Assembly: GCA_049306055.1 (NCBI GenBank)
Contig: JBAQPT010000094.1
Coordinates: forward strand, 1-35,788
Length of the DNA stretch: 35,788 nt
Direction of reading: 5' to 3'
Source of the DNA: Minisyncoccia bacterium
GTDB lineage: Bacteria > Patescibacteriota > Minisyncoccia > Phycocordibacterales > UBA2100
Below, in pieces: positions 1 to 35,788 of the stretch. Below the pieces are notes generated by a model. The model searched no databases, was not told where the DNA came from, and saw nothing but the letters and a program-made list of their open reading frames with translations. How positions within the stretch are numbered: the stretch's first letter is position 1; the number at the start of each line of letters is the position of its first letter. The position numbers were made by a program, and so were the translations under genes.

Positions 1-24
1 CCCGCCATCTTTTCAGACGATCTC

Positions 25-1338
25 GTGATTACCTATAACAAGGGGAAGTCAAACGAATTTAATGCGCTCAAACATCTCTCGGCGGAAATTTATCCGCGCG
101 AATACATTATTCTCTTCGGCCCGTCGGGTTGCGGCAAATCGACGCTCCTTTATACAATTCTCGGCGGTAACGCGCCGGACACGGGGCACTTATATGTGAA
201 GGGTGAGGACATTTACGCGTACACTCCCGCCGAAATGAACCGCTATCAACAATCCACGATTGGCATCGTGTACCAGCAGTTCAACCTCATTACGTCGATT
301 TCCGTTCTAGATAACGTTGCGCTTCCGATGATCTTCCTGAATCGTTCGGTCGCCGACAGAAACGCTCGCGCACGCGAACTGCTTCGACGCTTCGGTATTC
401 CAGATCGTCTCGAAGATAAAACACCCGTCATGATGTCGGGCGGTCAGCAGCAGCGCGTTGCCGTCGCACGCTCTCTCGTCAATGACCCGGAAATCCTTCT
501 TGCCGACGAACCTGTCGGTAACCTCGACTCTATTTCCGCAGAGCACGTCATGGATTCGTTCGAGGACATTAATGAAAAAGACCGCAAGACGGTCATCTTG
601 GTTACGCACGATGCGAAATATCTGCCGTACGCGCACCGCGTTTTTTACATGCGTGACGGGCTTTTGCGCCGTATTGTCGTCAATCCAGAAAAGCCACAAG
701 TAAAACGCACGAAGCCGGGGGAGACGATCGTCACCGAAATCGAGCAGCTTGCGCGTCTCTACCCATATGCCGAACCCATCGAATTGAAAGTGAAAAGCGT
801 CGTGAATTTTGCTACACAGTCGATCGGTTTCACTGAATTGGAACGCCTTGAAAAATCAGTTCTCGAAGTGTTGAAGGGGATGATGGATGACACCATGTTT
901 TTCGAGCGACTCATTCGGTCGGTTCGAGCGGGTGGCGTCGGGATGAATCGGGAAGAGGCAACAACAATGACCAATCGCGTCTTCACTCTTGCGCGGTATT
1001 CGCATGACGTCGCGCGTTTTCGCGAGGAGGTGCACACCGACACCTTATTCCTGCACCAACGCAAATTTATCGACCGGCTTATGTTGTTTCTCTCGGAAGA
1101 AATCGGCATCAAGTCGTCCGGCGTGCAGCTCGACATTTTACGGAACGCGGTCACTGAACGCGTGAGCGGCATAATCAACGCGGCGGAATTTGAAGAGCGA
1201 TTGCTCTTGCCATTCAAGATGGGCGGAGCCGAATACGACGAAAAGATAGCGTATCTCGTGAGTCGGCATTTGGAAAAATTGATCGCGCAGGGCGGCTATC
1301 TTATCCGCGCCAACGAACTGCTCGGCGCGCATTCATAA
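25..1338 (+). CDS. ABC transporter ATP-binding protein (MacB/LolD/FtsE-like) with a ~220-aa non-ABC C-terminal extension; probably 5'-truncated by the window edge
   Basis: Walker A GPSGCGKST, signature MSGGQQQRVAVARSL, Walker B ILLADEPVGNLD and H-loop VTHD are all present. The frame is open back to nt 1 and GTG at 25 is only the first in-window start. Residues ~215-437 lie beyond the ABC fold and look helical. Confidence 0.9.
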   Translation: MITYNKGKSNEFNALKHLSAEIYPREYIILFGPSGCGKSTLLYTILGGNAPDTGHLYVKGEDIYAYTPAEMNRYQQSTIGIVYQQFNLITSISVLDNVALPMIFLNRSVADRNARARELLRRFGIPDRLEDKTPVMMSGGQQQRVAVARSLVNDPEILLADEPVGNLDSISAEHVMDSFEDINEKDRKTVILVTHDAKYLPYAHRVFYMRDGLLRRIVVNPEKPQVKRTKPGETIVTEIEQLARLYPYAEPIELKVKSVVNFATQSIGFTELERLEKSVLEVLKGMMDDTMFFERLIRSVRAGGVGMNREEATTMTNRVFTLARYSHDVARFREEVHTDTLFLHQRKFIDRLMLFLSEEIGIKSSGVQLDILRNAVTERVSGIINAAEFEERLLLPFKMGGAEYDEKIAYLVSRHLEKLIAQGGYLIRANELLGAHS

Positions 1339-1341
1339 CGT

Positions 1342-2550
1342 ATGCGAATTCAAGACATCACGATGCTCTCGACGCGTATGTTCAAGACGAACCCGTCGCG
1401 TACGTGGCTCACGATTCTCGGCATGGGTGTCGGCACGGGCGCCGTCGTCGCGCTCGTCGGGCTCGGCTTCGGGCTACAGAACATCATTCTTGAAAAAATC
1501 GTCTTTGGCGAATCGCTCCTTTCGCTGAATGTCGCAAACCCGCCGTCGCTTGCTGTCGCGCTTGATCAGGCGACGATCGACGAGTTCGCTACTAATCCGC
1601 TCGTCAAAGATGTTTCTCCGATGGCAAACTATCCGACGCTCGTCACGTTTGAAGGCCTCACCGGGAACGCATTTCTGCAGGGCATGCAGCCGTCATACTT
1701 TTTGTATACCGGCGCAAAAGCCGTCGAAGGGGAACTCTTTTCCAACGAAACGGCCGACGAAGATCGAAATTCGGTTATTATTTCGACCGCGATGCTGAAG
1801 CTGTTCGGTCTCGAAAATCCAGCAGATGCGCTCGGGAAGACGGTCACGTTTCGTGTTCTTGTTCCACAGCCGGGGAGCGAAGAAACGACCGAAATTGCCA
1901 TTTCAAAACAATATAAGATCAAGGGTGTCTCCGAAGATGAGTCATCGCTTGTCGCAATTGTGACGCTTGAAGAATTCCAATCACATTTTCAAATCCAGCA
2001 TTACGAACGCACGCAGGTGCGCGTGATCGACAGCGAATCGCTCGTCGCGGTCCAGGACGAAATCATCGCGAAGGGCTTCATCGTGACCGCGCTTTCAAAA
2101 ACGGTCGAGCAAGCAAACAAAATCTTCCAAGGCATCCAGGGGGTGCTTGCGGTTTTCGGCGGCATCGCGCTCACGGTTTCTGCTATCGGTATGTTCAACA
2201 CGATGACCGTCACGCTTCTTGAGCGCACGGCGGAAATCGGCGTCATGCGCACCATCGGTGCATCGTCTCGTGACATTGTTGTGCTCTTCGTTGCAGAAGC
2301 AGTTATCGTCGGCTTTCTGGGCGGTATTGTCGGCATCATGATTGGTGTCGGGCTAGGGTGGATATTGAACGGGGTACTCAGCGTTGCTGCGAGCAAATTC
2401 GGCGGCGAGTCCGTACGCATTTTTAGCTACCCGGCGGCATTCCTTATTTTTATCGCGACCTTCTCGGCGGCCGTCGGGTTCATTACGGGCCTTTTCCCGG
2501 CGCGTCGTGCCGCAAAAATCAATCCACTCGACGCGATCCGCTACAAGTAG
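1342..2550 (+). CDS. ABC transporter permease, FtsX/MacB/LolCE family
   Basis: It has an N-terminal TM (WLTILGMGVGTGAVVALVGLGF), a ~240-aa extracytoplasmic domain, then three C-terminal TMs. The family-typical end is FPARRAAKINPLDAIRYK. It starts 4 nt after the ATPase stop. Confidence 0.85.
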   Translation: MRIQDITMLSTRMFKTNPSRTWLTILGMGVGTGAVVALVGLGFGLQNIILEKIVFGESLLSLNVANPPSLAVALDQATIDEFATNPLVKDVSPMANYPTLVTFEGLTGNAFLQGMQPSYFLYTGAKAVEGELFSNETADEDRNSVIISTAMLKLFGLENPADALGKTVTFRVLVPQPGSEETTEIAISKQYKIKGVSEDESSLVAIVTLEEFQSHFQIQHYERTQVRVIDSESLVAVQDEIIAKGFIVTALSKTVEQANKIFQGIQGVLAVFGGIALTVSAIGMFNTMTVTLLERTAEIGVMRTIGASSRDIVVLFVAEAVIVGFLGGIVGIMIGVGLGWILNGVLSVAASKFGGESVRIFSYPAAFLIFIATFSAAVGFITGLFPARRAAKINPLDAIRYK

Positions 2551-2590
2551 CATGGTTATCCACATAAGCGAAAAAAGTACGCAATTCAAA

Positions 2591-4498
2591 ATGGTACGAT
2601 TTTGCAATAGTATGTTGCACGAACTCCGCACCTCCGGGAGCTTTTTTCGGTCACTACGAACGACCGAAGGAAAAATAACGCTTCTTTCGCTCTGCAGCGG
2701 TGCGTTCCTCTTAGCTCTTGTCGGCATCGTGCTATTTGAAACACCTGAGCCCGTGCGTGCGGACGATGTCTCGACCTCAGTAACCGTTTTGAATACGCCG
2801 CCAACATGGACCGTGAATGCGCAAGAATTAGTGGCGTCTGCAACATCCACGCCGACAAATTCGGGCGCGAATATTACTTGGATCGCAACAGCGGACGATT
2901 CCAGCGGTGACCGATACTATCTATTGATATGCAAGACCAGTGGTCTGCCGACGGCTAACGCAAACACGGCGCCATCCTGCAACGGCGGCGTTGCAAACCA
3001 ATGGGCAGTTTCTGCCTCAACCACTGTCTCCGTGCAAGCTGCCGCCGCGACAACGACGAAGGAGACGTTCCCCTTTGAAAATGAGAAAAACGACTGGTTT
3101 GCATGGGTCTGCGACGGCAACGCGGCACTTCCGCGCTGTTTCGGCACCTTTACAACGGGCAATGAGTTCGGCGACAACGGCTCACCGTTCGTCATCAATC
3201 ACCCGCCGGTTTTCGCTGCAACCGCGAATGATGGCCCGGAGAATCCGGGGGGAACGGTGACATGGTCTTCGACAAGCTACGACAATGATGTCTTAAGTGG
3301 AGCGAACGATCAGATCAGGCTCTTTGTATGTCGAGCGGCCGGTTTTTCGACCTCCACCGGATGCACTGGTGCGGGTGGCGGCTGGGCAACTTCCACTCTG
3401 ACTGCAACGAATGCTGCGACTACGACCGACATCGTCGTTCCGACACGTGACGGTTTATACGACGCGTTTGTCTATCTTATGGACGAACATAATCACGCCG
3501 CGACATCGTCGTTCCAAGCATCAAATTCCTCGTTTACCGTCAATAACGTCGCGCCGGCACTCAGTTCCGCGACGATCAGCCTCGAAGATGTGGACAATGT
3601 CGGAAACCTTACGCTAGCAACCCCCGAAGGCCAGACGTCAGGTTTCGAGGTGCGATTTACTGCTACCGACAACAATAGTTGTCAGAACATTGTGTCGGGG
3701 AATGAACTTACCTCAGCCATAGCCAATATTTACCGCACCGGTGTCGGATCCACCTCATGCCAAGTTTCCGGCGACTATAATTCAAACAATTGTTACGCGA
3801 ATGCGTCTCCGCTCTTTAGTCCGTACATTTCATGTACACAGGATGGCGGTTCATGCAGCGGCTCGTCAGACTCAACGGCGACATGGACTTGTACGTTTTC
3901 TGTCTGGTATAACGCCGATCCGACCGACGCTTCGACACCGTGGACCGCGGAAGGCTGGCAGACAACCGTACAAATCGGCGATGACGATTTCGCCACGTCG
4001 ACCCTCACCGAATCGCTCTCAGGGAACGAAATGACCAGCTTCCTCGCCTTCAATGTCTCGCAGACGACGATCGCGTTTGGAAGCTTGGAACCGGGCCAAT
4101 TTAACGATCCGCTCGCAACGACGACTGACCTTGTCGCAATAGGGAACGTTGGTCTCGACGAAGATCTCCACGGCGACACGATGTGTACGACGACTGAGTG
4201 GACCGGACCGGACACTTGCGATACAAACGGTATTAATCCGGCAAATGACATCCCGGTTAACAACCAGAAAATCGCAACATCATCCGTTGCCTATGCAGCA
4301 ACAGAGGCATTCACGCTTACGGGTTCCTCAACGCCGACAGAATTGACCATCCGCGTCCCGAAGACGACCGCGACCTCGTCACCACAAGAGCGAGACACCT
4401 ACTGGGGTATTAACATCCCAATCGCCATCACAACCGCTGGCAGTTACGAAGGGCAAAACACTATCACGGCGAAGAAGAGCGCGATCGGCTTCTGGTAA
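2591..4498 (+). CDS. Secreted Thr/Ser/Cys-rich beta-rich surface protein (fibre-like protein 1 of 3)
   Basis: This is ORF 2384-4498, whose 5' part overlaps the permease gene. ATG 2591 is used here (alternatives 2552, 2612); it precedes the hydrophobic segment ITLLSLCSGAFLLALVGIVLF. Two N-terminal repeats are visible (TPPTWTV..NITW..YYLLICK and HPPVFAA..TVTW..IRLFVCR). The C-terminal block LAFNVSQTTIAFGSLEPG...AGSYEGQNTITA is shared with CDS 18202 and 22355. Confidence 0.6.
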   Translation: MVRFCNSMLHELRTSGSFFRSLRTTEGKITLLSLCSGAFLLALVGIVLFETPEPVRADDVSTSVTVLNTPPTWTVNAQELVASATSTPTNSGANITWIATADDSSGDRYYLLICKTSGLPTANANTAPSCNGGVANQWAVSASTTVSVQAAAATTTKETFPFENEKNDWFAWVCDGNAALPRCFGTFTTGNEFGDNGSPFVINHPPVFAATANDGPENPGGTVTWSSTSYDNDVLSGANDQIRLFVCRAAGFSTSTGCTGAGGGWATSTLTATNAATTTDIVVPTRDGLYDAFVYLMDEHNHAATSSFQASNSSFTVNNVAPALSSATISLEDVDNVGNLTLATPEGQTSGFEVRFTATDNNSCQNIVSGNELTSAIANIYRTGVGSTSCQVSGDYNSNNCYANASPLFSPYISCTQDGGSCSGSSDSTATWTCTFSVWYNADPTDASTPWTAEGWQTTVQIGDDDFATSTLTESLSGNEMTSFLAFNVSQTTIAFGSLEPGQFNDPLATTTDLVAIGNVGLDEDLHGDTMCTTTEWTGPDTCDTNGINPANDIPVNNQKIATSSVAYAATEAFTLTGSSTPTELTIRVPKTTATSSPQERDTYWGINIPIAITTAGSYEGQNTITAKKSAIGFW

Positions 4499-4587
4499 AA
4501 GCGCGATATATGCGCGGTATGCACAGACATCACCAACGGCCGTCACCAACGGCCGTCCTCGCGCGTGAGCGTGATACAATTTTTCGT

Positions 4588-5556
4588 ATGGCCATTCCTA
4601 CATGGCGGCTTTTTGGCGTTGTCACATTCGCGCTTTTTCTGGTATGCCTCAGCGCAAACAGCGTGCATGCGGGCTTCGGTATCACACCGCCGTATGTTGA
4701 AAATCATCGGCTGACTCGCGGCACGGTATACGAACAAAAAATCACCCTTGTCCGCTCCGACCCGACAGAAGATTTGCAGGCGGAAATCACTATGAACCTG
4801 CCGGAAATCGAGTCGTGGTTTTCCGTCGATCGCGGTAACAAATTCATCCTGCCGAAAGGATCAACGCAAATTCCGATTGTCGTTCGTGTCACGGTGCCCG
4901 ACGATGCGGACTACGAGGCGCACCAAGGCACCATTCGTATTCGTACGTCGGCGCTCGAAGGGAGCGCGCCATCGGGAAGCGGCGTTACGATCGCGCTCGG
5001 CGCGCAAGTCGACGTGAATGTCGAGGTTGTCGATAAGATTTATGATTTCGAAGTACGCAAAATTCGCTCACTCGATCTTGAAGAAGGGCGGCGCAAATGG
5101 GGACTCTTTTTCCCCGGTAAAATCAGCTTTCTCATGACGATTGAAAACACCGGGAACACCGAATACGGGCCGACGAAGGTGCAGTTTGAAATTTACGACC
5201 GTGACATGGAAACACTGCTTGAAACGATCGAAAACACGAACCGCATAGAAAAAATTCCTCCGTTTGCGATCCAAGAAGTACTTGCCGAATTGCCGACGCG
5301 CCTTGTTGCCGGCCAGTACAAGGCAAAATACACGATTTTTAAAGGTGACGAAGTCGCCCAGCAAAATGTTATTGACCTTTCGATCAGCACGATCGGAGCC
5401 ATCCCTGGCTACGAGGGATACGGATTTAACGGACTTTCTCTCGCGGACAAATTGAAAGTTGCGGCAGCGCTCGGCGTTCCTCTCCTTATTCTCGGCGCGC
5501 TTGGCGTAACACTCGTGCGCCGACGACAACGCGCGCATGCCCTCCGATCGTACTAA
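4588..5556 (+). CDS. Membrane-anchored surface protein with two beta-sandwich halves, DUF916/DUF3324-like (anchor paralogue 1 of 4)
   Basis: ATG 4588 gives the signal peptide MAIPTWRLFGVVTFALFLVCLSANSVHA. The first half ends WFSVDRGNKFILPKGSTQIPIVVRVTVPDDADYEAHQG. The second half contains IENTGNTEYGPTKVQFEIYD. The C-terminal TM AAALGVPLLILGALGVTLV is followed by RRRQR. The family call rests on architecture and motif recall only. Confidence 0.55.
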   Translation: MAIPTWRLFGVVTFALFLVCLSANSVHAGFGITPPYVENHRLTRGTVYEQKITLVRSDPTEDLQAEITMNLPEIESWFSVDRGNKFILPKGSTQIPIVVRVTVPDDADYEAHQGTIRIRTSALEGSAPSGSGVTIALGAQVDVNVEVVDKIYDFEVRKIRSLDLEEGRRKWGLFFPGKISFLMTIENTGNTEYGPTKVQFEIYDRDMETLLETIENTNRIEKIPPFAIQEVLAELPTRLVAGQYKAKYTIFKGDEVAQQNVIDLSISTIGAIPGYEGYGFNGLSLADKLKVAAALGVPLLILGALGVTLVRRRQRAHALRSY

Positions 5557-6694
5557 TTTCCAGCTTGCGTACGCGCTCGCGTGCGTCGGCATCACGGCAT
5601 TTCTGTGTACGCTATTCGTCGCGCTCACGAATTCCGCAAGCGCAATCACCGTACAGACGCAGGCAACGATCTCGATTTGCGGCGATGGTATTGTTTCTGC
5701 CGAGGAGGTATGTGATTTAGGGGCAGGGAACAATATTGGTATCTATGCTTCGTCCACGGACGAGCGTGTCTGCGCACCGGGCTGCATGAGTTACGGACCC
5801 TACTGCGGCGATAATGTGTTGCAGGTGCGATTTACCGAGGCATGCGATGACGGAAACAACACCTCGGGAGATTTATGTACGTCGCAATGCCAGACCGAAG
5901 TCGCGACGCCGCCCGGAAATGGCGGGAGTCCTACGGTCGGCGCCACCCCCTCGATTCCCGGCGCGACGCCGGGCGAAATTCCATCGATTACCGAGACGAA
6001 AGTTGTCATTCGCGGCAGGGCGTATCCAGGAAGCAGTGTGAAGGTTTTGCTCGACGGAAAAGCCTTTGGTGATACGCGCGCCGACGCAAATGCGGATTTT
6101 CAATACACAACGACCGAAATAACGCCGGGCATCGCCACGTTCGCGTTTATTGCGATGGATCCGAAGGGTTCCGAATCCATTTTGACGACGGTCGTCTTTG
6201 AAGTTGTGCAGAGTGCGGTCACGACGGTGGCGAACATCCTCATGCCCCCGACTATTTCCGTGAATGCTACACAAATTGATCCGGGCGAACTGCTGACAAT
6301 TTCCGGGTATACCGTGCCGGAAGCAATCGTCAACACCGAAATTAATTCGGGGCGGAGGACAACGCTCTCTTCCGACGCAAGCACTGGCGGCGTCTGGTCG
6401 CTCCAGGTCGACACGAATTCGCTCGATGAAGGACCAAATACGGCGAAATCATCATTCGAACTCACATCGGCAGTACGAAGCGGTTTCGGCAAGTCCGTCA
6501 GTTTTCTTGTGGGGGAGGGCGCACTCGGGACACCGGGGTCGGCCGATATAAATGGTGACGACAAGATCAATCTTACCGACTTCTCAATCTTCCTCCTTTC
6601 GTGGGGTACCGACAATATTGCCAGCGACTTTAACAGTGACGGAAACGTCAACTTGGCGGACTTTAGTATTATGCTCTTTAACTGGACGGGGTGA
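5537..6694 (+). CDS. Secreted protein: Cys-rich repeats (Myxococcus-type CGDG..CDDGN) + Ig-like modules + C-terminal type-I-like dockerin
   Basis: The signal peptide ends LTNSASA. Repeats are CGDGIVSAEEVCDLGAGNN and CGDNVLQVRFTEACDDGNNTSGDLCTSQC. The dockerin at nt ~6545-6691 reads DINGDDKINLTDFSIFLLSW...DFNSDGNVNLADFSIMLFNW. The gene overlaps the upstream gene by 20 nt. Confidence 0.8.
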   Translation: MPSDRTNFQLAYALACVGITAFLCTLFVALTNSASAITVQTQATISICGDGIVSAEEVCDLGAGNNIGIYASSTDERVCAPGCMSYGPYCGDNVLQVRFTEACDDGNNTSGDLCTSQCQTEVATPPGNGGSPTVGATPSIPGATPGEIPSITETKVVIRGRAYPGSSVKVLLDGKAFGDTRADANADFQYTTTEITPGIATFAFIAMDPKGSESILTTVVFEVVQSAVTTVANILMPPTISVNATQIDPGELLTISGYTVPEAIVNTEINSGRRTTLSSDASTGGVWSLQVDTNSLDEGPNTAKSSFELTSAVRSGFGKSVSFLVGEGALGTPGSADINGDDKINLTDFSIFLLSWGTDNIASDFNSDGNVNLADFSIMLFNWTG

Positions 6695-6719
6695 TTGAAA
6701 AACCCGCTATACTGTCACT

Positions 6720-7631
6720 ATGCTTCGAACCATTGGCGCACTACTCTTGCTTTTCCCATTCTCCGTAAGCGCTGCAGCCGTGTATTTTGAGCCTGCAGAA
6801 GGAATATTTGGTCTTGGTGACACCTTTATCGTAAATGTCCGCGTCCTTCCGGACGAATGCGTAAACGCTGCAGAAGTGGAAATACAATTCCCGCCGCATT
6901 TGCGCGCCGTCGATTTTGGAAAAGGGGATTCCATCCTCTCACTATGGGTCGAGGAACCGCTTCTCGAGGAAGGTCGCGTCCGTTTCGCGGGAGGCATCCC
7001 CGGCGGCTACTGCGGCCGCATCCAAGGTGATCCAGCGCTCAGCAATATTCTCGGGAAAATCGTCTTCACCGTGACGGACGTAGGGCCCGGCAGCGCACAA
7101 CTTAATTTTTCTGCGCAAACAGCGCTCTACTTGAACGACGGTCTTGGAACCAAGGTAACGCCCGAAATGCCAGGTGCGTCGTTTACTATTCTTCCGACAC
7201 CGCAGTTGAGCGAGAATCCCTGGATCGCCGCAGTGCAGGCCGACACCATCCCGCCGGATGCGTTTACTATCGACGTCGAATCAACGCGCGGAGTTTTCGG
7301 CGGGCGGTACTTCATCGTGTTCTCGACGCTCGACAAACAAAGCGGCATTGATCACTATGAAATTTTTGAGCGCGGTGCCTGGAAAACCGTGACGTCTCCG
7401 TACGAGCTGAAAAGCCAGTCGCTGCGCGGCGGCATTCAACTGAAGGCGATTGATAAGGCGGGAAATGAGCGACTGGGCACATACGTCGAAGGCTCAGCAC
7501 CGCCGCTTGAGACTCCGTACAGCACGATGCAGCTCCTTCTCGTTGCGCTCGGCGTACTTGTTGTCGTCGGCGCGGCGGGTCTCTACATGCGCCGATTGCA
7601 TCGCGAGACGCCGCCTGCTCCGCCCGCATGA
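6720..7631 (+). CDS. Cohesin-like domain protein with C-terminal TM anchor
   Basis: Signal peptide MLRTIGALLLLFPFSVSAAA. The cohesin-like module reads VYFEPAEGIFGLGDTFIVNVRV...NAAEVEIQFPPHLRAVDFGKGDSILSLWVEEP...GRVRFAGGIPGGY...ILGKIVFTV. The C-terminal TM is LLLVALGVLVVVGAAGLYM. Confidence 0.7.
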   Translation: MLRTIGALLLLFPFSVSAAAVYFEPAEGIFGLGDTFIVNVRVLPDECVNAAEVEIQFPPHLRAVDFGKGDSILSLWVEEPLLEEGRVRFAGGIPGGYCGRIQGDPALSNILGKIVFTVTDVGPGSAQLNFSAQTALYLNDGLGTKVTPEMPGASFTILPTPQLSENPWIAAVQADTIPPDAFTIDVESTRGVFGGRYFIVFSTLDKQSGIDHYEIFERGAWKTVTSPYELKSQSLRGGIQLKAIDKAGNERLGTYVEGSAPPLETPYSTMQLLLVALGVLVVVGAAGLYMRRLHRETPPAPPA

Positions 7632-8626
7632 TCCGTCTCGCGCTTTTACTTCTTCTCTTTCTTCCGCTATCCGTGAACGCCGAAAGCGCGCTCTTTGTCT
7701 CGCCCGAATACGGCGTGTATACGATCGGTGAGGAATTCGATGTTTCGGTACATGCCGACAGTGGTGGCGTGGACATTAACGCTGCAGAAGCGGAAATTAC
7801 CTTCAATCCGACGGGGCTTGAAGTGCTTCGGATCTCGACGGACGGCTCGATTTTAAGTGCATGGCCGACGCCCCCGACGTTTTCAAATCAAAAAGGGACG
7901 ATCCGTTTTTCTGGGTGGGCGAAAGATACTTACAACGGATCTGACGGCCTTCTTGTCACCATTCGATTCAAGGCGCTGCGCGTTATCTCCAGCAACGCCC
8001 ATCTCGCGGCGGGGGCAATTCTTGCAGCAGACGGTCGCGGTTCGAACATCATCACGAGCCTGCAGTCGGGCATGTATTCGATTGAGCCAGAATTTGCGGA
8101 CGCTGAAATTCCACCTGAGGCCGAAGGTGAGAGTGCCGAGTCACTTGACCCGATTGCACTGGCTGAGGCAGATCTCTTAAATGACAACGTTCTCGCGCCG
8201 CCCGAATTTACCGATTACAAAGATGTCGTCGAGGTAGGCGAGCGGATTATCGTGAACGGCAAGACGACGACCGATACTAAAGTCGTATTCTTTTTTTCTA
8301 AGGGGAACGAGAAGGATGATTTCAGCGCGATCACGAGCGATTCAGACGGCTCGTTTACGTTCATTTCAAATCAAGGCGCCGAGGCGGGCGTGTACCGACT
8401 GCGTGCCGCGGTGCAGGACGCAAACGGTCGCGGTTCGGAATTCGCGCGCGTAACGGTAACCGCGCGTTCGACTGGCTTGGCCGCTGCTGCGTCCGTGGGG
8501 AAGGATATGGCTGCAACCATTATTCCGCTCCTCTCTGTCCTCGCTTTCGCCGGTCTCGGCGCGGGATATCTCTATCACCGGCACGCAATCGAGAAACTCA
8601 AGCACGGCCGTCGGTCACATTCGTAA
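7628..8626 (+). CDS. Cohesin-like domain protein with C-terminal TM anchor (paralogue)
   Basis: ATGA overlap with the upstream gene. Signal peptide LLLLFLPLSVNA. The cohesin-like module reads LFVSPEYGVYTIGEEFDVSVHADSGGVDINAAEAEITFNPTGLEVLRISTDGSILSAWPTPP...GTIRFSGWA...LLVTIRFKA. The C-terminal TM is IIPLLSVLAFAGLGAGYLY. Confidence 0.7.
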   Translation: MIRLALLLLLFLPLSVNAESALFVSPEYGVYTIGEEFDVSVHADSGGVDINAAEAEITFNPTGLEVLRISTDGSILSAWPTPPTFSNQKGTIRFSGWAKDTYNGSDGLLVTIRFKALRVISSNAHLAAGAILAADGRGSNIITSLQSGMYSIEPEFADAEIPPEAEGESAESLDPIALAEADLLNDNVLAPPEFTDYKDVVEVGERIIVNGKTTTDTKVVFFFSKGNEKDDFSAITSDSDGSFTFISNQGAEAGVYRLRAAVQDANGRGSEFARVTVTARSTGLAAAASVGKDMAATIIPLLSVLAFAGLGAGYLYHRHAIEKLKHGRRSHS

Positions 8627-9346
8627 TTGCGACAGAAGGATGGAAAGGTCAGCAAGCCCGAGAGTACCGCTTTTGTCGAGGTCGTACCGCGGGTTATACG
8701 GCTGCATAAGGTGTATTGCGAGGATCGACATGTCAGCGAGAGAAATGCTGCCGTCTTCGTTAAAATCAGCGTTCGATTTCTCCGCTTGTCCTCCGATCTC
8801 GATCGACTGTTCACCGGAAGCGAGCGGCGCACGATCGATAATCAAGAGCGTGAGCTCGCGCGCTTCGTTCGGCACCGCTCCGCCAGTCCCGTCGTGCGCA
8901 AAGAGTTCGGTATTCGAAAAGCGGATCGTCGCGCTGCCCGATTTTTTCGCACGCACCGTGATGGTAAGCACCGTGCCGACGCCGATAAAGCCACCTCTCT
9001 CAACGGTGCCGCCGCTGAAATGAATTTCACCCGTGTCTTCGCTGATTGACGTCTCTTCGGTCCAGAGGCTCAGAAACGATTTTGCCTTGCTGATGCCAAC
9101 GATTTCTAGATATTCCGGCGGTACGGTCAATGTTGCGCCGAGTGCGTTGATTGGCGTATCAGCGTTAATCTTAATATCGAGCGAAGTTGTCGCACCCGTT
9201 GCAAGGACATCGCTCGCCTCGGGGGACAGAAAAACAAGCGCGTCCTTGCCGGTGAGCGTAAGTGCGCTCGCGACTACCGCGAACACGGCAATACTGTGCC
9301 CGACGATGAGCTTGCGGCGGTGCGTTTTCATAAATCGCTTCATCAT
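8615..9346 (-). CDS. N-terminally anchored cohesin-like + C-terminal dockerin protein (adaptor-type)
   Basis: ATG at 9346 gives MMKRFMKTHRRKLIVGHSIAVFAVVASALTL. The cohesin-like module is LVFLSPEASDVLATGATTSLDIKINADTPINALGATLTVPPEYLEIVGISKAKSFLSLWTEE...GEIHFSGG. The dockerin is DFNEDGSISLADMSILAIHL...DLDKSGTLGLADLSILLSQL. The 3' end overlaps the convergent gene 7628-8626 by 12 nt. Confidence 0.7.
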   Translation of the reverse strand: MMKRFMKTHRRKLIVGHSIAVFAVVASALTLTGKDALVFLSPEASDVLATGATTSLDIKINADTPINALGATLTVPPEYLEIVGISKAKSFLSLWTEETSISEDTGEIHFSGGTVERGGFIGVGTVLTITVRAKKSGSATIRFSNTELFAHDGTGGAVPNEARELTLLIIDRAPLASGEQSIEIGGQAEKSNADFNEDGSISLADMSILAIHLMQPYNPRYDLDKSGTLGLADLSILLSQLRM

Positions 9347-9419
9347 GGGATTAGTGTAGCGTGCTCCGTCGAGCGGTTCGGAAAATTGAATGAAGCATAG
9401 TGCATAACCGAGAGCCGGG

Positions 9420-10154
9420 TTACTCAATCGAGGGTGCTGAAATGAAAAGGGAAGGTTCGGCAATGTCGATCACCGTATTCGATCGATATGTCTCGTTTTC
9501 AAATACTAATTCACGCGCTCGGTCATGTTCAAGGCGTACGCGGACGTGTCCGCCGGGGCCGATGCGGCGCAGAAGCGACTCAAGTGTTCCACCAACGGCA
9601 GGATCCTCGTCAGAAACCGTGAATGAATACCAGTCTCCCTCGCTGCCAGTGTAGCGAAGATATTTTAGTCCGTCGGAAAAAATGCGGAGATTGTCGAGCA
9701 CCGGCCCAGTCGGTGCGATGTCTTTGTATTCAGCAGGAATGGTGTCGTTCGTAAAGCGTTTCCAGGGGCCGTGGGGAATAACGCTCTTCAATAATTCGCT
9801 TTTCGTCTCGACGAGCACGTAGGTCTCATCGCCGAGTGTTGTGGTATGGAGAAAGAATGCATGTGATTCATCGTTAAAGCGCACCGTCGTTGTCGCGAGG
9901 GTCTCATACCGACCGTTTGGCTCGTCAATACGGTATATGCCCTCGATGGTAAGCGTTCGATCGGAAAGCTCCGCCTCGGTGTGCACTGATTGCGTGTATA
10001 CGCGGATTTGGGCGCTTTTCTCGATAATTTCGTACGTATGTACATCGAGTTCGGTGTTTTCCGCTTTGAGGAAGAGAAGGTACCCTCCAAGACAGAGTCC
10101 GATGAGAAGAAGCACTGCGCCGGAAAGGAAGATATTGTGGGGGATCGAGCCCAT
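9420..10154 (-). CDS. N-terminally membrane-anchored hypothetical protein
   Basis: ATG at 10154 gives MGSIPHNIFLSGAVLLLIGLCLGGYLLFL. The rest is a soluble ~215-aa domain with no motif I recognise. It lies upstream of, and on the same strand as, the cohesin-dockerin gene. Confidence 0.6.
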   Translation of the reverse strand: MGSIPHNIFLSGAVLLLIGLCLGGYLLFLKAENTELDVHTYEIIEKSAQIRVYTQSVHTEAELSDRTLTIEGIYRIDEPNGRYETLATTTVRFNDESHAFFLHTTTLGDETYVLVETKSELLKSVIPHGPWKRFTNDTIPAEYKDIAPTGPVLDNLRIFSDGLKYLRYTGSEGDWYSFTVSDEDPAVGGTLESLLRRIGPGGHVRVRLEHDRARELVFENETYRSNTVIDIAEPSLFISAPSIE

Positions 10155-10309
10155 TACCGCTAGTATACGGGCTTTTTCGGCACTTTTAGGCTGGAAGCAC
10201 CATTCATGATGAATTTCACGTACAAAAACATGCAAAGCAAAACCTGTCGAGTTGTCCACAGCGTGTCAACCAACTGTATTGCGGCAATTATATAATAAAC
10301 CTGTCAAAT

Positions 10310-10353
10310 CTCGAGGGTCGAGATATGACCACGCGGAGATCTCGACCCCCGAG
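10310..10353. promoter_or_regulatory. 15-bp imperfect inverted repeat (candidate operator) upstream of the HTH gene
   Basis: CTCGAGGGTCGAGAT (10310-10324) and ATCTCGACCCCCGAG (10339-10353) are reverse complements with one mismatch, separated by 14 nt. The repeat ends 8 nt before ATG 10362, inside a divergent intergenic region. Confidence 0.35.
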
Positions 10354-10361
10354 ATTTATAT

Positions 10362-10757
10362 ATGGGAAGCCAAAAAAGGGAAACCGATCAATTTATCTCA
10401 CTCCGGGAAGCTGCCGAGATCTCTGGCTACACCGCTGATTATGTCGGCCAGCTAATACGCCGGGGAAAGTTGCCCGGCAAGCAGGTTTTCTCGAATGTGG
10501 CATGGGTGACGACCCGCGAAGCACTCAACGAGTATCTCGATGAAAAAAGCGATAACAATGAGATGCCAGTGGAAACGATAACGCTCAGAGACCGGCTTCT
10601 TTCAATCGAATCATTCACGCTCGTTATTCAAGCATTTCAATGGGGGGTTATTGCGTGTCTCTTCAGTATCATCCTTTTCTTTGGGTACATCCTTTCCGTG
10701 AGTGTCGATTACTCGATCAGCGAGAGGCGTATGCAGAACATTCCGTATGTTGAATAA
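10362..10757 (+). CDS. Membrane-tethered helix-turn-helix protein (excisionase/MerR-like HTH + C-terminal TM)
   Basis: The N-terminus ISLREAAEISGYTADYVGQLIRRGKLPGKQV matches the excisionase-type HTH pattern. The TM is FTLVIQAFQWGVIACLFSIILFFGYILSV. The 3' end overlaps the giant gene start by 11 nt. Confidence 0.65.
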   Translation: MGSQKRETDQFISLREAAEISGYTADYVGQLIRRGKLPGKQVFSNVAWVTTREALNEYLDEKSDNNEMPVETITLRDRLLSIESFTLVIQAFQWGVIACLFSIILFFGYILSVSVDYSISERRMQNIPYVE

Positions 10758-13700
10758 AGGAATGCACCGAGCGCTTGTCGGAGGACTACTAGTCGCGTGT
10801 CTTTTCTCATTTGTGCCGCACGTCTTCGCGGCACCCGGTGTACCGAAAATAATCAACTACCAAGGACGTCTACTCGATTCTGGTGGCGTTCTCCTTGGTG
10901 GAGCGGGGACAGAATTCTGCTTCCGTTTTTCGTTCTACGATGATCCGACGCCGGGAAGCGGGACGAAGCTCTGGCCGTCGGGAAGTCCGTCGGTTATGAC
11001 TATCGACGTGCAAAACGGTATCTTTTCAGCAGGTATTGGTGACACGAACATTGGCGGCGACACGCTCGATTACAATTTCCAAGACACCGATACGATCTAT
11101 TTGAATGTTGAAGTTGCGACACAGGTAGGCGGTTCGTGCGCGGGCGGCGATGAATCGTTCGAGACACTTTCACCGCGACATCGCATTCTCGCGTCCGGCT
11201 ATGCGATCAACGCGGGAGCTGTCGGTGGCTTTCTCGCAGCCCAGTATGCGACGGGAAATCAGATTCCCGTCCTTGCATCGGGAAATCTCACGCTCGGAGG
11301 CGTAAATCCGTTTATCAATGCGACAACGACGAACACACTGACGTTCCAGGGTGGTGGACAAGTGAGTGGCGATATTCAGTTCTTTTCCGCGGCAAATAAA
11401 ATTACAGCAGCCGGCAACGCGACATTTGCCGGAAATATTTCCGCCGCAAGTTCGACGATTACACATGCAACATCGACAACACTCTTTTCGACGTTGGGGC
11501 GATTCACGACAGCGATCATGGATACGCTCTCAGCGATAACCGCGACGATTACGAACCTCACAACAACGAATTTCACTTCGACAAACGCGACGACCACGAA
11601 TGCAACATCAACAAATCTATTTGCGGCGCAAGTTGCGTCGCCGTTTGCGACGTTTGGCACCGTTGTCGGTACGTCGAGTGCCGAATTTGCGTCGACAACA
11701 GCGCACGGCCGCTTCATCACCGGAAACGTTTTTGCAACATCGACAGCAACATCGACATTTTTCGGTCCGTTTTCTATCGGACTTGCGAATACATCGTACA
11801 AAGCATCGATTGTCGGTTCGACCACCGCCGCAACAAGCGCAACGGGTACCGCTATTCTTGCGGTCTCGAATACGAATCCGACGCTGAGTTCAGGGTCAAA
11901 CATTTTGCGCCTCAATCATCGAACAGCGTTTGGAACGACCTGTACCTCAGCTTCGACATGCCCACGATTCATTGAGTATTTCGTCGGACTTCCCGATAAC
12001 GCTGACACCGGTGGACGCGGCGTTGGAAGTCTTCGCCTTTCCACTGCGGGAACGGGCATCACGCAAACGTCCGGTGCGGCTGACTTTGCGGAATACATGG
12101 TGCTTAATTCCGCCGCAAGTGTTGGCGACATCGTTTCGCTCAACTCAAACGGTGAATATCAGCGCGCGGTCGCGGGGCAATCGCTCATCGGCGTTATTTC
12201 CGACAATCCAGCATTTGTCGGCAACGCAAATTTGGAGGATCAGCCGAATGCGTATGTTGTTGGCTTCGCGGGCGTGATTGAAACGACGGTGAGCGCCGCG
12301 AACGGGGAAATTGGCCCGGGCGATTTTATTGCCGCGTCGACGACGGCAGGCGTCGGCGTGAAGCTTCTTGAGTCCGGGTACGCGCTCGGCCAAGCGCTCG
12401 AAGGGTTCAGTGGTGGTGGCACGGGCACAATCTCGGTCCTTGTCTTTCCAAAATATATTGATGCCGCTGTTGCTCTCGAGAGTTACGGTGGTGGAGGCGG
12501 CGGAGCTTCCGGCTACTGGGATCTTGCGACATCGACTGGTGTCGTTTCGCTCGCATCGAGTACCTATTCGGTCGCTGTCGAAAATGCGACGATTACAAAT
12601 GCGTCCACAACGAATATTTCAGCGAGCTACGCATCATCAACACAAGGGTTTTTCGGTTTGCTCTCGGTCGGTAATCTCACCGGGATTTTGCGCGCGACGG
12701 CGGGGGCGATTGCGACCGGACTTGTGAATCTTGCGAGCGACGTGACAGGAATTCTCGGAATCGCAAACGGTGGCACAGGGACCTCGACTGCTCCTGCGTA
12801 CGGACAAGTCTTGGTTGGAAATGCGATTGGCGGCTACGATCTTGTTGCGACATCGTCGCTCGGAATCGTGAGCGGTGGCCTCTCGTTCGGATATCCGTTT
12901 AACGGTAACGCGACCTCAACGCTCCTCACGTTTTCCGGCGGCGTTCTTTCGACGGCATCGTCGACGATTGGCAATGGAACGGCGACGGGTGGACTCACGA
13001 TAGCAGGGAACGCAACAACGACGGGCGTGCTCGCCGTGCAAGGCGCGGGCACTTCGCAGTTCGCGGCGGGTATTGATATCGCAAGCGGCTGTTTCTCTGT
13101 CGCTGGCGACTGTCTTGAAGATGGTGGTGGCGGAGGCAGTGGTGTACTTGTGAATATTCAGACGTTTGCGGTAAACGGCACTTATATTCCGTCAGCGGGT
13201 GCAGTAACTGCGCAAGTGATCGTAACCGGCGGTGGCGGTGGCGGTGGCGGTGCGGATTCTCCCGCAGCTGACACAGCAAATGAAACGGTAGGTGGTGGTG
13301 GTGGTGCAGGTGCAACATCGATTGTATTTGTCGACCTCACGTCAACGACCTCGGTGCAAGTGGCGGTTGGCGCTGCGGGTCTTGCGGGCGCAAACACGGG
13401 CGGCACGGGCGGAACCGGCGGGCAATCGCGCTTCAGCACTTTTGCAACAGCAAACGGTGGTGTCGGTGGTGGTGGAAGCGCGGTGAATGCGGCTTGTGCT
13501 GCGGGTTCGTGGGGAACTGCGGGGACTGGCGGAAGCGCGGCATCCGGCGATGTGAATATAAATGGTGGCGACGGTCACATTGGCGATTGTCTCGCGGAAG
13601 TCGTCTTTGGCGGTCTCGGCGGCGCTAGTCATTGGGGCGGTGGCGGTCGCGGCGGTCAGGATGCTGCAAACGTATGCGCTGCGGGCGCGACGCCGGGAGT

Positions 13701-16398
13701 CTATGGTGCAGGCGGTGGCGGTGCGACTTGTGAAGACACAGATGTTGGCGCGGCTGGTGGCGTGGGCGGCGGCGGAATTGTCGTTGTCTATGAATATGGC
13801 CCATACACGGGAGTAATGGGAATTGATGATGGTGGCACCGGAACGACAACGGCGCCGACCTACGGCCAGATGCTTGTCGGTAATTCGCTCGGTGGATACG
13901 ATCTCGTCGCGACGTCGTCGCTCGGGATTCAAGGCGTGTTCTCGACAACGTCAGCAATGAATTTTGTGCACTCGTCGACGACAATTGCAAAGACCTACAC
14001 CGCAAATGTATTCACTGCGCTTCAAACATTTGGAAACGCGTCGACAACAAACATTTCGGCAAGCTATGCCTCTTCGACGCAAGGATTTTTCGGCGCGCTT
14101 TCCGTCGGGAATTTGTCGGGCGTTTTAAAAGCGACAGCAGGCGTCGTGTCGGCTTCGCTTCTTAATCTTGCATCAGAAGTAACCGGTGTTCTTGGTGTCG
14201 CAAACGGCGGAACGGGATGGGCAAATATCGCCGCCGGTACGATTCTCACCGGAAACGGCACGGGCGCGGTTTCGACAACCACGGTCGGTTCATCACTTCA
14301 AATTTCGGATGGAACACTTTCATTGAATCTCGCGAATCCGAATATTTGGACGGGCCTCCAGACGATCAACAACGCATCGTCCTCCCAAATTTCAGTGACG
14401 AATCGTGCGTACTTTGGTTCGACCGCAACGACGACAATCGATTCGGCAGGTAACGTCGCGGTCGCAGGGACATTGAACGTAGCCGGAAACACCGTTCTTG
14501 GCGCCGCAACGACAACAAATCTTCTGGTTACTTCGTCGACGACATTGCAGGATTACACATCGCGCAATGCGACGTCCTCAATGTTGTATGTTTCGACTGC
14601 GCTGAGTGGCGCGGGGCTCAGTGCGTGCTCAAGTTCGGGCGACAAGCTTCTGTGGGATAGCGCGACGCGACAATTTTCATGCGGCGCGGATGCTGGTGCG
14701 GCAGGAAGCGGTCTCACGGCGCTCGGTCCTGTTGGGCAGCAACAAACGGGTGCGTCGCAGACATTTGCTACGTCATCTGACACAAACATCGGAATGACGA
14801 TCACCTCAGCGGGCAACATACACACATTTACGACGATCTGGAACGGACTGCTCTCGGTTGCACGCGGGGGAACTGGCTGGGGCAATATCGCTGCGGGCAC
14901 GTTGCTCACGGGAAATGGAACGGGCGCCGTTGCAACGACGACCATCGCTTCTTCGCTGCAACTTTCAGGCGGCTCGCTTGCGCTCAATGTCTCGAATGCG
15001 AATGTCTGGACTGGCTTGCAGCGATTTGGTAACGCGACCTCGACCAATCTCGAATCAATCAACCAGTTTGCACGTACAATTCAATCGACATCAACGAATG
15101 CGCTCGCGCTCCGCACGAATCTTTCGTCAACCGCGGGCCTCACGATCGGCGGCACAACAACGCCAAACATGCTCTCCGCCGACACGATCAACAATCGCGT
15201 GACGATCGGCACGGGCGGTGCGTCGCCCGTTGTTTTCGTGCTTGATACAAAAAACACCGGAGGGGATCCGAGCGGTATCGATGGAGCGGAATATTACAAC
15301 AGCAACACGAGCGAATTCCGCTGCTTCAGTGGCGCGGCGTGGCGCACCTGTGGCGGTATCGCGGCGAGTTCGACCGGCGACGTGCAATTTAGAAACGCAG
15401 ACGGATCGTTTACCGCAACGTCAAATTTCAACTGGTCACTCGCAAACAACGGACTGCGTATCGTGGGAATCGCGGGACAATCCACCGATTTGTTTACGGT
15501 CGCCTCCAGCACCGGAGACCAAATGTTTGCGGTGAGCAGTCAGGGCGTACTTGAACTTGCGACGACTACGGATCCGACACCGCCAGCATCTGGTCTTAGT
15601 GTGTACGCAAAGACAATCGCCAAGAGAGCGTTTCTGGGTACCGAAGGTCCGAGCGGTCTTTCTACTTCGCTTCAGCCTTTGTTTGCGCGCAATAAAATCG
15701 GTTATTGGAATCCGCCAGGGAACGGGACGACAGTTCCTGGGGTCTTTGGATTTACCGCGCCAACAGTTGTTGGTACGGCAACAACACGCGCTGTTGCCGC
15801 AACTAACGTGGCAACTCGTATGCGACGACTTGGATACGTGAGTTCCGCGACAGCAGGGTCACTTGCTGAAGCCCGAGTTGCGGCAGCTCAATATACGGTG
15901 GGGGATGGAGCGGGGCTTGGCGGGTTCACGCTCATTGTTCGATTCATTCCTTCGAATGCTGCTGCAGTGAGCGGCGAACGCTTCTTTATCGGTATGAGAA
16001 ATGTGACAACCGCTGCAACCAATGTCGAACCGAACACGTTGACGAACACTATCGGGCTCGCACAGCTAAGTACGTCAAGTAATTGCCATATTGTTTACGG
16101 CGGCTCGGCTGCGCAAACAGCGATTGATCTTGGCAGCACGTTCGATTGCTCGACGCGCACTACGGAAGCATACGAGCTTGCGCTTTTTGCGCCTTCGAAT
16201 GCTAATAATATTGTTCACTACGAGGTCACTAAATTGAGTACCGGTGAATCTGCGTCGGGCACGCTTACCGGAACGGCAGGAACAGCGCTTCCTTCTTCAT
16301 CAACGTTGCTAGCATATCGAGCGTGGAAGTCGAATAACGCAACGGCGCTCGCGGTCGCGTTCGACATTGCGTCAATTTACATTGAAACAGACAATTAA
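10747..16398 (+). CDS. Giant (~1,880 aa) secreted fibre/adhesin built from phage-tail-fibre-like modules
   Basis: ATG 10747 (alternative 10762) gives the signal peptide ALVGGLLVACLFSFVPHVFA. Modules are: an INYQGRLLDSGG...FSFYDD...LWPS...VQNGIFSAGIGD N-domain; T-x-T-N short repeats; a DFAEYM...LIGVISDNPAFVGN autoprocessing-like domain; duplicated NGGTG modules; a Gly-rich domain; and a ~270-aa C-terminal domain. The protein is extremely Thr/Ser/Ala/Gly-rich. Confidence 0.85.
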   Translation: MLNKGMHRALVGGLLVACLFSFVPHVFAAPGVPKIINYQGRLLDSGGVLLGGAGTEFCFRFSFYDDPTPGSGTKLWPSGSPSVMTIDVQNGIFSAGIGDTNIGGDTLDYNFQDTDTIYLNVEVATQVGGSCAGGDESFETLSPRHRILASGYAINAGAVGGFLAAQYATGNQIPVLASGNLTLGGVNPFINATTTNTLTFQGGGQVSGDIQFFSAANKITAAGNATFAGNISAASSTITHATSTTLFSTLGRFTTAIMDTLSAITATITNLTTTNFTSTNATTTNATSTNLFAAQVASPFATFGTVVGTSSAEFASTTAHGRFITGNVFATSTATSTFFGPFSIGLANTSYKASIVGSTTAATSATGTAILAVSNTNPTLSSGSNILRLNHRTAFGTTCTSASTCPRFIEYFVGLPDNADTGGRGVGSLRLSTAGTGITQTSGAADFAEYMVLNSAASVGDIVSLNSNGEYQRAVAGQSLIGVISDNPAFVGNANLEDQPNAYVVGFAGVIETTVSAANGEIGPGDFIAASTTAGVGVKLLESGYALGQALEGFSGGGTGTISVLVFPKYIDAAVALESYGGGGGGASGYWDLATSTGVVSLASSTYSVAVENATITNASTTNISASYASSTQGFFGLLSVGNLTGILRATAGAIATGLVNLASDVTGILGIANGGTGTSTAPAYGQVLVGNAIGGYDLVATSSLGIVSGGLSFGYPFNGNATSTLLTFSGGVLSTASSTIGNGTATGGLTIAGNATTTGVLAVQGAGTSQFAAGIDIASGCFSVAGDCLEDGGGGGSGVLVNIQTFAVNGTYIPSAGAVTAQVIVTGGGGGGGGADSPAADTANETVGGGGGAGATSIVFVDLTSTTSVQVAVGAAGLAGANTGGTGGTGGQSRFSTFATANGGVGGGGSAVNAACAAGSWGTAGTGGSAASGDVNINGGDGHIGDCLAEVVFGGLGGASHWGGGGRGGQDAANVCAAGATPGVYGAGGGGATCEDTDVGAAGGVGGGGIVVVYEYGPYTGVMGIDDGGTGTTTAPTYGQMLVGNSLGGYDLVATSSLGIQGVFSTTSAMNFVHSSTTIAKTYTANVFTALQTFGNASTTNISASYASSTQGFFGALSVGNLSGVLKATAGVVSASLLNLASEVTGVLGVANGGTGWANIAAGTILTGNGTGAVSTTTVGSSLQISDGTLSLNLANPNIWTGLQTINNASSSQISVTNRAYFGSTATTTIDSAGNVAVAGTLNVAGNTVLGAATTTNLLVTSSTTLQDYTSRNATSSMLYVSTALSGAGLSACSSSGDKLLWDSATRQFSCGADAGAAGSGLTALGPVGQQQTGASQTFATSSDTNIGMTITSAGNIHTFTTIWNGLLSVARGGTGWGNIAAGTLLTGNGTGAVATTTIASSLQLSGGSLALNVSNANVWTGLQRFGNATSTNLESINQFARTIQSTSTNALALRTNLSSTAGLTIGGTTTPNMLSADTINNRVTIGTGGASPVVFVLDTKNTGGDPSGIDGAEYYNSNTSEFRCFSGAAWRTCGGIAASSTGDVQFRNADGSFTATSNFNWSLANNGLRIVGIAGQSTDLFTVASSTGDQMFAVSSQGVLELATTTDPTPPASGLSVYAKTIAKRAFLGTEGPSGLSTSLQPLFARNKIGYWNPPGNGTTVPGVFGFTAPTVVGTATTRAVAATNVATRMRRLGYVSSATAGSLAEARVAAAQYTVGDGAGLGGFTLIVRFIPSNAAAVSGERFFIGMRNVTTAATNVEPNTLTNTIGLAQLSTSSNCHIVYGGSAAQTAIDLGSTFDCSTRTTEAYELALFAPSNANNIVHYEVTKLSTGESASGTLTGTAGTALPSSSTLLAYRAWKSNNATALAVAFDIASIYIETDN
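12601..12780 (+). repeat. Intragenic module X, copy 1 (60 aa)
   Basis: ASTTNISASYASSTQGFFGLLSVGNLTGILRATAGAIATGLVNLASDVTGILGIANGGTG. By hand alignment 47 of 60 residues are identical to copy 2 at 14038-14217. Confidence 0.85.
12769..12867 (+). repeat. Intragenic module Y, copy 1 (33 aa)
   Basis: GGTGTSTAPAYGQVLVGNAIGGYDLVATSSLGI. 28 of 33 residues are identical to copy 2 at 13831-13929. Confidence 0.85.
13831..13929 (+). repeat. Intragenic module Y, copy 2 (33 aa)
   Basis: GGTGTTTAPTYGQMLVGNSLGGYDLVATSSLGI. It lies immediately after the Gly-rich domain. Confidence 0.85.
14038..14217 (+). repeat. Intragenic module X, copy 2 (60 aa)
   Basis: ASTTNISASYASSTQGFFGALSVGNLSGVLKATAGVVSASLLNLASEVTGVLGVANGGTG. 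The DNA is diverged, so this is an old duplication. Confidence 0.85.
14206..14361 (+). repeat. Intragenic module Z, copy 1 (52 aa)
   Basis: GGTGWANIAAGTILTGNGTGAVSTTTVGSSLQISDGTLSLNLANPNIWTGLQ. 39 of 52 residues are identical to copy 2 at 14866-15021. Confidence 0.85.
14866..15021 (+). repeat. Intragenic module Z, copy 2 (52 aa)
   Basis: GGTGWGNIAAGTLLTGNGTGAVATTTIASSLQLSGGSLALNVSNANVWTGLQ. Confidence 0.85.
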
Positions 16399-16413
16399 TA
16401 ATCTATACGACGT

Positions 16414-17334
16414 ATGAAAAAAATACTTACTCTTGTTCTCGTGTTCAGTGTGATGGGGCCCTTTTCATTCGCGCAAGAGACGGAGACTCCTGACATTGGA
16501 ATAGATGAGGTTCAAGAAATTGTGACGGAAACATCCGCCACTGCGCCTGAGGTCGCGTCGGTGGAATCTGTGACGGAGCCAGTAATTCAGGCAACGTACA
16601 ACACACAAGACGCGACGACGGGCGACACGATTGAAAATACAGAAAATCCTGAGACGGCAACAACGACGGAAAGCGAAATCGTCGCGACGATTCCAAATGT
16701 ACCGAACGCGAGCTCGTCGGAATCCGTCCTTGGCACAGCGACATCGACCGCGGAAGAGGCGACGGATGAAGCGGAGACGGTCGAAGAAAATATCGTGATC
16801 CCCGGACCGGCGTCGCTTGAAGTCGTTGAGGAAAGTATTGCAGAAGAAGTTACCGAAGAGCCCGCGGTCGAAACGATGTACGTAGAAGAATTGCAAGCTG
16901 TCGAAACGGTCGCCGTCGTACCCGAGCCGGAATTTATGTTCATGCTGACAGGAAAGAATATTCCGACGCGCAAAAAACCAGCAATTCCGGGACTTTCGGT
17001 TTCGGGAGACATTGTCTCGACGAACATTAATCCGATCGTTGATAACGACGAAGGGAGCATGATCCTCTCTGGCGCATGCTCAGAAGCGTACTATGTGGTG
17101 CTGCTCTTTAAGGAAGCTGATGACTACGAGACTGATCCGCGCTCGTACGTTCTCAATAAAGCGTATTCCTGCTTAAACGGCCTCTATACCTATTCGCTCG
17201 AAGAGGTTCCCGAGGCGCTTCCCGACGGCACGTACTACTTAATGGTGGGCTCACAAGGCGAGCGGGGGATGTGGACGCCGATCACATCGCTGACAGAGGT
17301 TACAATTAGAAGGAATCCAGAACACGAACTATGA
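16414..17334 (+). CDS. Secreted acidic (Glu/Thr/Val-rich) protein with Cys-containing C-terminal domain
   Basis: Signal peptide MKKILTLVLVFSVMGPFSFA. About 150 aa are low-complexity acidic sequence (ETETPDIGIDEVQEIVTETSA...). A ~110-aa folded-looking C-terminus follows (SGACSEAYYVVLLF...AYSCLNGLYTY). Confidence 0.7.
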   Translation: MKKILTLVLVFSVMGPFSFAQETETPDIGIDEVQEIVTETSATAPEVASVESVTEPVIQATYNTQDATTGDTIENTENPETATTTESEIVATIPNVPNASSSESVLGTATSTAEEATDEAETVEENIVIPGPASLEVVEESIAEEVTEEPAVETMYVEELQAVETVAVVPEPEFMFMLTGKNIPTRKKPAIPGLSVSGDIVSTNINPIVDNDEGSMILSGACSEAYYVVLLFKEADDYETDPRSYVLNKAYSCLNGLYTYSLEEVPEALPDGTYYLMVGSQGERGMWTPITSLTEVTIRRNPEHEL

Positions 17335-17738
17335 ACGAAATCATTGATTACTGCATCGAACACGGCGTCAAAGCAATTGTCTTTTGGGTGGTGGGGGCGC
17401 TCGTCGTTTTCGCGCTTTTCGGTGTTTTCAATCTCAACGTCAATGGCGATTTTCCATCAATAGATAGTGACAAATGGCAGGCCGTTTTTCTTGAAAACGG
17501 GCAGGTGTATTTCGGCAGGCTCCGCGAGTATGATCAAAATTTCGTCGAGCTCACTGATGTCTACTACTTGAAAACTGCGGCGGATCTCGATACGGGCGCA
17601 AATCTCAATCTCATCAAGCTCGGCGGGGAAGTGCATGGGCCGGAAGATGAGATGTTCATTGCGAAAGACAGCATTCTCTATTTCGAAAATATGAAAGAAA
17701 CGTCGCGTGTCGTCGAATCCATCGAGCGAGCGCAATAA
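17331..17738 (+). CDS. Small N-terminally anchored hypothetical protein
   Basis: ATGA overlap with the upstream gene. The TM is AIVFWVVGALVVFALFGVF. The soluble part reads WQAVFLENGQVYFGRLREYDQNFVELTDVYYLK... Confidence 0.65.
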   Translation: MNEIIDYCIEHGVKAIVFWVVGALVVFALFGVFNLNVNGDFPSIDSDKWQAVFLENGQVYFGRLREYDQNFVELTDVYYLKTAADLDTGANLNLIKLGGEVHGPEDEMFIAKDSILYFENMKETSRVVESIERAQ

Positions 17739-17741
17739 TCT

Positions 17742-18200
17742 ATGCGAAACGATCCCTTAACAATCCGACTCAAAAAAGATTCCGAATGGCAGGAGCCGTC
17801 GCCGCCGATTCGACCGTCGCATTTGCCACCGCCTTCCACGCCGCGCAGAGCGCGCCGCTCGTGGCAAGGGCCGATTCTCGCTGGCATCGCGCTTCTTGCG
17901 CTCCTGTGCGTCGGCTATTTAATCTATCGCGTTTTCTTTCTTGATGCAGAGGAACGTGAGGCGCGCGAGTCGCAAGAGCTGGTCGATACCGTCGGCATGC
18001 TCATGCTGCTTCCCGCGGATGAACAACCAACAATTGCAACCGTGACGGATCTCGAGAGCTTGCGTGATCAGGAGTTTTTCCGCTACGCCGAGCTCGGCGA
18101 CATCGTGCTCATGTATCCGAAAGCCCAGCGCGCAATTCTCTATAATCCGGACGAAAACAAAATCATCGAAGTAGCGCCGATTACGATCGACGTTCAATGA
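17742..18200 (+). CDS. Small N-terminally anchored hypothetical protein (Pro/Arg-rich cytoplasmic head)
   Basis: The TM is ILAGIALLALLCVGYLIYRVFF. The soluble part reads LVDTVGMLMLLPADEQPTIATVTDLESLRDQEFFRYAELGDIVLMYP. It starts 3 nt after the upstream stop. Confidence 0.65.
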   Translation: MRNDPLTIRLKKDSEWQEPSPPIRPSHLPPPSTPRRARRSWQGPILAGIALLALLCVGYLIYRVFFLDAEEREARESQELVDTVGMLMLLPADEQPTIATVTDLESLRDQEFFRYAELGDIVLMYPKAQRAILYNPDENKIIEVAPITIDVQ

Positions 18201-18201
18201 T

Positions 18202-19515
18202 ATGGTGCTTCGCCGCGCAGCCGCTTCAACACTCGTCGCCGCGCTCCTTGCGGCGCCACTTGCGTTTGCTGACGAAAGCGCGAGTCAGAATTTTCGCGTA
18301 CAAAACGCGGCATTTAATGATTTTGGCGGCGTCGCGACCTCGGCAAGTTTTCAGGCAGTGGGAAGCGGCGGGGAGCTCGCTAACACATCGAGCTCGACCA
18401 ATTTCACCCTCGACGCCGGGCATCTATATTTTGATTCGTTTACACCGCGCTCACACAATTGGCGCTGGTACGATGACGAGGAAAACGAAACGCCATCGAG
18501 CGCGTTCGCCGCAGAAAACACCGCGCCGAATACGATTGCTACCGCGAACGTGATTAAACTTCGTGTTTCTGTTGCTGAAGTCGCGGGCCTCAGTGCGAGT
18601 ACAACGAAATTCCGCCTTCAGTTTGCAACGTCATCTGGTTTTACTAGCGGCATGTTTGCCGATGAAATTGGTGATTGCGGCGGCGGGTCGGAATGGTGTT
18701 ACGCGGATGGTGCTGGCGTCGACAACGTACTCATCACGACGGCAACGCTCTCCGATGCTGATTCGTGCGTCGCGAGTGTGGGAGATGGATGCGGGACACA
18801 CAACGAATCAGGAACCACGACTTCCGCGTATACGCACACCGCATCAACAACAGCGGAATACGAATTCACTATTGCAGAGTCAGGAGCAACCGCAAACACG
18901 ACGTATTTTTTCCGACTCTATGATGTCGCGGCGAACATCGGCGTTCCACCAAACAGTGGTGAGACGTACCCAAGCGTCTCAACGGGCGGCGGCACGCTCT
19001 CATTTGCAGTCGCAGGCATTGCCTCGTCTACCGTGATTGAAGGCATAACGACTGATGTGGATACAACAGCGGACGAGGTTCCATTTGGAACGCTCGCGCT
19101 CGGAGCTACCACCACCGCTGCGCATCGCCTCACGCTCTCGACGAATGCGACAAATGGCTACCGCGTGTTCGTCTATGAACGTCAGCAGTTTCTCCAGCAA
19201 TCGAATGCCGCAATCGAGCCTGTCTCGGGGACGAATGCGTCGCCCGTGAGCTGGGAGAGTGGTTGCCCAGGCTCCGTTGCCGGATGCTACGGGTATCACA
19301 CAAGCGACGACGTCCTCGGAAGCGGGAATGCCGCGCGCTTCGCACCGGACAACACGTACGCCGGATTCAGCGGAGGTCCGGACGAAGTCGCCTATCACAG
19401 CGGGGCAGCGGAAAATCACGAAACCGACATCGTCTACCGTGTTGTCGCACGTGATGAACAAGAAGCGGGTGCGTATGAAAGCGCAATTGTGTTTATCGCA
19501 ACACCTGTCTTTTAA
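18202..19515 (+). CDS. Secreted Thr/Ser-rich beta-rich surface protein (fibre-like protein 2 of 3; WxL-like C-terminus)
   Basis: The signal peptide ends AAPLAFA. The N-terminal duplicated motif is SQNFRVQNAAFNDFGG / SASFQAVGSGGE / STNFTLDAG. The shared block is LSFAVAGI...VPFGTLALG...LTLSTNATNGYRVFV. The terminal strand is AGAYESAIVFIATPVF. Confidence 0.65.
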   Translation: MVLRRAAASTLVAALLAAPLAFADESASQNFRVQNAAFNDFGGVATSASFQAVGSGGELANTSSSTNFTLDAGHLYFDSFTPRSHNWRWYDDEENETPSSAFAAENTAPNTIATANVIKLRVSVAEVAGLSASTTKFRLQFATSSGFTSGMFADEIGDCGGGSEWCYADGAGVDNVLITTATLSDADSCVASVGDGCGTHNESGTTTSAYTHTASTTAEYEFTIAESGATANTTYFFRLYDVAANIGVPPNSGETYPSVSTGGGTLSFAVAGIASSTVIEGITTDVDTTADEVPFGTLALGATTTAAHRLTLSTNATNGYRVFVYERQQFLQQSNAAIEPVSGTNASPVSWESGCPGSVAGCYGYHTSDDVLGSGNAARFAPDNTYAGFSGGPDEVAYHSGAAENHETDIVYRVVARDEQEAGAYESAIVFIATPVF

Positions 19516-19523
19516 GCTCTGGT

Positions 19524-20825
19524 ATGCTTACTACAATGATTCGCATCGGTGCACTTCTTTCGCTTCTTGTTTTTGTGATGCCGTTCTTCGTGCATGCGGC
19601 GGATATGGAATTGACGCCGTTTGTGATTGATGAAAAAGCGAAGGCGCGCGACATCATCAAAAAAGAACTCACCATCCGCAACACGAGCAATCGCAAACTC
19701 AATTTGTATCCGGGCGTTAACGACGTCAATCCCGAAGACGGCAAGATCGTGTTCGTTTCCGCGGTCTCGGGCGAAGACCGCGAAGCATCGCTCGCAAATT
19801 GGATCGAACTCTCGCGCGGGGTTGTTGAACTCTCGCCCGGCGAGGAAAAAACGATGCCGTTTACGATTCGCGTGAATATGACCGCGCTTCCTGGCGTGTA
19901 CCACGCGGCGATTTCTTTTTCAGAAGGTTCGACGCGTACGTCGGCGGAACAAAATGGCGAGCTCGTTACCTTGATGGTGAATGTGGAAATTCTTGCTGAC
20001 ATCAAAGAGTCGCTGCAGCTGAATAAATTTGCGACCGACAACTTTTTCCTCTCCGGCGACGATGTTCTTTTCGACTATCAATTGGAGAATACCGGTAATC
20101 AAGCGCTGCAACCGAAAGGGGAAATCAGGATTTACGATCGGCGCGGCGAAGAAATCGCGGCGGTGGAAGTAAATGGCGACGGAAAATTAGTCGCGCCGGA
20201 AGAAGTCGCGCAGCTCGCATCGGTGTGGAGCGCGGTCCAAGGGTTTGGAAAATATAAAGCGATGCTGAACGTGGAATATGGCGAAAGCCAGCTGGCGTCG
20301 GTCCAAGACACCGTCTTTTTCTGGGTTGTGCCATGGAAGCAACTCGCTCTTATGCTTACCGTAACTCTTATTGCCGTCATTATTTTCGCGCTCTACTTCC
20401 ATCGTTGGCTTGAAGAGCGGCACATGCAAAAATTTGCGCTCGCTGCGGGAATTCCGATGCCACAACCACCTCCGCCGCAGGATCCGTCGGTTCATCGCCC
20501 GGGATTCTTCGGTCGTCTCGCGGCAAAGATAGCCCCACGAAAGTCTCCGCTCATGACTATGGCACAGACAGCGCCGCCAGTTGCGCACGTAGCACCTGCA
20601 CCTCCTCCGGCGGCGCCTGCTCCTGCCGCCCCAGTTGTACCGCACGCAACTGAACTCACGCCCGCACCAGAGCGGCCGACGCTCAAAGAAGCATTAGAGC
20701 GCTCGCCGACGCCGCACTTGGACTCGTACACCGGCAACGTCATCGATCTCAAACAGCGACACGAAGCAATTCGGAAGTCTGAAGTGCCGCAATCAAGCGT
20801 GATCAACCTCAAAAAGCGCTCATGA
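19524..20825 (+). CDS. DUF916/DUF3324-like two-domain membrane anchor (paralogue 2) with ~140-aa Pro/Ala-rich cytoplasmic tail
   Basis: The signal peptide ends FFVHA. First half: LANWIELSRGVVELSPGEEKTMPFTIRVNMTALPGVYHAAISF. Second half: LENTGNQALQPKGEIRIYD...FGKYKAML. The TM is LALMLTVTLIAVIIFALYF. The tail contains PMPQPPPPQDP...APAPPPAAPAPAAPVVP. Confidence 0.6.
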   Translation: MLTTMIRIGALLSLLVFVMPFFVHAADMELTPFVIDEKAKARDIIKKELTIRNTSNRKLNLYPGVNDVNPEDGKIVFVSAVSGEDREASLANWIELSRGVVELSPGEEKTMPFTIRVNMTALPGVYHAAISFSEGSTRTSAEQNGELVTLMVNVEILADIKESLQLNKFATDNFFLSGDDVLFDYQLENTGNQALQPKGEIRIYDRRGEEIAAVEVNGDGKLVAPEEVAQLASVWSAVQGFGKYKAMLNVEYGESQLASVQDTVFFWVVPWKQLALMLTVTLIAVIIFALYFHRWLEERHMQKFALAAGIPMPQPPPPQDPSVHRPGFFGRLAAKIAPRKSPLMTMAQTAPPVAHVAPAPPPAAPAPAAPVVPHATELTPAPERPTLKEALERSPTPHLDSYTGNVIDLKQRHEAIRKSEVPQSSVINLKKRS

Positions 20826-22066
20826 TCGTACGGGGGGTTATTGGATGCGCGGTCGTACTCGGTTTTTTTGCGGGGAGCGTCGAGGCGCAGTCGCTCGCCG
20901 TTACTGTTACGCCACCCTTGTTCCAACTGACGATCGGTCCCGGCGAAACGTGGGCGAGTTCGCTTAAAGTAGTCAATACGAATGCGTACGACGTTACGTA
21001 TTTTTCAGAAATTGTTGATTTTGCAGCGGAGGGCGAAGCAGGGAACGGACGATTTATTCCGATCGTTACTACTGGTGGTGCGCACACCCTTGGCAGCTGG
21101 ATCGAATTGCCGCAAGAATCGGTGGTGATCGGCGCGGGGGCGAGTGGGGAAATTCCCTTTACCGTGCGTATTCCTGCGGACGCATCACCAGGCGGACATT
21201 ATGCGGCGGTTCTTGTGGGAACGCGGCCGCCTGGGGATCAATTGACGGGCTCCGGCGTTTCTATTTCGAGCTTCGTTTCGTCGCTTCTCTTTGTCCGTAT
21301 CGAAGGTGACGTGCACGAGAGCGGACGTATCCGCGAATTTCGCTCCGACAGCACATGGTACGAGAATGCGCTCGCACAATTCGTACTCCGCTTTGAAAAT
21401 ACCGGCAACACGCACTTGCAGCCGCAAGGGGACATAACGATCTACAATATGTGGGGGAAGGAGCGTGGCAAGGTGGCCATCAATCAAAAAACCAATTTCG
21501 GTAACGTGCTTCCACAAAGCATTCGTCGGTTCGAGTTTTCATGGGACGGCGAGGAAGAAGCGTTTGACATCGGTCGCTACAGCGCCGTCGTGACGCTCGC
21601 ATATGGGGAAGATGGAAAACAGAATGTGACAGCAACGAATTATTTTTGGGTTGTACCCGTCGTACCCGTAGCAACGACGCTCGGCGGGCTTTTCGCACTC
21701 CTCATACTTATGACGTGGCTTATTCGTCGGTATATTCGCCGCGCACTGTCGCTTGAACGTGCGCGAATGGGCATTTCCGAGTCCAGCCCACCGACATCGC
21801 CATCAATCAGTACTTTCGTACAGCCGATTCGCGAAGGCGTTGTTGATCTCCGACGACTCTCCGGCGCCGTTCCCGCAACCCCAGCATCCGAGACTGCCGC
21901 AGCGCCGCTCACGACGGGTCAGTTTGTCGGAAGGTACCGTCTTTTCTTCGTCTTTCTTATTGTTGTCGTGATCGGCTGCATTGGCGCGTGGTATTACTTC
22001 GAAAAAGCGCTCGCGCCGGAGCGGGCGTTCGAAATTTCCGCGATTGACGTCGGGGAAGAGGAATAG
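20822..22066 (+). CDS. DUF916/DUF3324-like two-domain membrane anchor (paralogue 3) with a second C-terminal TM
   Basis: ATGA overlap with the upstream gene. The signal peptide ends FFAGSVEA. First half: LGSWIELPQESVVIGAGASGEIPFTVRIPADASPGGHYAAVL. Second half: FENTGNTHLQPQGDITIYN...IGRYSAVVTL. TM1 is LGGLFALLILMTWLI and TM2 is LFFVFLIVVVIGCIGAWYYF. Confidence 0.6.
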   Translation: MIVRGVIGCAVVLGFFAGSVEAQSLAVTVTPPLFQLTIGPGETWASSLKVVNTNAYDVTYFSEIVDFAAEGEAGNGRFIPIVTTGGAHTLGSWIELPQESVVIGAGASGEIPFTVRIPADASPGGHYAAVLVGTRPPGDQLTGSGVSISSFVSSLLFVRIEGDVHESGRIREFRSDSTWYENALAQFVLRFENTGNTHLQPQGDITIYNMWGKERGKVAINQKTNFGNVLPQSIRRFEFSWDGEEEAFDIGRYSAVVTLAYGEDGKQNVTATNYFWVVPVVPVATTLGGLFALLILMTWLIRRYIRRALSLERARMGISESSPPTSPSISTFVQPIREGVVDLRRLSGAVPATPASETAAAPLTTGQFVGRYRLFFVFLIVVVIGCIGAWYYFEKALAPERAFEISAIDVGEEE

Positions 22067-22354
22067 AGGCGCCGCCGTCCGTTTCGTGTACATGATGTAC
22101 GTATGAAGTCATGCGATGTCCAATGCGTGTCACGGACGTCGCGCCCAATATATGCCTCAACAGAGCGATATAAGAGTTATCCACAATCTCACGTTATTTC
22201 AAGACACTTGTCCAATATTATCGGATACAATGCGCCGTGTGGGGAAACCCACAATCGCGACATCAGCCCTTTGACGGAGAAAGAGCGTCAAGCGGTCTCT
22301 GGTTTGTGCGAGGAAACACAATACTAGCTAACCGATTTGTTACTTACCGTTCGT

Positions 22355-23539
22355 ATGAACATTTTTAATATCCGCACTGGAGCTGGGAAGATCAATCTGA
22401 CGATTCTCGCGCTTCTCTCCGTCCTCATCTGGGCAACAGGCGCACCGGCATTCCTTTCATCGGCAAATGCAGCCGCGCTTACGAACGTAAGTGATACTCT
22501 CACCGATTCCGATTTGAACGTAGCTTCAGCTCATCGATTGCTGTTCACAACAGTGACAGCGCTTGATGCTGACGACACGATCGAAATTTCTCTCGACCCA
22601 GGCAGCGATGGCGACGACGATGAATTCACCATCAACAACCTCGGCGCTACCGATTTTCATTCAACAACAACCGTTCGCGTCGTCGGTAACACGGTCGGCG
22701 CATGTACCGGTTCCGCAAGCGAATTGTACGTTTCCACCTCGACCGCTCCGGATGACAAAGTAACGCTCACGGTCTGTACTGGCGACAGCGTTACGCCGGG
22801 GATTATCGGCTTCACCATGGGCGCGACGTCGACTCCGAAAATTACGAACCCAAACAGCGTCGGCTCAGAAATCATTCTCATCCAGACACGCAACGAAGGT
22901 GGACAAGCATCAGCCGACATCATTGATAGTGCAGAAACCCGCGTCGCGATCATCGATGACGTGACGGTTACCGCGTCTGTCGATTCAACCTTTACCTTTA
23001 CGATTACCGGTGTCGCAAACGGGCAAGCAGTGAACGGCAGTGCTACGACAACGTCGACAACAACAACCGCGACACTCATTCCATTCGAAACACTCTCGCC
23101 AAATAGCTCGAAAGTCCTGGCGCAGGATCTTGCCGTAACGACTAACGCCGCAAACGGCTTTATCGTGACCGTTGTGCAAGATCAGAACCTCACCTCGTCA
23201 ACGGGCGCTGACATCGACCTCTTCACAAACGGCGCAACAACTTCTACGCCGATCGCATGGACAACACCGACGAATACCCTGAACCAAGAATGGACGTACG
23301 GTCACATTGGTATCACGAGTGAAGACGCAGACTTGAACAGCAACGAATTCGGCACTGACCTCTGGGCAGGTAACTTCCATCTTCCGCGTCAAGTCTTCAG
23401 CCACACCGGGCCATCGGATGGCTCTACGCCGAACCAAGGCTCGACACGCGTCGGCTACCAGATCGAGATCGACTCACTCCAAGAAGCGGCCAGTGACTAC
23501 ACCAACACGCTTACTTACGTCGCGACGCCGACATTCTAA
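22355..23539 (+). CDS. Secreted Thr/Ser-rich beta-rich surface protein (fibre-like protein 3 of 3; WxL-like C-terminus)
   Basis: ATG 22355 lies inside the TTG-started ORF 22337. Signal peptide INLTILALLSVLIWATGAPAFLSSANA. The N-domain NVSDTLTDSDLNVASAHRLLFTT...ITNPNSVGSEIILIQT is also seen in CDS 25105. The shared block is FTFTITGV...IPFETLSP...LAVTTNAANGFIVTV. The terminal strand is ASDYTNTLTYVATPTF. Confidence 0.7.
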   Translation: MNIFNIRTGAGKINLTILALLSVLIWATGAPAFLSSANAAALTNVSDTLTDSDLNVASAHRLLFTTVTALDADDTIEISLDPGSDGDDDEFTINNLGATDFHSTTTVRVVGNTVGACTGSASELYVSTSTAPDDKVTLTVCTGDSVTPGIIGFTMGATSTPKITNPNSVGSEIILIQTRNEGGQASADIIDSAETRVAIIDDVTVTASVDSTFTFTITGVANGQAVNGSATTTSTTTTATLIPFETLSPNSSKVLAQDLAVTTNAANGFIVTVVQDQNLTSSTGADIDLFTNGATTSTPIAWTTPTNTLNQEWTYGHIGITSEDADLNSNEFGTDLWAGNFHLPRQVFSHTGPSDGSTPNQGSTRVGYQIEIDSLQEAASDYTNTLTYVATPTF

Positions 23540-23549
23540 TGAATACTGC

Positions 23550-23577
23550 GCCATCGTTAGAGAATAAAAACGATGGC
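23550..23577 (+). terminator. 9-bp hairpin downstream of CDS 22355 (weak terminator candidate, no U-tract)
   Basis: GCCATCGTT (23550-23558) pairs with AACGATGGC (23569-23577) around a 10-nt A-rich loop. It begins 11 nt after the TAA stop. The missing T-run lowers confidence. Confidence 0.3.
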
Positions 23578-23627
23578 AGTGCAAGGAATACCTATGATAG
23601 ACTCGGATGTGTCATTCTGAACTCTGT

Positions 23628-24698
23628 ATGACCAACCGGATCACGGTATCCCTCGTACTTCTTCTCGCACCGTTTTTCGCGGTGCTTGCTCCGGCTTCGT
23701 ATGCTGTCGCGCAGGGCGTTGAAGGTCTTCAAATCAAGCCAGCAGTCATTGAAGATAGAGCCGATCCGGGAGAGACATACAACTTTACCGTAAACGTCAC
23801 GAACGTTTCCGAAACTGAGAGAACGTTCTACCTTACTGCACAAGACATTCGTGGGCTCGACGATCGCGGTAATCCGCTCTTCGCAGAGCCAGGTGAAGGT
23901 ACGCCCTACGAATTAAGCGGATGGGTGTCGTTCCCTGGGGCGTCAATTACGCTCAAGGGCGGCGAATCTCGCAATGTTCCGATCACGGTGCGCGTCCCAC
24001 GTGAGGCCGCTCCCGGATCGCACTTCGGTGGCGTCTTTTTTGACATCGAGCCGCAGCAGGCGGAATCAACGGGCGCTGCGATCGCGCTGCGTGTTGGCAG
24101 CATCATCGCACTCCGTATTTCAGGCGATACGACGGAAGATGCGCGGTTGCGCGAATTCTCCACAGAAAAGCGCATCTACAGCACTCCGAATGTCGGCTTT
24201 AATTCTCGCGTCGAAAACCTGGGAAATGTTCTCTTGCGTCCACACGGACTTATTGAAATTACCGACATGCGCGGAACGAACGTGGCGACGGTGCGCGTGA
24301 ACGACACCGGCGCGCCGATTTTCCCCGAAACCGATCGTGTCTTCACGACTTCGTGGAATCATGACGGCTTTGCATTCGGTCGCTACCAGGCGATTGTAAG
24401 TCTTGTCTACGGCGAAGACGAACGAAAGACGATTACCGGAACGACTGCGTTCTGGGTTCTCCCCTTGAAGCCGATTTTGACTGTACTTGGGACATTTCTC
24501 GGTATCGCACTCGTTCTCTACTTGTACATCCGTATGTACATCCGACGTAAGCTTGGCGAAATGGGCGGCAATCGATCGAACGCTGATTACTACGAGCGTC
24601 GCTATCAACGATCGGCGTCGCGCATGATGTTGGTCACTGCTGCAATTTTTGTCATCGCCGTTGTCTTCCTTGCACTTCTGTTCGTGATGTTTGCGTAG
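23628..24698 (+). CDS. DUF916/DUF3324-like two-domain membrane anchor (paralogue 4) with two C-terminal TMs
   Basis: ATG 23628 gives the signal peptide MTNRITVSLVLLLAPFFAVLAPASYAVA. First half: LSGWVSFPGASITLKGGESRNVPITVRVPREAAPGSHFGGVFF. Second half: VENLGNVLLRPHGLIEITD...FGRYQAIVSL. The TMs are ILTVLGTFLGIALVLYLYI and MMLVTAAIFVIAVVFLALLFVMF. Confidence 0.6.
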   Translation: MTNRITVSLVLLLAPFFAVLAPASYAVAQGVEGLQIKPAVIEDRADPGETYNFTVNVTNVSETERTFYLTAQDIRGLDDRGNPLFAEPGEGTPYELSGWVSFPGASITLKGGESRNVPITVRVPREAAPGSHFGGVFFDIEPQQAESTGAAIALRVGSIIALRISGDTTEDARLREFSTEKRIYSTPNVGFNSRVENLGNVLLRPHGLIEITDMRGTNVATVRVNDTGAPIFPETDRVFTTSWNHDGFAFGRYQAIVSLVYGEDERKTITGTTAFWVLPLKPILTVLGTFLGIALVLYLYIRMYIRRKLGEMGGNRSNADYYERRYQRSASRMMLVTAAIFVIAVVFLALLFVMFA

Positions 24699-24704
24699 GC
24701 GGGT

Positions 24705-25082
24705 ATGCGGGCATTGAGGAGTACTCCCGCGACAACCTTCGCCCTTACGGTTGCCGGAGTTCTCATAGCGTACGGTCTTCCGAGCGCTCCAGAAGTTGCA
24801 AACACTATTAGTGCGACGGCGAGCGCAGTCGTCGGCGTTACCGCGGCAGTCGGGGAAAATCCCGATAATGCACTTGCCGAAGCTTTGCGCGCGAAAGAAG
24901 ACGAGCTTGCCGCGCGTGAGAGGAATCTCGATGCGCGCACGCCGTCGCCGCGGGAGAGCGATCCGCTCGCGATGTACAGTTTGATTCTGGGGTCGGTGCT
25001 TTTTGCGCTTGTCGCGGTCAATTTTTTCTTCGATTTTCGACGACGACGCACTCCGTCCGGTACTATCTCGCTCCGCACCTGA
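24705..25082 (+). CDS. Small bitopic/hairpin membrane protein, hypothetical
   Basis: It has an N-terminal hydrophobic segment (FALTVAGVLIAYGL) and a short charged helix (ALAEALRAKEDELAARERNLD). The C-terminal TM is MYSLILGSVLFALVAVNFFF, followed by RRRR. Confidence 0.55.
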   Translation: MRALRSTPATTFALTVAGVLIAYGLPSAPEVANTISATASAVVGVTAAVGENPDNALAEALRAKEDELAARERNLDARTPSPRESDPLAMYSLILGSVLFALVAVNFFFDFRRRRTPSGTISLRT

Positions 25083-25104
25083 AATACTGTGCGATACTGT
25101 GCGT

Positions 25105-26760
25105 ATGAACTCGGCGCGAGCCGCGTGTTTTGTTGTGCTATTTGTCGGCGTTTTTTTCGCGCCGCGCACTGACGCTGCGGCGCTCATTCAGGTACGTGAT
25201 TTAATCTCAACATCGCTTCCCAGCGCGACGACGACTGACCATCTCATTGAATTTACACTCACCAACGCCGTGCCTGTGTCGGGGCACATTACGCTTACTG
25301 CGCAAAGTGGCGCTTATACGCCGCAAACTGGCTTCGATTACACCGATGTAGATATGCTGATCTCAAACGGCGGCGCTTTTTTCGATCGTACCCTTGCTGC
25401 GACAGCCAGCGTGGCGGCGGACGGTGTCAGCGTTTCCGGCGCGGGGGTTATCACGATCACGCTCGGGGATTCCGCGATTCCCGCGGGAAACCGCGTGCGG
25501 ATTCTGCTTGGGAGGAATGCGTCGCATGGCGACGTGGGTGATCGTTCGATGATTAATCCGATCACACCTGGTTCGTATCGAGTCGTCATTACAACATCGA
25601 CCGCAAGCAACGTTGCGCTTGATAGCGCTCAAGCAATGATCGCGATTGTTCAGCCGGTCCAGGCCGCCACCTTCGCGCCGCCGACAGCTCCCACGCGCTT
25701 TAACGGTATGCCGACAACGACCGTTGCGGCGAACAACGACGAAATCGAACTTTCGCTCGAAACTGACGAGCCAGCCACGTGCCGGTATGCAACAACGACG
25801 GATATTTTGTACGACGACATGGAAAATGAATTTACGTCGGCGAGTACCTTGCACTACACGACGGTGACAGGGCACGAAAACAATACGTCGTACATATATT
25901 ACGTTCGTTGTGAAGATCAGGCGGGCGCCGAAAACGATGATGATTATCCGATTTCGTTCTCGCTCGACGTGACACCGATCAGTAACACGTCGACCGGCAT
26001 TGGTGGCAGTGACGGCCAAGGCGGCGTGGGCGACATTCCTGGTGGCAGCGCCGTTTTGTATCTTGCGGACATGTCGATCAGTGGTTTTGCGCCTCCGGGG
26101 AGTACGGTCCACATGCTCCGCGACGGCGCGGCGATCTCAACGACGATTGCCAGTGGAAACGGGAGCTTCACCGCGGATTTTCGCGGACTTGAGCGTGGTG
26201 CGTATACCTTTGGGATGTATGCAGAAGACAGCGAAAAACGGCTTTCATCGACGCATTCGGTCACCATGACCCTGGAGTCAGGTACACAAAACGAACTCAC
26301 GAATATTATGATTCCACCGACGATTTCGGGACCCGCGACTGCTGCAACCGGTGAGGAAGTTCGTCTGCGCGGTGAGGCGCCGCCGGGGAGCTCCATCGAC
26401 GTGTATATTCGCGGCGCTTCAAATCAGCTTATTTCTCTTACCGCTTCCACAACCGCGGTAGGACGATGGGAAGTCACGGTCCCGCGTGGACGATTGTCGC
26501 GCGGTGCCTACGATGCGCGAGCACGAGCAAGCATGAGTGGGCGCATTAGTATGTTTAGTAAGCCTGCTTCGATTGCGGTTGGTGGCGCCGCGGCGTCGAC
26601 CGGCACGTCTGACGTTAACGGCGACGCGAAAGTGAACCTTGTGGACTTCTCGATTATGCTCTCCGCGTGGGGGACGGACGAGGCAAGTGTTGATTTCAAC
26701 AGCGACGGCACGGTGAACTTGGCCGATTTCTCCATTCTCTTATTCAATTGGACCGGGTAA
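25105..26760 (+). CDS. Secreted mosaic surface protein with C-terminal dockerin
   Basis: ATG 25105 gives the signal peptide MNSARAACFVVLFVGVFFAPRTDA. The N-domain LIQVRDLISTSLPSATTTDHLIEFTL...INPITPGSYRVVITT resembles that of CDS 22355. The Ig-like modules are paralogous to CDS 5537. The dockerin at nt ~26611-26757 reads DVNGDAKVNLVDFSIMLSAW...DFNSDGTVNLADFSILLFNW. Confidence 0.8.
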   Translation: MNSARAACFVVLFVGVFFAPRTDAAALIQVRDLISTSLPSATTTDHLIEFTLTNAVPVSGHITLTAQSGAYTPQTGFDYTDVDMLISNGGAFFDRTLAATASVAADGVSVSGAGVITITLGDSAIPAGNRVRILLGRNASHGDVGDRSMINPITPGSYRVVITTSTASNVALDSAQAMIAIVQPVQAATFAPPTAPTRFNGMPTTTVAANNDEIELSLETDEPATCRYATTTDILYDDMENEFTSASTLHYTTVTGHENNTSYIYYVRCEDQAGAENDDDYPISFSLDVTPISNTSTGIGGSDGQGGVGDIPGGSAVLYLADMSISGFAPPGSTVHMLRDGAAISTTIASGNGSFTADFRGLERGAYTFGMYAEDSEKRLSSTHSVTMTLESGTQNELTNIMIPPTISGPATAATGEEVRLRGEAPPGSSIDVYIRGASNQLISLTASTTAVGRWEVTVPRGRLSRGAYDARARASMSGRISMFSKPASIAVGGAAASTGTSDVNGDAKVNLVDFSIMLSAWGTDEASVDFNSDGTVNLADFSILLFNWTG

Positions 26761-26769
26761 AATGACGCT

Positions 26770-27300
26770 ATGACGCGCTTTCTTTCTATACAATTCCTCG
26801 TTCCGACGATCACGATGACGGCCATGCTTGCCGCCGCTATCTATGGGATATTTTTTAAGTTGCCACCGGAAAGTGCAGAAACGTTTACGGGCGAATACGA
26901 ACTGACCTTGAGCGACTACGAAGGGGAGGCGGTGGAGCTTGCCGATTTCAAGCGCGACCTTCTCGTCGTCCATGTATGGGCGTCGTGGTGCCCGTATTGT
27001 GGCGAAGAATTGCAAAATCTCATGCGTCTGAAAGATGAGTACGAAGACATTGAAGTTCTCGCGGTGAACCGCGCTGAGTCGTTGAGCGAAGCGCGCGCGT
27101 TTACGGATTTGAATGGCATTGATACAACCAAGATCAAGCTGCTCATTGATGACGACGATTCGTTTTACAAATCTATTGGCGGCTATGCGATGCCGGAGAC
27201 GTTGTTTATCGACACCGGCGGCGAAATCCGCTTTCACCAGCGAGGACCCTTGAATATGGAAGAGGCACGTGTACAGGTGCGAACGCTCCTCGGGGAGTAG
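26770..27300 (+). CDS. Membrane-anchored thioredoxin-fold thiol:disulfide oxidoreductase (TlpA/ResA-like)
   Basis: It has an N-terminal TM. The active site is VVHVWASWCPYCGEE (CxxC). The downstream AMPETLFIDTGGEI cis-Pro region is typical of the TlpA/redoxin family. Confidence 0.8.
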   Translation: MTRFLSIQFLVPTITMTAMLAAAIYGIFFKLPPESAETFTGEYELTLSDYEGEAVELADFKRDLLVVHVWASWCPYCGEELQNLMRLKDEYEDIEVLAVNRAESLSEARAFTDLNGIDTTKIKLLIDDDDSFYKSIGGYAMPETLFIDTGGEIRFHQRGPLNMEEARVQVRTLLGE

Positions 27301-27339
27301 CTCGCATTTTGCGTGATGGTTTGATACTGTACTACGAAT

Positions 27340-28614
27340 ATGAGCAGCGCGCGGATGTGGCTTCTGGCAATCATACTTCTTGGGGTGCTCGGCGGGGCGG
27401 GGTGGTATGTGTTCCAAAAAGAAGACGTTGTTGTAGAGATTCCCGTCGTTCAAGAAATAGTCGCTGAAGTAAAAGGCCTGCAACCGATCACGCCTACGTC
27501 GCGCACGCTCGCGCTTGGCGACGAAGAGGTCGCATCGTTCCGTCTCGCGGAAGGTTTTGATATCAACGTTGCCGCGGAAGAAGTAGGGAAGGCGCGCTTT
27601 ATGGCGCTTGCTCCGGACGGCAGGCTTTTTGTGCCTGACATGGTCAATTACAACCTCTCGCACCAAGGGAAGCTCAACGTCCTTGGCGGTTTTGATCCGG
27701 CGACGGGCACATTTGCAACAAAGCACACGTATCTCTCGGGTCTCCGTACGCCGAACAGTGTTGCGTTTTATCGCGACGAGAACGGAAAGGACTGGCTCTA
27801 TCTCGCGCTCACCGCGCATCTCGTGCGCTATCCGTACAAAGCGGGCGATACGAAGCCTTCCGGTCCGCAGGAAATTGTTGCGGAATTTCCGAATTCGCAG
27901 TCTCCTGGGGAGGTGAGTGTCGTTTGGCATATCACGCGGACGATCTTTTTCCACGAAGGCCGCGTCTATGTTTCGGTCGGAAGCGGGTGCAATGCGTGCG
28001 AACAGCTCACGGGGGACATGCGCGCGATGATTTATAGTATGAAGCCGGATGGTTCCGACAAGAAAGTGTATGGCGACGGGCTCCGTAACACCGTCGGTAT
28101 CACGATCGCGGAAGGGGAATTGTATGCGACGGCGAACGGTGTTGATCATCTCGGTGAAGATGCGCCTGAAGAGATGATGTATCACGTGGAGGAAGGAAAA
28201 AATTACGGTTGGCCGTATTGTTACGCGATGGATGGGAAGATGGTTTCTGACACATCGCGCACGTGGGACAACCCGAAGGATTGCGCCTCGGTTCCGTCGC
28301 CGCTCACGACATTTGAGCCGCGCTCGGCGCCGCTCGGCCTTCGCTTTTTCGATTCGAGTGCGCATCCGGCGCTTGCGGGTTCATTTCTCGTTGCGCTTCA
28401 TGGTTCGTTCGAGGCGCATATGCGCTCGGGCAACAAAATCATGCGTGTGACGCCTGAGGGTGAGCAAAGTGTTTTCATGGATGGATTCCAGAAGGCGGAT
28501 AGTGATGAGCGTTGGGCGCGGCCGGTGGATTTTCTGCAATACGATGCGAACTCATTCTTTTTCTCGGACGATGAGGGCGGACGAATCTACTTTGTTCGCG
28601 CGACCGGTGCGTAG
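27340..28614 (+). CDS. PQQ-dependent sugar (glucose/sorbosone) dehydrogenase-like beta-propeller protein, N-terminally anchored
   Basis: The TM is MWLLAIILLGVLGGAGWYVF. The motif GLRNTVGITIAEGELYATANGVDHLGEDAPEEMMYHVEEGKNYGWPYCY matches the GSDH/sorbosone dehydrogenase signature (G-RN...DE...NYGWP). Confidence 0.7.
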   Translation: MSSARMWLLAIILLGVLGGAGWYVFQKEDVVVEIPVVQEIVAEVKGLQPITPTSRTLALGDEEVASFRLAEGFDINVAAEEVGKARFMALAPDGRLFVPDMVNYNLSHQGKLNVLGGFDPATGTFATKHTYLSGLRTPNSVAFYRDENGKDWLYLALTAHLVRYPYKAGDTKPSGPQEIVAEFPNSQSPGEVSVVWHITRTIFFHEGRVYVSVGSGCNACEQLTGDMRAMIYSMKPDGSDKKVYGDGLRNTVGITIAEGELYATANGVDHLGEDAPEEMMYHVEEGKNYGWPYCYAMDGKMVSDTSRTWDNPKDCASVPSPLTTFEPRSAPLGLRFFDSSAHPALAGSFLVALHGSFEAHMRSGNKIMRVTPEGEQSVFMDGFQKADSDERWARPVDFLQYDANSFFFSDDEGGRIYFVRATGA

Positions 28615-28673
28615 AACCTGCCCCGTGAGATGGCGGCACGCGCCTATCTCGTGGGGCGTGCTACAGTTAATTG

Positions 28674-29576
28674 ATGCTCAGGGGAAGCGTTCTTCTCTTT
28701 GTTTTTGCTGCTGTCATTTTTGTACAGCACGATGTCGCGCGTGCGTACTATAACGATTCTGATGTCATTGAACTGACCGATGTTCCGCCGCCGGTAACGG
28801 AACCGCACGATACGGGTGGGCAAGGCGGCGGAGGCGGAGGGGGCGAACCGACGGACGGTTTGCAGAGCAGCGACAATTTTACGCCGGGTGGAGGGGGCTC
28901 AGGCGGATCGGGCGGTACGACAGGAGGCGGGTCGGGAGGTTCAGGGGCTGGCTCTGGTACGGGCGGCAATGCAAACGAAGAAGATGTTTTAGAAACACTT
29001 TTGAGCAACGGCGCGATCGATGGATTAAGTTCCTTTGGCGACGATAGTATTTTAGGGAACGGCCCCGGTTCGGGAGCGTTTACGATTAACGGTCAGAAAG
29101 TGCGGGAAGTGCTGAATGGGCGCACGGATCTGCAAGATATTTTGTCGAATTGGAAAAACTTGCGTACGACACAGGGCTTGGCTCGTGAGTATGGGCTTAT
29201 CGCGGCATCGACCGCACTTTCCGATGCCAATGTGGAAGAGATTTCATTTTCCGCGGACGCGTTTGAAATAAAGTACCGTTCGCGAGGATATCTCTTGGCG
29301 GTTATTCCGTGGACGTTTCCGGTACGGGTGACGGTTATTCCGCAGGCCTTGGAAGGGTCGCGCGCAAAAGTGCAATTGCCATGGTATCGCTTTTTTGTGC
29401 GCGAATTTTTCACCGTGCGCGGACTTACGACGGACGTTGAAAACACACTGAAGGCTGCGGTTGCCGAAGCGGGCGCGGCCGAAGACGAACGCGCCATCCT
29501 CTTCAATGCCGTCGCAAGTCTCTTGCGTCAGAAAGTCGGAACGGTTGGTGACTCGGTGATTTTGGGAGGCACTTAG
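28674..29576 (+). CDS. Secreted/anchored protein with poly-Gly/Ser linker, hypothetical
   Basis: ATG 28674 lies one codon after TTG 28671. The N-terminal hydrophobic segment is VLLFVFAAVIFV. The linker is GGQGGGGGGGEP...GGGGSGGSGGTTGGGSGGSGAGSGTGG. The ~190-aa C-terminal domain is unrecognised. Confidence 0.6.
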   Translation: MLRGSVLLFVFAAVIFVQHDVARAYYNDSDVIELTDVPPPVTEPHDTGGQGGGGGGGEPTDGLQSSDNFTPGGGGSGGSGGTTGGGSGGSGAGSGTGGNANEEDVLETLLSNGAIDGLSSFGDDSILGNGPGSGAFTINGQKVREVLNGRTDLQDILSNWKNLRTTQGLAREYGLIAASTALSDANVEEISFSADAFEIKYRSRGYLLAVIPWTFPVRVTVIPQALEGSRAKVQLPWYRFFVREFFTVRGLTTDVENTLKAAVAEAGAAEDERAILFNAVASLLRQKVGTVGDSVILGGT

Positions 29577-29824
29577 GCGGTCCGCACCGCGCGAAGGAGC
29601 CAGAGCGCGACAATCGCGCCGAGCGTTGCGACGAGGAGGCTATAGAGATTGAAGCCGCTCACTCCTGCGCTGCCGAACATATTGAAGAGAACGCCGCCGA
29701 TAAGCGCGCCGACGACGCCGACAATCACGTTTCCAATAATGCCTTGTGAGCCGTCGGTGCCCATAACGAGCGATGCGATCCAACCCGCGATGCCACCGAG
29801 AACGAGAAATGCAATGATTCCCAT
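29573..29824 (-). CDS. GlsB/YeaQ/YmgE family (transglycosylase-associated) small membrane protein
   Basis: MGIIAFLVLGGIAGWIASLVMG...GIIGNVIVGVVGALIGGVLFNMFG is the characteristic Gly-rich three-helix pattern. It overlaps the convergent gene by 4 nt. Confidence 0.85.
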   Translation of the reverse strand: MGIIAFLVLGGIAGWIASLVMGTDGSQGIIGNVIVGVVGALIGGVLFNMFGSAGVSGFNLYSLLVATLGAIVALWLLRAVRTA

Positions 29825-29966
29825 ACAATTTTGTTATGACTAAACAGCTCGATTGAGCCGTTTGAATAATGAGCGCATGATACGGAGAAGTGTATAAAGG
29901 GACGATGAAGAAAATGCGCGTTCGTTCATGAATGTTTAATCGTGTCGTGCATAGAATGCAGATCTG

Positions 29967-30998
29967 ATGCGAATTGCACAAATCGCGCCGATCGTTGAAC
30001 GCGTGCCGCCTAAAAAGTATGGCGGCACGGAGCGTATGGTGCACGCCCTCACCGAAGAGTTGGTGCGACGAGGTCATGAGGTGACGCTCTTTGCGAGTGG
30101 GGACAGCGAGACAAGTGCGAAGTTGGAAGCTGTGTATCCGCGCTCGCTGCGTGAGGCAAAAATAAAAGACATGTATGGCACCAATACGTGGACGTTGCTG
30201 AATCTCGGACTCGCCTACGAAATGCAGGATGAATTCGATATTATTCACGATCATCTTTCGCCGCTCTCAATTCCGACGGCGAATATGGCAACGACACCGG
30301 TCGTTATGACGATGCACGGCCCGTTCACGGCAGACAACCGCGCGCTCTTTCAGACGTTGCGCACGCCCTACGTCGTTACGATTTCTGAATCGCAAATGTA
30401 TTCGCTGCCGAATTTGAATCACATGGGAACGGTCTACAACGGACTTCCGATGGAGCAGTATCCGTTCGGTGAAAAAGTGGGGGACTATCTTCTGTACGTC
30501 GGACGCATCGCGCAGGAAAAAGGCGTGCATGTTGCGATTGAGGTCGCGCAATTTCTTGATCTGCCGCTCATTCTTGCGGCAAAGGTTGATCGGTATGATT
30601 TGGCGTATTTTCGCGAACAAATCGAACCGCACCTATCCGACCGCATCCAATGGATTGGAGAAGTAGATGAGGATGAACGAAATAAGTTGATGGCTGGCGC
30701 GAGATGTTTCTTGCACCCCGCGCAGTGGCGCGAGCCCTTCGGGCTCGCGCTCATCGAAGCGCTTGCGTGTGGCTGCCCCGTTGTCGCGTTTGATAAAGGA
30801 TCGATTCCGGAAATTGTGGAAACTGGCGTGACGGGGTATGTCGTTCACGACACAGAAACGATGATTGAGGCCGTGCAAAATATCGGCGCGATTGATCGCA
30901 AAAAATGTCGCGAGCACGCGCTCAAAAACTTCAGCGCGTCCAAGATGACGGATGGCTACGAAGCGGTGTACAAAAAAATTCTGGAGAAGGGAGTGTAG
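29967..30998 (+). CDS. Glycosyltransferase, family 4 (GT-B, group 1)
   Basis: The N-terminus is MRIAQIAPIVERVPPKKYGGTERMVHALTEELVRRGHEVTLFASG. The C-terminus carries the EPFGLALIEALACGCPVVAFDKGSIPEIV (E-x7-E region) motif. Confidence 0.85.
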   Translation: MRIAQIAPIVERVPPKKYGGTERMVHALTEELVRRGHEVTLFASGDSETSAKLEAVYPRSLREAKIKDMYGTNTWTLLNLGLAYEMQDEFDIIHDHLSPLSIPTANMATTPVVMTMHGPFTADNRALFQTLRTPYVVTISESQMYSLPNLNHMGTVYNGLPMEQYPFGEKVGDYLLYVGRIAQEKGVHVAIEVAQFLDLPLILAAKVDRYDLAYFREQIEPHLSDRIQWIGEVDEDERNKLMAGARCFLHPAQWREPFGLALIEALACGCPVVAFDKGSIPEIVETGVTGYVVHDTETMIEAVQNIGAIDRKKCREHALKNFSASKMTDGYEAVYKKILEKGV

Positions 30999-31000
30999 GG

Positions 31001-31375
31001 GCATTCCAATGATTAGGGCGCCCAAGACCGCAAAGGTCGCCCCGAACACGACCTAATCAACAACTCCTTTGTCACATCTATTGCGCTAGGTCTCGCCACT
31101 CCTTTATTTGCTGCGCAAGGTTCTCTCGACCTTTGGGTCATAGGCGCCTTTGTAATGCCTAACGTGCGCGGCGTTTGGTCTAACGAACGTTAGAAAGCAA
31201 GTCCATGTTCGATATGGGTAGCGAGGAGGGAGGCAGCCGCACGCTTCACGAGGGACAGCTGGCGAGGACGAGCCCGAATCGCAAGCTTGCGATTCGGGTT
31301 TGCCCGAGGGAAGCGTGCGGCTGCATGCCCGACGAGCGCACGGATGTAATCAAAAATCGTAAGTGCCGTATGTAA
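31001..31375. other. Gene-free, highly structured 375-nt region between convergent genes (candidate ncRNA and/or terminator complex; class unassigned)
   Basis: A 15-bp perfect long-range stem pairs GCAGCCGCACGCTTC (31233-31247) with GAAGCGTGCGGCTGC (31310-31324). It encloses a 26-nt perfect palindrome, CCCGAATCGCAAGCTTGCGATTCGGG (31273-31298), followed by TTT. Other elements are a 7-bp stem GATTAGG/CCTAATC (31011-31017 / 31052-31058) enclosing GACC-GCAAA-GGTC, the hairpin CTAACG-AA-CGTTAG (31180-31193), and GTCCAT-GTTCGAT-ATGGGT (31201-31219). Confidence 0.35.
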
Positions 31376-32557
31376 CTACACAAACACCCGCTGGCGACGC
31401 AGATACGACGTGAGATCCGGCACCGGAATCGCTTCCTGTGAATTTGTCGCGACTTCGCGCACAAGAACCGTGCCTTCAATCGCTTCTTTGTGACCCATGA
31501 TGAGCATATGTGAGATCGACATCGTCTTCGCTTTTTCCATTTGTTCGTGCAAGCGATCGTGCATCAAGGATTGTTCAACAGGAATTCCTGCGCGGCGAAG
31601 TGTTTCCAAAACCGGCAACACTTTACGACGTGCCTCGGGCCCGAGGTGCGCAAAATATAGAACCGGATTCATGCGTCGTCCCGTTTGCACTTTGTTTTTT
31701 CCGCGAATTTCCGCCATCACGACCGCGACGGACGCGGGCATCGGCGCACCAGTAAGCCGCGCCGCGAGCGGATCGTATCGTCCGCCCATCGCAAAGGGAA
31801 CGCGAGTTCCGCTTTCAGTATCAAGTGTTGAAAGTTCAAACAGTGTATGCGACCAAAAGTCGCGTGAACCCAAAACCGATGGCTGCAACTCGTACGGGAC
31901 GCCAGAAATTTCGAGATACTCCAGCAAGTCCCAGAAACGGCGACGTTCTTCTTCCGTCAAATATTCAACGCTCTGCGGCGCGCGCGTCATCGCCGGATGT
32001 CCTTTTTCGTGCAATTGAATGAGCGTGCCGAGCGGATCTTGTGCTGCACGCGGCCGAAGCGCGGGCGCGATCGAATCGATGTGCTTGCGGAGGAAGTGGC
32101 CAACATCACGCACAAAACGATTCGACGATTCCAAAGAACCGATCGAATTAATCGCGAGCATGCGTTGTTCGATCCCAAGTTCTTCCGCGATCGCGTTTAC
32201 AACGACAACCAAGAGCGCTTCCGAAATCGCACTCGGCGCGCCGAGAATGTGCAATTCAAGCGCCATGCACGGCAGCGGTGAACGAAGTCCGGCCGGATGC
32301 TTCACGACACGCCAATAGAGCGGGCTTTCGTTGGGTGCGCGATTTACCGAAAGACAGAGGCGCGCGCCTTGCATCAAGGGCTTTTCATCTTTACGCGCAA
32401 AAAGGATCTCGGTGTTTTTGTTTTGCGGCGGAAGGGTGCGCCTTCCGCGCTCGAGCGCTGCATCAAGCGGAAGAAAACCGTAATACTCGGCAGTGCGAAT
32501 CGCTCGCGTTATCAAGCTCGCGGTATTATCTACACGTGTGTTTTTGATTTGAATCAC
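31376..32557 (-). CDS. Histidyl-tRNA synthetase-like protein (HisS/HisZ family) with degenerate class II motifs
   Basis: Clear HisRS signatures are present: INSIGSLE, GGRYDPL, and a C-terminal anticodon-binding-like domain (VLYFAHLG...MLIMGHKEAIEGTVLVREVATNSQ). Motif 2 (expected FR-ERPQ-GR-R-F-Q) reads LYWRVVKHPAGLRSPLPCMAL. Motif 3 (expected GFA-G-ER) reads VAVVMAEIR. The GTG start overlaps the lepB stop (GTGA). Confidence 0.65.
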   Translation of the reverse strand: MIQIKNTRVDNTASLITRAIRTAEYYGFLPLDAALERGRRTLPPQNKNTEILFARKDEKPLMQGARLCLSVNRAPNESPLYWRVVKHPAGLRSPLPCMALELHILGAPSAISEALLVVVVNAIAEELGIEQRMLAINSIGSLESSNRFVRDVGHFLRKHIDSIAPALRPRAAQDPLGTLIQLHEKGHPAMTRAPQSVEYLTEEERRRFWDLLEYLEISGVPYELQPSVLGSRDFWSHTLFELSTLDTESGTRVPFAMGGRYDPLAARLTGAPMPASVAVVMAEIRGKNKVQTGRRMNPVLYFAHLGPEARRKVLPVLETLRRAGIPVEQSLMHDRLHEQMEKAKTMSISHMLIMGHKEAIEGTVLVREVATNSQEAIPVPDLTSYLRRQRVFV

Positions 32558-33213
32558 AGCGCTTCAGCCGGATAGGTTGCCCCACCCGGAAACGTGCCAA
32601 TCGAATGCAAAGGAAAGAGTCGGACGAAGACGTTGCCGACGATATTTTCTTCGGGCAGCGTTCCCCAGACGCGCGAATCGCTCGAAACGCGGCGGTTGTC
32701 GCCGAGAACGAAATATTCATTTTCGCCGAGCGTCGTTTCCGTGCCGGTCGGTCCGCCCAAATTGTCTTTCGAGAGATAGGGTTCGTTGAGAACGAAGCCG
32801 TCTGGATGCGTGGTATTTGTGATACGCACGGTTGTGCCTTCAACGGAAACCGTTTCGCCGGGAAGTCCGATGACGCGTTTGATGAGCGTACGCGGTCCGC
32901 GCCATTCGCCCTGCAGAATCCGCTTCCATGGCGAACATTCGCCGCTATTCGGGAGACAAAAGACGATGACGTCGCCGCGTTCAGGGGAAGAAAGGTCGTA
33001 GGAGATGCGGTCGGTGATCAAATAATCCCAATTATCGAAGGTTGGTTCCATTGATGCGCCCGAAACAACGTAGGGTGCGGCGACAAAAAAGCGAACGAAA
33101 AGCGCAAGAGCGAGTGCGAGTGTCACATACCACGCAAACGAGCGCTGTGATTCAGCCGGAGCGGAAGGAGAATGATCCGTTGATGCATCTGTGTTCATCA
33201 ATGAATCGGACAT
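32554..33213 (-). CDS. lepB: Signal peptidase I
   Basis: ATG 33213 lies inside the TTG-started ORF 33249. The TM is FAWYVTLALALALFVRFFV. The catalytic boxes are SGASMEPT, RGDVIVF, LIKRVIGLPGETV and YFVLGDNRRVSSDSRVWG. Confidence 0.93.
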   Translation of the reverse strand: MSDSLMNTDASTDHSPSAPAESQRSFAWYVTLALALALFVRFFVAAPYVVSGASMEPTFDNWDYLITDRISYDLSSPERGDVIVFCLPNSGECSPWKRILQGEWRGPRTLIKRVIGLPGETVSVEGTTVRITNTTHPDGFVLNEPYLSKDNLGGPTGTETTLGENEYFVLGDNRRVSSDSRVWGTLPEENIVGNVFVRLFPLHSIGTFPGGATYPAEAL

Positions 33214-33220
33214 CGCACGT

Positions 33221-33249
33221 ACTATATAGCATCTCGCACGTTGACACAA
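33221..33249 (-). promoter_or_regulatory. Sigma-70-like promoter candidate for lepB, implying a leaderless or near-leaderless mRNA
   Basis: On the minus strand TTGTGT (33249-33244) is followed by a 17-nt spacer and TATAGT (33226-33221). The -10 element ends 7 nt before ATG 33213. Confidence 0.3.
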
Positions 33250-33351
33250 AGTATTTCGAGTGTTGGATGTGCATAATCTTCATTTTCGATGTAAAATTTG
33301 TCGCATGCATTTTCCTAGTCCCTATAACCTGACACCGGAAACCTATTTTCT

Positions 33352-33942
33352 ATGACATGGGTCATTGTTGGTCTCGGAAATCCTGATGACGAGTATATTC
33401 ACACGCGCCACAACGCCGGTCGCATGGCAGTTGAGTATTTTGCAAAGCAGCACAAGCTCGACGAATGGAAAGATGATAAGAAGTCACGCTCGTTTCTCTT
33501 GCGCGGCACGCTCGGACGGGCGCTTGTCGCATGTGTTTTGCCGAATACCTACATGAACAAGTCCGGAACGGCGGTTGCGCATTTTGTAAAAAGTATAAAA
33601 GCAGCGGAAAAACTCGTGGTGGTGTATGACGAGCTCGCTTTACCGCTCGGCAGCATCAAAATTTCGTTTGATCGCGGCAGTGGCGGACATCGCGGTATTG
33701 ATTCGATCCTAAAAGCGATAAAGACGCGCGCATTTGTGCGTATTCGCATCGGTATTTCGCCGACGAACGCCGCGGGAGAGACAAAAAAGCCACAAGGCGA
33801 GAAAGATGTTGAGAAATTCATTCTCGGCGAATTCAAATCGACGGAACTTGCAGCACTGAAGGCCGCCTTGAAGCGCACGAACGAAGCGCTTGAGACAATT
33901 ATTACGGACGGCCGCGAGAAGGCGATGAATTCGTTTAATTAA
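33352..33942 (+). CDS. pth: Peptidyl-tRNA hydrolase
   Basis: VIVGLGNPDDEYIHTRHNAGRMAVEYFA is the canonical GLGNPG..Y..TRHN motif. Further matches are NTYMNKSG, VVYDELALPLGSIKI and GGHRGIDSI. Confidence 0.95.
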   Translation: MTWVIVGLGNPDDEYIHTRHNAGRMAVEYFAKQHKLDEWKDDKKSRSFLLRGTLGRALVACVLPNTYMNKSGTAVAHFVKSIKAAEKLVVVYDELALPLGSIKISFDRGSGGHRGIDSILKAIKTRAFVRIRIGISPTNAAGETKKPQGEKDVEKFILGEFKSTELAALKAALKRTNEALETIITDGREKAMNSFN

Positions 33943-34073
33943 AGACGCCGTTCAAAAGTTATACACAAGGAACGCGCTGCTTCAGCCTTTCTTCATGAAC
34001 GCGCGTTTATACTGCGCACTATTATATACAGCCGCACGAACGGGGAGTCGTGTGTTAGACACATTAAACTCTT

Positions 34074-35788
34074 ATGGGAAACAGAGTGACGGCAGCATCT
34101 TTTATCAGCATTATGCTCGCGGCGCTTGTTGCCGCGTTTTTATTTAATCCACAACCAGCAGCTGCGGCGCGCAATGATTCACGCGTGGGCCCCGCGTCGT
34201 TTGCGTTCAGTCTCATCGACCAAGTGACACAGCGCCTCTGCGATCGGCAAAAATCGCTCGGCAATCGCTTGCGCATTCCGCTCGTCAATCCGGCGAAATG
34301 TAACCAGGCGCCGCCGGATGCGGAACCAACCGTGACGCTCACCGCCGATCCGACGAGTATCAGCGCAGGCGAATCAACAACACTCACCTGGACATCTGAA
34401 GACGCGGTTTCGTGCGAAGCGTTTCTTGGCTGGAGCGGCACAAAAGCGCTCAATGGTTCGCAGTCGGTTTCTCCGACTGAGACGACGACCTACCAGCTTG
34501 ACTGCACCGGCCCTGGCGGCGTCGGAAGCGACGACGCGACAGTAACGGTTGTCGTAGAAGAACCGGACGAACCGACTGTTGAAATTACGGCAGATCCGAT
34601 GACGATCACTGCAGGCGCTTCTTCAACACTGACGTGGAATTCAGATAATGCAGACACATGCACAGCTTCGAATGGATGGAGTGGAGGAAAAGTAGTTGAT
34701 GGGACCCAAAGTGTCGCGCCGGCACAAACGACAACGTACGCAATTTCGTGCACCGGTGACGGCGGAACAGCGAATGACAGCGTCACGGTGACGGTCAATC
34801 AAGCGGAACCAGAGGAAGGCACGCTTATCGTGCGCAAGGTTCTCATTCGCGACAATGGTTCTACAGCAGCGACGACGTCATTCTCATTCACTGTGAACGC
34901 CGGGGGCGCGGTTTCGTTTGAAGCAGACGGGGAGAACAGCATTCCAGTCGATGCGGGGACCTATTCGGTGGTTGAAACTGCAGCAACCGGATTCACGACT
35001 TCGTACAATAACTGCTCCAACGTCGCTGTCGCCGATGGCGAGACAGAAACCTGTACAATCACCAACAACGACAATGCGCCGGAAACAGGCACGCTCGTTG
35101 TTCGTAAAGTGGTAATCCGCGACAATGGCGGCACTGCCGCGACAACATCGTTCTCATTCCAAGTAGATGGAAACGCGGCGGTCGCATTCGAGGCGGACGC
35201 AGAAAATAGCATGAGCGTGAGCGTCGGCACGCACTCGGTTGTTGAAGTTGCAGCAAGCGGCTACACGACGACGTACGACAATTGTACCGATGTCGCTGTT
35301 GCCAATGGCGAAACAGAAACGTGCGTCATTACGAACAACGATGTTGCGGGAGTGCCTGACACCGCGACGCTCACGCTGGTAAAAGTTGTTCTCAATAACA
35401 GCGAAGGCGGTGTGGATGCTGTCGCAACCGAATGGACACTTTCCGCGGACGGTCCGACTGATATTTCCGGCGTCACCGGAAATGCTGCGGTCACCAATGC
35501 GACGGTTGATGTCGGAACGTACACACTTTCCGAATCAAATGGTCCGAGCGGATACACGGCTTCGTCGTTCGTCTGTCAGAAAAATGACGGGCCTGATGTG
35601 ATCGGGAACTCTATTACGCTCGTTGATGGCGACGATGCAACGTGCACGATTACAAATGATGACAATGCGCAGCAAGGCGGTGTGAATCATCTCTTGATCA
35701 GCGAAGTGTATTACGACGTCAGCAACAGCACGACGACGAATATTCGTGGCGAAGAAAATACAAACGAATGGTTCGAACTCTACAATCC
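34074..35788 (+). CDS. Large secreted adhesin-like protein, 3'-partial (runs off window): 2 Ig-like repeats + 3 prealbumin/SpaA-like repeats + start of a lamin-tail domain
   Basis: It is absent from the supplied ORF track, but my own translation from ATG 34074 is open for 571 codons to the window end. Signal/anchor: MGNRVTAASFISIMLAALVAAFLF. Ig-like repeats are at ~34326-34553 and ~34572-34796 (TLTADPTSISAGESTTLTWTS..C..GWSG...TTTYQLDCTG). Repeats GTLIVRKVLIRDNG..TSFSF...GTYSVVE...GETETCTITNND are at ~34818-35075, ~35088-35345 and ~35364-35666. LLISEVYYDV...NEWFELYN at ~35685 onward matches the LTD motif. Confidence 0.85.
   Translation, partial: MGNRVTAASFISIMLAALVAAFLFNPQPAAAARNDSRVGPASFAFSLIDQVTQRLCDRQKSLGNRLRIPLVNPAKCNQAPPDAEPTVTLTADPTSISAGESTTLTWTSEDAVSCEAFLGWSGTKALNGSQSVSPTETTTYQLDCTGPGGVGSDDATVTVVVEEPDEPTVEITADPMTITAGASSTLTWNSDNADTCTASNGWSGGKVVDGTQSVAPAQTTTYAISCTGDGGTANDSVTVTVNQAEPEEGTLIVRKVLIRDNGSTAATTSFSFTVNAGGAVSFEADGENSIPVDAGTYSVVETAATGFTTSYNNCSNVAVADGETETCTITNNDNAPETGTLVVRKVVIRDNGGTAATTSFSFQVDGNAAVAFEADAENSMSVSVGTHSVVEVAASGYTTTYDNCTDVAVANGETETCVITNNDVAGVPDTATLTLVKVVLNNSEGGVDAVATEWTLSADGPTDISGVTGNAAVTNATVDVGTYTLSESNGPSGYTASSFVCQKNDGPDVIGNSITLVDGDDATCTITNDDNAQQGGVNHLLISEVYYDVSNSTTTNIRGEENTNEWFELYN

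Follow-up and report, generated by a model that had tools for sequence, protein, structure and literature searches.

We propose that the locus described here is probably a Paceibacterial, distant version of the Pam-type pilus of CPR bacteria, i.e. a chaperone-assisted, usher-less fibre formed by donor-strand exchange. It is situated in a window of 35,788 nucleotides (the whole stretch of DNA that was analysed) from an NCBI MAG labelled Minisyncoccia (Paceibacteria/Parcubacteria, CPR), an ultra-small bacterium. Secreted proteins F1, F2 and F3, here termed fibres, are encoded next to two-domain membrane proteins A1, A2a, A2b and A3, here termed anchors (Table 1). A sequence-only reading had described this as one triplicated, uncharacterised apparatus resembling the WxL-DUF916 complexes of Firmicutes. 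Its observations hold for the anchors, for F2 and F3 and for the pairing, but homology of F1 to F2/F3 is not demonstrable; its interpretation is supported for the anchors, but not as regards fibres of WxL type, "uncharacterised" and "triplicated".

Table 1. Genes and gene groups of the locus, with positions in the window
Feature	Positions	Strand	Description
ABC ATPase (25-1338) and MacB/FtsX-type permease (1342-2550)	25..2550	+	Pfam ABC_tran, MacB_PCD, FtsX; directly upstream of F1
F1	2591..4498	+	secreted multi-domain protein rich in Cys, 635 aa; aa 470-635 (nt 3998-4495) form a distinct C-terminal module
A1	4588..5556	+	signal peptide, two beta domains, one TM helix; most divergent member of the family
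DUF4215 dockerin protein	5537..6694	+	secreted Cys-rich-repeat (DUF4215) / Big_6 / dockerin protein, after A1
Two cohesin-like proteins (6720-7631, 7628-8626)	6720..8626	+	each with signal peptide and C-terminal TM helix (272-290; 294-312)
Cohesin-like and dockerin protein	8615..9463	-	Dockerin_1 E 7.8e-4; homologous to the 6720-7631 protein at 8e-11
Giant fibre protein	10702..16398	+	Gly/Thr/Ala-rich, tail-fibre-like, 1898 aa; weak Peptidase_G2 match, 5.5e-5
F2	18202..19515	+	secreted two-domain pilin-like protein, 437 aa; C-terminal domain aa ~290-437 Pam-pilin-like
A2a	19524..20825	+	signal peptide, two beta-sandwich domains, one TM helix (274-292), Pro-rich cytoplasmic tail
A2b	20822..22066	+	signal peptide, two beta domains, TM helices 277-295 and 374-392
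F3	22355..23539	+	secreted two-domain pilin-like protein, 394 aa; N-terminal beta-sandwich 43-199, linker strand ~200-222, C-terminal Ig-like domain ~241-394
A3	23628..24698	+	beta-sandwich domains 34-139 and 155-277, two-helix TM hairpin
F3-like dockerin protein	25003..26760	+	F3-like N-terminal domain, Ig domain (Big_6), C-terminal dockerin; Dockerin_1 29.1 bits (gathering score 22.9)

Gene organization and its conservation

All seven open reading frames on which the sequence-only reading was based are present at the positions it gave. NCBI gene calls contain the same F3 and A3 (394 and 356 aa), while F1 starts seven codons later there, giving 628 aa instead of 635 aa. For A1, an alternative start is possible at 4510. 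Also borne out are the described composition and topology: fibres are Thr-rich (11-17%) and poor in Lys (at most 1.3%) and Arg (1.8-3.2%), a hydrophobic signal-like segment is found at the N-terminus of all seven proteins, and the anchors end in one (A1, A2a) or two (A2b, A3) TM helices.

The whole 35 kb is syntenic with JALHPE010000001.1. The pairing of fibre and anchor genes is far beyond chance and is kept in relatives: in 64 of 65 informative GTDB loci the gene immediately upstream of the A3-like gene is F3-like, and 24 of the 50 loci with sufficient upstream sequence show the order F2-A-A-F3-A. Genes coding for the F1 C-terminal module have an anchor-family gene adjacent or next but one in all informative independent loci (6/6). 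In loci L081-L084, A1 orthologues directly follow F1 orthologues and the order ABC-MacB-F1-A1 is preserved; no ABC/MacB genes were found beside more distant F1-module genes.

Alternatively, the fibres might be structural components of an S-layer or envelope and the two-Ig membrane proteins unrelated envelope scaffolds, brought together only by clustering of surface genes in this lineage. Secreted surface proteins are encoded densely throughout the window, and Foldseek matches of the F3 model include an archaeal S-layer protein (7ptu, 2.4e-4), TasA and BslA. We nevertheless consider this very improbable, since F3-A3 adjacency persists among genomes sharing just 37-60% protein identity, the F1-module pairing extends across unrelated cargo types, and specific family matches connect these proteins with the Pam pilin C-terminal domain and with chaperone folds (see below).

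Anchor proteins and the WxLIP family

A2a, A2b and A3 match each other in BLASTP at E 1e-23 to 1e-51 (A2b and A3 at 2e-51), and an HMM of the A3 family detects A2b (E 1.6e-76) and A2a (E 5.7e-52). A1 is recognised by an A3-family HMM built without any paralogue from the window (E 1.6e-7) and matches A2b in BLASTP at 1.5e-4. The motifs that had been pointed out earlier (W..., P.V.VP..A.PG, ENxGN...P and G(R/K/Q)Y) align in all four anchors. These similarities indicate that the four proteins are truly homologous.

By profile comparison, the anchor family is a clear member of PF06030 (DUF916/WxLIP_PGBD), matched by 44 of its 46 sequences (best E 6e-9); A3 reaches 28.5 bits (gathering score 27.3) and A2a E 1.1e-4. 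The AF2 model of A3 (pLDDT 86) consists of two beta-sandwich domains and TM helices. Its top Foldseek match is Enterococcus faecium WxLIP bound to a long WxL protein (9i25_C, E 6e-13), followed by CfaA (4ncd, 3e-11) and then by CsuC, Caf1M, FimC and RbmA; the chaperone-usher chaperones CfaA, CsuC, Caf1M, DraB and FimC together span 3e-11 to 1e-7. In the model, the penultimate and last strands of domain 1 are joined by a low-confidence loop (145-151), and the strand that follows it shows alternating hydrophobic residues (AIALRVGSIIALRI). As modelled, this loop and strand resemble two known hairpins: F1-G1 in chaperone-usher chaperones and, in WxLIP, the one responsible for strand insertion. The DUF916 analogy drawn by the sequence-only reading thus stands for the anchors. 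Its DUF3324 analogy does not, since profile search of the anchor family detected no DUF3324 in the second domain.

WxL/WxLIP clusters (DUF916-DUF3324-TM; CscA/DufA) are known from Enterococcus, Listeria and Lactobacillaceae (PMC10599100; PDB 9i25, 9i1y). The common features are an anchor with signal peptide, two Ig-like domains and C-terminal TM helix, whose first domain belongs to PF06030, and adjoining genes for secreted beta-proteins with the conserved part at the C-terminus. The proposed contact is also the same, an anchor strand completing the beta-sandwich of the partner, as in the strand-insertion model for WxLIP-WxL (PMC10599100). However, the fibres fail as WxL counterparts: none of the three matches any Pfam family at E <= 1 or contains a W-x-L motif. 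There is also no LPXTG protein, as noted earlier (the motif is absent from all 20 locus proteins examined), and the host belongs to the CPR rather than to the Firmicutes.

A non-polymerising display system of the WxL/WxLIP kind, in which each anchor binds a neighbour-encoded beta-protein 1:1 by strand insertion and presents it as a monomeric surface adhesin, has to be weighed. In its favour are the family membership and best structural match of the anchors, the nearly one-to-one pairing with a dedicated anchor for F1, and the C-terminal position of the F1 module on widely differing cargo proteins, like that of the WxL domain on "long" WxL proteins. The ratio of four chaperone-like genes to three clients, which counts against the Pam reading, would also fit stable 1:1 anchoring rather than transient chaperoning. 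Against monomeric display, the fibres have no WxL domain, DUF3324 is undetected, the organism is not a thick-walled Firmicute, and F2/F3 look like polymerising pilins, matching a Pam pilin model and possessing a highly conserved inter-domain strand that a monomeric client would not need. Monomeric display therefore seems to us rather unlikely.

F2 and F3 as candidate pilins

F2 and F3 match each other in BLASTP at 6e-10 and in hhalign over the full length with 98.8% probability, their C-terminal domains reaching 99.8% (E 2.5e-29); judging by these alignments, they are homologous two-domain proteins. The AF2 model of F3 (pLDDT 87.5) is a confident two-domain beta protein with a single strand between the domains. 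The family (1158 F3 homologues were found) is unevenly conserved: 0.51 in the N-terminal domain, 0.75 in the linker (peak 0.85), 0.72 in the C-terminal domain and 0.89 in the last strand.

F2 matches NF058581 (CPR_Pam_pilin_C) over positions 3-148 of the 148 in the model (E 4e-7, 30.2 bits), which is significant yet below the curated cut-off of 55 bits. The same model is matched by 18 of 23 F2 orthologues (best 1.1e-10) and by 9 of 50 F3-family members; 4 of the 23 F2 orthologues also match NF058579 (PamT). Since the F2 family matches the Pam pilin model, a pilus built by donor-strand exchange with membrane-tethered chaperones is a closer known counterpart than a WxL complex, and the apparatus can no longer be called uncharacterised.

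Pam pili are known from a cryo-EM structure in another CPR bacterium, Ca. Mycosynbacter amalyticus of the Saccharimonadia (bioRxiv 10.64898/2026.03.03.709456; June 2026 preprint). They comprise pilins PamA/PamB, in which linker and C-terminal domain are best conserved, membrane-anchored chaperones PamC/PamD, which are described as resembling FimC/PapD and having a TM helix at the C-terminus, the tip PamT and the anchor PamR (bioRxiv 10.64898/2026.03.03.709456; NCBIfam NF058579, NF058581); a tail fibre-like protein co-localises with pam operons (bioRxiv 10.64898/2026.03.03.709456). Our locus, known from genes and predicted folds, shares with them the CPR host, Sec-exported two-domain pilins with the same conservation pattern and a detectably homologous C-terminal domain, neighbouring genes for chaperone-like proteins with two beta domains and C-terminal TM helices, several pilin and chaperone paralogues per operon, the missing usher and a giant tail-fibre-like gene nearby.

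It differs in host class (Minisyncoccia/Paceibacteria) and in the recognisable DUF916/WxLIP membership of its chaperone-like proteins, a link unmentioned in the preprint (bioRxiv 10.64898/2026.03.03.709456); in some of these proteins there is a second TM helix or a long tail. Several observations speak against the Pam reading. Family scores stay under the curated cut-off and F3 of the window itself does not match NF058581. No anchor matches a Pam-related NCBIfam model, and their likeness to PamC/PamD rests on the description of the latter. Foldseek matches of the F3 model to tandem-Ig proteins are generic, with no Pam structure among them or in the PDB copies searched, and neither a separate PamT-like tip or PamR-like terminator nor ATP-synthase genes were identified in the window.

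If the Pam reading is correct, F2 and F3 would be Sec-exported pilins in which a conserved linker strand joins an N-terminal beta-sandwich to a C-terminal domain of incomplete Ig-like fold, and A2a, A2b and A3 would be membrane-tethered two-domain DUF916/WxLIP proteins with the fold of chaperone-usher chaperones. On the external side of the cytoplasmic membrane, the anchor would lend one of its strands to cap the groove in the C-terminal domain of a new pilin; that strand would then give way to the linker strand contributed by the next pilin, and a linear filament would grow from its base. Such donor-strand-type docking, already suggested by the sequence-only reading, would agree with both the WxLIP-WxL and the Pam mechanisms (PMC10599100; bioRxiv 10.64898/2026.03.03.709456). 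What the sequences and models themselves show is homology, predicted folds, the pattern of conservation and the conserved pairing of genes; from these we infer strand complementation, polymerisation and subunit order, as well as a role in host or particle attachment.

Gram-negative chaperone-usher pili (Fim, Pap, CFA/I, Csu, Caf1) are comparable in the two-Ig-domain chaperone fold, in clients whose Ig-like domain is proposed to be incomplete and whose conserved C-terminal strand carries an aromatic residue, and in the mechanism inferred here, donor-strand complementation followed by exchange. The multi-domain F1 with its own C-terminal module recalls two-domain tip adhesins. In contrast to these pili, our locus has no outer membrane or usher to rely on, its chaperones are membrane-anchored instead of soluble, its pilins are two-domain, the proposed donor strand is the inter-domain linker instead of an N-terminal extension, and similarity at the sequence level is absent.

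F1 and the neighbouring surface genes

Pfam and NCBIfam searches returned no match for F1, including its C-terminal module. This unannotated module, which belongs to a cassette additional to those of the Pam system, was found in 449 representative clusters; in nearly all of the 150 matches listed it is located at or near the C-terminus, behind varied N-terminal domains. Present alignments do not demonstrate homology of F1 with F2 or F3, which weighs against the Pam reading: hhalign with full-length, trimmed and deepened profiles gave non-significant probabilities of 1-13% (P 0.002-0.045), and HMMER found no match to the F2/F3 families. The weak alignment is collinear, from an FG(S/T)L.PG patch through the AG.Y terminal strand, and the last residue is invariantly aromatic in all three fibre families (W635 in F1, F437 in F2, F394 in F3). 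Because the module differs while the pairing holds, the three cassettes share one logic but have two kinds of first partner, so that "triplicated" was an overstatement. F1-A1 would follow the same client-plus-chaperone logic with another client module, one shared by many different adhesin-like cargo proteins. For F1 itself, the likeliest role is that of an accessory or tip adhesin which A1, its dedicated chaperone-like partner, either retains or passes on.

Cohesin and dockerin genes integrated in the locus further distinguish it from Pam. A probable role of the dockerin proteins and the cohesin-like membrane proteins is to attach additional components to the cell surface. The two cohesin-like proteins encoded in tandem are homologous to each other (3e-9), and orthologues of the second contain PF00963 Cohesin. 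Orthologues of the giant fibre protein at the same position contain PF21722 Gly_rich_2; Peptidase_G2, weakly matched by the protein itself, is an intramolecular-chaperone cleavage domain. The DUF4215 dockerin gene keeps its position in L081-L084 and L088-L091, and the C-terminal half of its product is homologous to the F3-like dockerin protein (2e-39). The latter, whose true start is probably an ATG near 25105, combines a pilin N-terminal domain with dockerin and has no pilin C-terminal domain. Its orthologues match the F3 N-terminal domain in BLASTP (down to 8.5e-12) and with the HMM (42-72 bits), and in 49 of 60 loci the next family match downstream from A3 is a gene of this type.

Cassettes and the family of their anchors

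Three cassettes had been proposed in the sequence-only reading, each composed of a secreted beta-protein (fibres F1, F2 and F3) and one or two membrane proteins with two beta domains (anchors A1, A2a, A2b and A3), in the gene order F1-A1, F2-A2a-A2b and F3-A3. All seven open reading frames were found at the coordinates claimed, and the fibres are indeed rich in Thr/Ser/Ala/Gly and poor in Lys/Arg. N-terminal hydrophobic signal-like segments are present in all three fibres and all four anchors, one or two C-terminal TM helices occur in each anchor, and the motifs noticed earlier can be aligned across all four anchors. The three-fold cassette itself was confirmed in part, since all cassettes follow one client-plus-anchor logic but contain two kinds of first partner. 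NCBI locus tags across the window run from WA021_03630 to WA021_03710. Neither tRNAs nor relevant tandem repeats were detected in the window scan, and a promoter/terminator scan of positions 16000-27500 gave nothing beyond shuffled expectation.

Coordinates of genes and sequence features in the locus and its surroundings
Position	Strand	Feature	Remark
25-2550		ABC ATPase with long C-terminal extension and MacB/FtsX permease	directly upstream of F1
2591-4498		F1, fibre, 635 aa	
3998-4495		F1 module, aa 470-635	last 166 residues of F1
4493-4495		codon of W635	last residue of F1
4588-5556		A1, anchor	
5537-6694		protein with Cys-rich repeats, Big_6 and dockerin	after A1
6720-7631	+	cohesin-like protein	C-terminal TM helix
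7628-8626	+	cohesin-like protein	C-terminal TM helix
8615-9463	-	cohesin-like protein with dockerin	
10702-16398		giant secreted Gly/Thr/Ala-rich protein, 1898 aa	internal long repeats, tail-fibre-like
16414-18200		three small genes: acidic secreted (306 aa), single-TM (135 aa and 152 aa)	between giant fibre and F2
18202-19515		F2, fibre, 437 aa	
19510-19512		codon of F437	last residue of F2
19524-20825		A2a, anchor	
20822-22066		A2b, anchor	
22355-23539		F3, fibre, 394 aa	
23534-23536		codon of F394	last residue of F3
23628-24698		A3, anchor	
25003-26760		protein with F3-like N-terminal domain, Big_6 Ig and C-terminal dockerin	after A3; pilin C-terminal domain absent
31376-32557	-	protein with only an HGTP anticodon-binding domain recognisable	like HisRS paralogue or HisZ

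A2a, A2b and A3 match each other in BLASTP with E values from 1e-23 to 1e-51, and A1 matches an HMM of the A3 family from which window paralogues had been excluded (E 1.6e-7). As judged from their sequences, the four anchors are mutually homologous. PF06030 (WxLIP_PGBD, formerly DUF916) is matched by 44 of 46 anchor-family members, with the best E value of 6e-9; A3 reaches 28.5 bits at a gathering score of 27.3, and A2a gives E 1.1e-4. No anchor-family member matched DUF3324 models at E <= 0.01. The fibres F1, F2 and F3 contain neither a Pfam family at E <= 1 nor a W-x-L tripeptide. Of the proposed likeness to WxL/DUF916/DUF3324 surface complexes, the DUF916 part thus stands for the anchors, whereas WxL on the fibres and DUF3324 on the anchors were not recovered.

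In the AF2 model of A3 (pLDDT 86), two beta-sandwich domains precede a helical TM hairpin. The top Foldseek matches of this model in PDB are Enterococcus faecium WxLIP, the Firmicute partner of WxL proteins, with long WxL (9i25_C, 6e-13) and in free form (9i1y); the alignment spans about 260 columns and covers both domains. No publication for 9i25/9i1y was found in the literature. Chaperones of chaperone-usher systems come after WxLIP, namely CfaA (3e-11), then CsuC, Caf1M, DraB and FimC, down to 1e-7, and RbmA is matched at 2e-9. PDB sequence search with A3 gave nothing meaningful. The anchors are genuine relatives of DUF916.

The sole low-confidence stretch in the ectodomain of the A3 model, residues 145-151, separates the two final strands of domain 1, and a strand with alternating hydrophobic residues comes after it. 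In chaperone-usher chaperones, the F1-G1 hairpin would occupy the corresponding site. For WxLIP, a disordered DUF916 hairpin has been predicted to become ordered as a strand and so to complete the beta-sandwich of WxL (PMC10599100). In effect, this amounts to donor-strand complementation.

Pilin-like proteins F2 and F3

CPR bacteria presumably spend their life attached to host cells, but to our knowledge hardly anything is known of the organelles that attach them. The identification of Pam pili dates from as recently as 2026 and concerns a single cultured species of Saccharimonadia, Ca. Mycosynbacter amalyticus, whose PamA and PamB filaments have been solved by cryo-EM (bioRxiv 10.64898/2026.03.03.709456). 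According to this preprint, Pam pilins have two domains, with an inter-domain linker strand that occupies the open C-terminal domain of the adjacent subunit. Assembly is aided by membrane-anchored chaperones and involves no usher; PamC and PamD are FimC/PapD-like with a C-terminal TM helix, the tip pilin PamT consists of the C-terminal domain only, and the RbmA-like terminator/anchor PamR has a TM helix and an N-terminal strand. Pam systems are distributed mainly in Saccharimonadia and Microgenomatia, and a conserved tail fibre-like gene occurs near pam operons (bioRxiv 10.64898/2026.03.03.709456).

C-terminal domains of F2 and F3 are homologous to each other (hhalign probability 99.8%, E 2.5e-29). 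Residues 290-437 of F2 match the NCBIfam model NF058581 (CPR_Pam_pilin_C) over positions 3-148 of 148 with E 4e-7 and 30.2 bits. The same model is matched by 18 of 23 F2 orthologues (best 1.1e-10) and 9 of 50 F3-family members (best 1.9e-4), all scores of both families being beneath its curated cut-off of 55 bits; F3 itself and F1 gave no match to it. In addition, four of the 23 F2 orthologues match the PamT model. These profile matches suggest that the F2-type C-terminal domain is likely homologous to that of Pam pilins, at a level below curated membership. PDB sequence search with F2 returned nothing meaningful and no Pam structure. Other window proteins matched none of the Pam models, and the window showed neither PamT nor PamR. 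Since RbmA is among the structural matches of the A3 model, one of the four anchors could act as PamR.

In the AF2 model of F3 (pLDDT 87.5), N-terminal strands (residues 43-199) and a C-terminal domain (253-392) are separated by an isolated strand (213-219), so that F3 is predicted to be a two-domain beta protein joined by a single connecting strand. The modelled architecture, with N-terminal beta-sandwich, linker strand and Ig-like C-terminal domain, resembles that of Pam pilins. Conservation in the F3 family is 0.51 in the N-terminal domain, 0.75 in the linker, 0.72 in the C-terminal domain and 0.89 in the last strand; linker and C-terminal domain are thus clearly better conserved than the N-terminal domain, as reported for PamA/PamB. 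With the whole F3 model, Foldseek retrieved integrin alpha legs, MSCRAMM adhesins, a cohesin dyad, TasA, BslA and CfaE, and no WxL or Pam chain was among the best 50. Structural comparison bore out the WxLIP likeness for A3; matches of F3 are those of generic tandem-Ig proteins and were uninformative.

The reading best supported by these observations, and in our view a fairly probable one, is a donor-strand-exchange pilus of Pam type that dispenses with an usher. F2 and F3 would be its polymerising subunits, A2a, A2b and A3 would act as membrane-tethered chaperones, one of them possibly as terminator, and F1-A1 would form an accessory pair of adhesin and chaperone. Such a pilus might serve in attachment to the host. 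The conserved linker strand and the likely homology of F2/F3 to the Pam C-terminal domain speak against stable 1:1 display of monomers in the manner of WxLIP. This main alternative would fit the near one-to-one gene ratio and the position of WxLIP as top structural match of A3; we consider it unlikely.

Four membrane-anchored paralogues are encoded in the locus, and the fold modelled for A3 is FimC/PapD-like, as published for PamC/PamD. Anchors share the PF06030 domain with WxLIP and carry TM helices; however, the window contains no WxL proteins, and the LPXTG motif is absent from all 20 locus proteins examined, as the sequence-only reading had noted. Lacking the WxL domain that defines such clusters, the locus does not qualify as a WxL cluster. 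No usher-like family was detected among window proteins, and all four chaperone-like proteins are TM-anchored, in contrast to soluble periplasmic chaperones of chaperone-usher systems. CPR bacteria lack an outer membrane (bioRxiv 10.64898/2026.03.03.709456). We infer that the locus works like Pam and chaperone-usher pili, and we regard it as a variant of the recently described Pam kind.

WxL and DUF916 are not mentioned in the Pam preprint (bioRxiv 10.64898/2026.03.03.709456), and the link of DUF916/WxLIP to chaperone-like proteins of a Pam-type locus appears to be new. If correct, it ties Pam chaperones to a Pfam family discussed so far for Firmicute surface complexes, which suggests a common mechanism of strand donation in monoderm and diderm bacteria.

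F1 and its C-terminal module

Similar C-termini had been claimed for all three fibres. This was upheld for F2 and F3, but similarity of F1 to F2/F3 is without significance by every method (BLASTP, profile-sequence and profile-profile comparison, trimmed C-terminal-domain profiles, HMMER --max), and a deepened profile of the F1 module (Neff 4.6, 129 representatives) did not reach significance either. We therefore refrain from calling F1 a pilin homologue. The weak alignment between F1 and F2/F3 is collinear from the FG(S/T)L.PG patch through the AG.Y terminal strand. The last residue is invariantly aromatic in all three fibre families (W635 in F1, F437 in F2, F394 in F3) and follows an AG.Y or D-Y strand. 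These ends are reminiscent of chaperone-usher pilins and their conserved C-terminal strand.

No Pfam or NCBIfam model covers the F1 module. Profile search against 1.84 billion representatives detected the module in 449 clusters, and in nearly all of the 150 matches listed it is situated at or near the C-terminus, in proteins ranging from fragments below 100 aa to 2,188 aa. N-terminal cargo of these proteins includes DUF2341, beta-propeller, RCC1, fn3, Gly_rich_2 and Ig or discoidin-like domains. F1-module genes adjoin an anchor-family gene, or are one gene away from it, in each of the six independent loci that were informative; F1 therefore obeys the client-plus-anchor logic as well, despite its different client module. 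In the related loci L088-L091, a pair of F1-module genes stands ahead of a single anchor gene, with a dockerin gene and a cohesin gene behind it. With multi-domain cargo, conserved C-terminal module and its own chaperone-like partner, F1 may be likened to two-domain tip adhesins of chaperone-usher pili and to "long" WxL proteins. Upstream of the ABC genes in two loci (L081 and L083), F1-module cargo includes proteins of more than 5000 aa.

If our reading is correct, the occurrence of a conserved C-terminal module beside a DUF916-like membrane protein would serve as a concrete rule for annotating CPR surface proteins that are now listed as "hypothetical" in their thousands. It would also draw attention to the unannotated C-terminal module and to the cohesin-dockerin link.

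Gene order in relatives and neighbouring genes

Minisyncoccia is a class within the phylum Minisyncoccota, which we take to be the formal name for Patescibacteria/CPR. With the anchor alignment as query, a scan covering each GTDB species by one genome yielded 80 loci with 37-60% identity. Relatives are labelled Paceibacteria or Parcubacteria, and labels in the 80-locus set also include Adler-, Kaiser-, Harrison-, Sung- and Nomurabacteria. GTDB loci titled "uncultured Candidatus Saccharibacteria" are bulk TPA assemblies, and their titles were not taken as taxonomic evidence.

Gene orders were counted by family HMMs over ORFs of these loci. An F3-like gene is found immediately upstream of an A3-like gene in 64 of the 65 loci with enough upstream sequence; together with the F1-module loci, this agrees with the fibre/anchor pairing that the sequence-only reading had expected in relatives. 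The complete F2-anchor-anchor-F3-anchor order is present in almost half of the loci (24/50), and the next downstream family match shares the F3 N-terminal domain in 49 of 60. The conserved F1 block comprises ABC, MacB, F1, A1, dockerin protein, a protein of about 305 aa, cohesin, two reverse genes, HTH and giant fibre. ABC and MacB genes before F1 keep their order in close relatives (L081-L084) and are absent beside more distant F1-module genes. The ranges of L081 and L013 overlap by some 230 bp on one contig (JALHPE010000001.1), so that synteny there extends over the entire 35 kb. Should the Pam-type reading hold, this type of pilus would extend to Paceibacteria (Minisyncoccia), another CPR class, with a locus conserved over tens of kilobases.

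A cohesin-like N-terminal domain is common to the three proteins encoded at 6720-8626 (+) and 8615-9463 (-). Together with the dockerin proteins located after A1 and A3, these cohesin-like proteins suggest that this CPR bacterium, outside any cellulosome context, has a membrane-anchored network of cohesins and dockerins, which may act as a cell-surface tether. The architecture of the Paceibacterial locus, the F1-type module and the presence of cohesin and dockerin genes as part of the locus appear to be new. A wider proposal, which we hold to be rather doubtful, is that Firmicute DUF916/WxLIP, CPR Pam chaperones and Gram-negative chaperone-usher chaperones constitute one ancient strand-donating superfamily. 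Each of at least four Paceibacterial paralogues would then serve its adjoining client, the F1 module would route diverse adhesin cargo, and membrane cohesins with dockerin pilin-like proteins would form a tether in place of the PamR of Saccharimonadia.

The dockerin protein after A3 was considered as donor-strand terminator and not accepted, the FTFTIxG-like linker motif being missing in the window copy and most orthologues (something similar occurs in only 2 of 10 orthologues examined); we keep this role as speculation. The giant fibre shows a weak match to the intramolecular-chaperone domain of phage tail spikes (Peptidase_G2), and its orthologues contain Gly_rich_2. A similar "tail fibre-like protein" has been reported beside pam operons. 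The three small genes before F2 gave no significant family match. The HGTP-domain gene adjoins genes for signal peptidase I and peptidyl-tRNA hydrolase, a housekeeping context beyond the locus.

Follow-up and report, generated by a model that had tools for sequence, protein, structure and literature searches.

Cellulosomes, typified by that of Acetivibrio thermocellus (CipA; OlpA, OlpB, OlpC, SdbA), pair cell-bound cohesins with secreted dockerin proteins. Non-cellulosomal cohesins and dockerins are found in the GH84/NagH-NagJ toxin complexes of Clostridium perfringens (2ozn, 2w1n, 2jh2), in Archaeoglobus fulgidus (2xdh), in ANME archaea and in the Ruminococcus bromii amylosome. These pairs carry enzymes or cytochromes, or lack a defined context. 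Two kinds of surface-protein loci are also relevant here. The Pam pilus is a system of the CPR, described in Saccharimonadia and Microgenomatia, in which the pilins consist of an N-terminal sandwich and a C-terminal acceptor domain and are accompanied by two-domain "chaperones" that carry a TM helix at the C terminus, by a base protein anchored in the membrane and by a neighbour resembling tail fibres; the proposed anchor is the TM-anchored PamR (2xFnIII plus TM), and cohesins, dockerins and an ABC transporter are not mentioned (Troman et al., 2026, bioRxiv 10.64898/2026.03.03.709456). The WxL clusters of Firmicutes combine WxL proteins with WxLIP, i.e., DUF916-DUF3324-TM (Hassan et al., 2023, PMC10599100).

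The window analyzed here, that is, the whole stretch of 35,788 nt (contig JBAQPT010000094.1 of GCA_049306055.1, positions 1-35,788, forward strand), comes from a Minisyncoccia bacterium, an uncultivated, ultra-small member of the Minisyncoccia/Paceibacterota within the CPR (GTDB Patescibacteriota; Minisyncoccia; Phycocordibacterales; UBA2100). We consider it probable that the genes described here form a membrane-anchored, non-cellulosomal attachment module based on cohesins and dockerins, part of a surface-fibre locus that is conserved across Paceibacterota (Parcubacteria), with the binding predicted from knowledge of the families. The relevant features are:

25-1338, +: g01, ABC transporter ATPase, LolD/FtsE/MacB-like (Pfam ABC_tran, E 3e-30)
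1342-2550, +: g02, MacB-type permease (Pfam MacB_PCD, E 3e-22; FtsX, E 6e-19)
2552-4498, +: g03, secreted or membrane-tethered protein of ~630 aa (start candidates 2552 or 2612)
4510-5556, +: g04, WxLIP/PamC-D-like protein; signal peptide, two Ig-like domains, C-terminal TM (residues 317-335); start possibly 4588
5537-6694, +: g05, dockerin-tailed stalk protein; signal peptide, DUF4215 (5675-5902), Big_6 (5987-6196), dockerin (6533-6679)
6720-7631, +: g06, cohesin A; signal peptide, cohesin (6774-7196), Ig/FN3-like domain (7242-7505), C-terminal TM (7533-7589)
7628-8626, +: g07, predicted cohesin B; signal peptide, cohesin (7688-8086), Big_13 Ig-like domain (8270-8458), C-terminal TM (8507-8563)
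8615-9346, -: g08, cohesin C plus dockerin; N-terminal hydrophobic anchor (9254-9310), cohesin (8834-9244), dockerin (8621-8785)
9420-10259, -: g09, 279-aa membrane protein, TM residues 43-61; upstream of g08 on the same strand
18202-24698, +: Pam-like/WxL-like cluster, running into g21
18202-19515, +: g15, pilin-like (NF058581 CPR_Pam_pilin_C, E 4e-7, 30 bits, below the cut-off of 55)
19524-20825 and 20822-22066, +: g16 and g17, WxLIP-like, two Ig domains plus TM (pooled profile A12 matches EfmWxLIP1)
22337-23539, +: g18, pilin-like (domain in common with g15, E 3e-11)
23607-24698, +: g19, WxLIP-like, two Ig domains plus TM (WxLIP_PGBD, 28.4 bits, above the gathering score of 27.3)
25105-26760, +: g21, dockerin-tailed pilin-like protein; signal peptide, Pam-pilin-type N-terminal domain (25159-25680), dockerin (26599-26745)
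26770-27300, +: g22, thioredoxin-fold redoxin, AhpC/TSA (Pfam AhpC-TSA, E 1e-14), with an N-terminal hydrophobic segment

Cohesin and dockerin modules

An earlier, sequence-only reading had counted three proteins with a cohesin-like module and three with dockerin repeats (g05, g08 and g21), and both counts hold. A six-frame scan with family HMMs detects exactly three cohesins and exactly three dockerins in the window, and the dockerin repeat motif, searched as D.[ND].[DSN]..[IVL][NSG][LI].D.S[IL], occurs six times, twice in each dockerin, compared with no occurrence in 300 shuffles of the six-frame translations. The three cohesins show mutual homology (30-32% identity in BLASTP, E 1e-10 to 1e-12). 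None of the window cohesins individually matches Pfam Cohesin at E<0.1, and the Dockerin_1 gathering score of 22.9 bits is passed only by the g21 dockerin (29.3 bits; 19.6 and 20.7 bits for the other two), so the identity of the modules rests on profiles of orthologues and on predicted folds. Dockerin_1 matches 29/29 g05 orthologues, 27/29 g08 orthologues and 50/52 diverse proteins with this dockerin type, and the dockerins, like those of cellulosomes, retain two duplicated Ca-loop/helix segments, with internal symmetry. Part of this identity is already in the GenBank annotation, where g06 and g07 are named "cohesin domain-containing" and g21 "dockerin type I domain-containing", with g05 and g08 labeled "hypothetical". 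Taken together, the modules are real cohesins and dockerins, to which no enzymes are attached.

The predicted folds agree with the earlier expectation of cohesin folds. The AF2 model of g06 (pLDDT 84) retrieves almost exclusively cohesins as its top Foldseek matches in the PDB (2w1n, E 1.8e-10; 2xdh, TMt 0.75; 3ul4, TMt 0.74), with weaker immunoglobulin-type matches ranking below them, and the sole match in a PDB profile search is a cohesin (E 0.088). The family includes more than 1584 homologues, and its conservation peaks in the Cys-containing loop GIPGGYCGR and in the second domain. For g08 (pLDDT 84.7, pTM 0.75, two C-terminal helices), the best 50 Foldseek matches are all cohesins (4dh2, E 1.5e-9; 2xdh, TMt 0.78), its orthologues match Cohesin in 9/29 cases, and its profile matches the PDB dockerins 2jnk/2ozn (E 1.3e-5). 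The g07 protein is homologous to both, and its assignment as a cohesin comes from sequence; among its orthologues, 22/29 match Pfam Cohesin (best 8e-10) and 17/29 match Big_13. The fold resembles that of the OlpA/OlpC cohesins of cellulosomes (TM-score 0.71-0.77), with the best structural and profile matches being to non-cellulosomal pairs (2w1n, cohesin plus FN3; 2jh2; 2xdh; 2jnk/2ozn), which, like this locus, have single cohesins, combine a cohesin with a dockerin in a single polypeptide and lack a link to cellulose.

These cohesins are membrane-tethered. Hydropathy analysis reveals, besides a signal peptide, a C-terminal TM segment in g06 (residues 272-290) and in g07 (residues 294-312), as had been proposed. 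C-terminal to the cohesin, a TM helix is present in 78/80 proteins of the cohesin A type and in 78 of the cohesin B type (loci L001-L081), and the long forms of cohesin B have a single TM helix as well. In g08, which is convergent with g07 and overlaps it by 12 nt, there is a single N-terminal hydrophobic segment (residues 13-31), and this is a cohesin-plus-dockerin protein of the adaptor type, in accord with the earlier description.

The Cys-rich repeats and Ig-like modules recognized earlier as cargo correspond, in g05, to DUF4215/TIGR02232 (E 1.5e-8 and 1.9e-11, respectively) and Big_6 (E 1.4e-4), with a second Ig-like stretch next to the latter; the dockerin follows (Dockerin_1, E 1.1e-3; dockerin HMM, E 1e-10). 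Among g05 orthologues, Big_6 is found in 25/29 and DUF4215 in 23/29. No pilin-like domain was found in g05.

A conserved operon and a Pam-like cluster

A relative of g06 is encoded in 140 GTDB species representatives. Other Paceibacterota contribute 81 loci that show the gene order g01-g02-g03-g04-g05-(pilin-like)-g06-g07-g08, each locus having a single module of every type; in genomes, cohesin and dockerin genes neighbor each other at every one of these 81 loci, and in metagenomes they do so at most loci. In one subclade, pilin-like genes weakly matching CPR_Pam_pilin_C lie between g05 and g06, and in some genomes cohesin B is expanded to six tandem paralogs (L131, L163). The first gene of the operon, g01, has a ~200-aa C-terminal extension and NCBIfam matches to the LolD, FtsE and MacB ATPases, all under the equivalog cut-offs; it occupies the same position in 42 related loci, and g02 is syntenic in 44-46. 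The g03 family, syntenic in 54 loci, has at least 10 invariant cysteines (family alignment A5) and no match to known domains in Pfam, NCBIfam or the PDB. The g04 family is homologous to the g16/g17 and g19 families (hhalign probability 99%, E 1e-17 to 1e-18; 93% against g19 alone), and the pooled profile matches EfmWxLIP1 in the PDB (E 4e-6). Thus, the cohesin-dockerin set is not a free-standing scaffold but part of a conserved operon that also encodes a MacB-type ABC transporter and a WxLIP/PamC-D-like protein. This operon, as well as the pilin-type domain of g21 and its pilin/chaperone cluster, are features that go beyond the earlier reading.

The third dockerin protein, g21, is the last gene of the Pam-like pilin/chaperone cluster. 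Its N-terminal domain is homologous to the Pam-pilin-like family (hhalign, A10 vs A11, probability 99.7%, E 8.7e-26, 161 columns) and is followed by an FN3-like middle part with a Cys pair and by Big_6 Ig-like domains (26065-26268 and following). A pilin C-terminal domain was not detected by the pilCTD HMM in any of 45 g21-like ORFs. With g05 it has in common a 230-aa stalk plus dockerin (40% identity, E 3e-40). The match of the cluster to the Pam pilus is weak, with g15- and g18-like proteins scoring 18-30 bits against the NCBIfam Pam pilin model, below the curated cut-off of 55. WxLIP architecture and sequence matches in g04, g16, g17 and g19 recall the WxL clusters of Firmicutes, which in contrast lack cohesins and dockerins; here, the pilin-like proteins have no WxL domain match in Pfam or NCBIfam.

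Gene neighborhoods link the two clusters. Of 37 g21-like genes for which downstream sequence is available, 28 have a cohesin gene as the next gene of the system (26 of them cohesin B), and a WxLIP-like gene lies at most two genes upstream in 26/30. In the clade that has g21-like and cohesin B genes as neighbors, a cytoplasmic small heat-shock gene is located between the two, which are thus near rather than strictly adjacent, and in L102 and L105 both clusters are merged into a single array. For short dockerin genes of the g05 type, the gene that comes next is cohesin A in 20/25 cases. Given that the g05-type and g21-type dockerins are nearly one sequence type, pairing based on neighborhood may not reflect specificity; mirror-tree analysis singled out no pair.

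Surface attachment and its alternatives

The presence of enzyme-free modules in a conserved locus beside pilus-like genes suggests that these modules probably serve to attach stalked proteins or surface fibres to the cell membrane and not to digest cellulose. Judging from their sequences, all parts are exported by Sec, via signal peptides or a signal anchor. By sequence and model, the C-terminal TM keeps g06 and g07 in the cytoplasmic membrane, with a single cohesin at the outer tip of an Ig-like spacer, and, by analogy with known cohesin-dockerin pairs, the C-terminal dockerins on their two-Ig stalks would plug into these cohesins in a Ca2+-dependent manner. The neighborhoods suggest that g05, with its Cys-rich head, could pair with cohesin A (g06), and g21 with cohesin B (g07). 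Because g21 has the N-terminal sandwich domain of Pam-like pilins and lacks the acceptor C-terminal domain, it is best placed as a cell-proximal, chain-ending subunit that would couple a fibre assembled by WxLIP/PamC-D-type chaperones to the membrane. Membrane-anchored cohesins may anchor a Pam-type fibre, the dockerin-tailed pilin-like protein and the TM-anchored cohesins together filling the role proposed for PamR. The N-anchored g08 would bridge or cross-link anchors, and the MacB-type ABC transporter, presumably co-transcribed, would be part of the machine. A phylum-wide operon with this transporter and WxLIP/Pam-like genes, and the fusion of one dockerin to a pilin-type domain, set the locus apart from other non-cellulosomal pairs.

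The presence of cohesins and dockerins is all that speaks for a minimal cellulosome- or amylosome-like complex with enzymes encoded elsewhere in the genome, and such a complex can hardly be expected here. As noted in the earlier reading, no GH or CBM family was found, in our case by scanning 28 window gene products against Pfam, and the window also lacks PL, CE and peptidase families; no carbohydrate-active or other enzyme family was detected in a diverse set of 52 proteins, the closest carriers of this dockerin type. A multi-cohesin scaffoldin is absent, each cohesin protein containing one cohesin, and no SLH domain or sortase signal was identified for this set. Although a cell-bound cohesin holds, or here would hold, a secreted dockerin protein in both systems, the present one differs from cellulosomes in its TM-helix anchoring, its fixed, conserved composition and its CPR host. 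The reduced genomes and symbiotic lifestyle of this lineage also count against an enzyme complex.

The sequence-only reading had favored a membrane-tethered display scaffold for adhesins over a cellulosome. Membrane tethering and the rejection of a cellulosome stand, the scaffold does not, given that each protein has a single cohesin and that the group is fixed and occurs once per locus, and "adhesin display" was a supposition about the cargo. A stand-alone display board independent of any pilus or fibre, with g06-g08 as sockets and g05, g21 and other dockerin proteins as interchangeable plugs, is in our view unlikely: the cohesins, dockerins and TM anchors are real, this dockerin type is found on many different proteins with Ig-like stalks and unknown heads, g05 lacks a pilin-like domain, and tandem cohesin B paralogs are what a socket repertoire would be expected to yield, but the constant embedding of the set in its operon, the pilin-type domain and genomic position of g21, and the pilin-like genes inside the cohesin operon of one subclade point to anchoring of surface fibres instead. 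Still more doubtful is the possibility that cohesins and dockerins do not bind each other, the jelly-roll modules recognizing peptidoglycan, glycans or host-surface ligands and the dockerin-like ones being Ca2+-stabilized terminal domains. Many non-cellulosomal modules of both kinds have no known partner, according to the part of PMC9012536 that draws on Peer et al. (2009), and the strongest conservation in g06 is not on an obviously dockerin-binding face. Nevertheless, the recurrent proximity of the two gene types, their one-to-one numbers and type-specific adjacency, the symmetric dockerin repeats, and the coexistence of both modules in g08, a combination known from adaptor scaffoldins and from proteins of A. 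fulgidus, argue for mutual binding.

Two further genes flank these clusters. The membrane protein g09, with a promoter-like site nearby (10314-10287, -) and no family match in Pfam or NCBIfam, is found in 21 loci and is conserved only in closer relatives. The redoxin gene g22 directly follows g21, and a redoxin gene follows g21-like genes in 8/37 loci and also in L086; its product may assist disulfide formation in the Cys-rich proteins outside the cytoplasm.

Cohesin and dockerin modules and their anchoring

The window analysed is an entire contig of 35,788 bp from a MAG of Minisyncoccia (Paceibacterota/Parcubacteria, CPR). Its plausible genes were numbered g01 to g28, and the window proteins are available in GenBank as MFZ2886881-MFZ2886900. 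Two antisense ORFs of 355 and 541 aa (24120-25187 and 26740-28365, both on the minus strand) translate into Arg-rich sequences of low complexity and lie over well-supported genes of the plus strand; most likely, they are not genes. The genes encoding the cohesin and dockerin proteins are the following:

g05, 5537-6694, plus strand: dockerin protein
g06, 6720-7631, plus strand: cohesin A
g07, 7628-8626, plus strand: cohesin B
g08, 8615-9346, minus strand: cohesin C with a dockerin
g21, 25105-26760, plus strand: dockerin protein, distant from g05-g08

The automatic GenBank names of g06 and g07 are "cohesin domain-containing". The sequence-only reading of this DNA recognized three cohesin-like modules and three dockerins. 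HMMs built from orthologue alignments and scanned against all stop-to-stop segments of at least 40 residues in six frames detect exactly three cohesins (6774-7196, 7688-8086 and 8834-9244) and exactly three dockerins (6533-6679, 8621-8785 and 26599-26745), and no others. The duplicated dockerin repeat motif proposed in the same reading has six matches, two per protein, compared to none in 300 shuffles.

The cohesin modules of g06, g07 and g08 are homologous to each other (30-32% identity, E 1e-10 to 1e-12), and the HMM comparison links g07 to both g06 and g08 (E 1e-13 to 1e-15). Single-sequence scans with Pfam Cohesin (PF00963) and NCBIfam gave no match for any of the three (Pfam E<0.1). At the family level, 22 of 29 g07 orthologues (best E 8e-10) and 9 of 29 g08 orthologues (best E 2.9e-7) match Pfam Cohesin. 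The g06 family has no precomputed Pfam match, and the single match of its profile among PDB sequences is a cohesin, at an E value (0.088) that is too weak alone. AF2 models of g06 (pLDDT 84) and g08 (pLDDT 84.7), obtained from alignments of 29-30 sequences, were compared with the PDB using Foldseek. All top 50 matches of the g08 model are cohesins, as are nearly all top-ranking matches of the g06 model, followed by weaker matches to immunoglobulin-type two-domain structures (target-normalised TM-scores of the cohesin matches 0.70-0.78, rmsd 2.4-4 A). For g06 and g08, the predicted structure is the nine-stranded jelly roll of cohesins. The matches of the window cohesin models include the non-cellulosomal cohesin of Archaeoglobus fulgidus (2xdh), a cohesin+FN3 construct of Clostridium perfringens (2w1n) and the anchoring cohesins of OlpA and OlpC.

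Among the dockerins, g21 scores above the gathering score of Pfam Dockerin (PF00404; 29.3 versus 22.9 bits), and g05 (19.6 bits) and g08 (20.7 bits) fall just below it. Within the families, Dockerin_1 is matched by all 29 g05 orthologues, 27 of 29 g08 orthologues and 50 of 52 carriers of the same dockerin type. Both segments of approximately 22 residues, each consisting of a Ca-loop and a helix, are conserved in the alignments, and the AF2 model of g08 contains the dockerin helices at residues 203-212 and 231-241 (pLDDT ~90). Profile matches to solved dockerins have E values of 1e-5 to 1e-3; for the g08 family, the best is the dockerin of the non-cellulosomal C. perfringens NagH (2jnk/2ozn; E 1.3e-5). 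The modules of the window are genuine cohesins and dockerins, because the family-level evidence, i.e., orthologue matches and predicted folds, settles what the single sequences leave short. For the two-domain g08 chain, the AF2 pTM of 0.75 suggests that the modelled cohesin and dockerin are held in a fixed arrangement.

Among cohesin A proteins, a Cys pair (C47, C98) is invariant, as is a loop, G-[IV]-P-G-G-Y-C-G-R...G-D-P (window 6990-7034, g06 residues 91-105), that is modelled with pLDDT<50. The loop is not present in cohesins B and C and is the most conserved feature of the cohesin A family.

The membrane tethers ascribed to these proteins are borne out by hydropathy, which shows a signal peptide and a single TM helix at the C-terminus of g06 and of g07, and a single hydrophobic segment at the N-terminus of g08. 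A helix is also present at residues 267-294 of the g06 AF2 model. Of 80 cohesin A proteins, 78 have a TM helix after the cohesin, as do 78 cohesin B proteins. As read from sequence, the cohesins are membrane-anchored. The dockerin proteins g05 and g21 have signal peptides.

The proposal that the cargo lacks carbohydrate-active enzymes holds as well. Pfam scans of the 28 window gene products detected no glycoside hydrolase and no CBM, and g05 consists of a Cys-rich head (DUF4215, TIGR02232) followed by Big_6 Ig-like domains. An exhaustive search with the dockerin-type profile retrieved 31,812 proteins at E<=1e-3. For the cargo survey, 52 diverse full-length proteins, each with a single C-terminal dockerin of the window type, were scanned with Pfam; they were taken from the exhaustive representative search instead of a word-indexed search with the dockerin profile, which gave only fragments of <=100 aa. 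These carriers contain Big_6, Big_13, Y_Y_Y and DUF4215 domains and, once, FG-GAP, and no enzyme or CBM family was found in them at E<=1e-3. Cellulosomes employ a multi-cohesin scaffoldin together with CAZymes and, usually, a CBM, and are anchored by SLH domains or sortase (LPXTG), whereas the window set has one cohesin per protein and its cohesins carry TM helices. Pfam scans of the window proteins and g07 orthologues yielded no SLH domain, and the only Gram_pos_anchor match was in one g07 orthologue (E 0.005, below family significance). The cellulosome interpretation, which the sequence-only reading had also dismissed, is rejected because enzymes, CBM and scaffoldin are all missing from the window and from the dockerin carriers scanned. 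As an observation, the module set described in that reading is confirmed, given that the HMM scan, the motif counts against shuffles, hydropathy and the Pfam scans all agree.

A conserved operon in Paceibacterota

More than 1584 relatives of the g06 family were found in a large protein collection. When a single genome was scanned for each GTDB species, 140 species representatives proved to encode a relative. The 80 loci that were kept are labelled nearly exclusively as Paceibacterota, Parcubacteria or constituent candidate phyla; ORFs were called in these loci and in a metagenome contig and assigned to the window genes. The recurrent order is g01 (ABC ATPase), g02 (MacB_PCD/FtsX permease), g03 (~620 aa, with many invariant Cys and no known domain), g04 (~330 aa), g05, g06, g07 (330 or ~580 aa) and g08, the last of these on either strand. 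In closer relatives, g09, g10 (HTH) and the giant Gly-rich g11 come next. What is conserved is an operon in which the cohesin-dockerin set is accompanied by an ABC transporter of the MacB type and by g04, a WxLIP-like protein.

In a module census, each locus encodes a single dockerin protein and a single copy each of cohesin A and cohesin B; a cohesin-dockerin protein is usually encoded once as well. The census shows a fixed, stoichiometric-looking set and not an expandable scaffoldin. Rare exceptions are two metagenome loci (L131 and L163) where, after a single dockerin gene and a single cohesin A gene, cohesin B occurs as a tandem array of six paralogues (~405-575 aa), so that the membrane-anchored socket is locally expanded.

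The g01 ATPase (window 25-1338, 437 aa) has a conserved C-terminal extension of about 200 aa without a family match, the ABC_tran match ending near residue 215. Searches of PDB sequences with the g03 and g04 family profiles, and of Pfam with g03, returned nothing useful. In a promoter/terminator scan of window positions 1-11000, the number of sites was not above that in shuffles, and the sole notable one is a promoter-like site upstream of g09.

Several loci (L040, L041, L043, L047, L048 and many "binchicken" loci) have the Paceibacterota-type operon despite titles naming other taxa (Acidimicrobiales, Gammaproteobacteria, Azotimanducaceae, "uncultured Candidatus Saccharibacteria"); they are probably mis-binned or default-labelled MAGs.

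The giant protein g11 (window 10702-16398, 1898 aa) is secreted and Gly/Ala/Thr-rich, with a weak, tail-spike-like match to the Peptidase_G2 intramolecular-chaperone domain. Its gene region has a GC content of 0.58-0.59 and a GC skew of +0.13 to +0.17, and its orthologues, of 2.1-2.3 kaa with Gly_rich_2, are encoded 3' of the cohesin operon in close relatives. It recalls the tail-fibre-like protein encoded near pam operons.

Pilin-like and WxLIP-like genes around g21

The Pam pilus system of CPR bacteria, surveyed mainly in Saccharimonadia and Microgenomatia, has been described in a 2026 preprint (10.64898/2026.03.03.709456). Pam pilins begin with a nine-strand sandwich, followed by a donor strand in the linker and by a truncated Ig domain at the C-terminus; PamC and PamD are PapD-like chaperones that retain a C-terminal TM helix and are likened only to PapD/FimC; for PamR, which is TM-anchored, a role in ending and anchoring the fibre is proposed; a gene for a tail-fibre-like protein lies nearby; and cohesins, dockerins and ABC transporters are not mentioned (10.64898/2026.03.03.709456).

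The window contains a cluster (16414-25082) of small genes g12-g14, pilin-like g15 and g18, and three WxLIP-like genes, g16, g17 and g19. The match of g15 (18202-19515) to the NCBIfam model NF058581, "CPR Pam pilus system pilin subunit", is weak (E 4e-7, 30 bits, below the cut-off of 55). There is no match to this model for g18 itself (22337-23539), and g18-like proteins of three related loci (L032, L063, L075) match it with E values of 7e-5 to 2e-3, all below the 55-bit cut-off. The C-terminal domain that matches NF058581 is common to g15 and g18 (E 3e-11). In a large subclade, a g18-like gene weakly matching the Pam pilin model sits between g05 and g06.

In g16, g17 and g19, a signal peptide precedes two Ig-like domains, and TM helices are found at the C-terminus. 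Pfam WxLIP_PGBD is matched by g19 (28.4 bits, above the gathering score of 27.3) and by g16 (E 1e-4). WxLIP proteins are defined by DUF916 (PGBD), DUF3324 and a C-terminal TM helix, and g19 and its relatives are assigned to this type from the Pfam matches, a pooled-profile match to EfmWxLIP1 (below) and their C-terminal TM helices. The gene directly before g05, g04, belongs to the same family as g16, g17 and g19 (hhalign 99%, E 1e-17 to 1e-18). WxLIP proteins have this two-Ig-plus-TM design, with a hairpin strand predicted to be inserted into the WxL partner (PMC10599100). No WxL domain was detected in g15 or g18 with Pfam or NCBIfam at E<0.1; both end in a motif, Y...[FY][IV]ATP[VT]F, that looks WxL-related by eye only. 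With two domains and a C-terminal TM helix, g04, g16, g17 and g19 show the architecture described for PamC and PamD and may be their counterparts; the nearest solved relative is Enterococcus faecium EfmWxLIP1 (9i25, 9i1y), matched by the pooled profile of the family (A12) with E 4e-6. The cluster looks like a Paceibacterota version of a Pam pilus/WxL system. Furthermore, the sequence homology of CPR two-Ig membrane proteins of the "PamC/D type" (4510-5556, 19524-22066 and 23607-24698) to WxL-interacting proteins of Firmicutes suggests a relationship between Pam pili and the WxL clusters of Gram-positive bacteria.

The pilin/WxLIP cluster of the window ends with g21. This protein and g05 are alike over their C-terminal 230 residues (40% identity, E 3e-40), where the dockerin and two Ig-like domains lie, but differ in their heads. 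Between the heads of g21-type proteins and the N-terminal domains of the g18-like family, hhalign detects homology (99.7%, E 8.7e-26, 161 columns), so that a pilin-type N-domain is present on one dockerin protein, g21. The pilin C-domain is found in none of the 45 g21-like ORFs. Comparison of g03 and g05 with the pilin-like family showed no relation, and the small g20 family, considered as a PamT-like tip subunit, is unrelated to the pilin C- and N-domains.

When metagenomes were scanned with the g21 family, a recurrent order emerged of pilin-like, WxLIP-like, small g20-like, g21-like and cohesin B genes. The cohesin B proteins of these loci are ~500-650 aa long and have a signal peptide, a single TM helix and a charged tail. 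For 37 g21-like genes with sufficient downstream sequence, the next gene recognised as a member of the system was recorded: 28 times it encodes a cohesin, of which 26 are cohesin B, and 8 times a g22-like redoxin. A WxLIP-like gene lies within two genes upstream of g21-like genes in 26 of 30 cases, and cohesin A comes next after short g05-like dockerin genes in 20 of 25. The gene neighbourhood is type-specific. In two loci (L102, L105), both clusters are found in one fused array. Inspection led to the rejection of strict adjacency between the g21-like and the cohesin B genes, which are neighbours: in one clade (L095-L162), a conserved gene of ~155-190 aa lies between them and encodes a small heat-shock protein of the alpha-crystallin family (PDB E 2.5e-8).

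A possible anchor for surface fibres

CPR/Patescibacteria, which live attached to other cells, comprise much of bacterial diversity; to our knowledge, how their attachment structures are built and held remains largely obscure. The cohesin-dockerin pair is a well-understood, very tight protein-protein connector, and here it is a fixed part of a CPR surface locus, interleaved with Pam/WxL-like fibre genes and an ABC transporter, with a cohesin A relative in at least 140 Paceibacterota species representatives.

The reading that we favour, with moderate confidence, is that the window dockerins bind the window cohesins, presumably in a Ca2+-dependent way; the gene neighbourhood and the pTM of g08 are consistent with such binding. 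In this reading, g05 would pair with g06 and g21 with g07, and g08 might bridge the anchors. As the cell-proximal, chain-ending subunit, g21 would join a Pam/WxL-like fibre to the membrane. A bolder version, possible rather than probable, is that the Paceibacterota cohesin-dockerin pair serves as membrane anchor and terminator of a Pam-type, donor-strand-assembled pilus. There, g21 would be a pilin-like subunit that has lost the acceptor domain and gained a dockerin, and it would plug the finished fibre non-covalently into TM-anchored g07, while the MacB-type transporter would drive assembly, tensioning or release. The five modules were also compared by mirror-tree, as correlations between their distance matrices across 37 loci; with g03 and g04 controlled for, partial r was 0.07-0.58 and no dockerin-cohesin pair was prominent, a result taken as uninformative.

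We know of no earlier case of cohesin-dockerin chemistry anchoring a pilus; if the bolder version is correct, this would be the first, and it would explain in a new way how CPR cells hold fibres that span the wall. Non-cellulosomal cohesin-dockerin sets, such as those of C. perfringens toxin complexes, A. fulgidus, ANME archaea and the R. bromii amylosome, are of the same kind. Relative to these, the arrangement and context are new, and part of the set is already labelled by GenBank; a literature search on cohesins or dockerins in Parcubacteria, Patescibacteria or CPR found no paper describing the locus. The interest of the locus is mainly due to the testable, specific anchoring mechanism that it suggests for CPR surface fibres, in a pilus family whose first description dates from 2026; cheap tests would need only recombinant modules of 60-150 aa. 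The known uses of cohesin-dockerin pairs are also widened beyond enzyme complexes, and pairs orthogonal to the clostridial ones, if such they are, would provide new parts for protein-assembly engineering.

Directly 3' of g21, and kept in several relatives, is the gene for a redoxin (g22, 26770-27300) with an AhpC/TSA thioredoxin fold and an N-terminal hydrophobic segment, which may be an extracytoplasmic disulfide helper for the Cys-rich surface proteins.

Follow-up and report, generated by a model that had tools for sequence, protein, structure and literature searches.

The gene analysed here encodes a giant, Sec-exported protein whose modular organisation resembles that of phage tail fibres. 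We consider it fairly probable that the protein is a chromosomally encoded surface adhesin of a Paceibacteria-type patescibacterium, which would be cell-anchored, probably trimeric and able to swap modules. After removal of the signal peptide, the conserved N-terminal domain (N-domain) would hold the protein at the cell envelope, by analogy with phage fibres and the MAT fibres of Bdellovibrio. Candidate partners for the N-domain are a recurrent membrane protein of about 150 aa, cohesin-like anchors and an adjoining Pam-like pilus. Repeats rich in Thr, Ser, Ala and Gly would form an elongated, probably trimeric shaft, whose folding would be nucleated by an internal chaperone domain of the phi29 gp12 type. 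At the distal end, a domain modelled with a concanavalin A (ConA)-like lectin fold would attach to a ligand, probably a glycan, exposed on the surface of a partner cell or host cell. Specificity would evolve by exchange of cassettes, the N-domain remaining fixed while shafts and tips are swapped. If this is correct, the giant protein may well be what ultra-small Patescibacteria use to grip other cells. Features of the locus are listed in Table 1.

Table 1. Features of the giant gene, its product and its neighbours (nucleotide positions; residues in brackets)
Feature	Position	Strand	Remarks
Dockerin-bearing protein	5537–6694	+	Dockerin_1 match
Cohesin-like membrane-anchored proteins	6720–7631 and 7628–8626		Within 5537–9463
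Dockerin-bearing protein	8615–9463	−	Dockerin_1 match
Small HTH_17 protein	10362–10757	+	One C-terminal TM helix; end 4 nt short of ATG 10762, or overlapping ATG 10747 if that is the start
Giant fibre-like protein gene	10747–16398	+	Stop codon included; 1,883 aa from ATG 10747, 1,878 aa from ATG 10762
Sec-type signal peptide	10747–10836	+	Predicted cleavage VFA|AP after aa 30; same layout in homologues
Family-defining N-terminal domain	10837–11484 (aa 31–246)	+	INYQGRL motif; beta-sandwich core of ~120 aa, then conserved segment
Thr-rich repeat region	11485–12063 (aa 247–439)	+	Presumably the fibre shaft; Thr content 23%; array of TxTN pentads, aa 267–290
Internal intramolecular-chaperone/autoproteolysis domain	12064–12516 (aa 440–590)	+	phi29 gp12 (Peptidase_G2) type; Pfam and PDB profile matches
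First GGTG-centred junction module	12556–12966 (aa 604–740)	+	Internal repeats, 63–74% aa identity
Gly_rich_2 domain	13180–13791 (aa 812–1015)	+	PF21722 E=1.5e-8, 35.4 bits, cut-off 24.3
Further GGTG junction modules and shaft segments	13807–15066 (aa 1021–1440)	+	PHROG matches weak
Pre-tip segment	14974–15543 (aa 1410–1599)	+	Includes YYNSNTSEFRCFSGAAWRTCG (nt 15292–15354); moves with the tip in other giants
C-terminal tip	15544–16395 (aa 1600–1883)	+	Predicted concanavalin-A-like (legume-lectin-like) jelly-roll fold
152-aa single-pass membrane protein	17742–18200	+	Extracellular C-terminal domain of ~90 aa; recurrent just downstream of giants
Pam-pilus-like cassette	18202–24698	+	Downstream of giant gene
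Pilin-like genes	18202–19515 and 22337–23539	+	Paralogues of each other, E=3e-11
Chaperone-like genes	19524–20825, 20822–22066 and 23607–24698	+	Signal peptide and C-terminal TM helix

Gene and signal peptide

A single uninterrupted ORF spans 10702–16398, bearing out the preliminary description of one gene for about 1,880 aa. Since ATG 10762 is closely preceded by a Shine-Dalgarno-like motif (AAAGGA) and the length of a 100% identical database twin (P0001, 1,878 aa) agrees with it, this codon is probably the true start; residues are nevertheless counted here from ATG 10747. The signal peptide, M(LNKGM)HRALVGGLLVACLFSFVPHVFA|AP, which had been called a normal Sec signal, does include the expected n-, h- and c-regions when the sequence is read by eye. 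Motif and TM inspection revealed neither an LPXTG motif nor a C-terminal TM helix. Gly, Thr, Ala and Ser are plentiful in the protein and charged residues are scarce.

Genomic context

The window (the whole 35.8-kb stretch of DNA that was analysed) has housekeeping genes at both ends and several surface-protein genes close to the giant gene. Pfam and PHROGs searches covered 37 of the flanking ORFs, the remainder being a few candidates such as 34961–35230 and ORFs on the minus strand that overlap called genes. The ORFs searched included no gene for a capsid, terminase, portal, baseplate, sheath or integrase, of which the capsid, terminase, baseplate and integrase had already been noted as absent, and none for phage lysis in the 35.8 kb; these flanks disclose no prophage or tailocin. 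Synteny of the locus was observed in GCA_022842645.1 and GCA_040959275.1, where it lies on chromosomal contigs of 408 kb and 460 kb. There is no GC anomaly at the locus except for a Gly-codon effect: a spike in GC and GC skew at 13–14 kb is due to the Gly_rich_2 domain. By gene content and synteny, the giant gene is chromosomal and, within the window, shows no association with a prophage or tailocin.

Two small genes recur with the giants. The upstream HTH_17 protein (Pfam E=1.7e-4; TM helix at aa 85–103) also matches an excisionase-type HTH in PHROGs; a homologue directly precedes the giant gene in loci L004, L005 and L096, and the same holds for 21 of 80 N-domain loci. Homologues of the 152-aa membrane protein lie downstream of giants in L004, L005, L089, L090 and L096.

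The N-terminal domain

The INYQGRL motif occupies aa 36–42, and a beta-sandwich core of about 120 aa is modelled by AF2 with pLDDT >90. The second half of the domain is conserved yet poorly modelled as a monomer, which would be expected if it folded only in an oligomer. Conservation among relatives is high at the mature N-terminus, and the domain is present in 91 of 120 homologues (50–76% identity). In members of the family, which can reach 5,948 aa, it always starts near residue 33 (the median position), directly after the signal peptide.

The family is large, with at least 554 clusters at 50% identity (E<1e-30), and GTDB species genomes contain 376 relatives. Of the best 80 of these 376, most have the label of a Patescibacteria lineage and about 20 are labelled otherwise or generically, which is probably the result of automated naming or mis-binning; the closest relatives of the giant protein are labelled Paceibacterota/Patescibacteria. 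No relative was found among the 2.9 million viral contigs of IMG/VR, and comparison with the PDB gave no match either by sequence or by fold (best E = 0.03). The preliminary description had grouped this domain with phage or tailocin modules, an origin which its absence from viral contigs and its distribution lead us to reject. By the same distribution, the N-domain is the mark of a cellular family, known so far in Patescibacteria only, and is not phage-derived. The remaining phage-fibre character of the protein stands and is carried by the G2 chaperone, the Gly_rich_2 domain and the lectin tip.

The internal chaperone domain

The motifs listed in the preliminary description were all found, but its inventory overlooked an internal chaperone domain. 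This matches Pfam PF11962 (E=5.4e-5; 23.1 bits, under the gathering cut-off of 25) and, in profile comparison with the PDB, 3gqh (E=5e-4), 6qz9 and the Dpo31 chaperone D4. The shaft is read as probably trimeric from the presence of this trimer-type domain.

DFAEY lies at aa 446–450 (nt 12082–12096), and D, A and E of the D-x-A-E motif are invariant in 23 sequences. DFAEYF opens the 3gqh chain, and residue 691 is the last of mature gp12*. Since the Asp and Glu that correspond to Asp692 and Glu695 of the phi29 gp12 cleavage site are retained in the giant protein, the domain may cut the protein at a predicted scissile bond, Ala445|Asp446. Such a phi29-like cleavage would separate the distal part, with its lectin tip, from the N-terminal anchor, an awkward outcome for a simple anchored fibre. 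G2-type chaperone domains occur in 94 of 204 family members, others having Peptidase_S74. In most members a helical, Pro/Glu/Thr-rich tail follows the chaperone; here it is replaced by a Gly6 linker and a second fibre. The chaperone of the giant is internal and is followed by a further 1,313 aa.

Shaft, glycine-rich and GGTG modules

The short TxTN repeats noted previously occur 11 times in the protein, with a tandem array of five at aa 267–290, and the Thr-rich region that holds this array (aa 247–439) is of low conservation across homologues. NGGTG, also noted as a repeated motif, is present at aa 674 and 1153, together with the variants DGGTG (aa 1028) and RGGTG (near aa 1373). These four sites are copies of one module of about 90 aa: aa 604–695 and 1081–1173 are 63% identical, and aa 1147–1220 and 1367–1440 are 64% identical. 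Homology to P0002 and P0003 breaks off within the junction module at aa 604–740. The Gly-rich stretch likewise proved real, with 30% Gly over aa 800–1018, and its Gly_rich_2 domain also matches the PHROG family phrog_6202 ('tail fiber protein', E=4e-13).

The C-terminal tip and exchange of modules

The proposed distinct tip is indeed a separate domain. In the structural model (AF2 pLDDT 89, pTM 0.89) it is a ConA-like lectin fold; Foldseek searches retrieved legume lectins (E≈2e-7, with a moderate TM≈0.5) and SO2946 from the PDB, and phage proteins from BFVD (TM 0.95, 51% identity). The tip also matches phrog_13925 (E=1.5e-31). Its identity is 54% with the C-terminus of gp22 from Rhodobacter phage RcKemmy, a protein encoded in the tail-fibre slot between a GTA-type gpJ-like protein and a holin, and 49% with a Curvibacter phage protein. 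On an IMG/VR contig (L088), the tip module is a separate gene directly after a collagen-like tail-fibre gene of 2,622 aa.

This tip module is found in only 15–16 of the 120 homologues, against 91 for the N-domain. Its identity is 56–73% with short lectin proteins of 344–455 aa and only 28–43% (in alignment) with the tips of other giants. The pre-tip segment, in which YYNSNTSEFRCFSGAAWRTCG corresponds to aa 1516–1536, belongs with it: aa 1410–1883 are common to P0005–P0013 as one block. The family is mosaic: the N-domain is kept constant, and shafts and tips are exchanged among its paralogues, with short lectin proteins and with the receptor-binding genes of phages.

Alternative functions and neighbouring genes

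The surface-gene neighbourhood of the preliminary description holds, but the adjoining pilus-like cassette had been overlooked. This cassette distantly resembles the CPR Pam pilus. One pilin-like gene matches NF058581 CPR_Pam_pilin_C (E=4e-7), WxLIP_PGBD matches are present, and the architecture agrees with that of PamC/PamD (bioRxiv 10.64898/2026.03.03.709456). It is conceivable, though in our view unlikely, that the giant protein is a component of this pilus, for instance its tip adhesin. Its N-terminal beta-sandwich or conserved mature N-terminus would then be joined by donor-strand complementation, and the downstream membrane-anchored chaperone-like proteins would handle it. The high conservation of the mature N-terminus is compatible with this, and pilin-like and chaperone-like genes directly follow the giant gene both here and in L004, L005 and L096, where the cassette is kept. 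In four Saccharibacteria-type loci the lectin module is found beside homologous pilin-C-like and chaperone-like genes, but as short proteins without signal peptides. Moreover, a 'tail fibre-like protein' is reported to be consistently co-localised with pam operons (Troman et al. 2026, bioRxiv 10.64898/2026.03.03.709456). It resembles the giant in being a fibre-like CPR protein beside a cassette of pilin and membrane-anchored chaperone genes, but it is named once in the preprint, without description; the preprint covers Saccharimonadia and Microgenomatia, where the neighbour we found is the short lectin protein. Against membership of the pilus, an hhalign comparison of the N-domain with the pilin-like protein was negative, the neighbour matches Pam pilin at 30 bits against an NCBIfam cut-off of 55, and the pilin cassette is missing beside giants in four of the eight other loci that were examined (L089, L090, L091, L095). 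A filament one subunit wide also offers no obvious fit for a trimeric fibre.

Quite improbably, the protein could instead be a general envelope or matrix component, associated with an S-layer, a biofilm, cell-cell cohesion or a cohesin-dockerin system, with no specific host recognition. Cohesin-like anchors and dockerin proteins are near giants in six of nine loci (relatives in L004, L005, L089, L090 and L091); three of 11 orthologues of the cohesin-like proteins have a cohesin match (best E=4e-7), and the top PDB matches are cohesins (E=0.028). The amino acid composition would suit such a role, and it is common for CPR genomes to encode several surface proteins that bear lectin domains or adhesive domains of other kinds (PMC5220378). 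However, the giant itself matches neither dockerin nor cohesin, hhalign comparison of its N-domain with the cohesin-like family was negative, and the rapid swapping of modules and tips, together with the sharing of tips with phage receptor-binding proteins, typifies specificity determinants and not structural matrix proteins.

That the protein is a tail fibre, whether remnant or still active, from a prophage, tailocin or contractile injection system, as the three phage-type modules and the tip's identity to phage proteins might suggest, is largely refuted and very improbable given the Sec signal peptide, the lack of Pfam or PHROGs matches to phage structural, lysis and integration genes in the window, the conserved chromosomal backbone around the same locus in other genomes, the lack of the N-domain in IMG/VR and the otherwise even GC content.

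Similarity to known systems

Patescibacteria are generally described as having no outer membrane. The mosaic adhesive trimer (MAT) fibres of Bdellovibrio bacteriovorus belong to a different envelope as well as a different phylum, but their layout is similar to that of the giant adhesin we favour: a signal peptide, a conserved beta-rich N-domain of about 130 aa without PDB homologue directly after it, a long trimeric shaft and, at the end, either a variable tip or a chaperone with autoproteolytic activity (Caulton et al. 2024, PMC10769870). Like the giant, they are cellular rather than viral, many have a phage-type chaperone, their C-terminal tips are swappable, and Bdellovibrio lives on other bacteria. 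Their chaperone is S74, whereas that of the giant is of the G2 type (some relatives having S74) and internal; the likeness is one of layout.

The phi29 gp12 pre-neck appendage (tailspike; PDB 3gqh, 3suc, 6qz9) has a homologous domain in which DFAEY is kept, with an Asp and a Glu at the gp12 cleavage site (Ser691|Asp692) that do not vary within the family. In contrast, gp12 is a virion protein without signal peptide, and its autocleaving chaperone D4 is C-terminal and discarded, while in the 1,883-aa giant the domain is followed by the linker and second fibre.

Finally, the phage lectin-fold tips (phrog_13925, the RcKemmy gp22 C-terminus, Curvibacter phage P26059A_0006 and Mtd_N-lectin proteins) share 49–54% identity and the predicted fold with the tip of the giant, the non-viral short lectin forms being closer to it (up to 73%). 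In phages these tips are joined to a fibre or to an Mtd_N trimerisation domain, whereas here the tip is fused to a secreted cellular protein of 1,600 aa.

The gene and its product

The giant protein is best read as an adhesin of fibre type that is exported by the Sec route, stays associated with the cell and is probably trimeric. It is encoded by a single uninterrupted ORF which, translated from the ATG at 10747, yields 1,883 aa; residues are numbered here from that codon. The true start is probably the ATG at 10762, since an AAAGGA motif lies a few bases upstream, the codon follows the stop of the preceding gene by 4 nt and the sole identical database protein (P0001, 1,878 aa) starts there. 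As the preliminary description had proposed, the N-terminus reads by eye like a Sec signal peptide, M(LNKGM)HRALVGGLLVACLFSFVPHVFA|AP, and the motifs named there were all located in the ORF: INYQGRL at aa 36-42, five TxTN pentads in tandem (aa 267-290), GGTG-centred motifs close to aa 674, 1028, 1153 and 1374, a region with 30% Gly (aa 800-1018) and YYNSNTSEFRCFSGAAWRTCG at aa 1516-1536. A spike in GC and GC skew at 13-14 kb is fully accounted for by the Gly-rich domain, with which it coincides.

The GGTG motifs are markers of a repeat unit some 90 aa long, copies of which are 63% (604-695 and 1081-1173) or 64% (1147-1220 and 1367-1440) identical. At the DNA level, no direct repeats of at least 30 nt were found between the repeated protein modules. 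The copies are therefore old, and recent internal duplications acting as recombination substrates are ruled out. Neither a YadA-type anchor nor the head and stalk repeats of trimeric autotransporter adhesins were found with Pfam (E≤1), and the C-terminus has a lectin fold.

The N-domain and its family

The domain carrying the INYQGRL motif (aa 31-246) had been taken for a phage or tailocin module. This is ruled out by the finding that none of its relatives occur in 2.9 million IMG/VR viral contigs; the domain belongs instead to a family seen so far in Patescibacteria only. It has no match in Pfam or NCBIfam, nor among PDB sequences by profile search. A beta-sandwich is modelled with confidence for the first ~120 residues (pLDDT >90), the remainder (aa 150-246) gives a low-confidence monomer model, and Foldseek against the PDB returned generic Ig-like sandwiches only (best E=0.03).

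The family is large. Among the 120 best whole-protein homologues, all 1,100-3,300 aa long and, where named, from Patescibacteria, 91 have the N-domain (50-76% identity), 67 the chaperone domain described below and only 15-16 the tip. A search of 1.84 billion representatives with the N-domain profile yielded 554 clusters (50% identity) at E<1e-30, 1,266 at E<1e-10 and 6,630 at E<1e-3, in proteins of up to 5,948 aa; the domain starts at a median residue 33 (204 proteins). With one genome per GTDB species, 376 relatives were confirmed, the top one in a Candidatus Paceibacterota MAG. The best 80 of these are mostly labelled as Paceibacteria, Magasanikbacteria, Uhrbacteria, Adlerbacteria, Nomurabacteria, Doudnabacteria and other Patescibacteria. 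About 20 of the 80 are labelled otherwise or generically, most often as 'uncultured Gammaproteobacteria', presumably through automated naming or mis-binning. With most of the best relatives labelled Patescibacteria and none found in viral contigs, the N-domain is a cellular hallmark, found only in Patescibacteria here, rather than a phage module.

A chaperone domain in an internal position

Residues 440-590 match Pfam Peptidase_G2 ('IMC autoproteolytic cleavage domain') with E=5.4e-5 and 23.1 bits, under the gathering score of 25. A profile built from 23 family sequences matches the C-terminal domain of phi29 gp12 in the PDB (3gqh, E=5e-4; 6qz9, E=6e-4) and also the chaperone domain D4 of tailspike Dpo31. 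Mature gp12* stops at residue 691 and the 3gqh chain starts with DFAEYF. D446, A448 and E449 of the giant are invariant across the 23 aligned sequences, and D446 and E449 align with the Asp and Glu at the gp12 cleavage site, Asp692 and Glu695, which we take to have a catalytic role, as the Pfam family name also implies. Cleavage at Ala445|Asp446 is thus a prediction from the alignment.

A G2-type chaperone is present in 94 of the 204 N-domain proteins examined, eight of which have two copies, and Peptidase_S74 (PF13884) occurs in other relatives sharing the N-domain. In typical members the chaperone lies close to the C-terminal end, ahead of a helical segment and a tail rich in Pro, Glu and Thr, a layout resembling that of phage fibres whose chaperone is terminal and removable. 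The giant is in the minority: its chaperone is not C-terminal as in a phage tailspike, and a Gly linker leads from it into a second long fibre part, so that 1,313 residues lie C-terminal to the domain compared with a family median of 329. This internal position is the main oddity of the fibre reading. If cleavage of the phi29 type did take place, it would set a 415-aa anchor-bearing stub apart from a 1,440-aa lectin-tipped part; the two might stay associated, the distal part might be released, or this subfamily may not cleave.

The Gly-rich domain and the lectin-fold tip

The Gly-rich domain, which had been listed among the fibre modules, stands as one: aa 812-1015 match Pfam PF21722 Gly_rich_2 above threshold (35.4 bits, gathering score 24.3; model positions 7-224 of 226) and the PHROG family 6202 'tail fiber protein' (E=4e-13). 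The C-terminal tip (aa 1600-1883) matches phrog_13925 (E=1.5e-31) and is modelled with high confidence as a jelly roll (pLDDT 89, pTM 0.89). Among PDB structures, Foldseek placed it near legume lectins and SO2946 (E≈2e-7, TM≈0.5), and it came out much closer to many uncultured-phage proteins in BFVD (TM up to 0.95, 51% identity), including 'Phage tail repeat like', Mtd_N-containing and giant-virus collagen-repeat proteins. By fold and profile it classifies as a concanavalin A-like lectin of the phrog_13925 type, and it may bind glycans.

The tip is also found in phage genomes. Using tblastn, it proved 54% identical to the C-terminus of gp22 (716 aa) of Rhodobacter phage RcKemmy, encoded in the tail-fibre slot between a GTA-type TIM-barrel (gpJ-like) protein and the holin, and 49% identical to a 302-aa protein of Curvibacter phage P26059A. 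At least three IMG/VR contigs carry the module; in one of them, L088, it is a 296-aa gene directly 3' of a 2,622-aa collagen-like tail-fibre gene. In a large protein database it occurs in more than 900 proteins, most of them of 344 aa with an N-terminal Mtd_N and from Saccharimonadales-type genomes. The proposal of a distinct tip of phage-fibre type is thereby upheld, and the fold comparison it called for gave lectin and phage-protein matches for the tip and generic sandwiches for the N-domain.

Exchange of modules

The comparison across related genomes that had been suggested found the gene at the same position in other genomes, with a conserved N-terminal part and a variable middle. The first 707 residues are 76% identical to those of the positional orthologue P0003; beyond this point homology jumps from one module to another, and the breaks fall in the GGTG junction module. 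P0013, whose gene takes the equivalent chromosomal place in a different genome, has the N-domain, chaperone region and tip block in common with the giant and differs in the middle. The tip is 56-73% identical to short lectin proteins of 344-455 aa and only 28-43% (in alignment) to the tips of other giants, which implies that modules are exchanged between different gene types.

Genomic neighbourhood

Two contigs of other genomes, one of 408 kb (GCA_022842645.1) and one of 460 kb (GCA_040959275.1), show the whole arrangement of the window in synteny, with flanking proteins 35-82% identical. Neighbourhoods were compared across nine loci, the window and eight others carrying giant genes. Features are collected in the table below.

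Positions of features in the window and in other loci
Feature	Position	Remarks
ABC transporter, MacB/FtsX permease	one window end	
Three dockerin-bearing proteins	within 5537-9463 and 25003-26760	
Cohesin-like proteins	6720-7631, 7628-8626	signal peptide and C-terminal TM anchor
Inverted repeat	10306-10357	19 nt, 95% complementary, 14-nt spacer; divergent intergenic region upstream of HTH gene
HTH_17 (excisionase/MerR-like) and TM helix protein	10362-10757	131 aa; directly upstream of giant, 4 nt before its likely start
ORF of the giant fibre-like gene	10702-16398	uninterrupted ORF, + strand
Two genes	16414-17738	306 aa secreted and 135 aa membrane; between giant and 152-aa gene
Single-pass membrane protein	17742-18200	152 aa; ~90-aa extracellular domain
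Pam-pilus-like cassette	18202-24698	after small membrane proteins downstream of giant
Pilin-like genes	18202-19515, 22337-23539	paralogous; common C-terminal domain ~180 aa, E=3e-11
GT4 glycosyltransferase, class-II aaRS-like protein, signal peptidase I, peptidyl-tRNA hydrolase	other window end	
Saccharibacteria-type loci with short lectin proteins	L003 6460-12067; L092 5215-10078; L093 4600-10064; L094 5147-9371	
23S-rRNA-intervening-sequence / bAvd-like four-helix-bundle protein gene	L096 7551-7892	upstream of another giant

A homologue of the HTH_17-TM protein occupies the same position in 21 of 80 N-domain loci; in the database protein P0095, PF12728 and the fibre are on one polypeptide. 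The inverted repeat is not a conserved operator, as the equivalent place in L004 and L005, two of the compared loci, lacks conservation. A promoter and terminator scan gave counts at or below the shuffled expectation. The 152-aa membrane protein is a candidate anchor or assembly partner of the giant. Homologues lie downstream of the giant in five of the eight other loci (directly so in L004, L089, L090 and L096), and those of L089 and L090, from distant lineages, are 53-57% identical to it over 70 aa. The two genes preceding it are kept in L005 and missing in L004, a small indel in an otherwise syntenic locus.

A pilus-like cassette beside the gene

In the cassette, each pilin-like gene is followed by genes for chaperone-like proteins, which carry a signal peptide, beta-sandwich domains of WxLIP-like type and a TM helix at the C-terminus. 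The first pilin-like product matches the NCBIfam model NF058581 (CPR_Pam_pilin_C) with E=4e-7 and 30 bits, under the cut-off of 55; this 437-aa protein gave no match to Pam pilins in the PDB. Pam pilins have been described mainly from Saccharimonadia and Microgenomatia (bioRxiv 10.64898/2026.03.03.709456), and the cassette would be a distant Paceibacteria version of the Pam operon.

The same preprint remarks, but does not analyse, the consistent presence of 'a tail fibre-like protein' beside pam operons (bioRxiv 10.64898/2026.03.03.709456). In the four Saccharibacteria-type loci, short lectin genes stand divergently beside genes for a ~210-aa pilin-C-like and a ~305-aa membrane-anchored chaperone-like protein, both homologous to their counterparts in the window. 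The lectin proteins consist of Mtd_N and the same tip domain, lack a signal peptide and are often encoded as tandem pairs; the preprint may have meant these. A lectin module and a pilus-like cassette thus recur together in two architectures.

This co-localisation could mean that the giant is itself the adhesin of a Pam-like pilus, which we consider unlikely. The giant has no match in NCBIfam, the Pam pilin model included, and hhalign of its N-domain with the neighbouring pilin-like protein gave a probability of 0.1. Of the eight other loci, three (L004, L005, L096) have a pilin and chaperone cassette after the giant and half are without it, and a trimer is poorly suited to a filament built of single subunits.

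Possible surface-scaffold genes and the lack of phage genes

Cohesin-like and dockerin proteins are encoded near the giant in five of the eight other loci. The cohesin assignment has moderate support: three of 11 orthologues match Pfam Cohesin (best E=4e-7), and the top PDB matches are cohesins at E=0.028. These genes suggest a putative cellulosome-style surface scaffold in a patescibacterium, of which the giant might be a generic envelope or matrix protein. We regard this as decidedly unlikely, as the giant has neither dockerin nor cohesin, and the swapping of tips argues for a role in specificity. The N-domain was negative against the cohesin-like family in hhalign, so that kinship to cohesin-like as well as pilin-like neighbours was rejected on these comparisons.

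A prophage or tailocin fibre is a highly improbable and largely refuted reading: 37 of the flanking ORFs in the 35.8-kb window, scanned with Pfam and PHROGs, include no phage structural, lysis or integration genes, the giant does not lie among tail genes there, and the same locus belongs to the syntenic chromosomal backbone of other genomes, in agreement with the lack of phage context noted in the preliminary description.

The link to Mtd_N raised the idea of a diversity-generating retroelement, which was discarded as no reverse transcriptase was found in the scanned window ORFs and the tip does not have a C-type lectin fold. The L096 locus includes a bAvd-like gene, with no reverse transcriptase among its annotated neighbours, and thus gives no evidence for such an element.

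A possible mode of action

To our knowledge, how the ultra-small Patescibacteria locate and grip their partner cells is largely obscure beyond type IV pili and the new Pam pili. As a fibre adhesin, the giant would form a trimer with the constant N-domain proximal to the cell and serving as anchor. The phage-type chaperone domain would template folding of the shaft, and the distal lectin-fold tip would recognise a surface ligand on another cell, presumably the host. Shafts and tips would diversify by cassette exchange, phage receptor-binding genes included.

A more far-reaching version, which we hold to be rather improbable, combines three elements: a phylum-wide host-recognition system of Patescibacteria, in which a constant N-terminal anchor is joined to shafts and tips exchanged with phage receptor-binding genes; severing of this particular protein at Ala445|Asp446 by its internal G2 chaperone, which would leave a stub on the cell and a lectin-tipped fibre of 1,440 aa, either released or attached non-covalently; and joint work of this fibre with the adjacent Pam-like pilus.

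Relation to known systems

The closest parallel in layout is provided by the mosaic adhesive trimer (MAT) fibres of Bdellovibrio, which have a signal peptide, a conserved beta-rich N-domain of ~130 aa without PDB homologue and a trimeric shaft followed by an S74 chaperone or a variable tip (PMC10769870). The giant likewise has a signal peptide followed by a beta-sandwich core of ~120 aa, a match of layout only, the PDB entries for Bdellovibrio MAT being C-terminal fragments. Its ConA-like lectin is an alternative tip and some relatives with the same N-domain carry PF13884, whereas the giant itself has a G2-type chaperone in place of S74. CPR genomes are also known to encode surface proteins with lectin domains (PMC5220378).

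The MAT concept, the CPR lectin surface proteins and the tail fibre-like Pam neighbour are thus already known. Literature searches returned no description of a family, so far seen in Patescibacteria only, that is defined by a constant non-viral N-domain, of its G2- or S74-type chaperones and phage-common tips (~50% identity), or of its recurrent membrane-protein, cohesin/dockerin and pilus-like neighbours. The locus points to a very large phage-fibre-like family, with hundreds of 50%-identity clusters so far in Patescibacteria only, that combines a constant, putative anchor domain with exchangeable tips and whose gene here adjoins a pilus-like cassette. It would extend from Bdellovibrio to CPR the theme that bacteria living on bacteria borrow phage receptor-binding architecture. 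Concrete targets are the partner of the N-domain, cleavage at Ala445|Asp446 and the ligand of the lectin tip. The family may also offer a sequence-based handle on host range: if the more far-reaching version is true, tip homology to phage proteins could predict the attachment targets of an uncultured episymbiont.

The chaperone-domain profile also weakly matches PDB 9flp, the 5,898-aa grappling-hook protein GhpA of predatory Aureispira (E=0.013), which hints that G2-type chaperone domains may occur in other giant prey-catching fibres.
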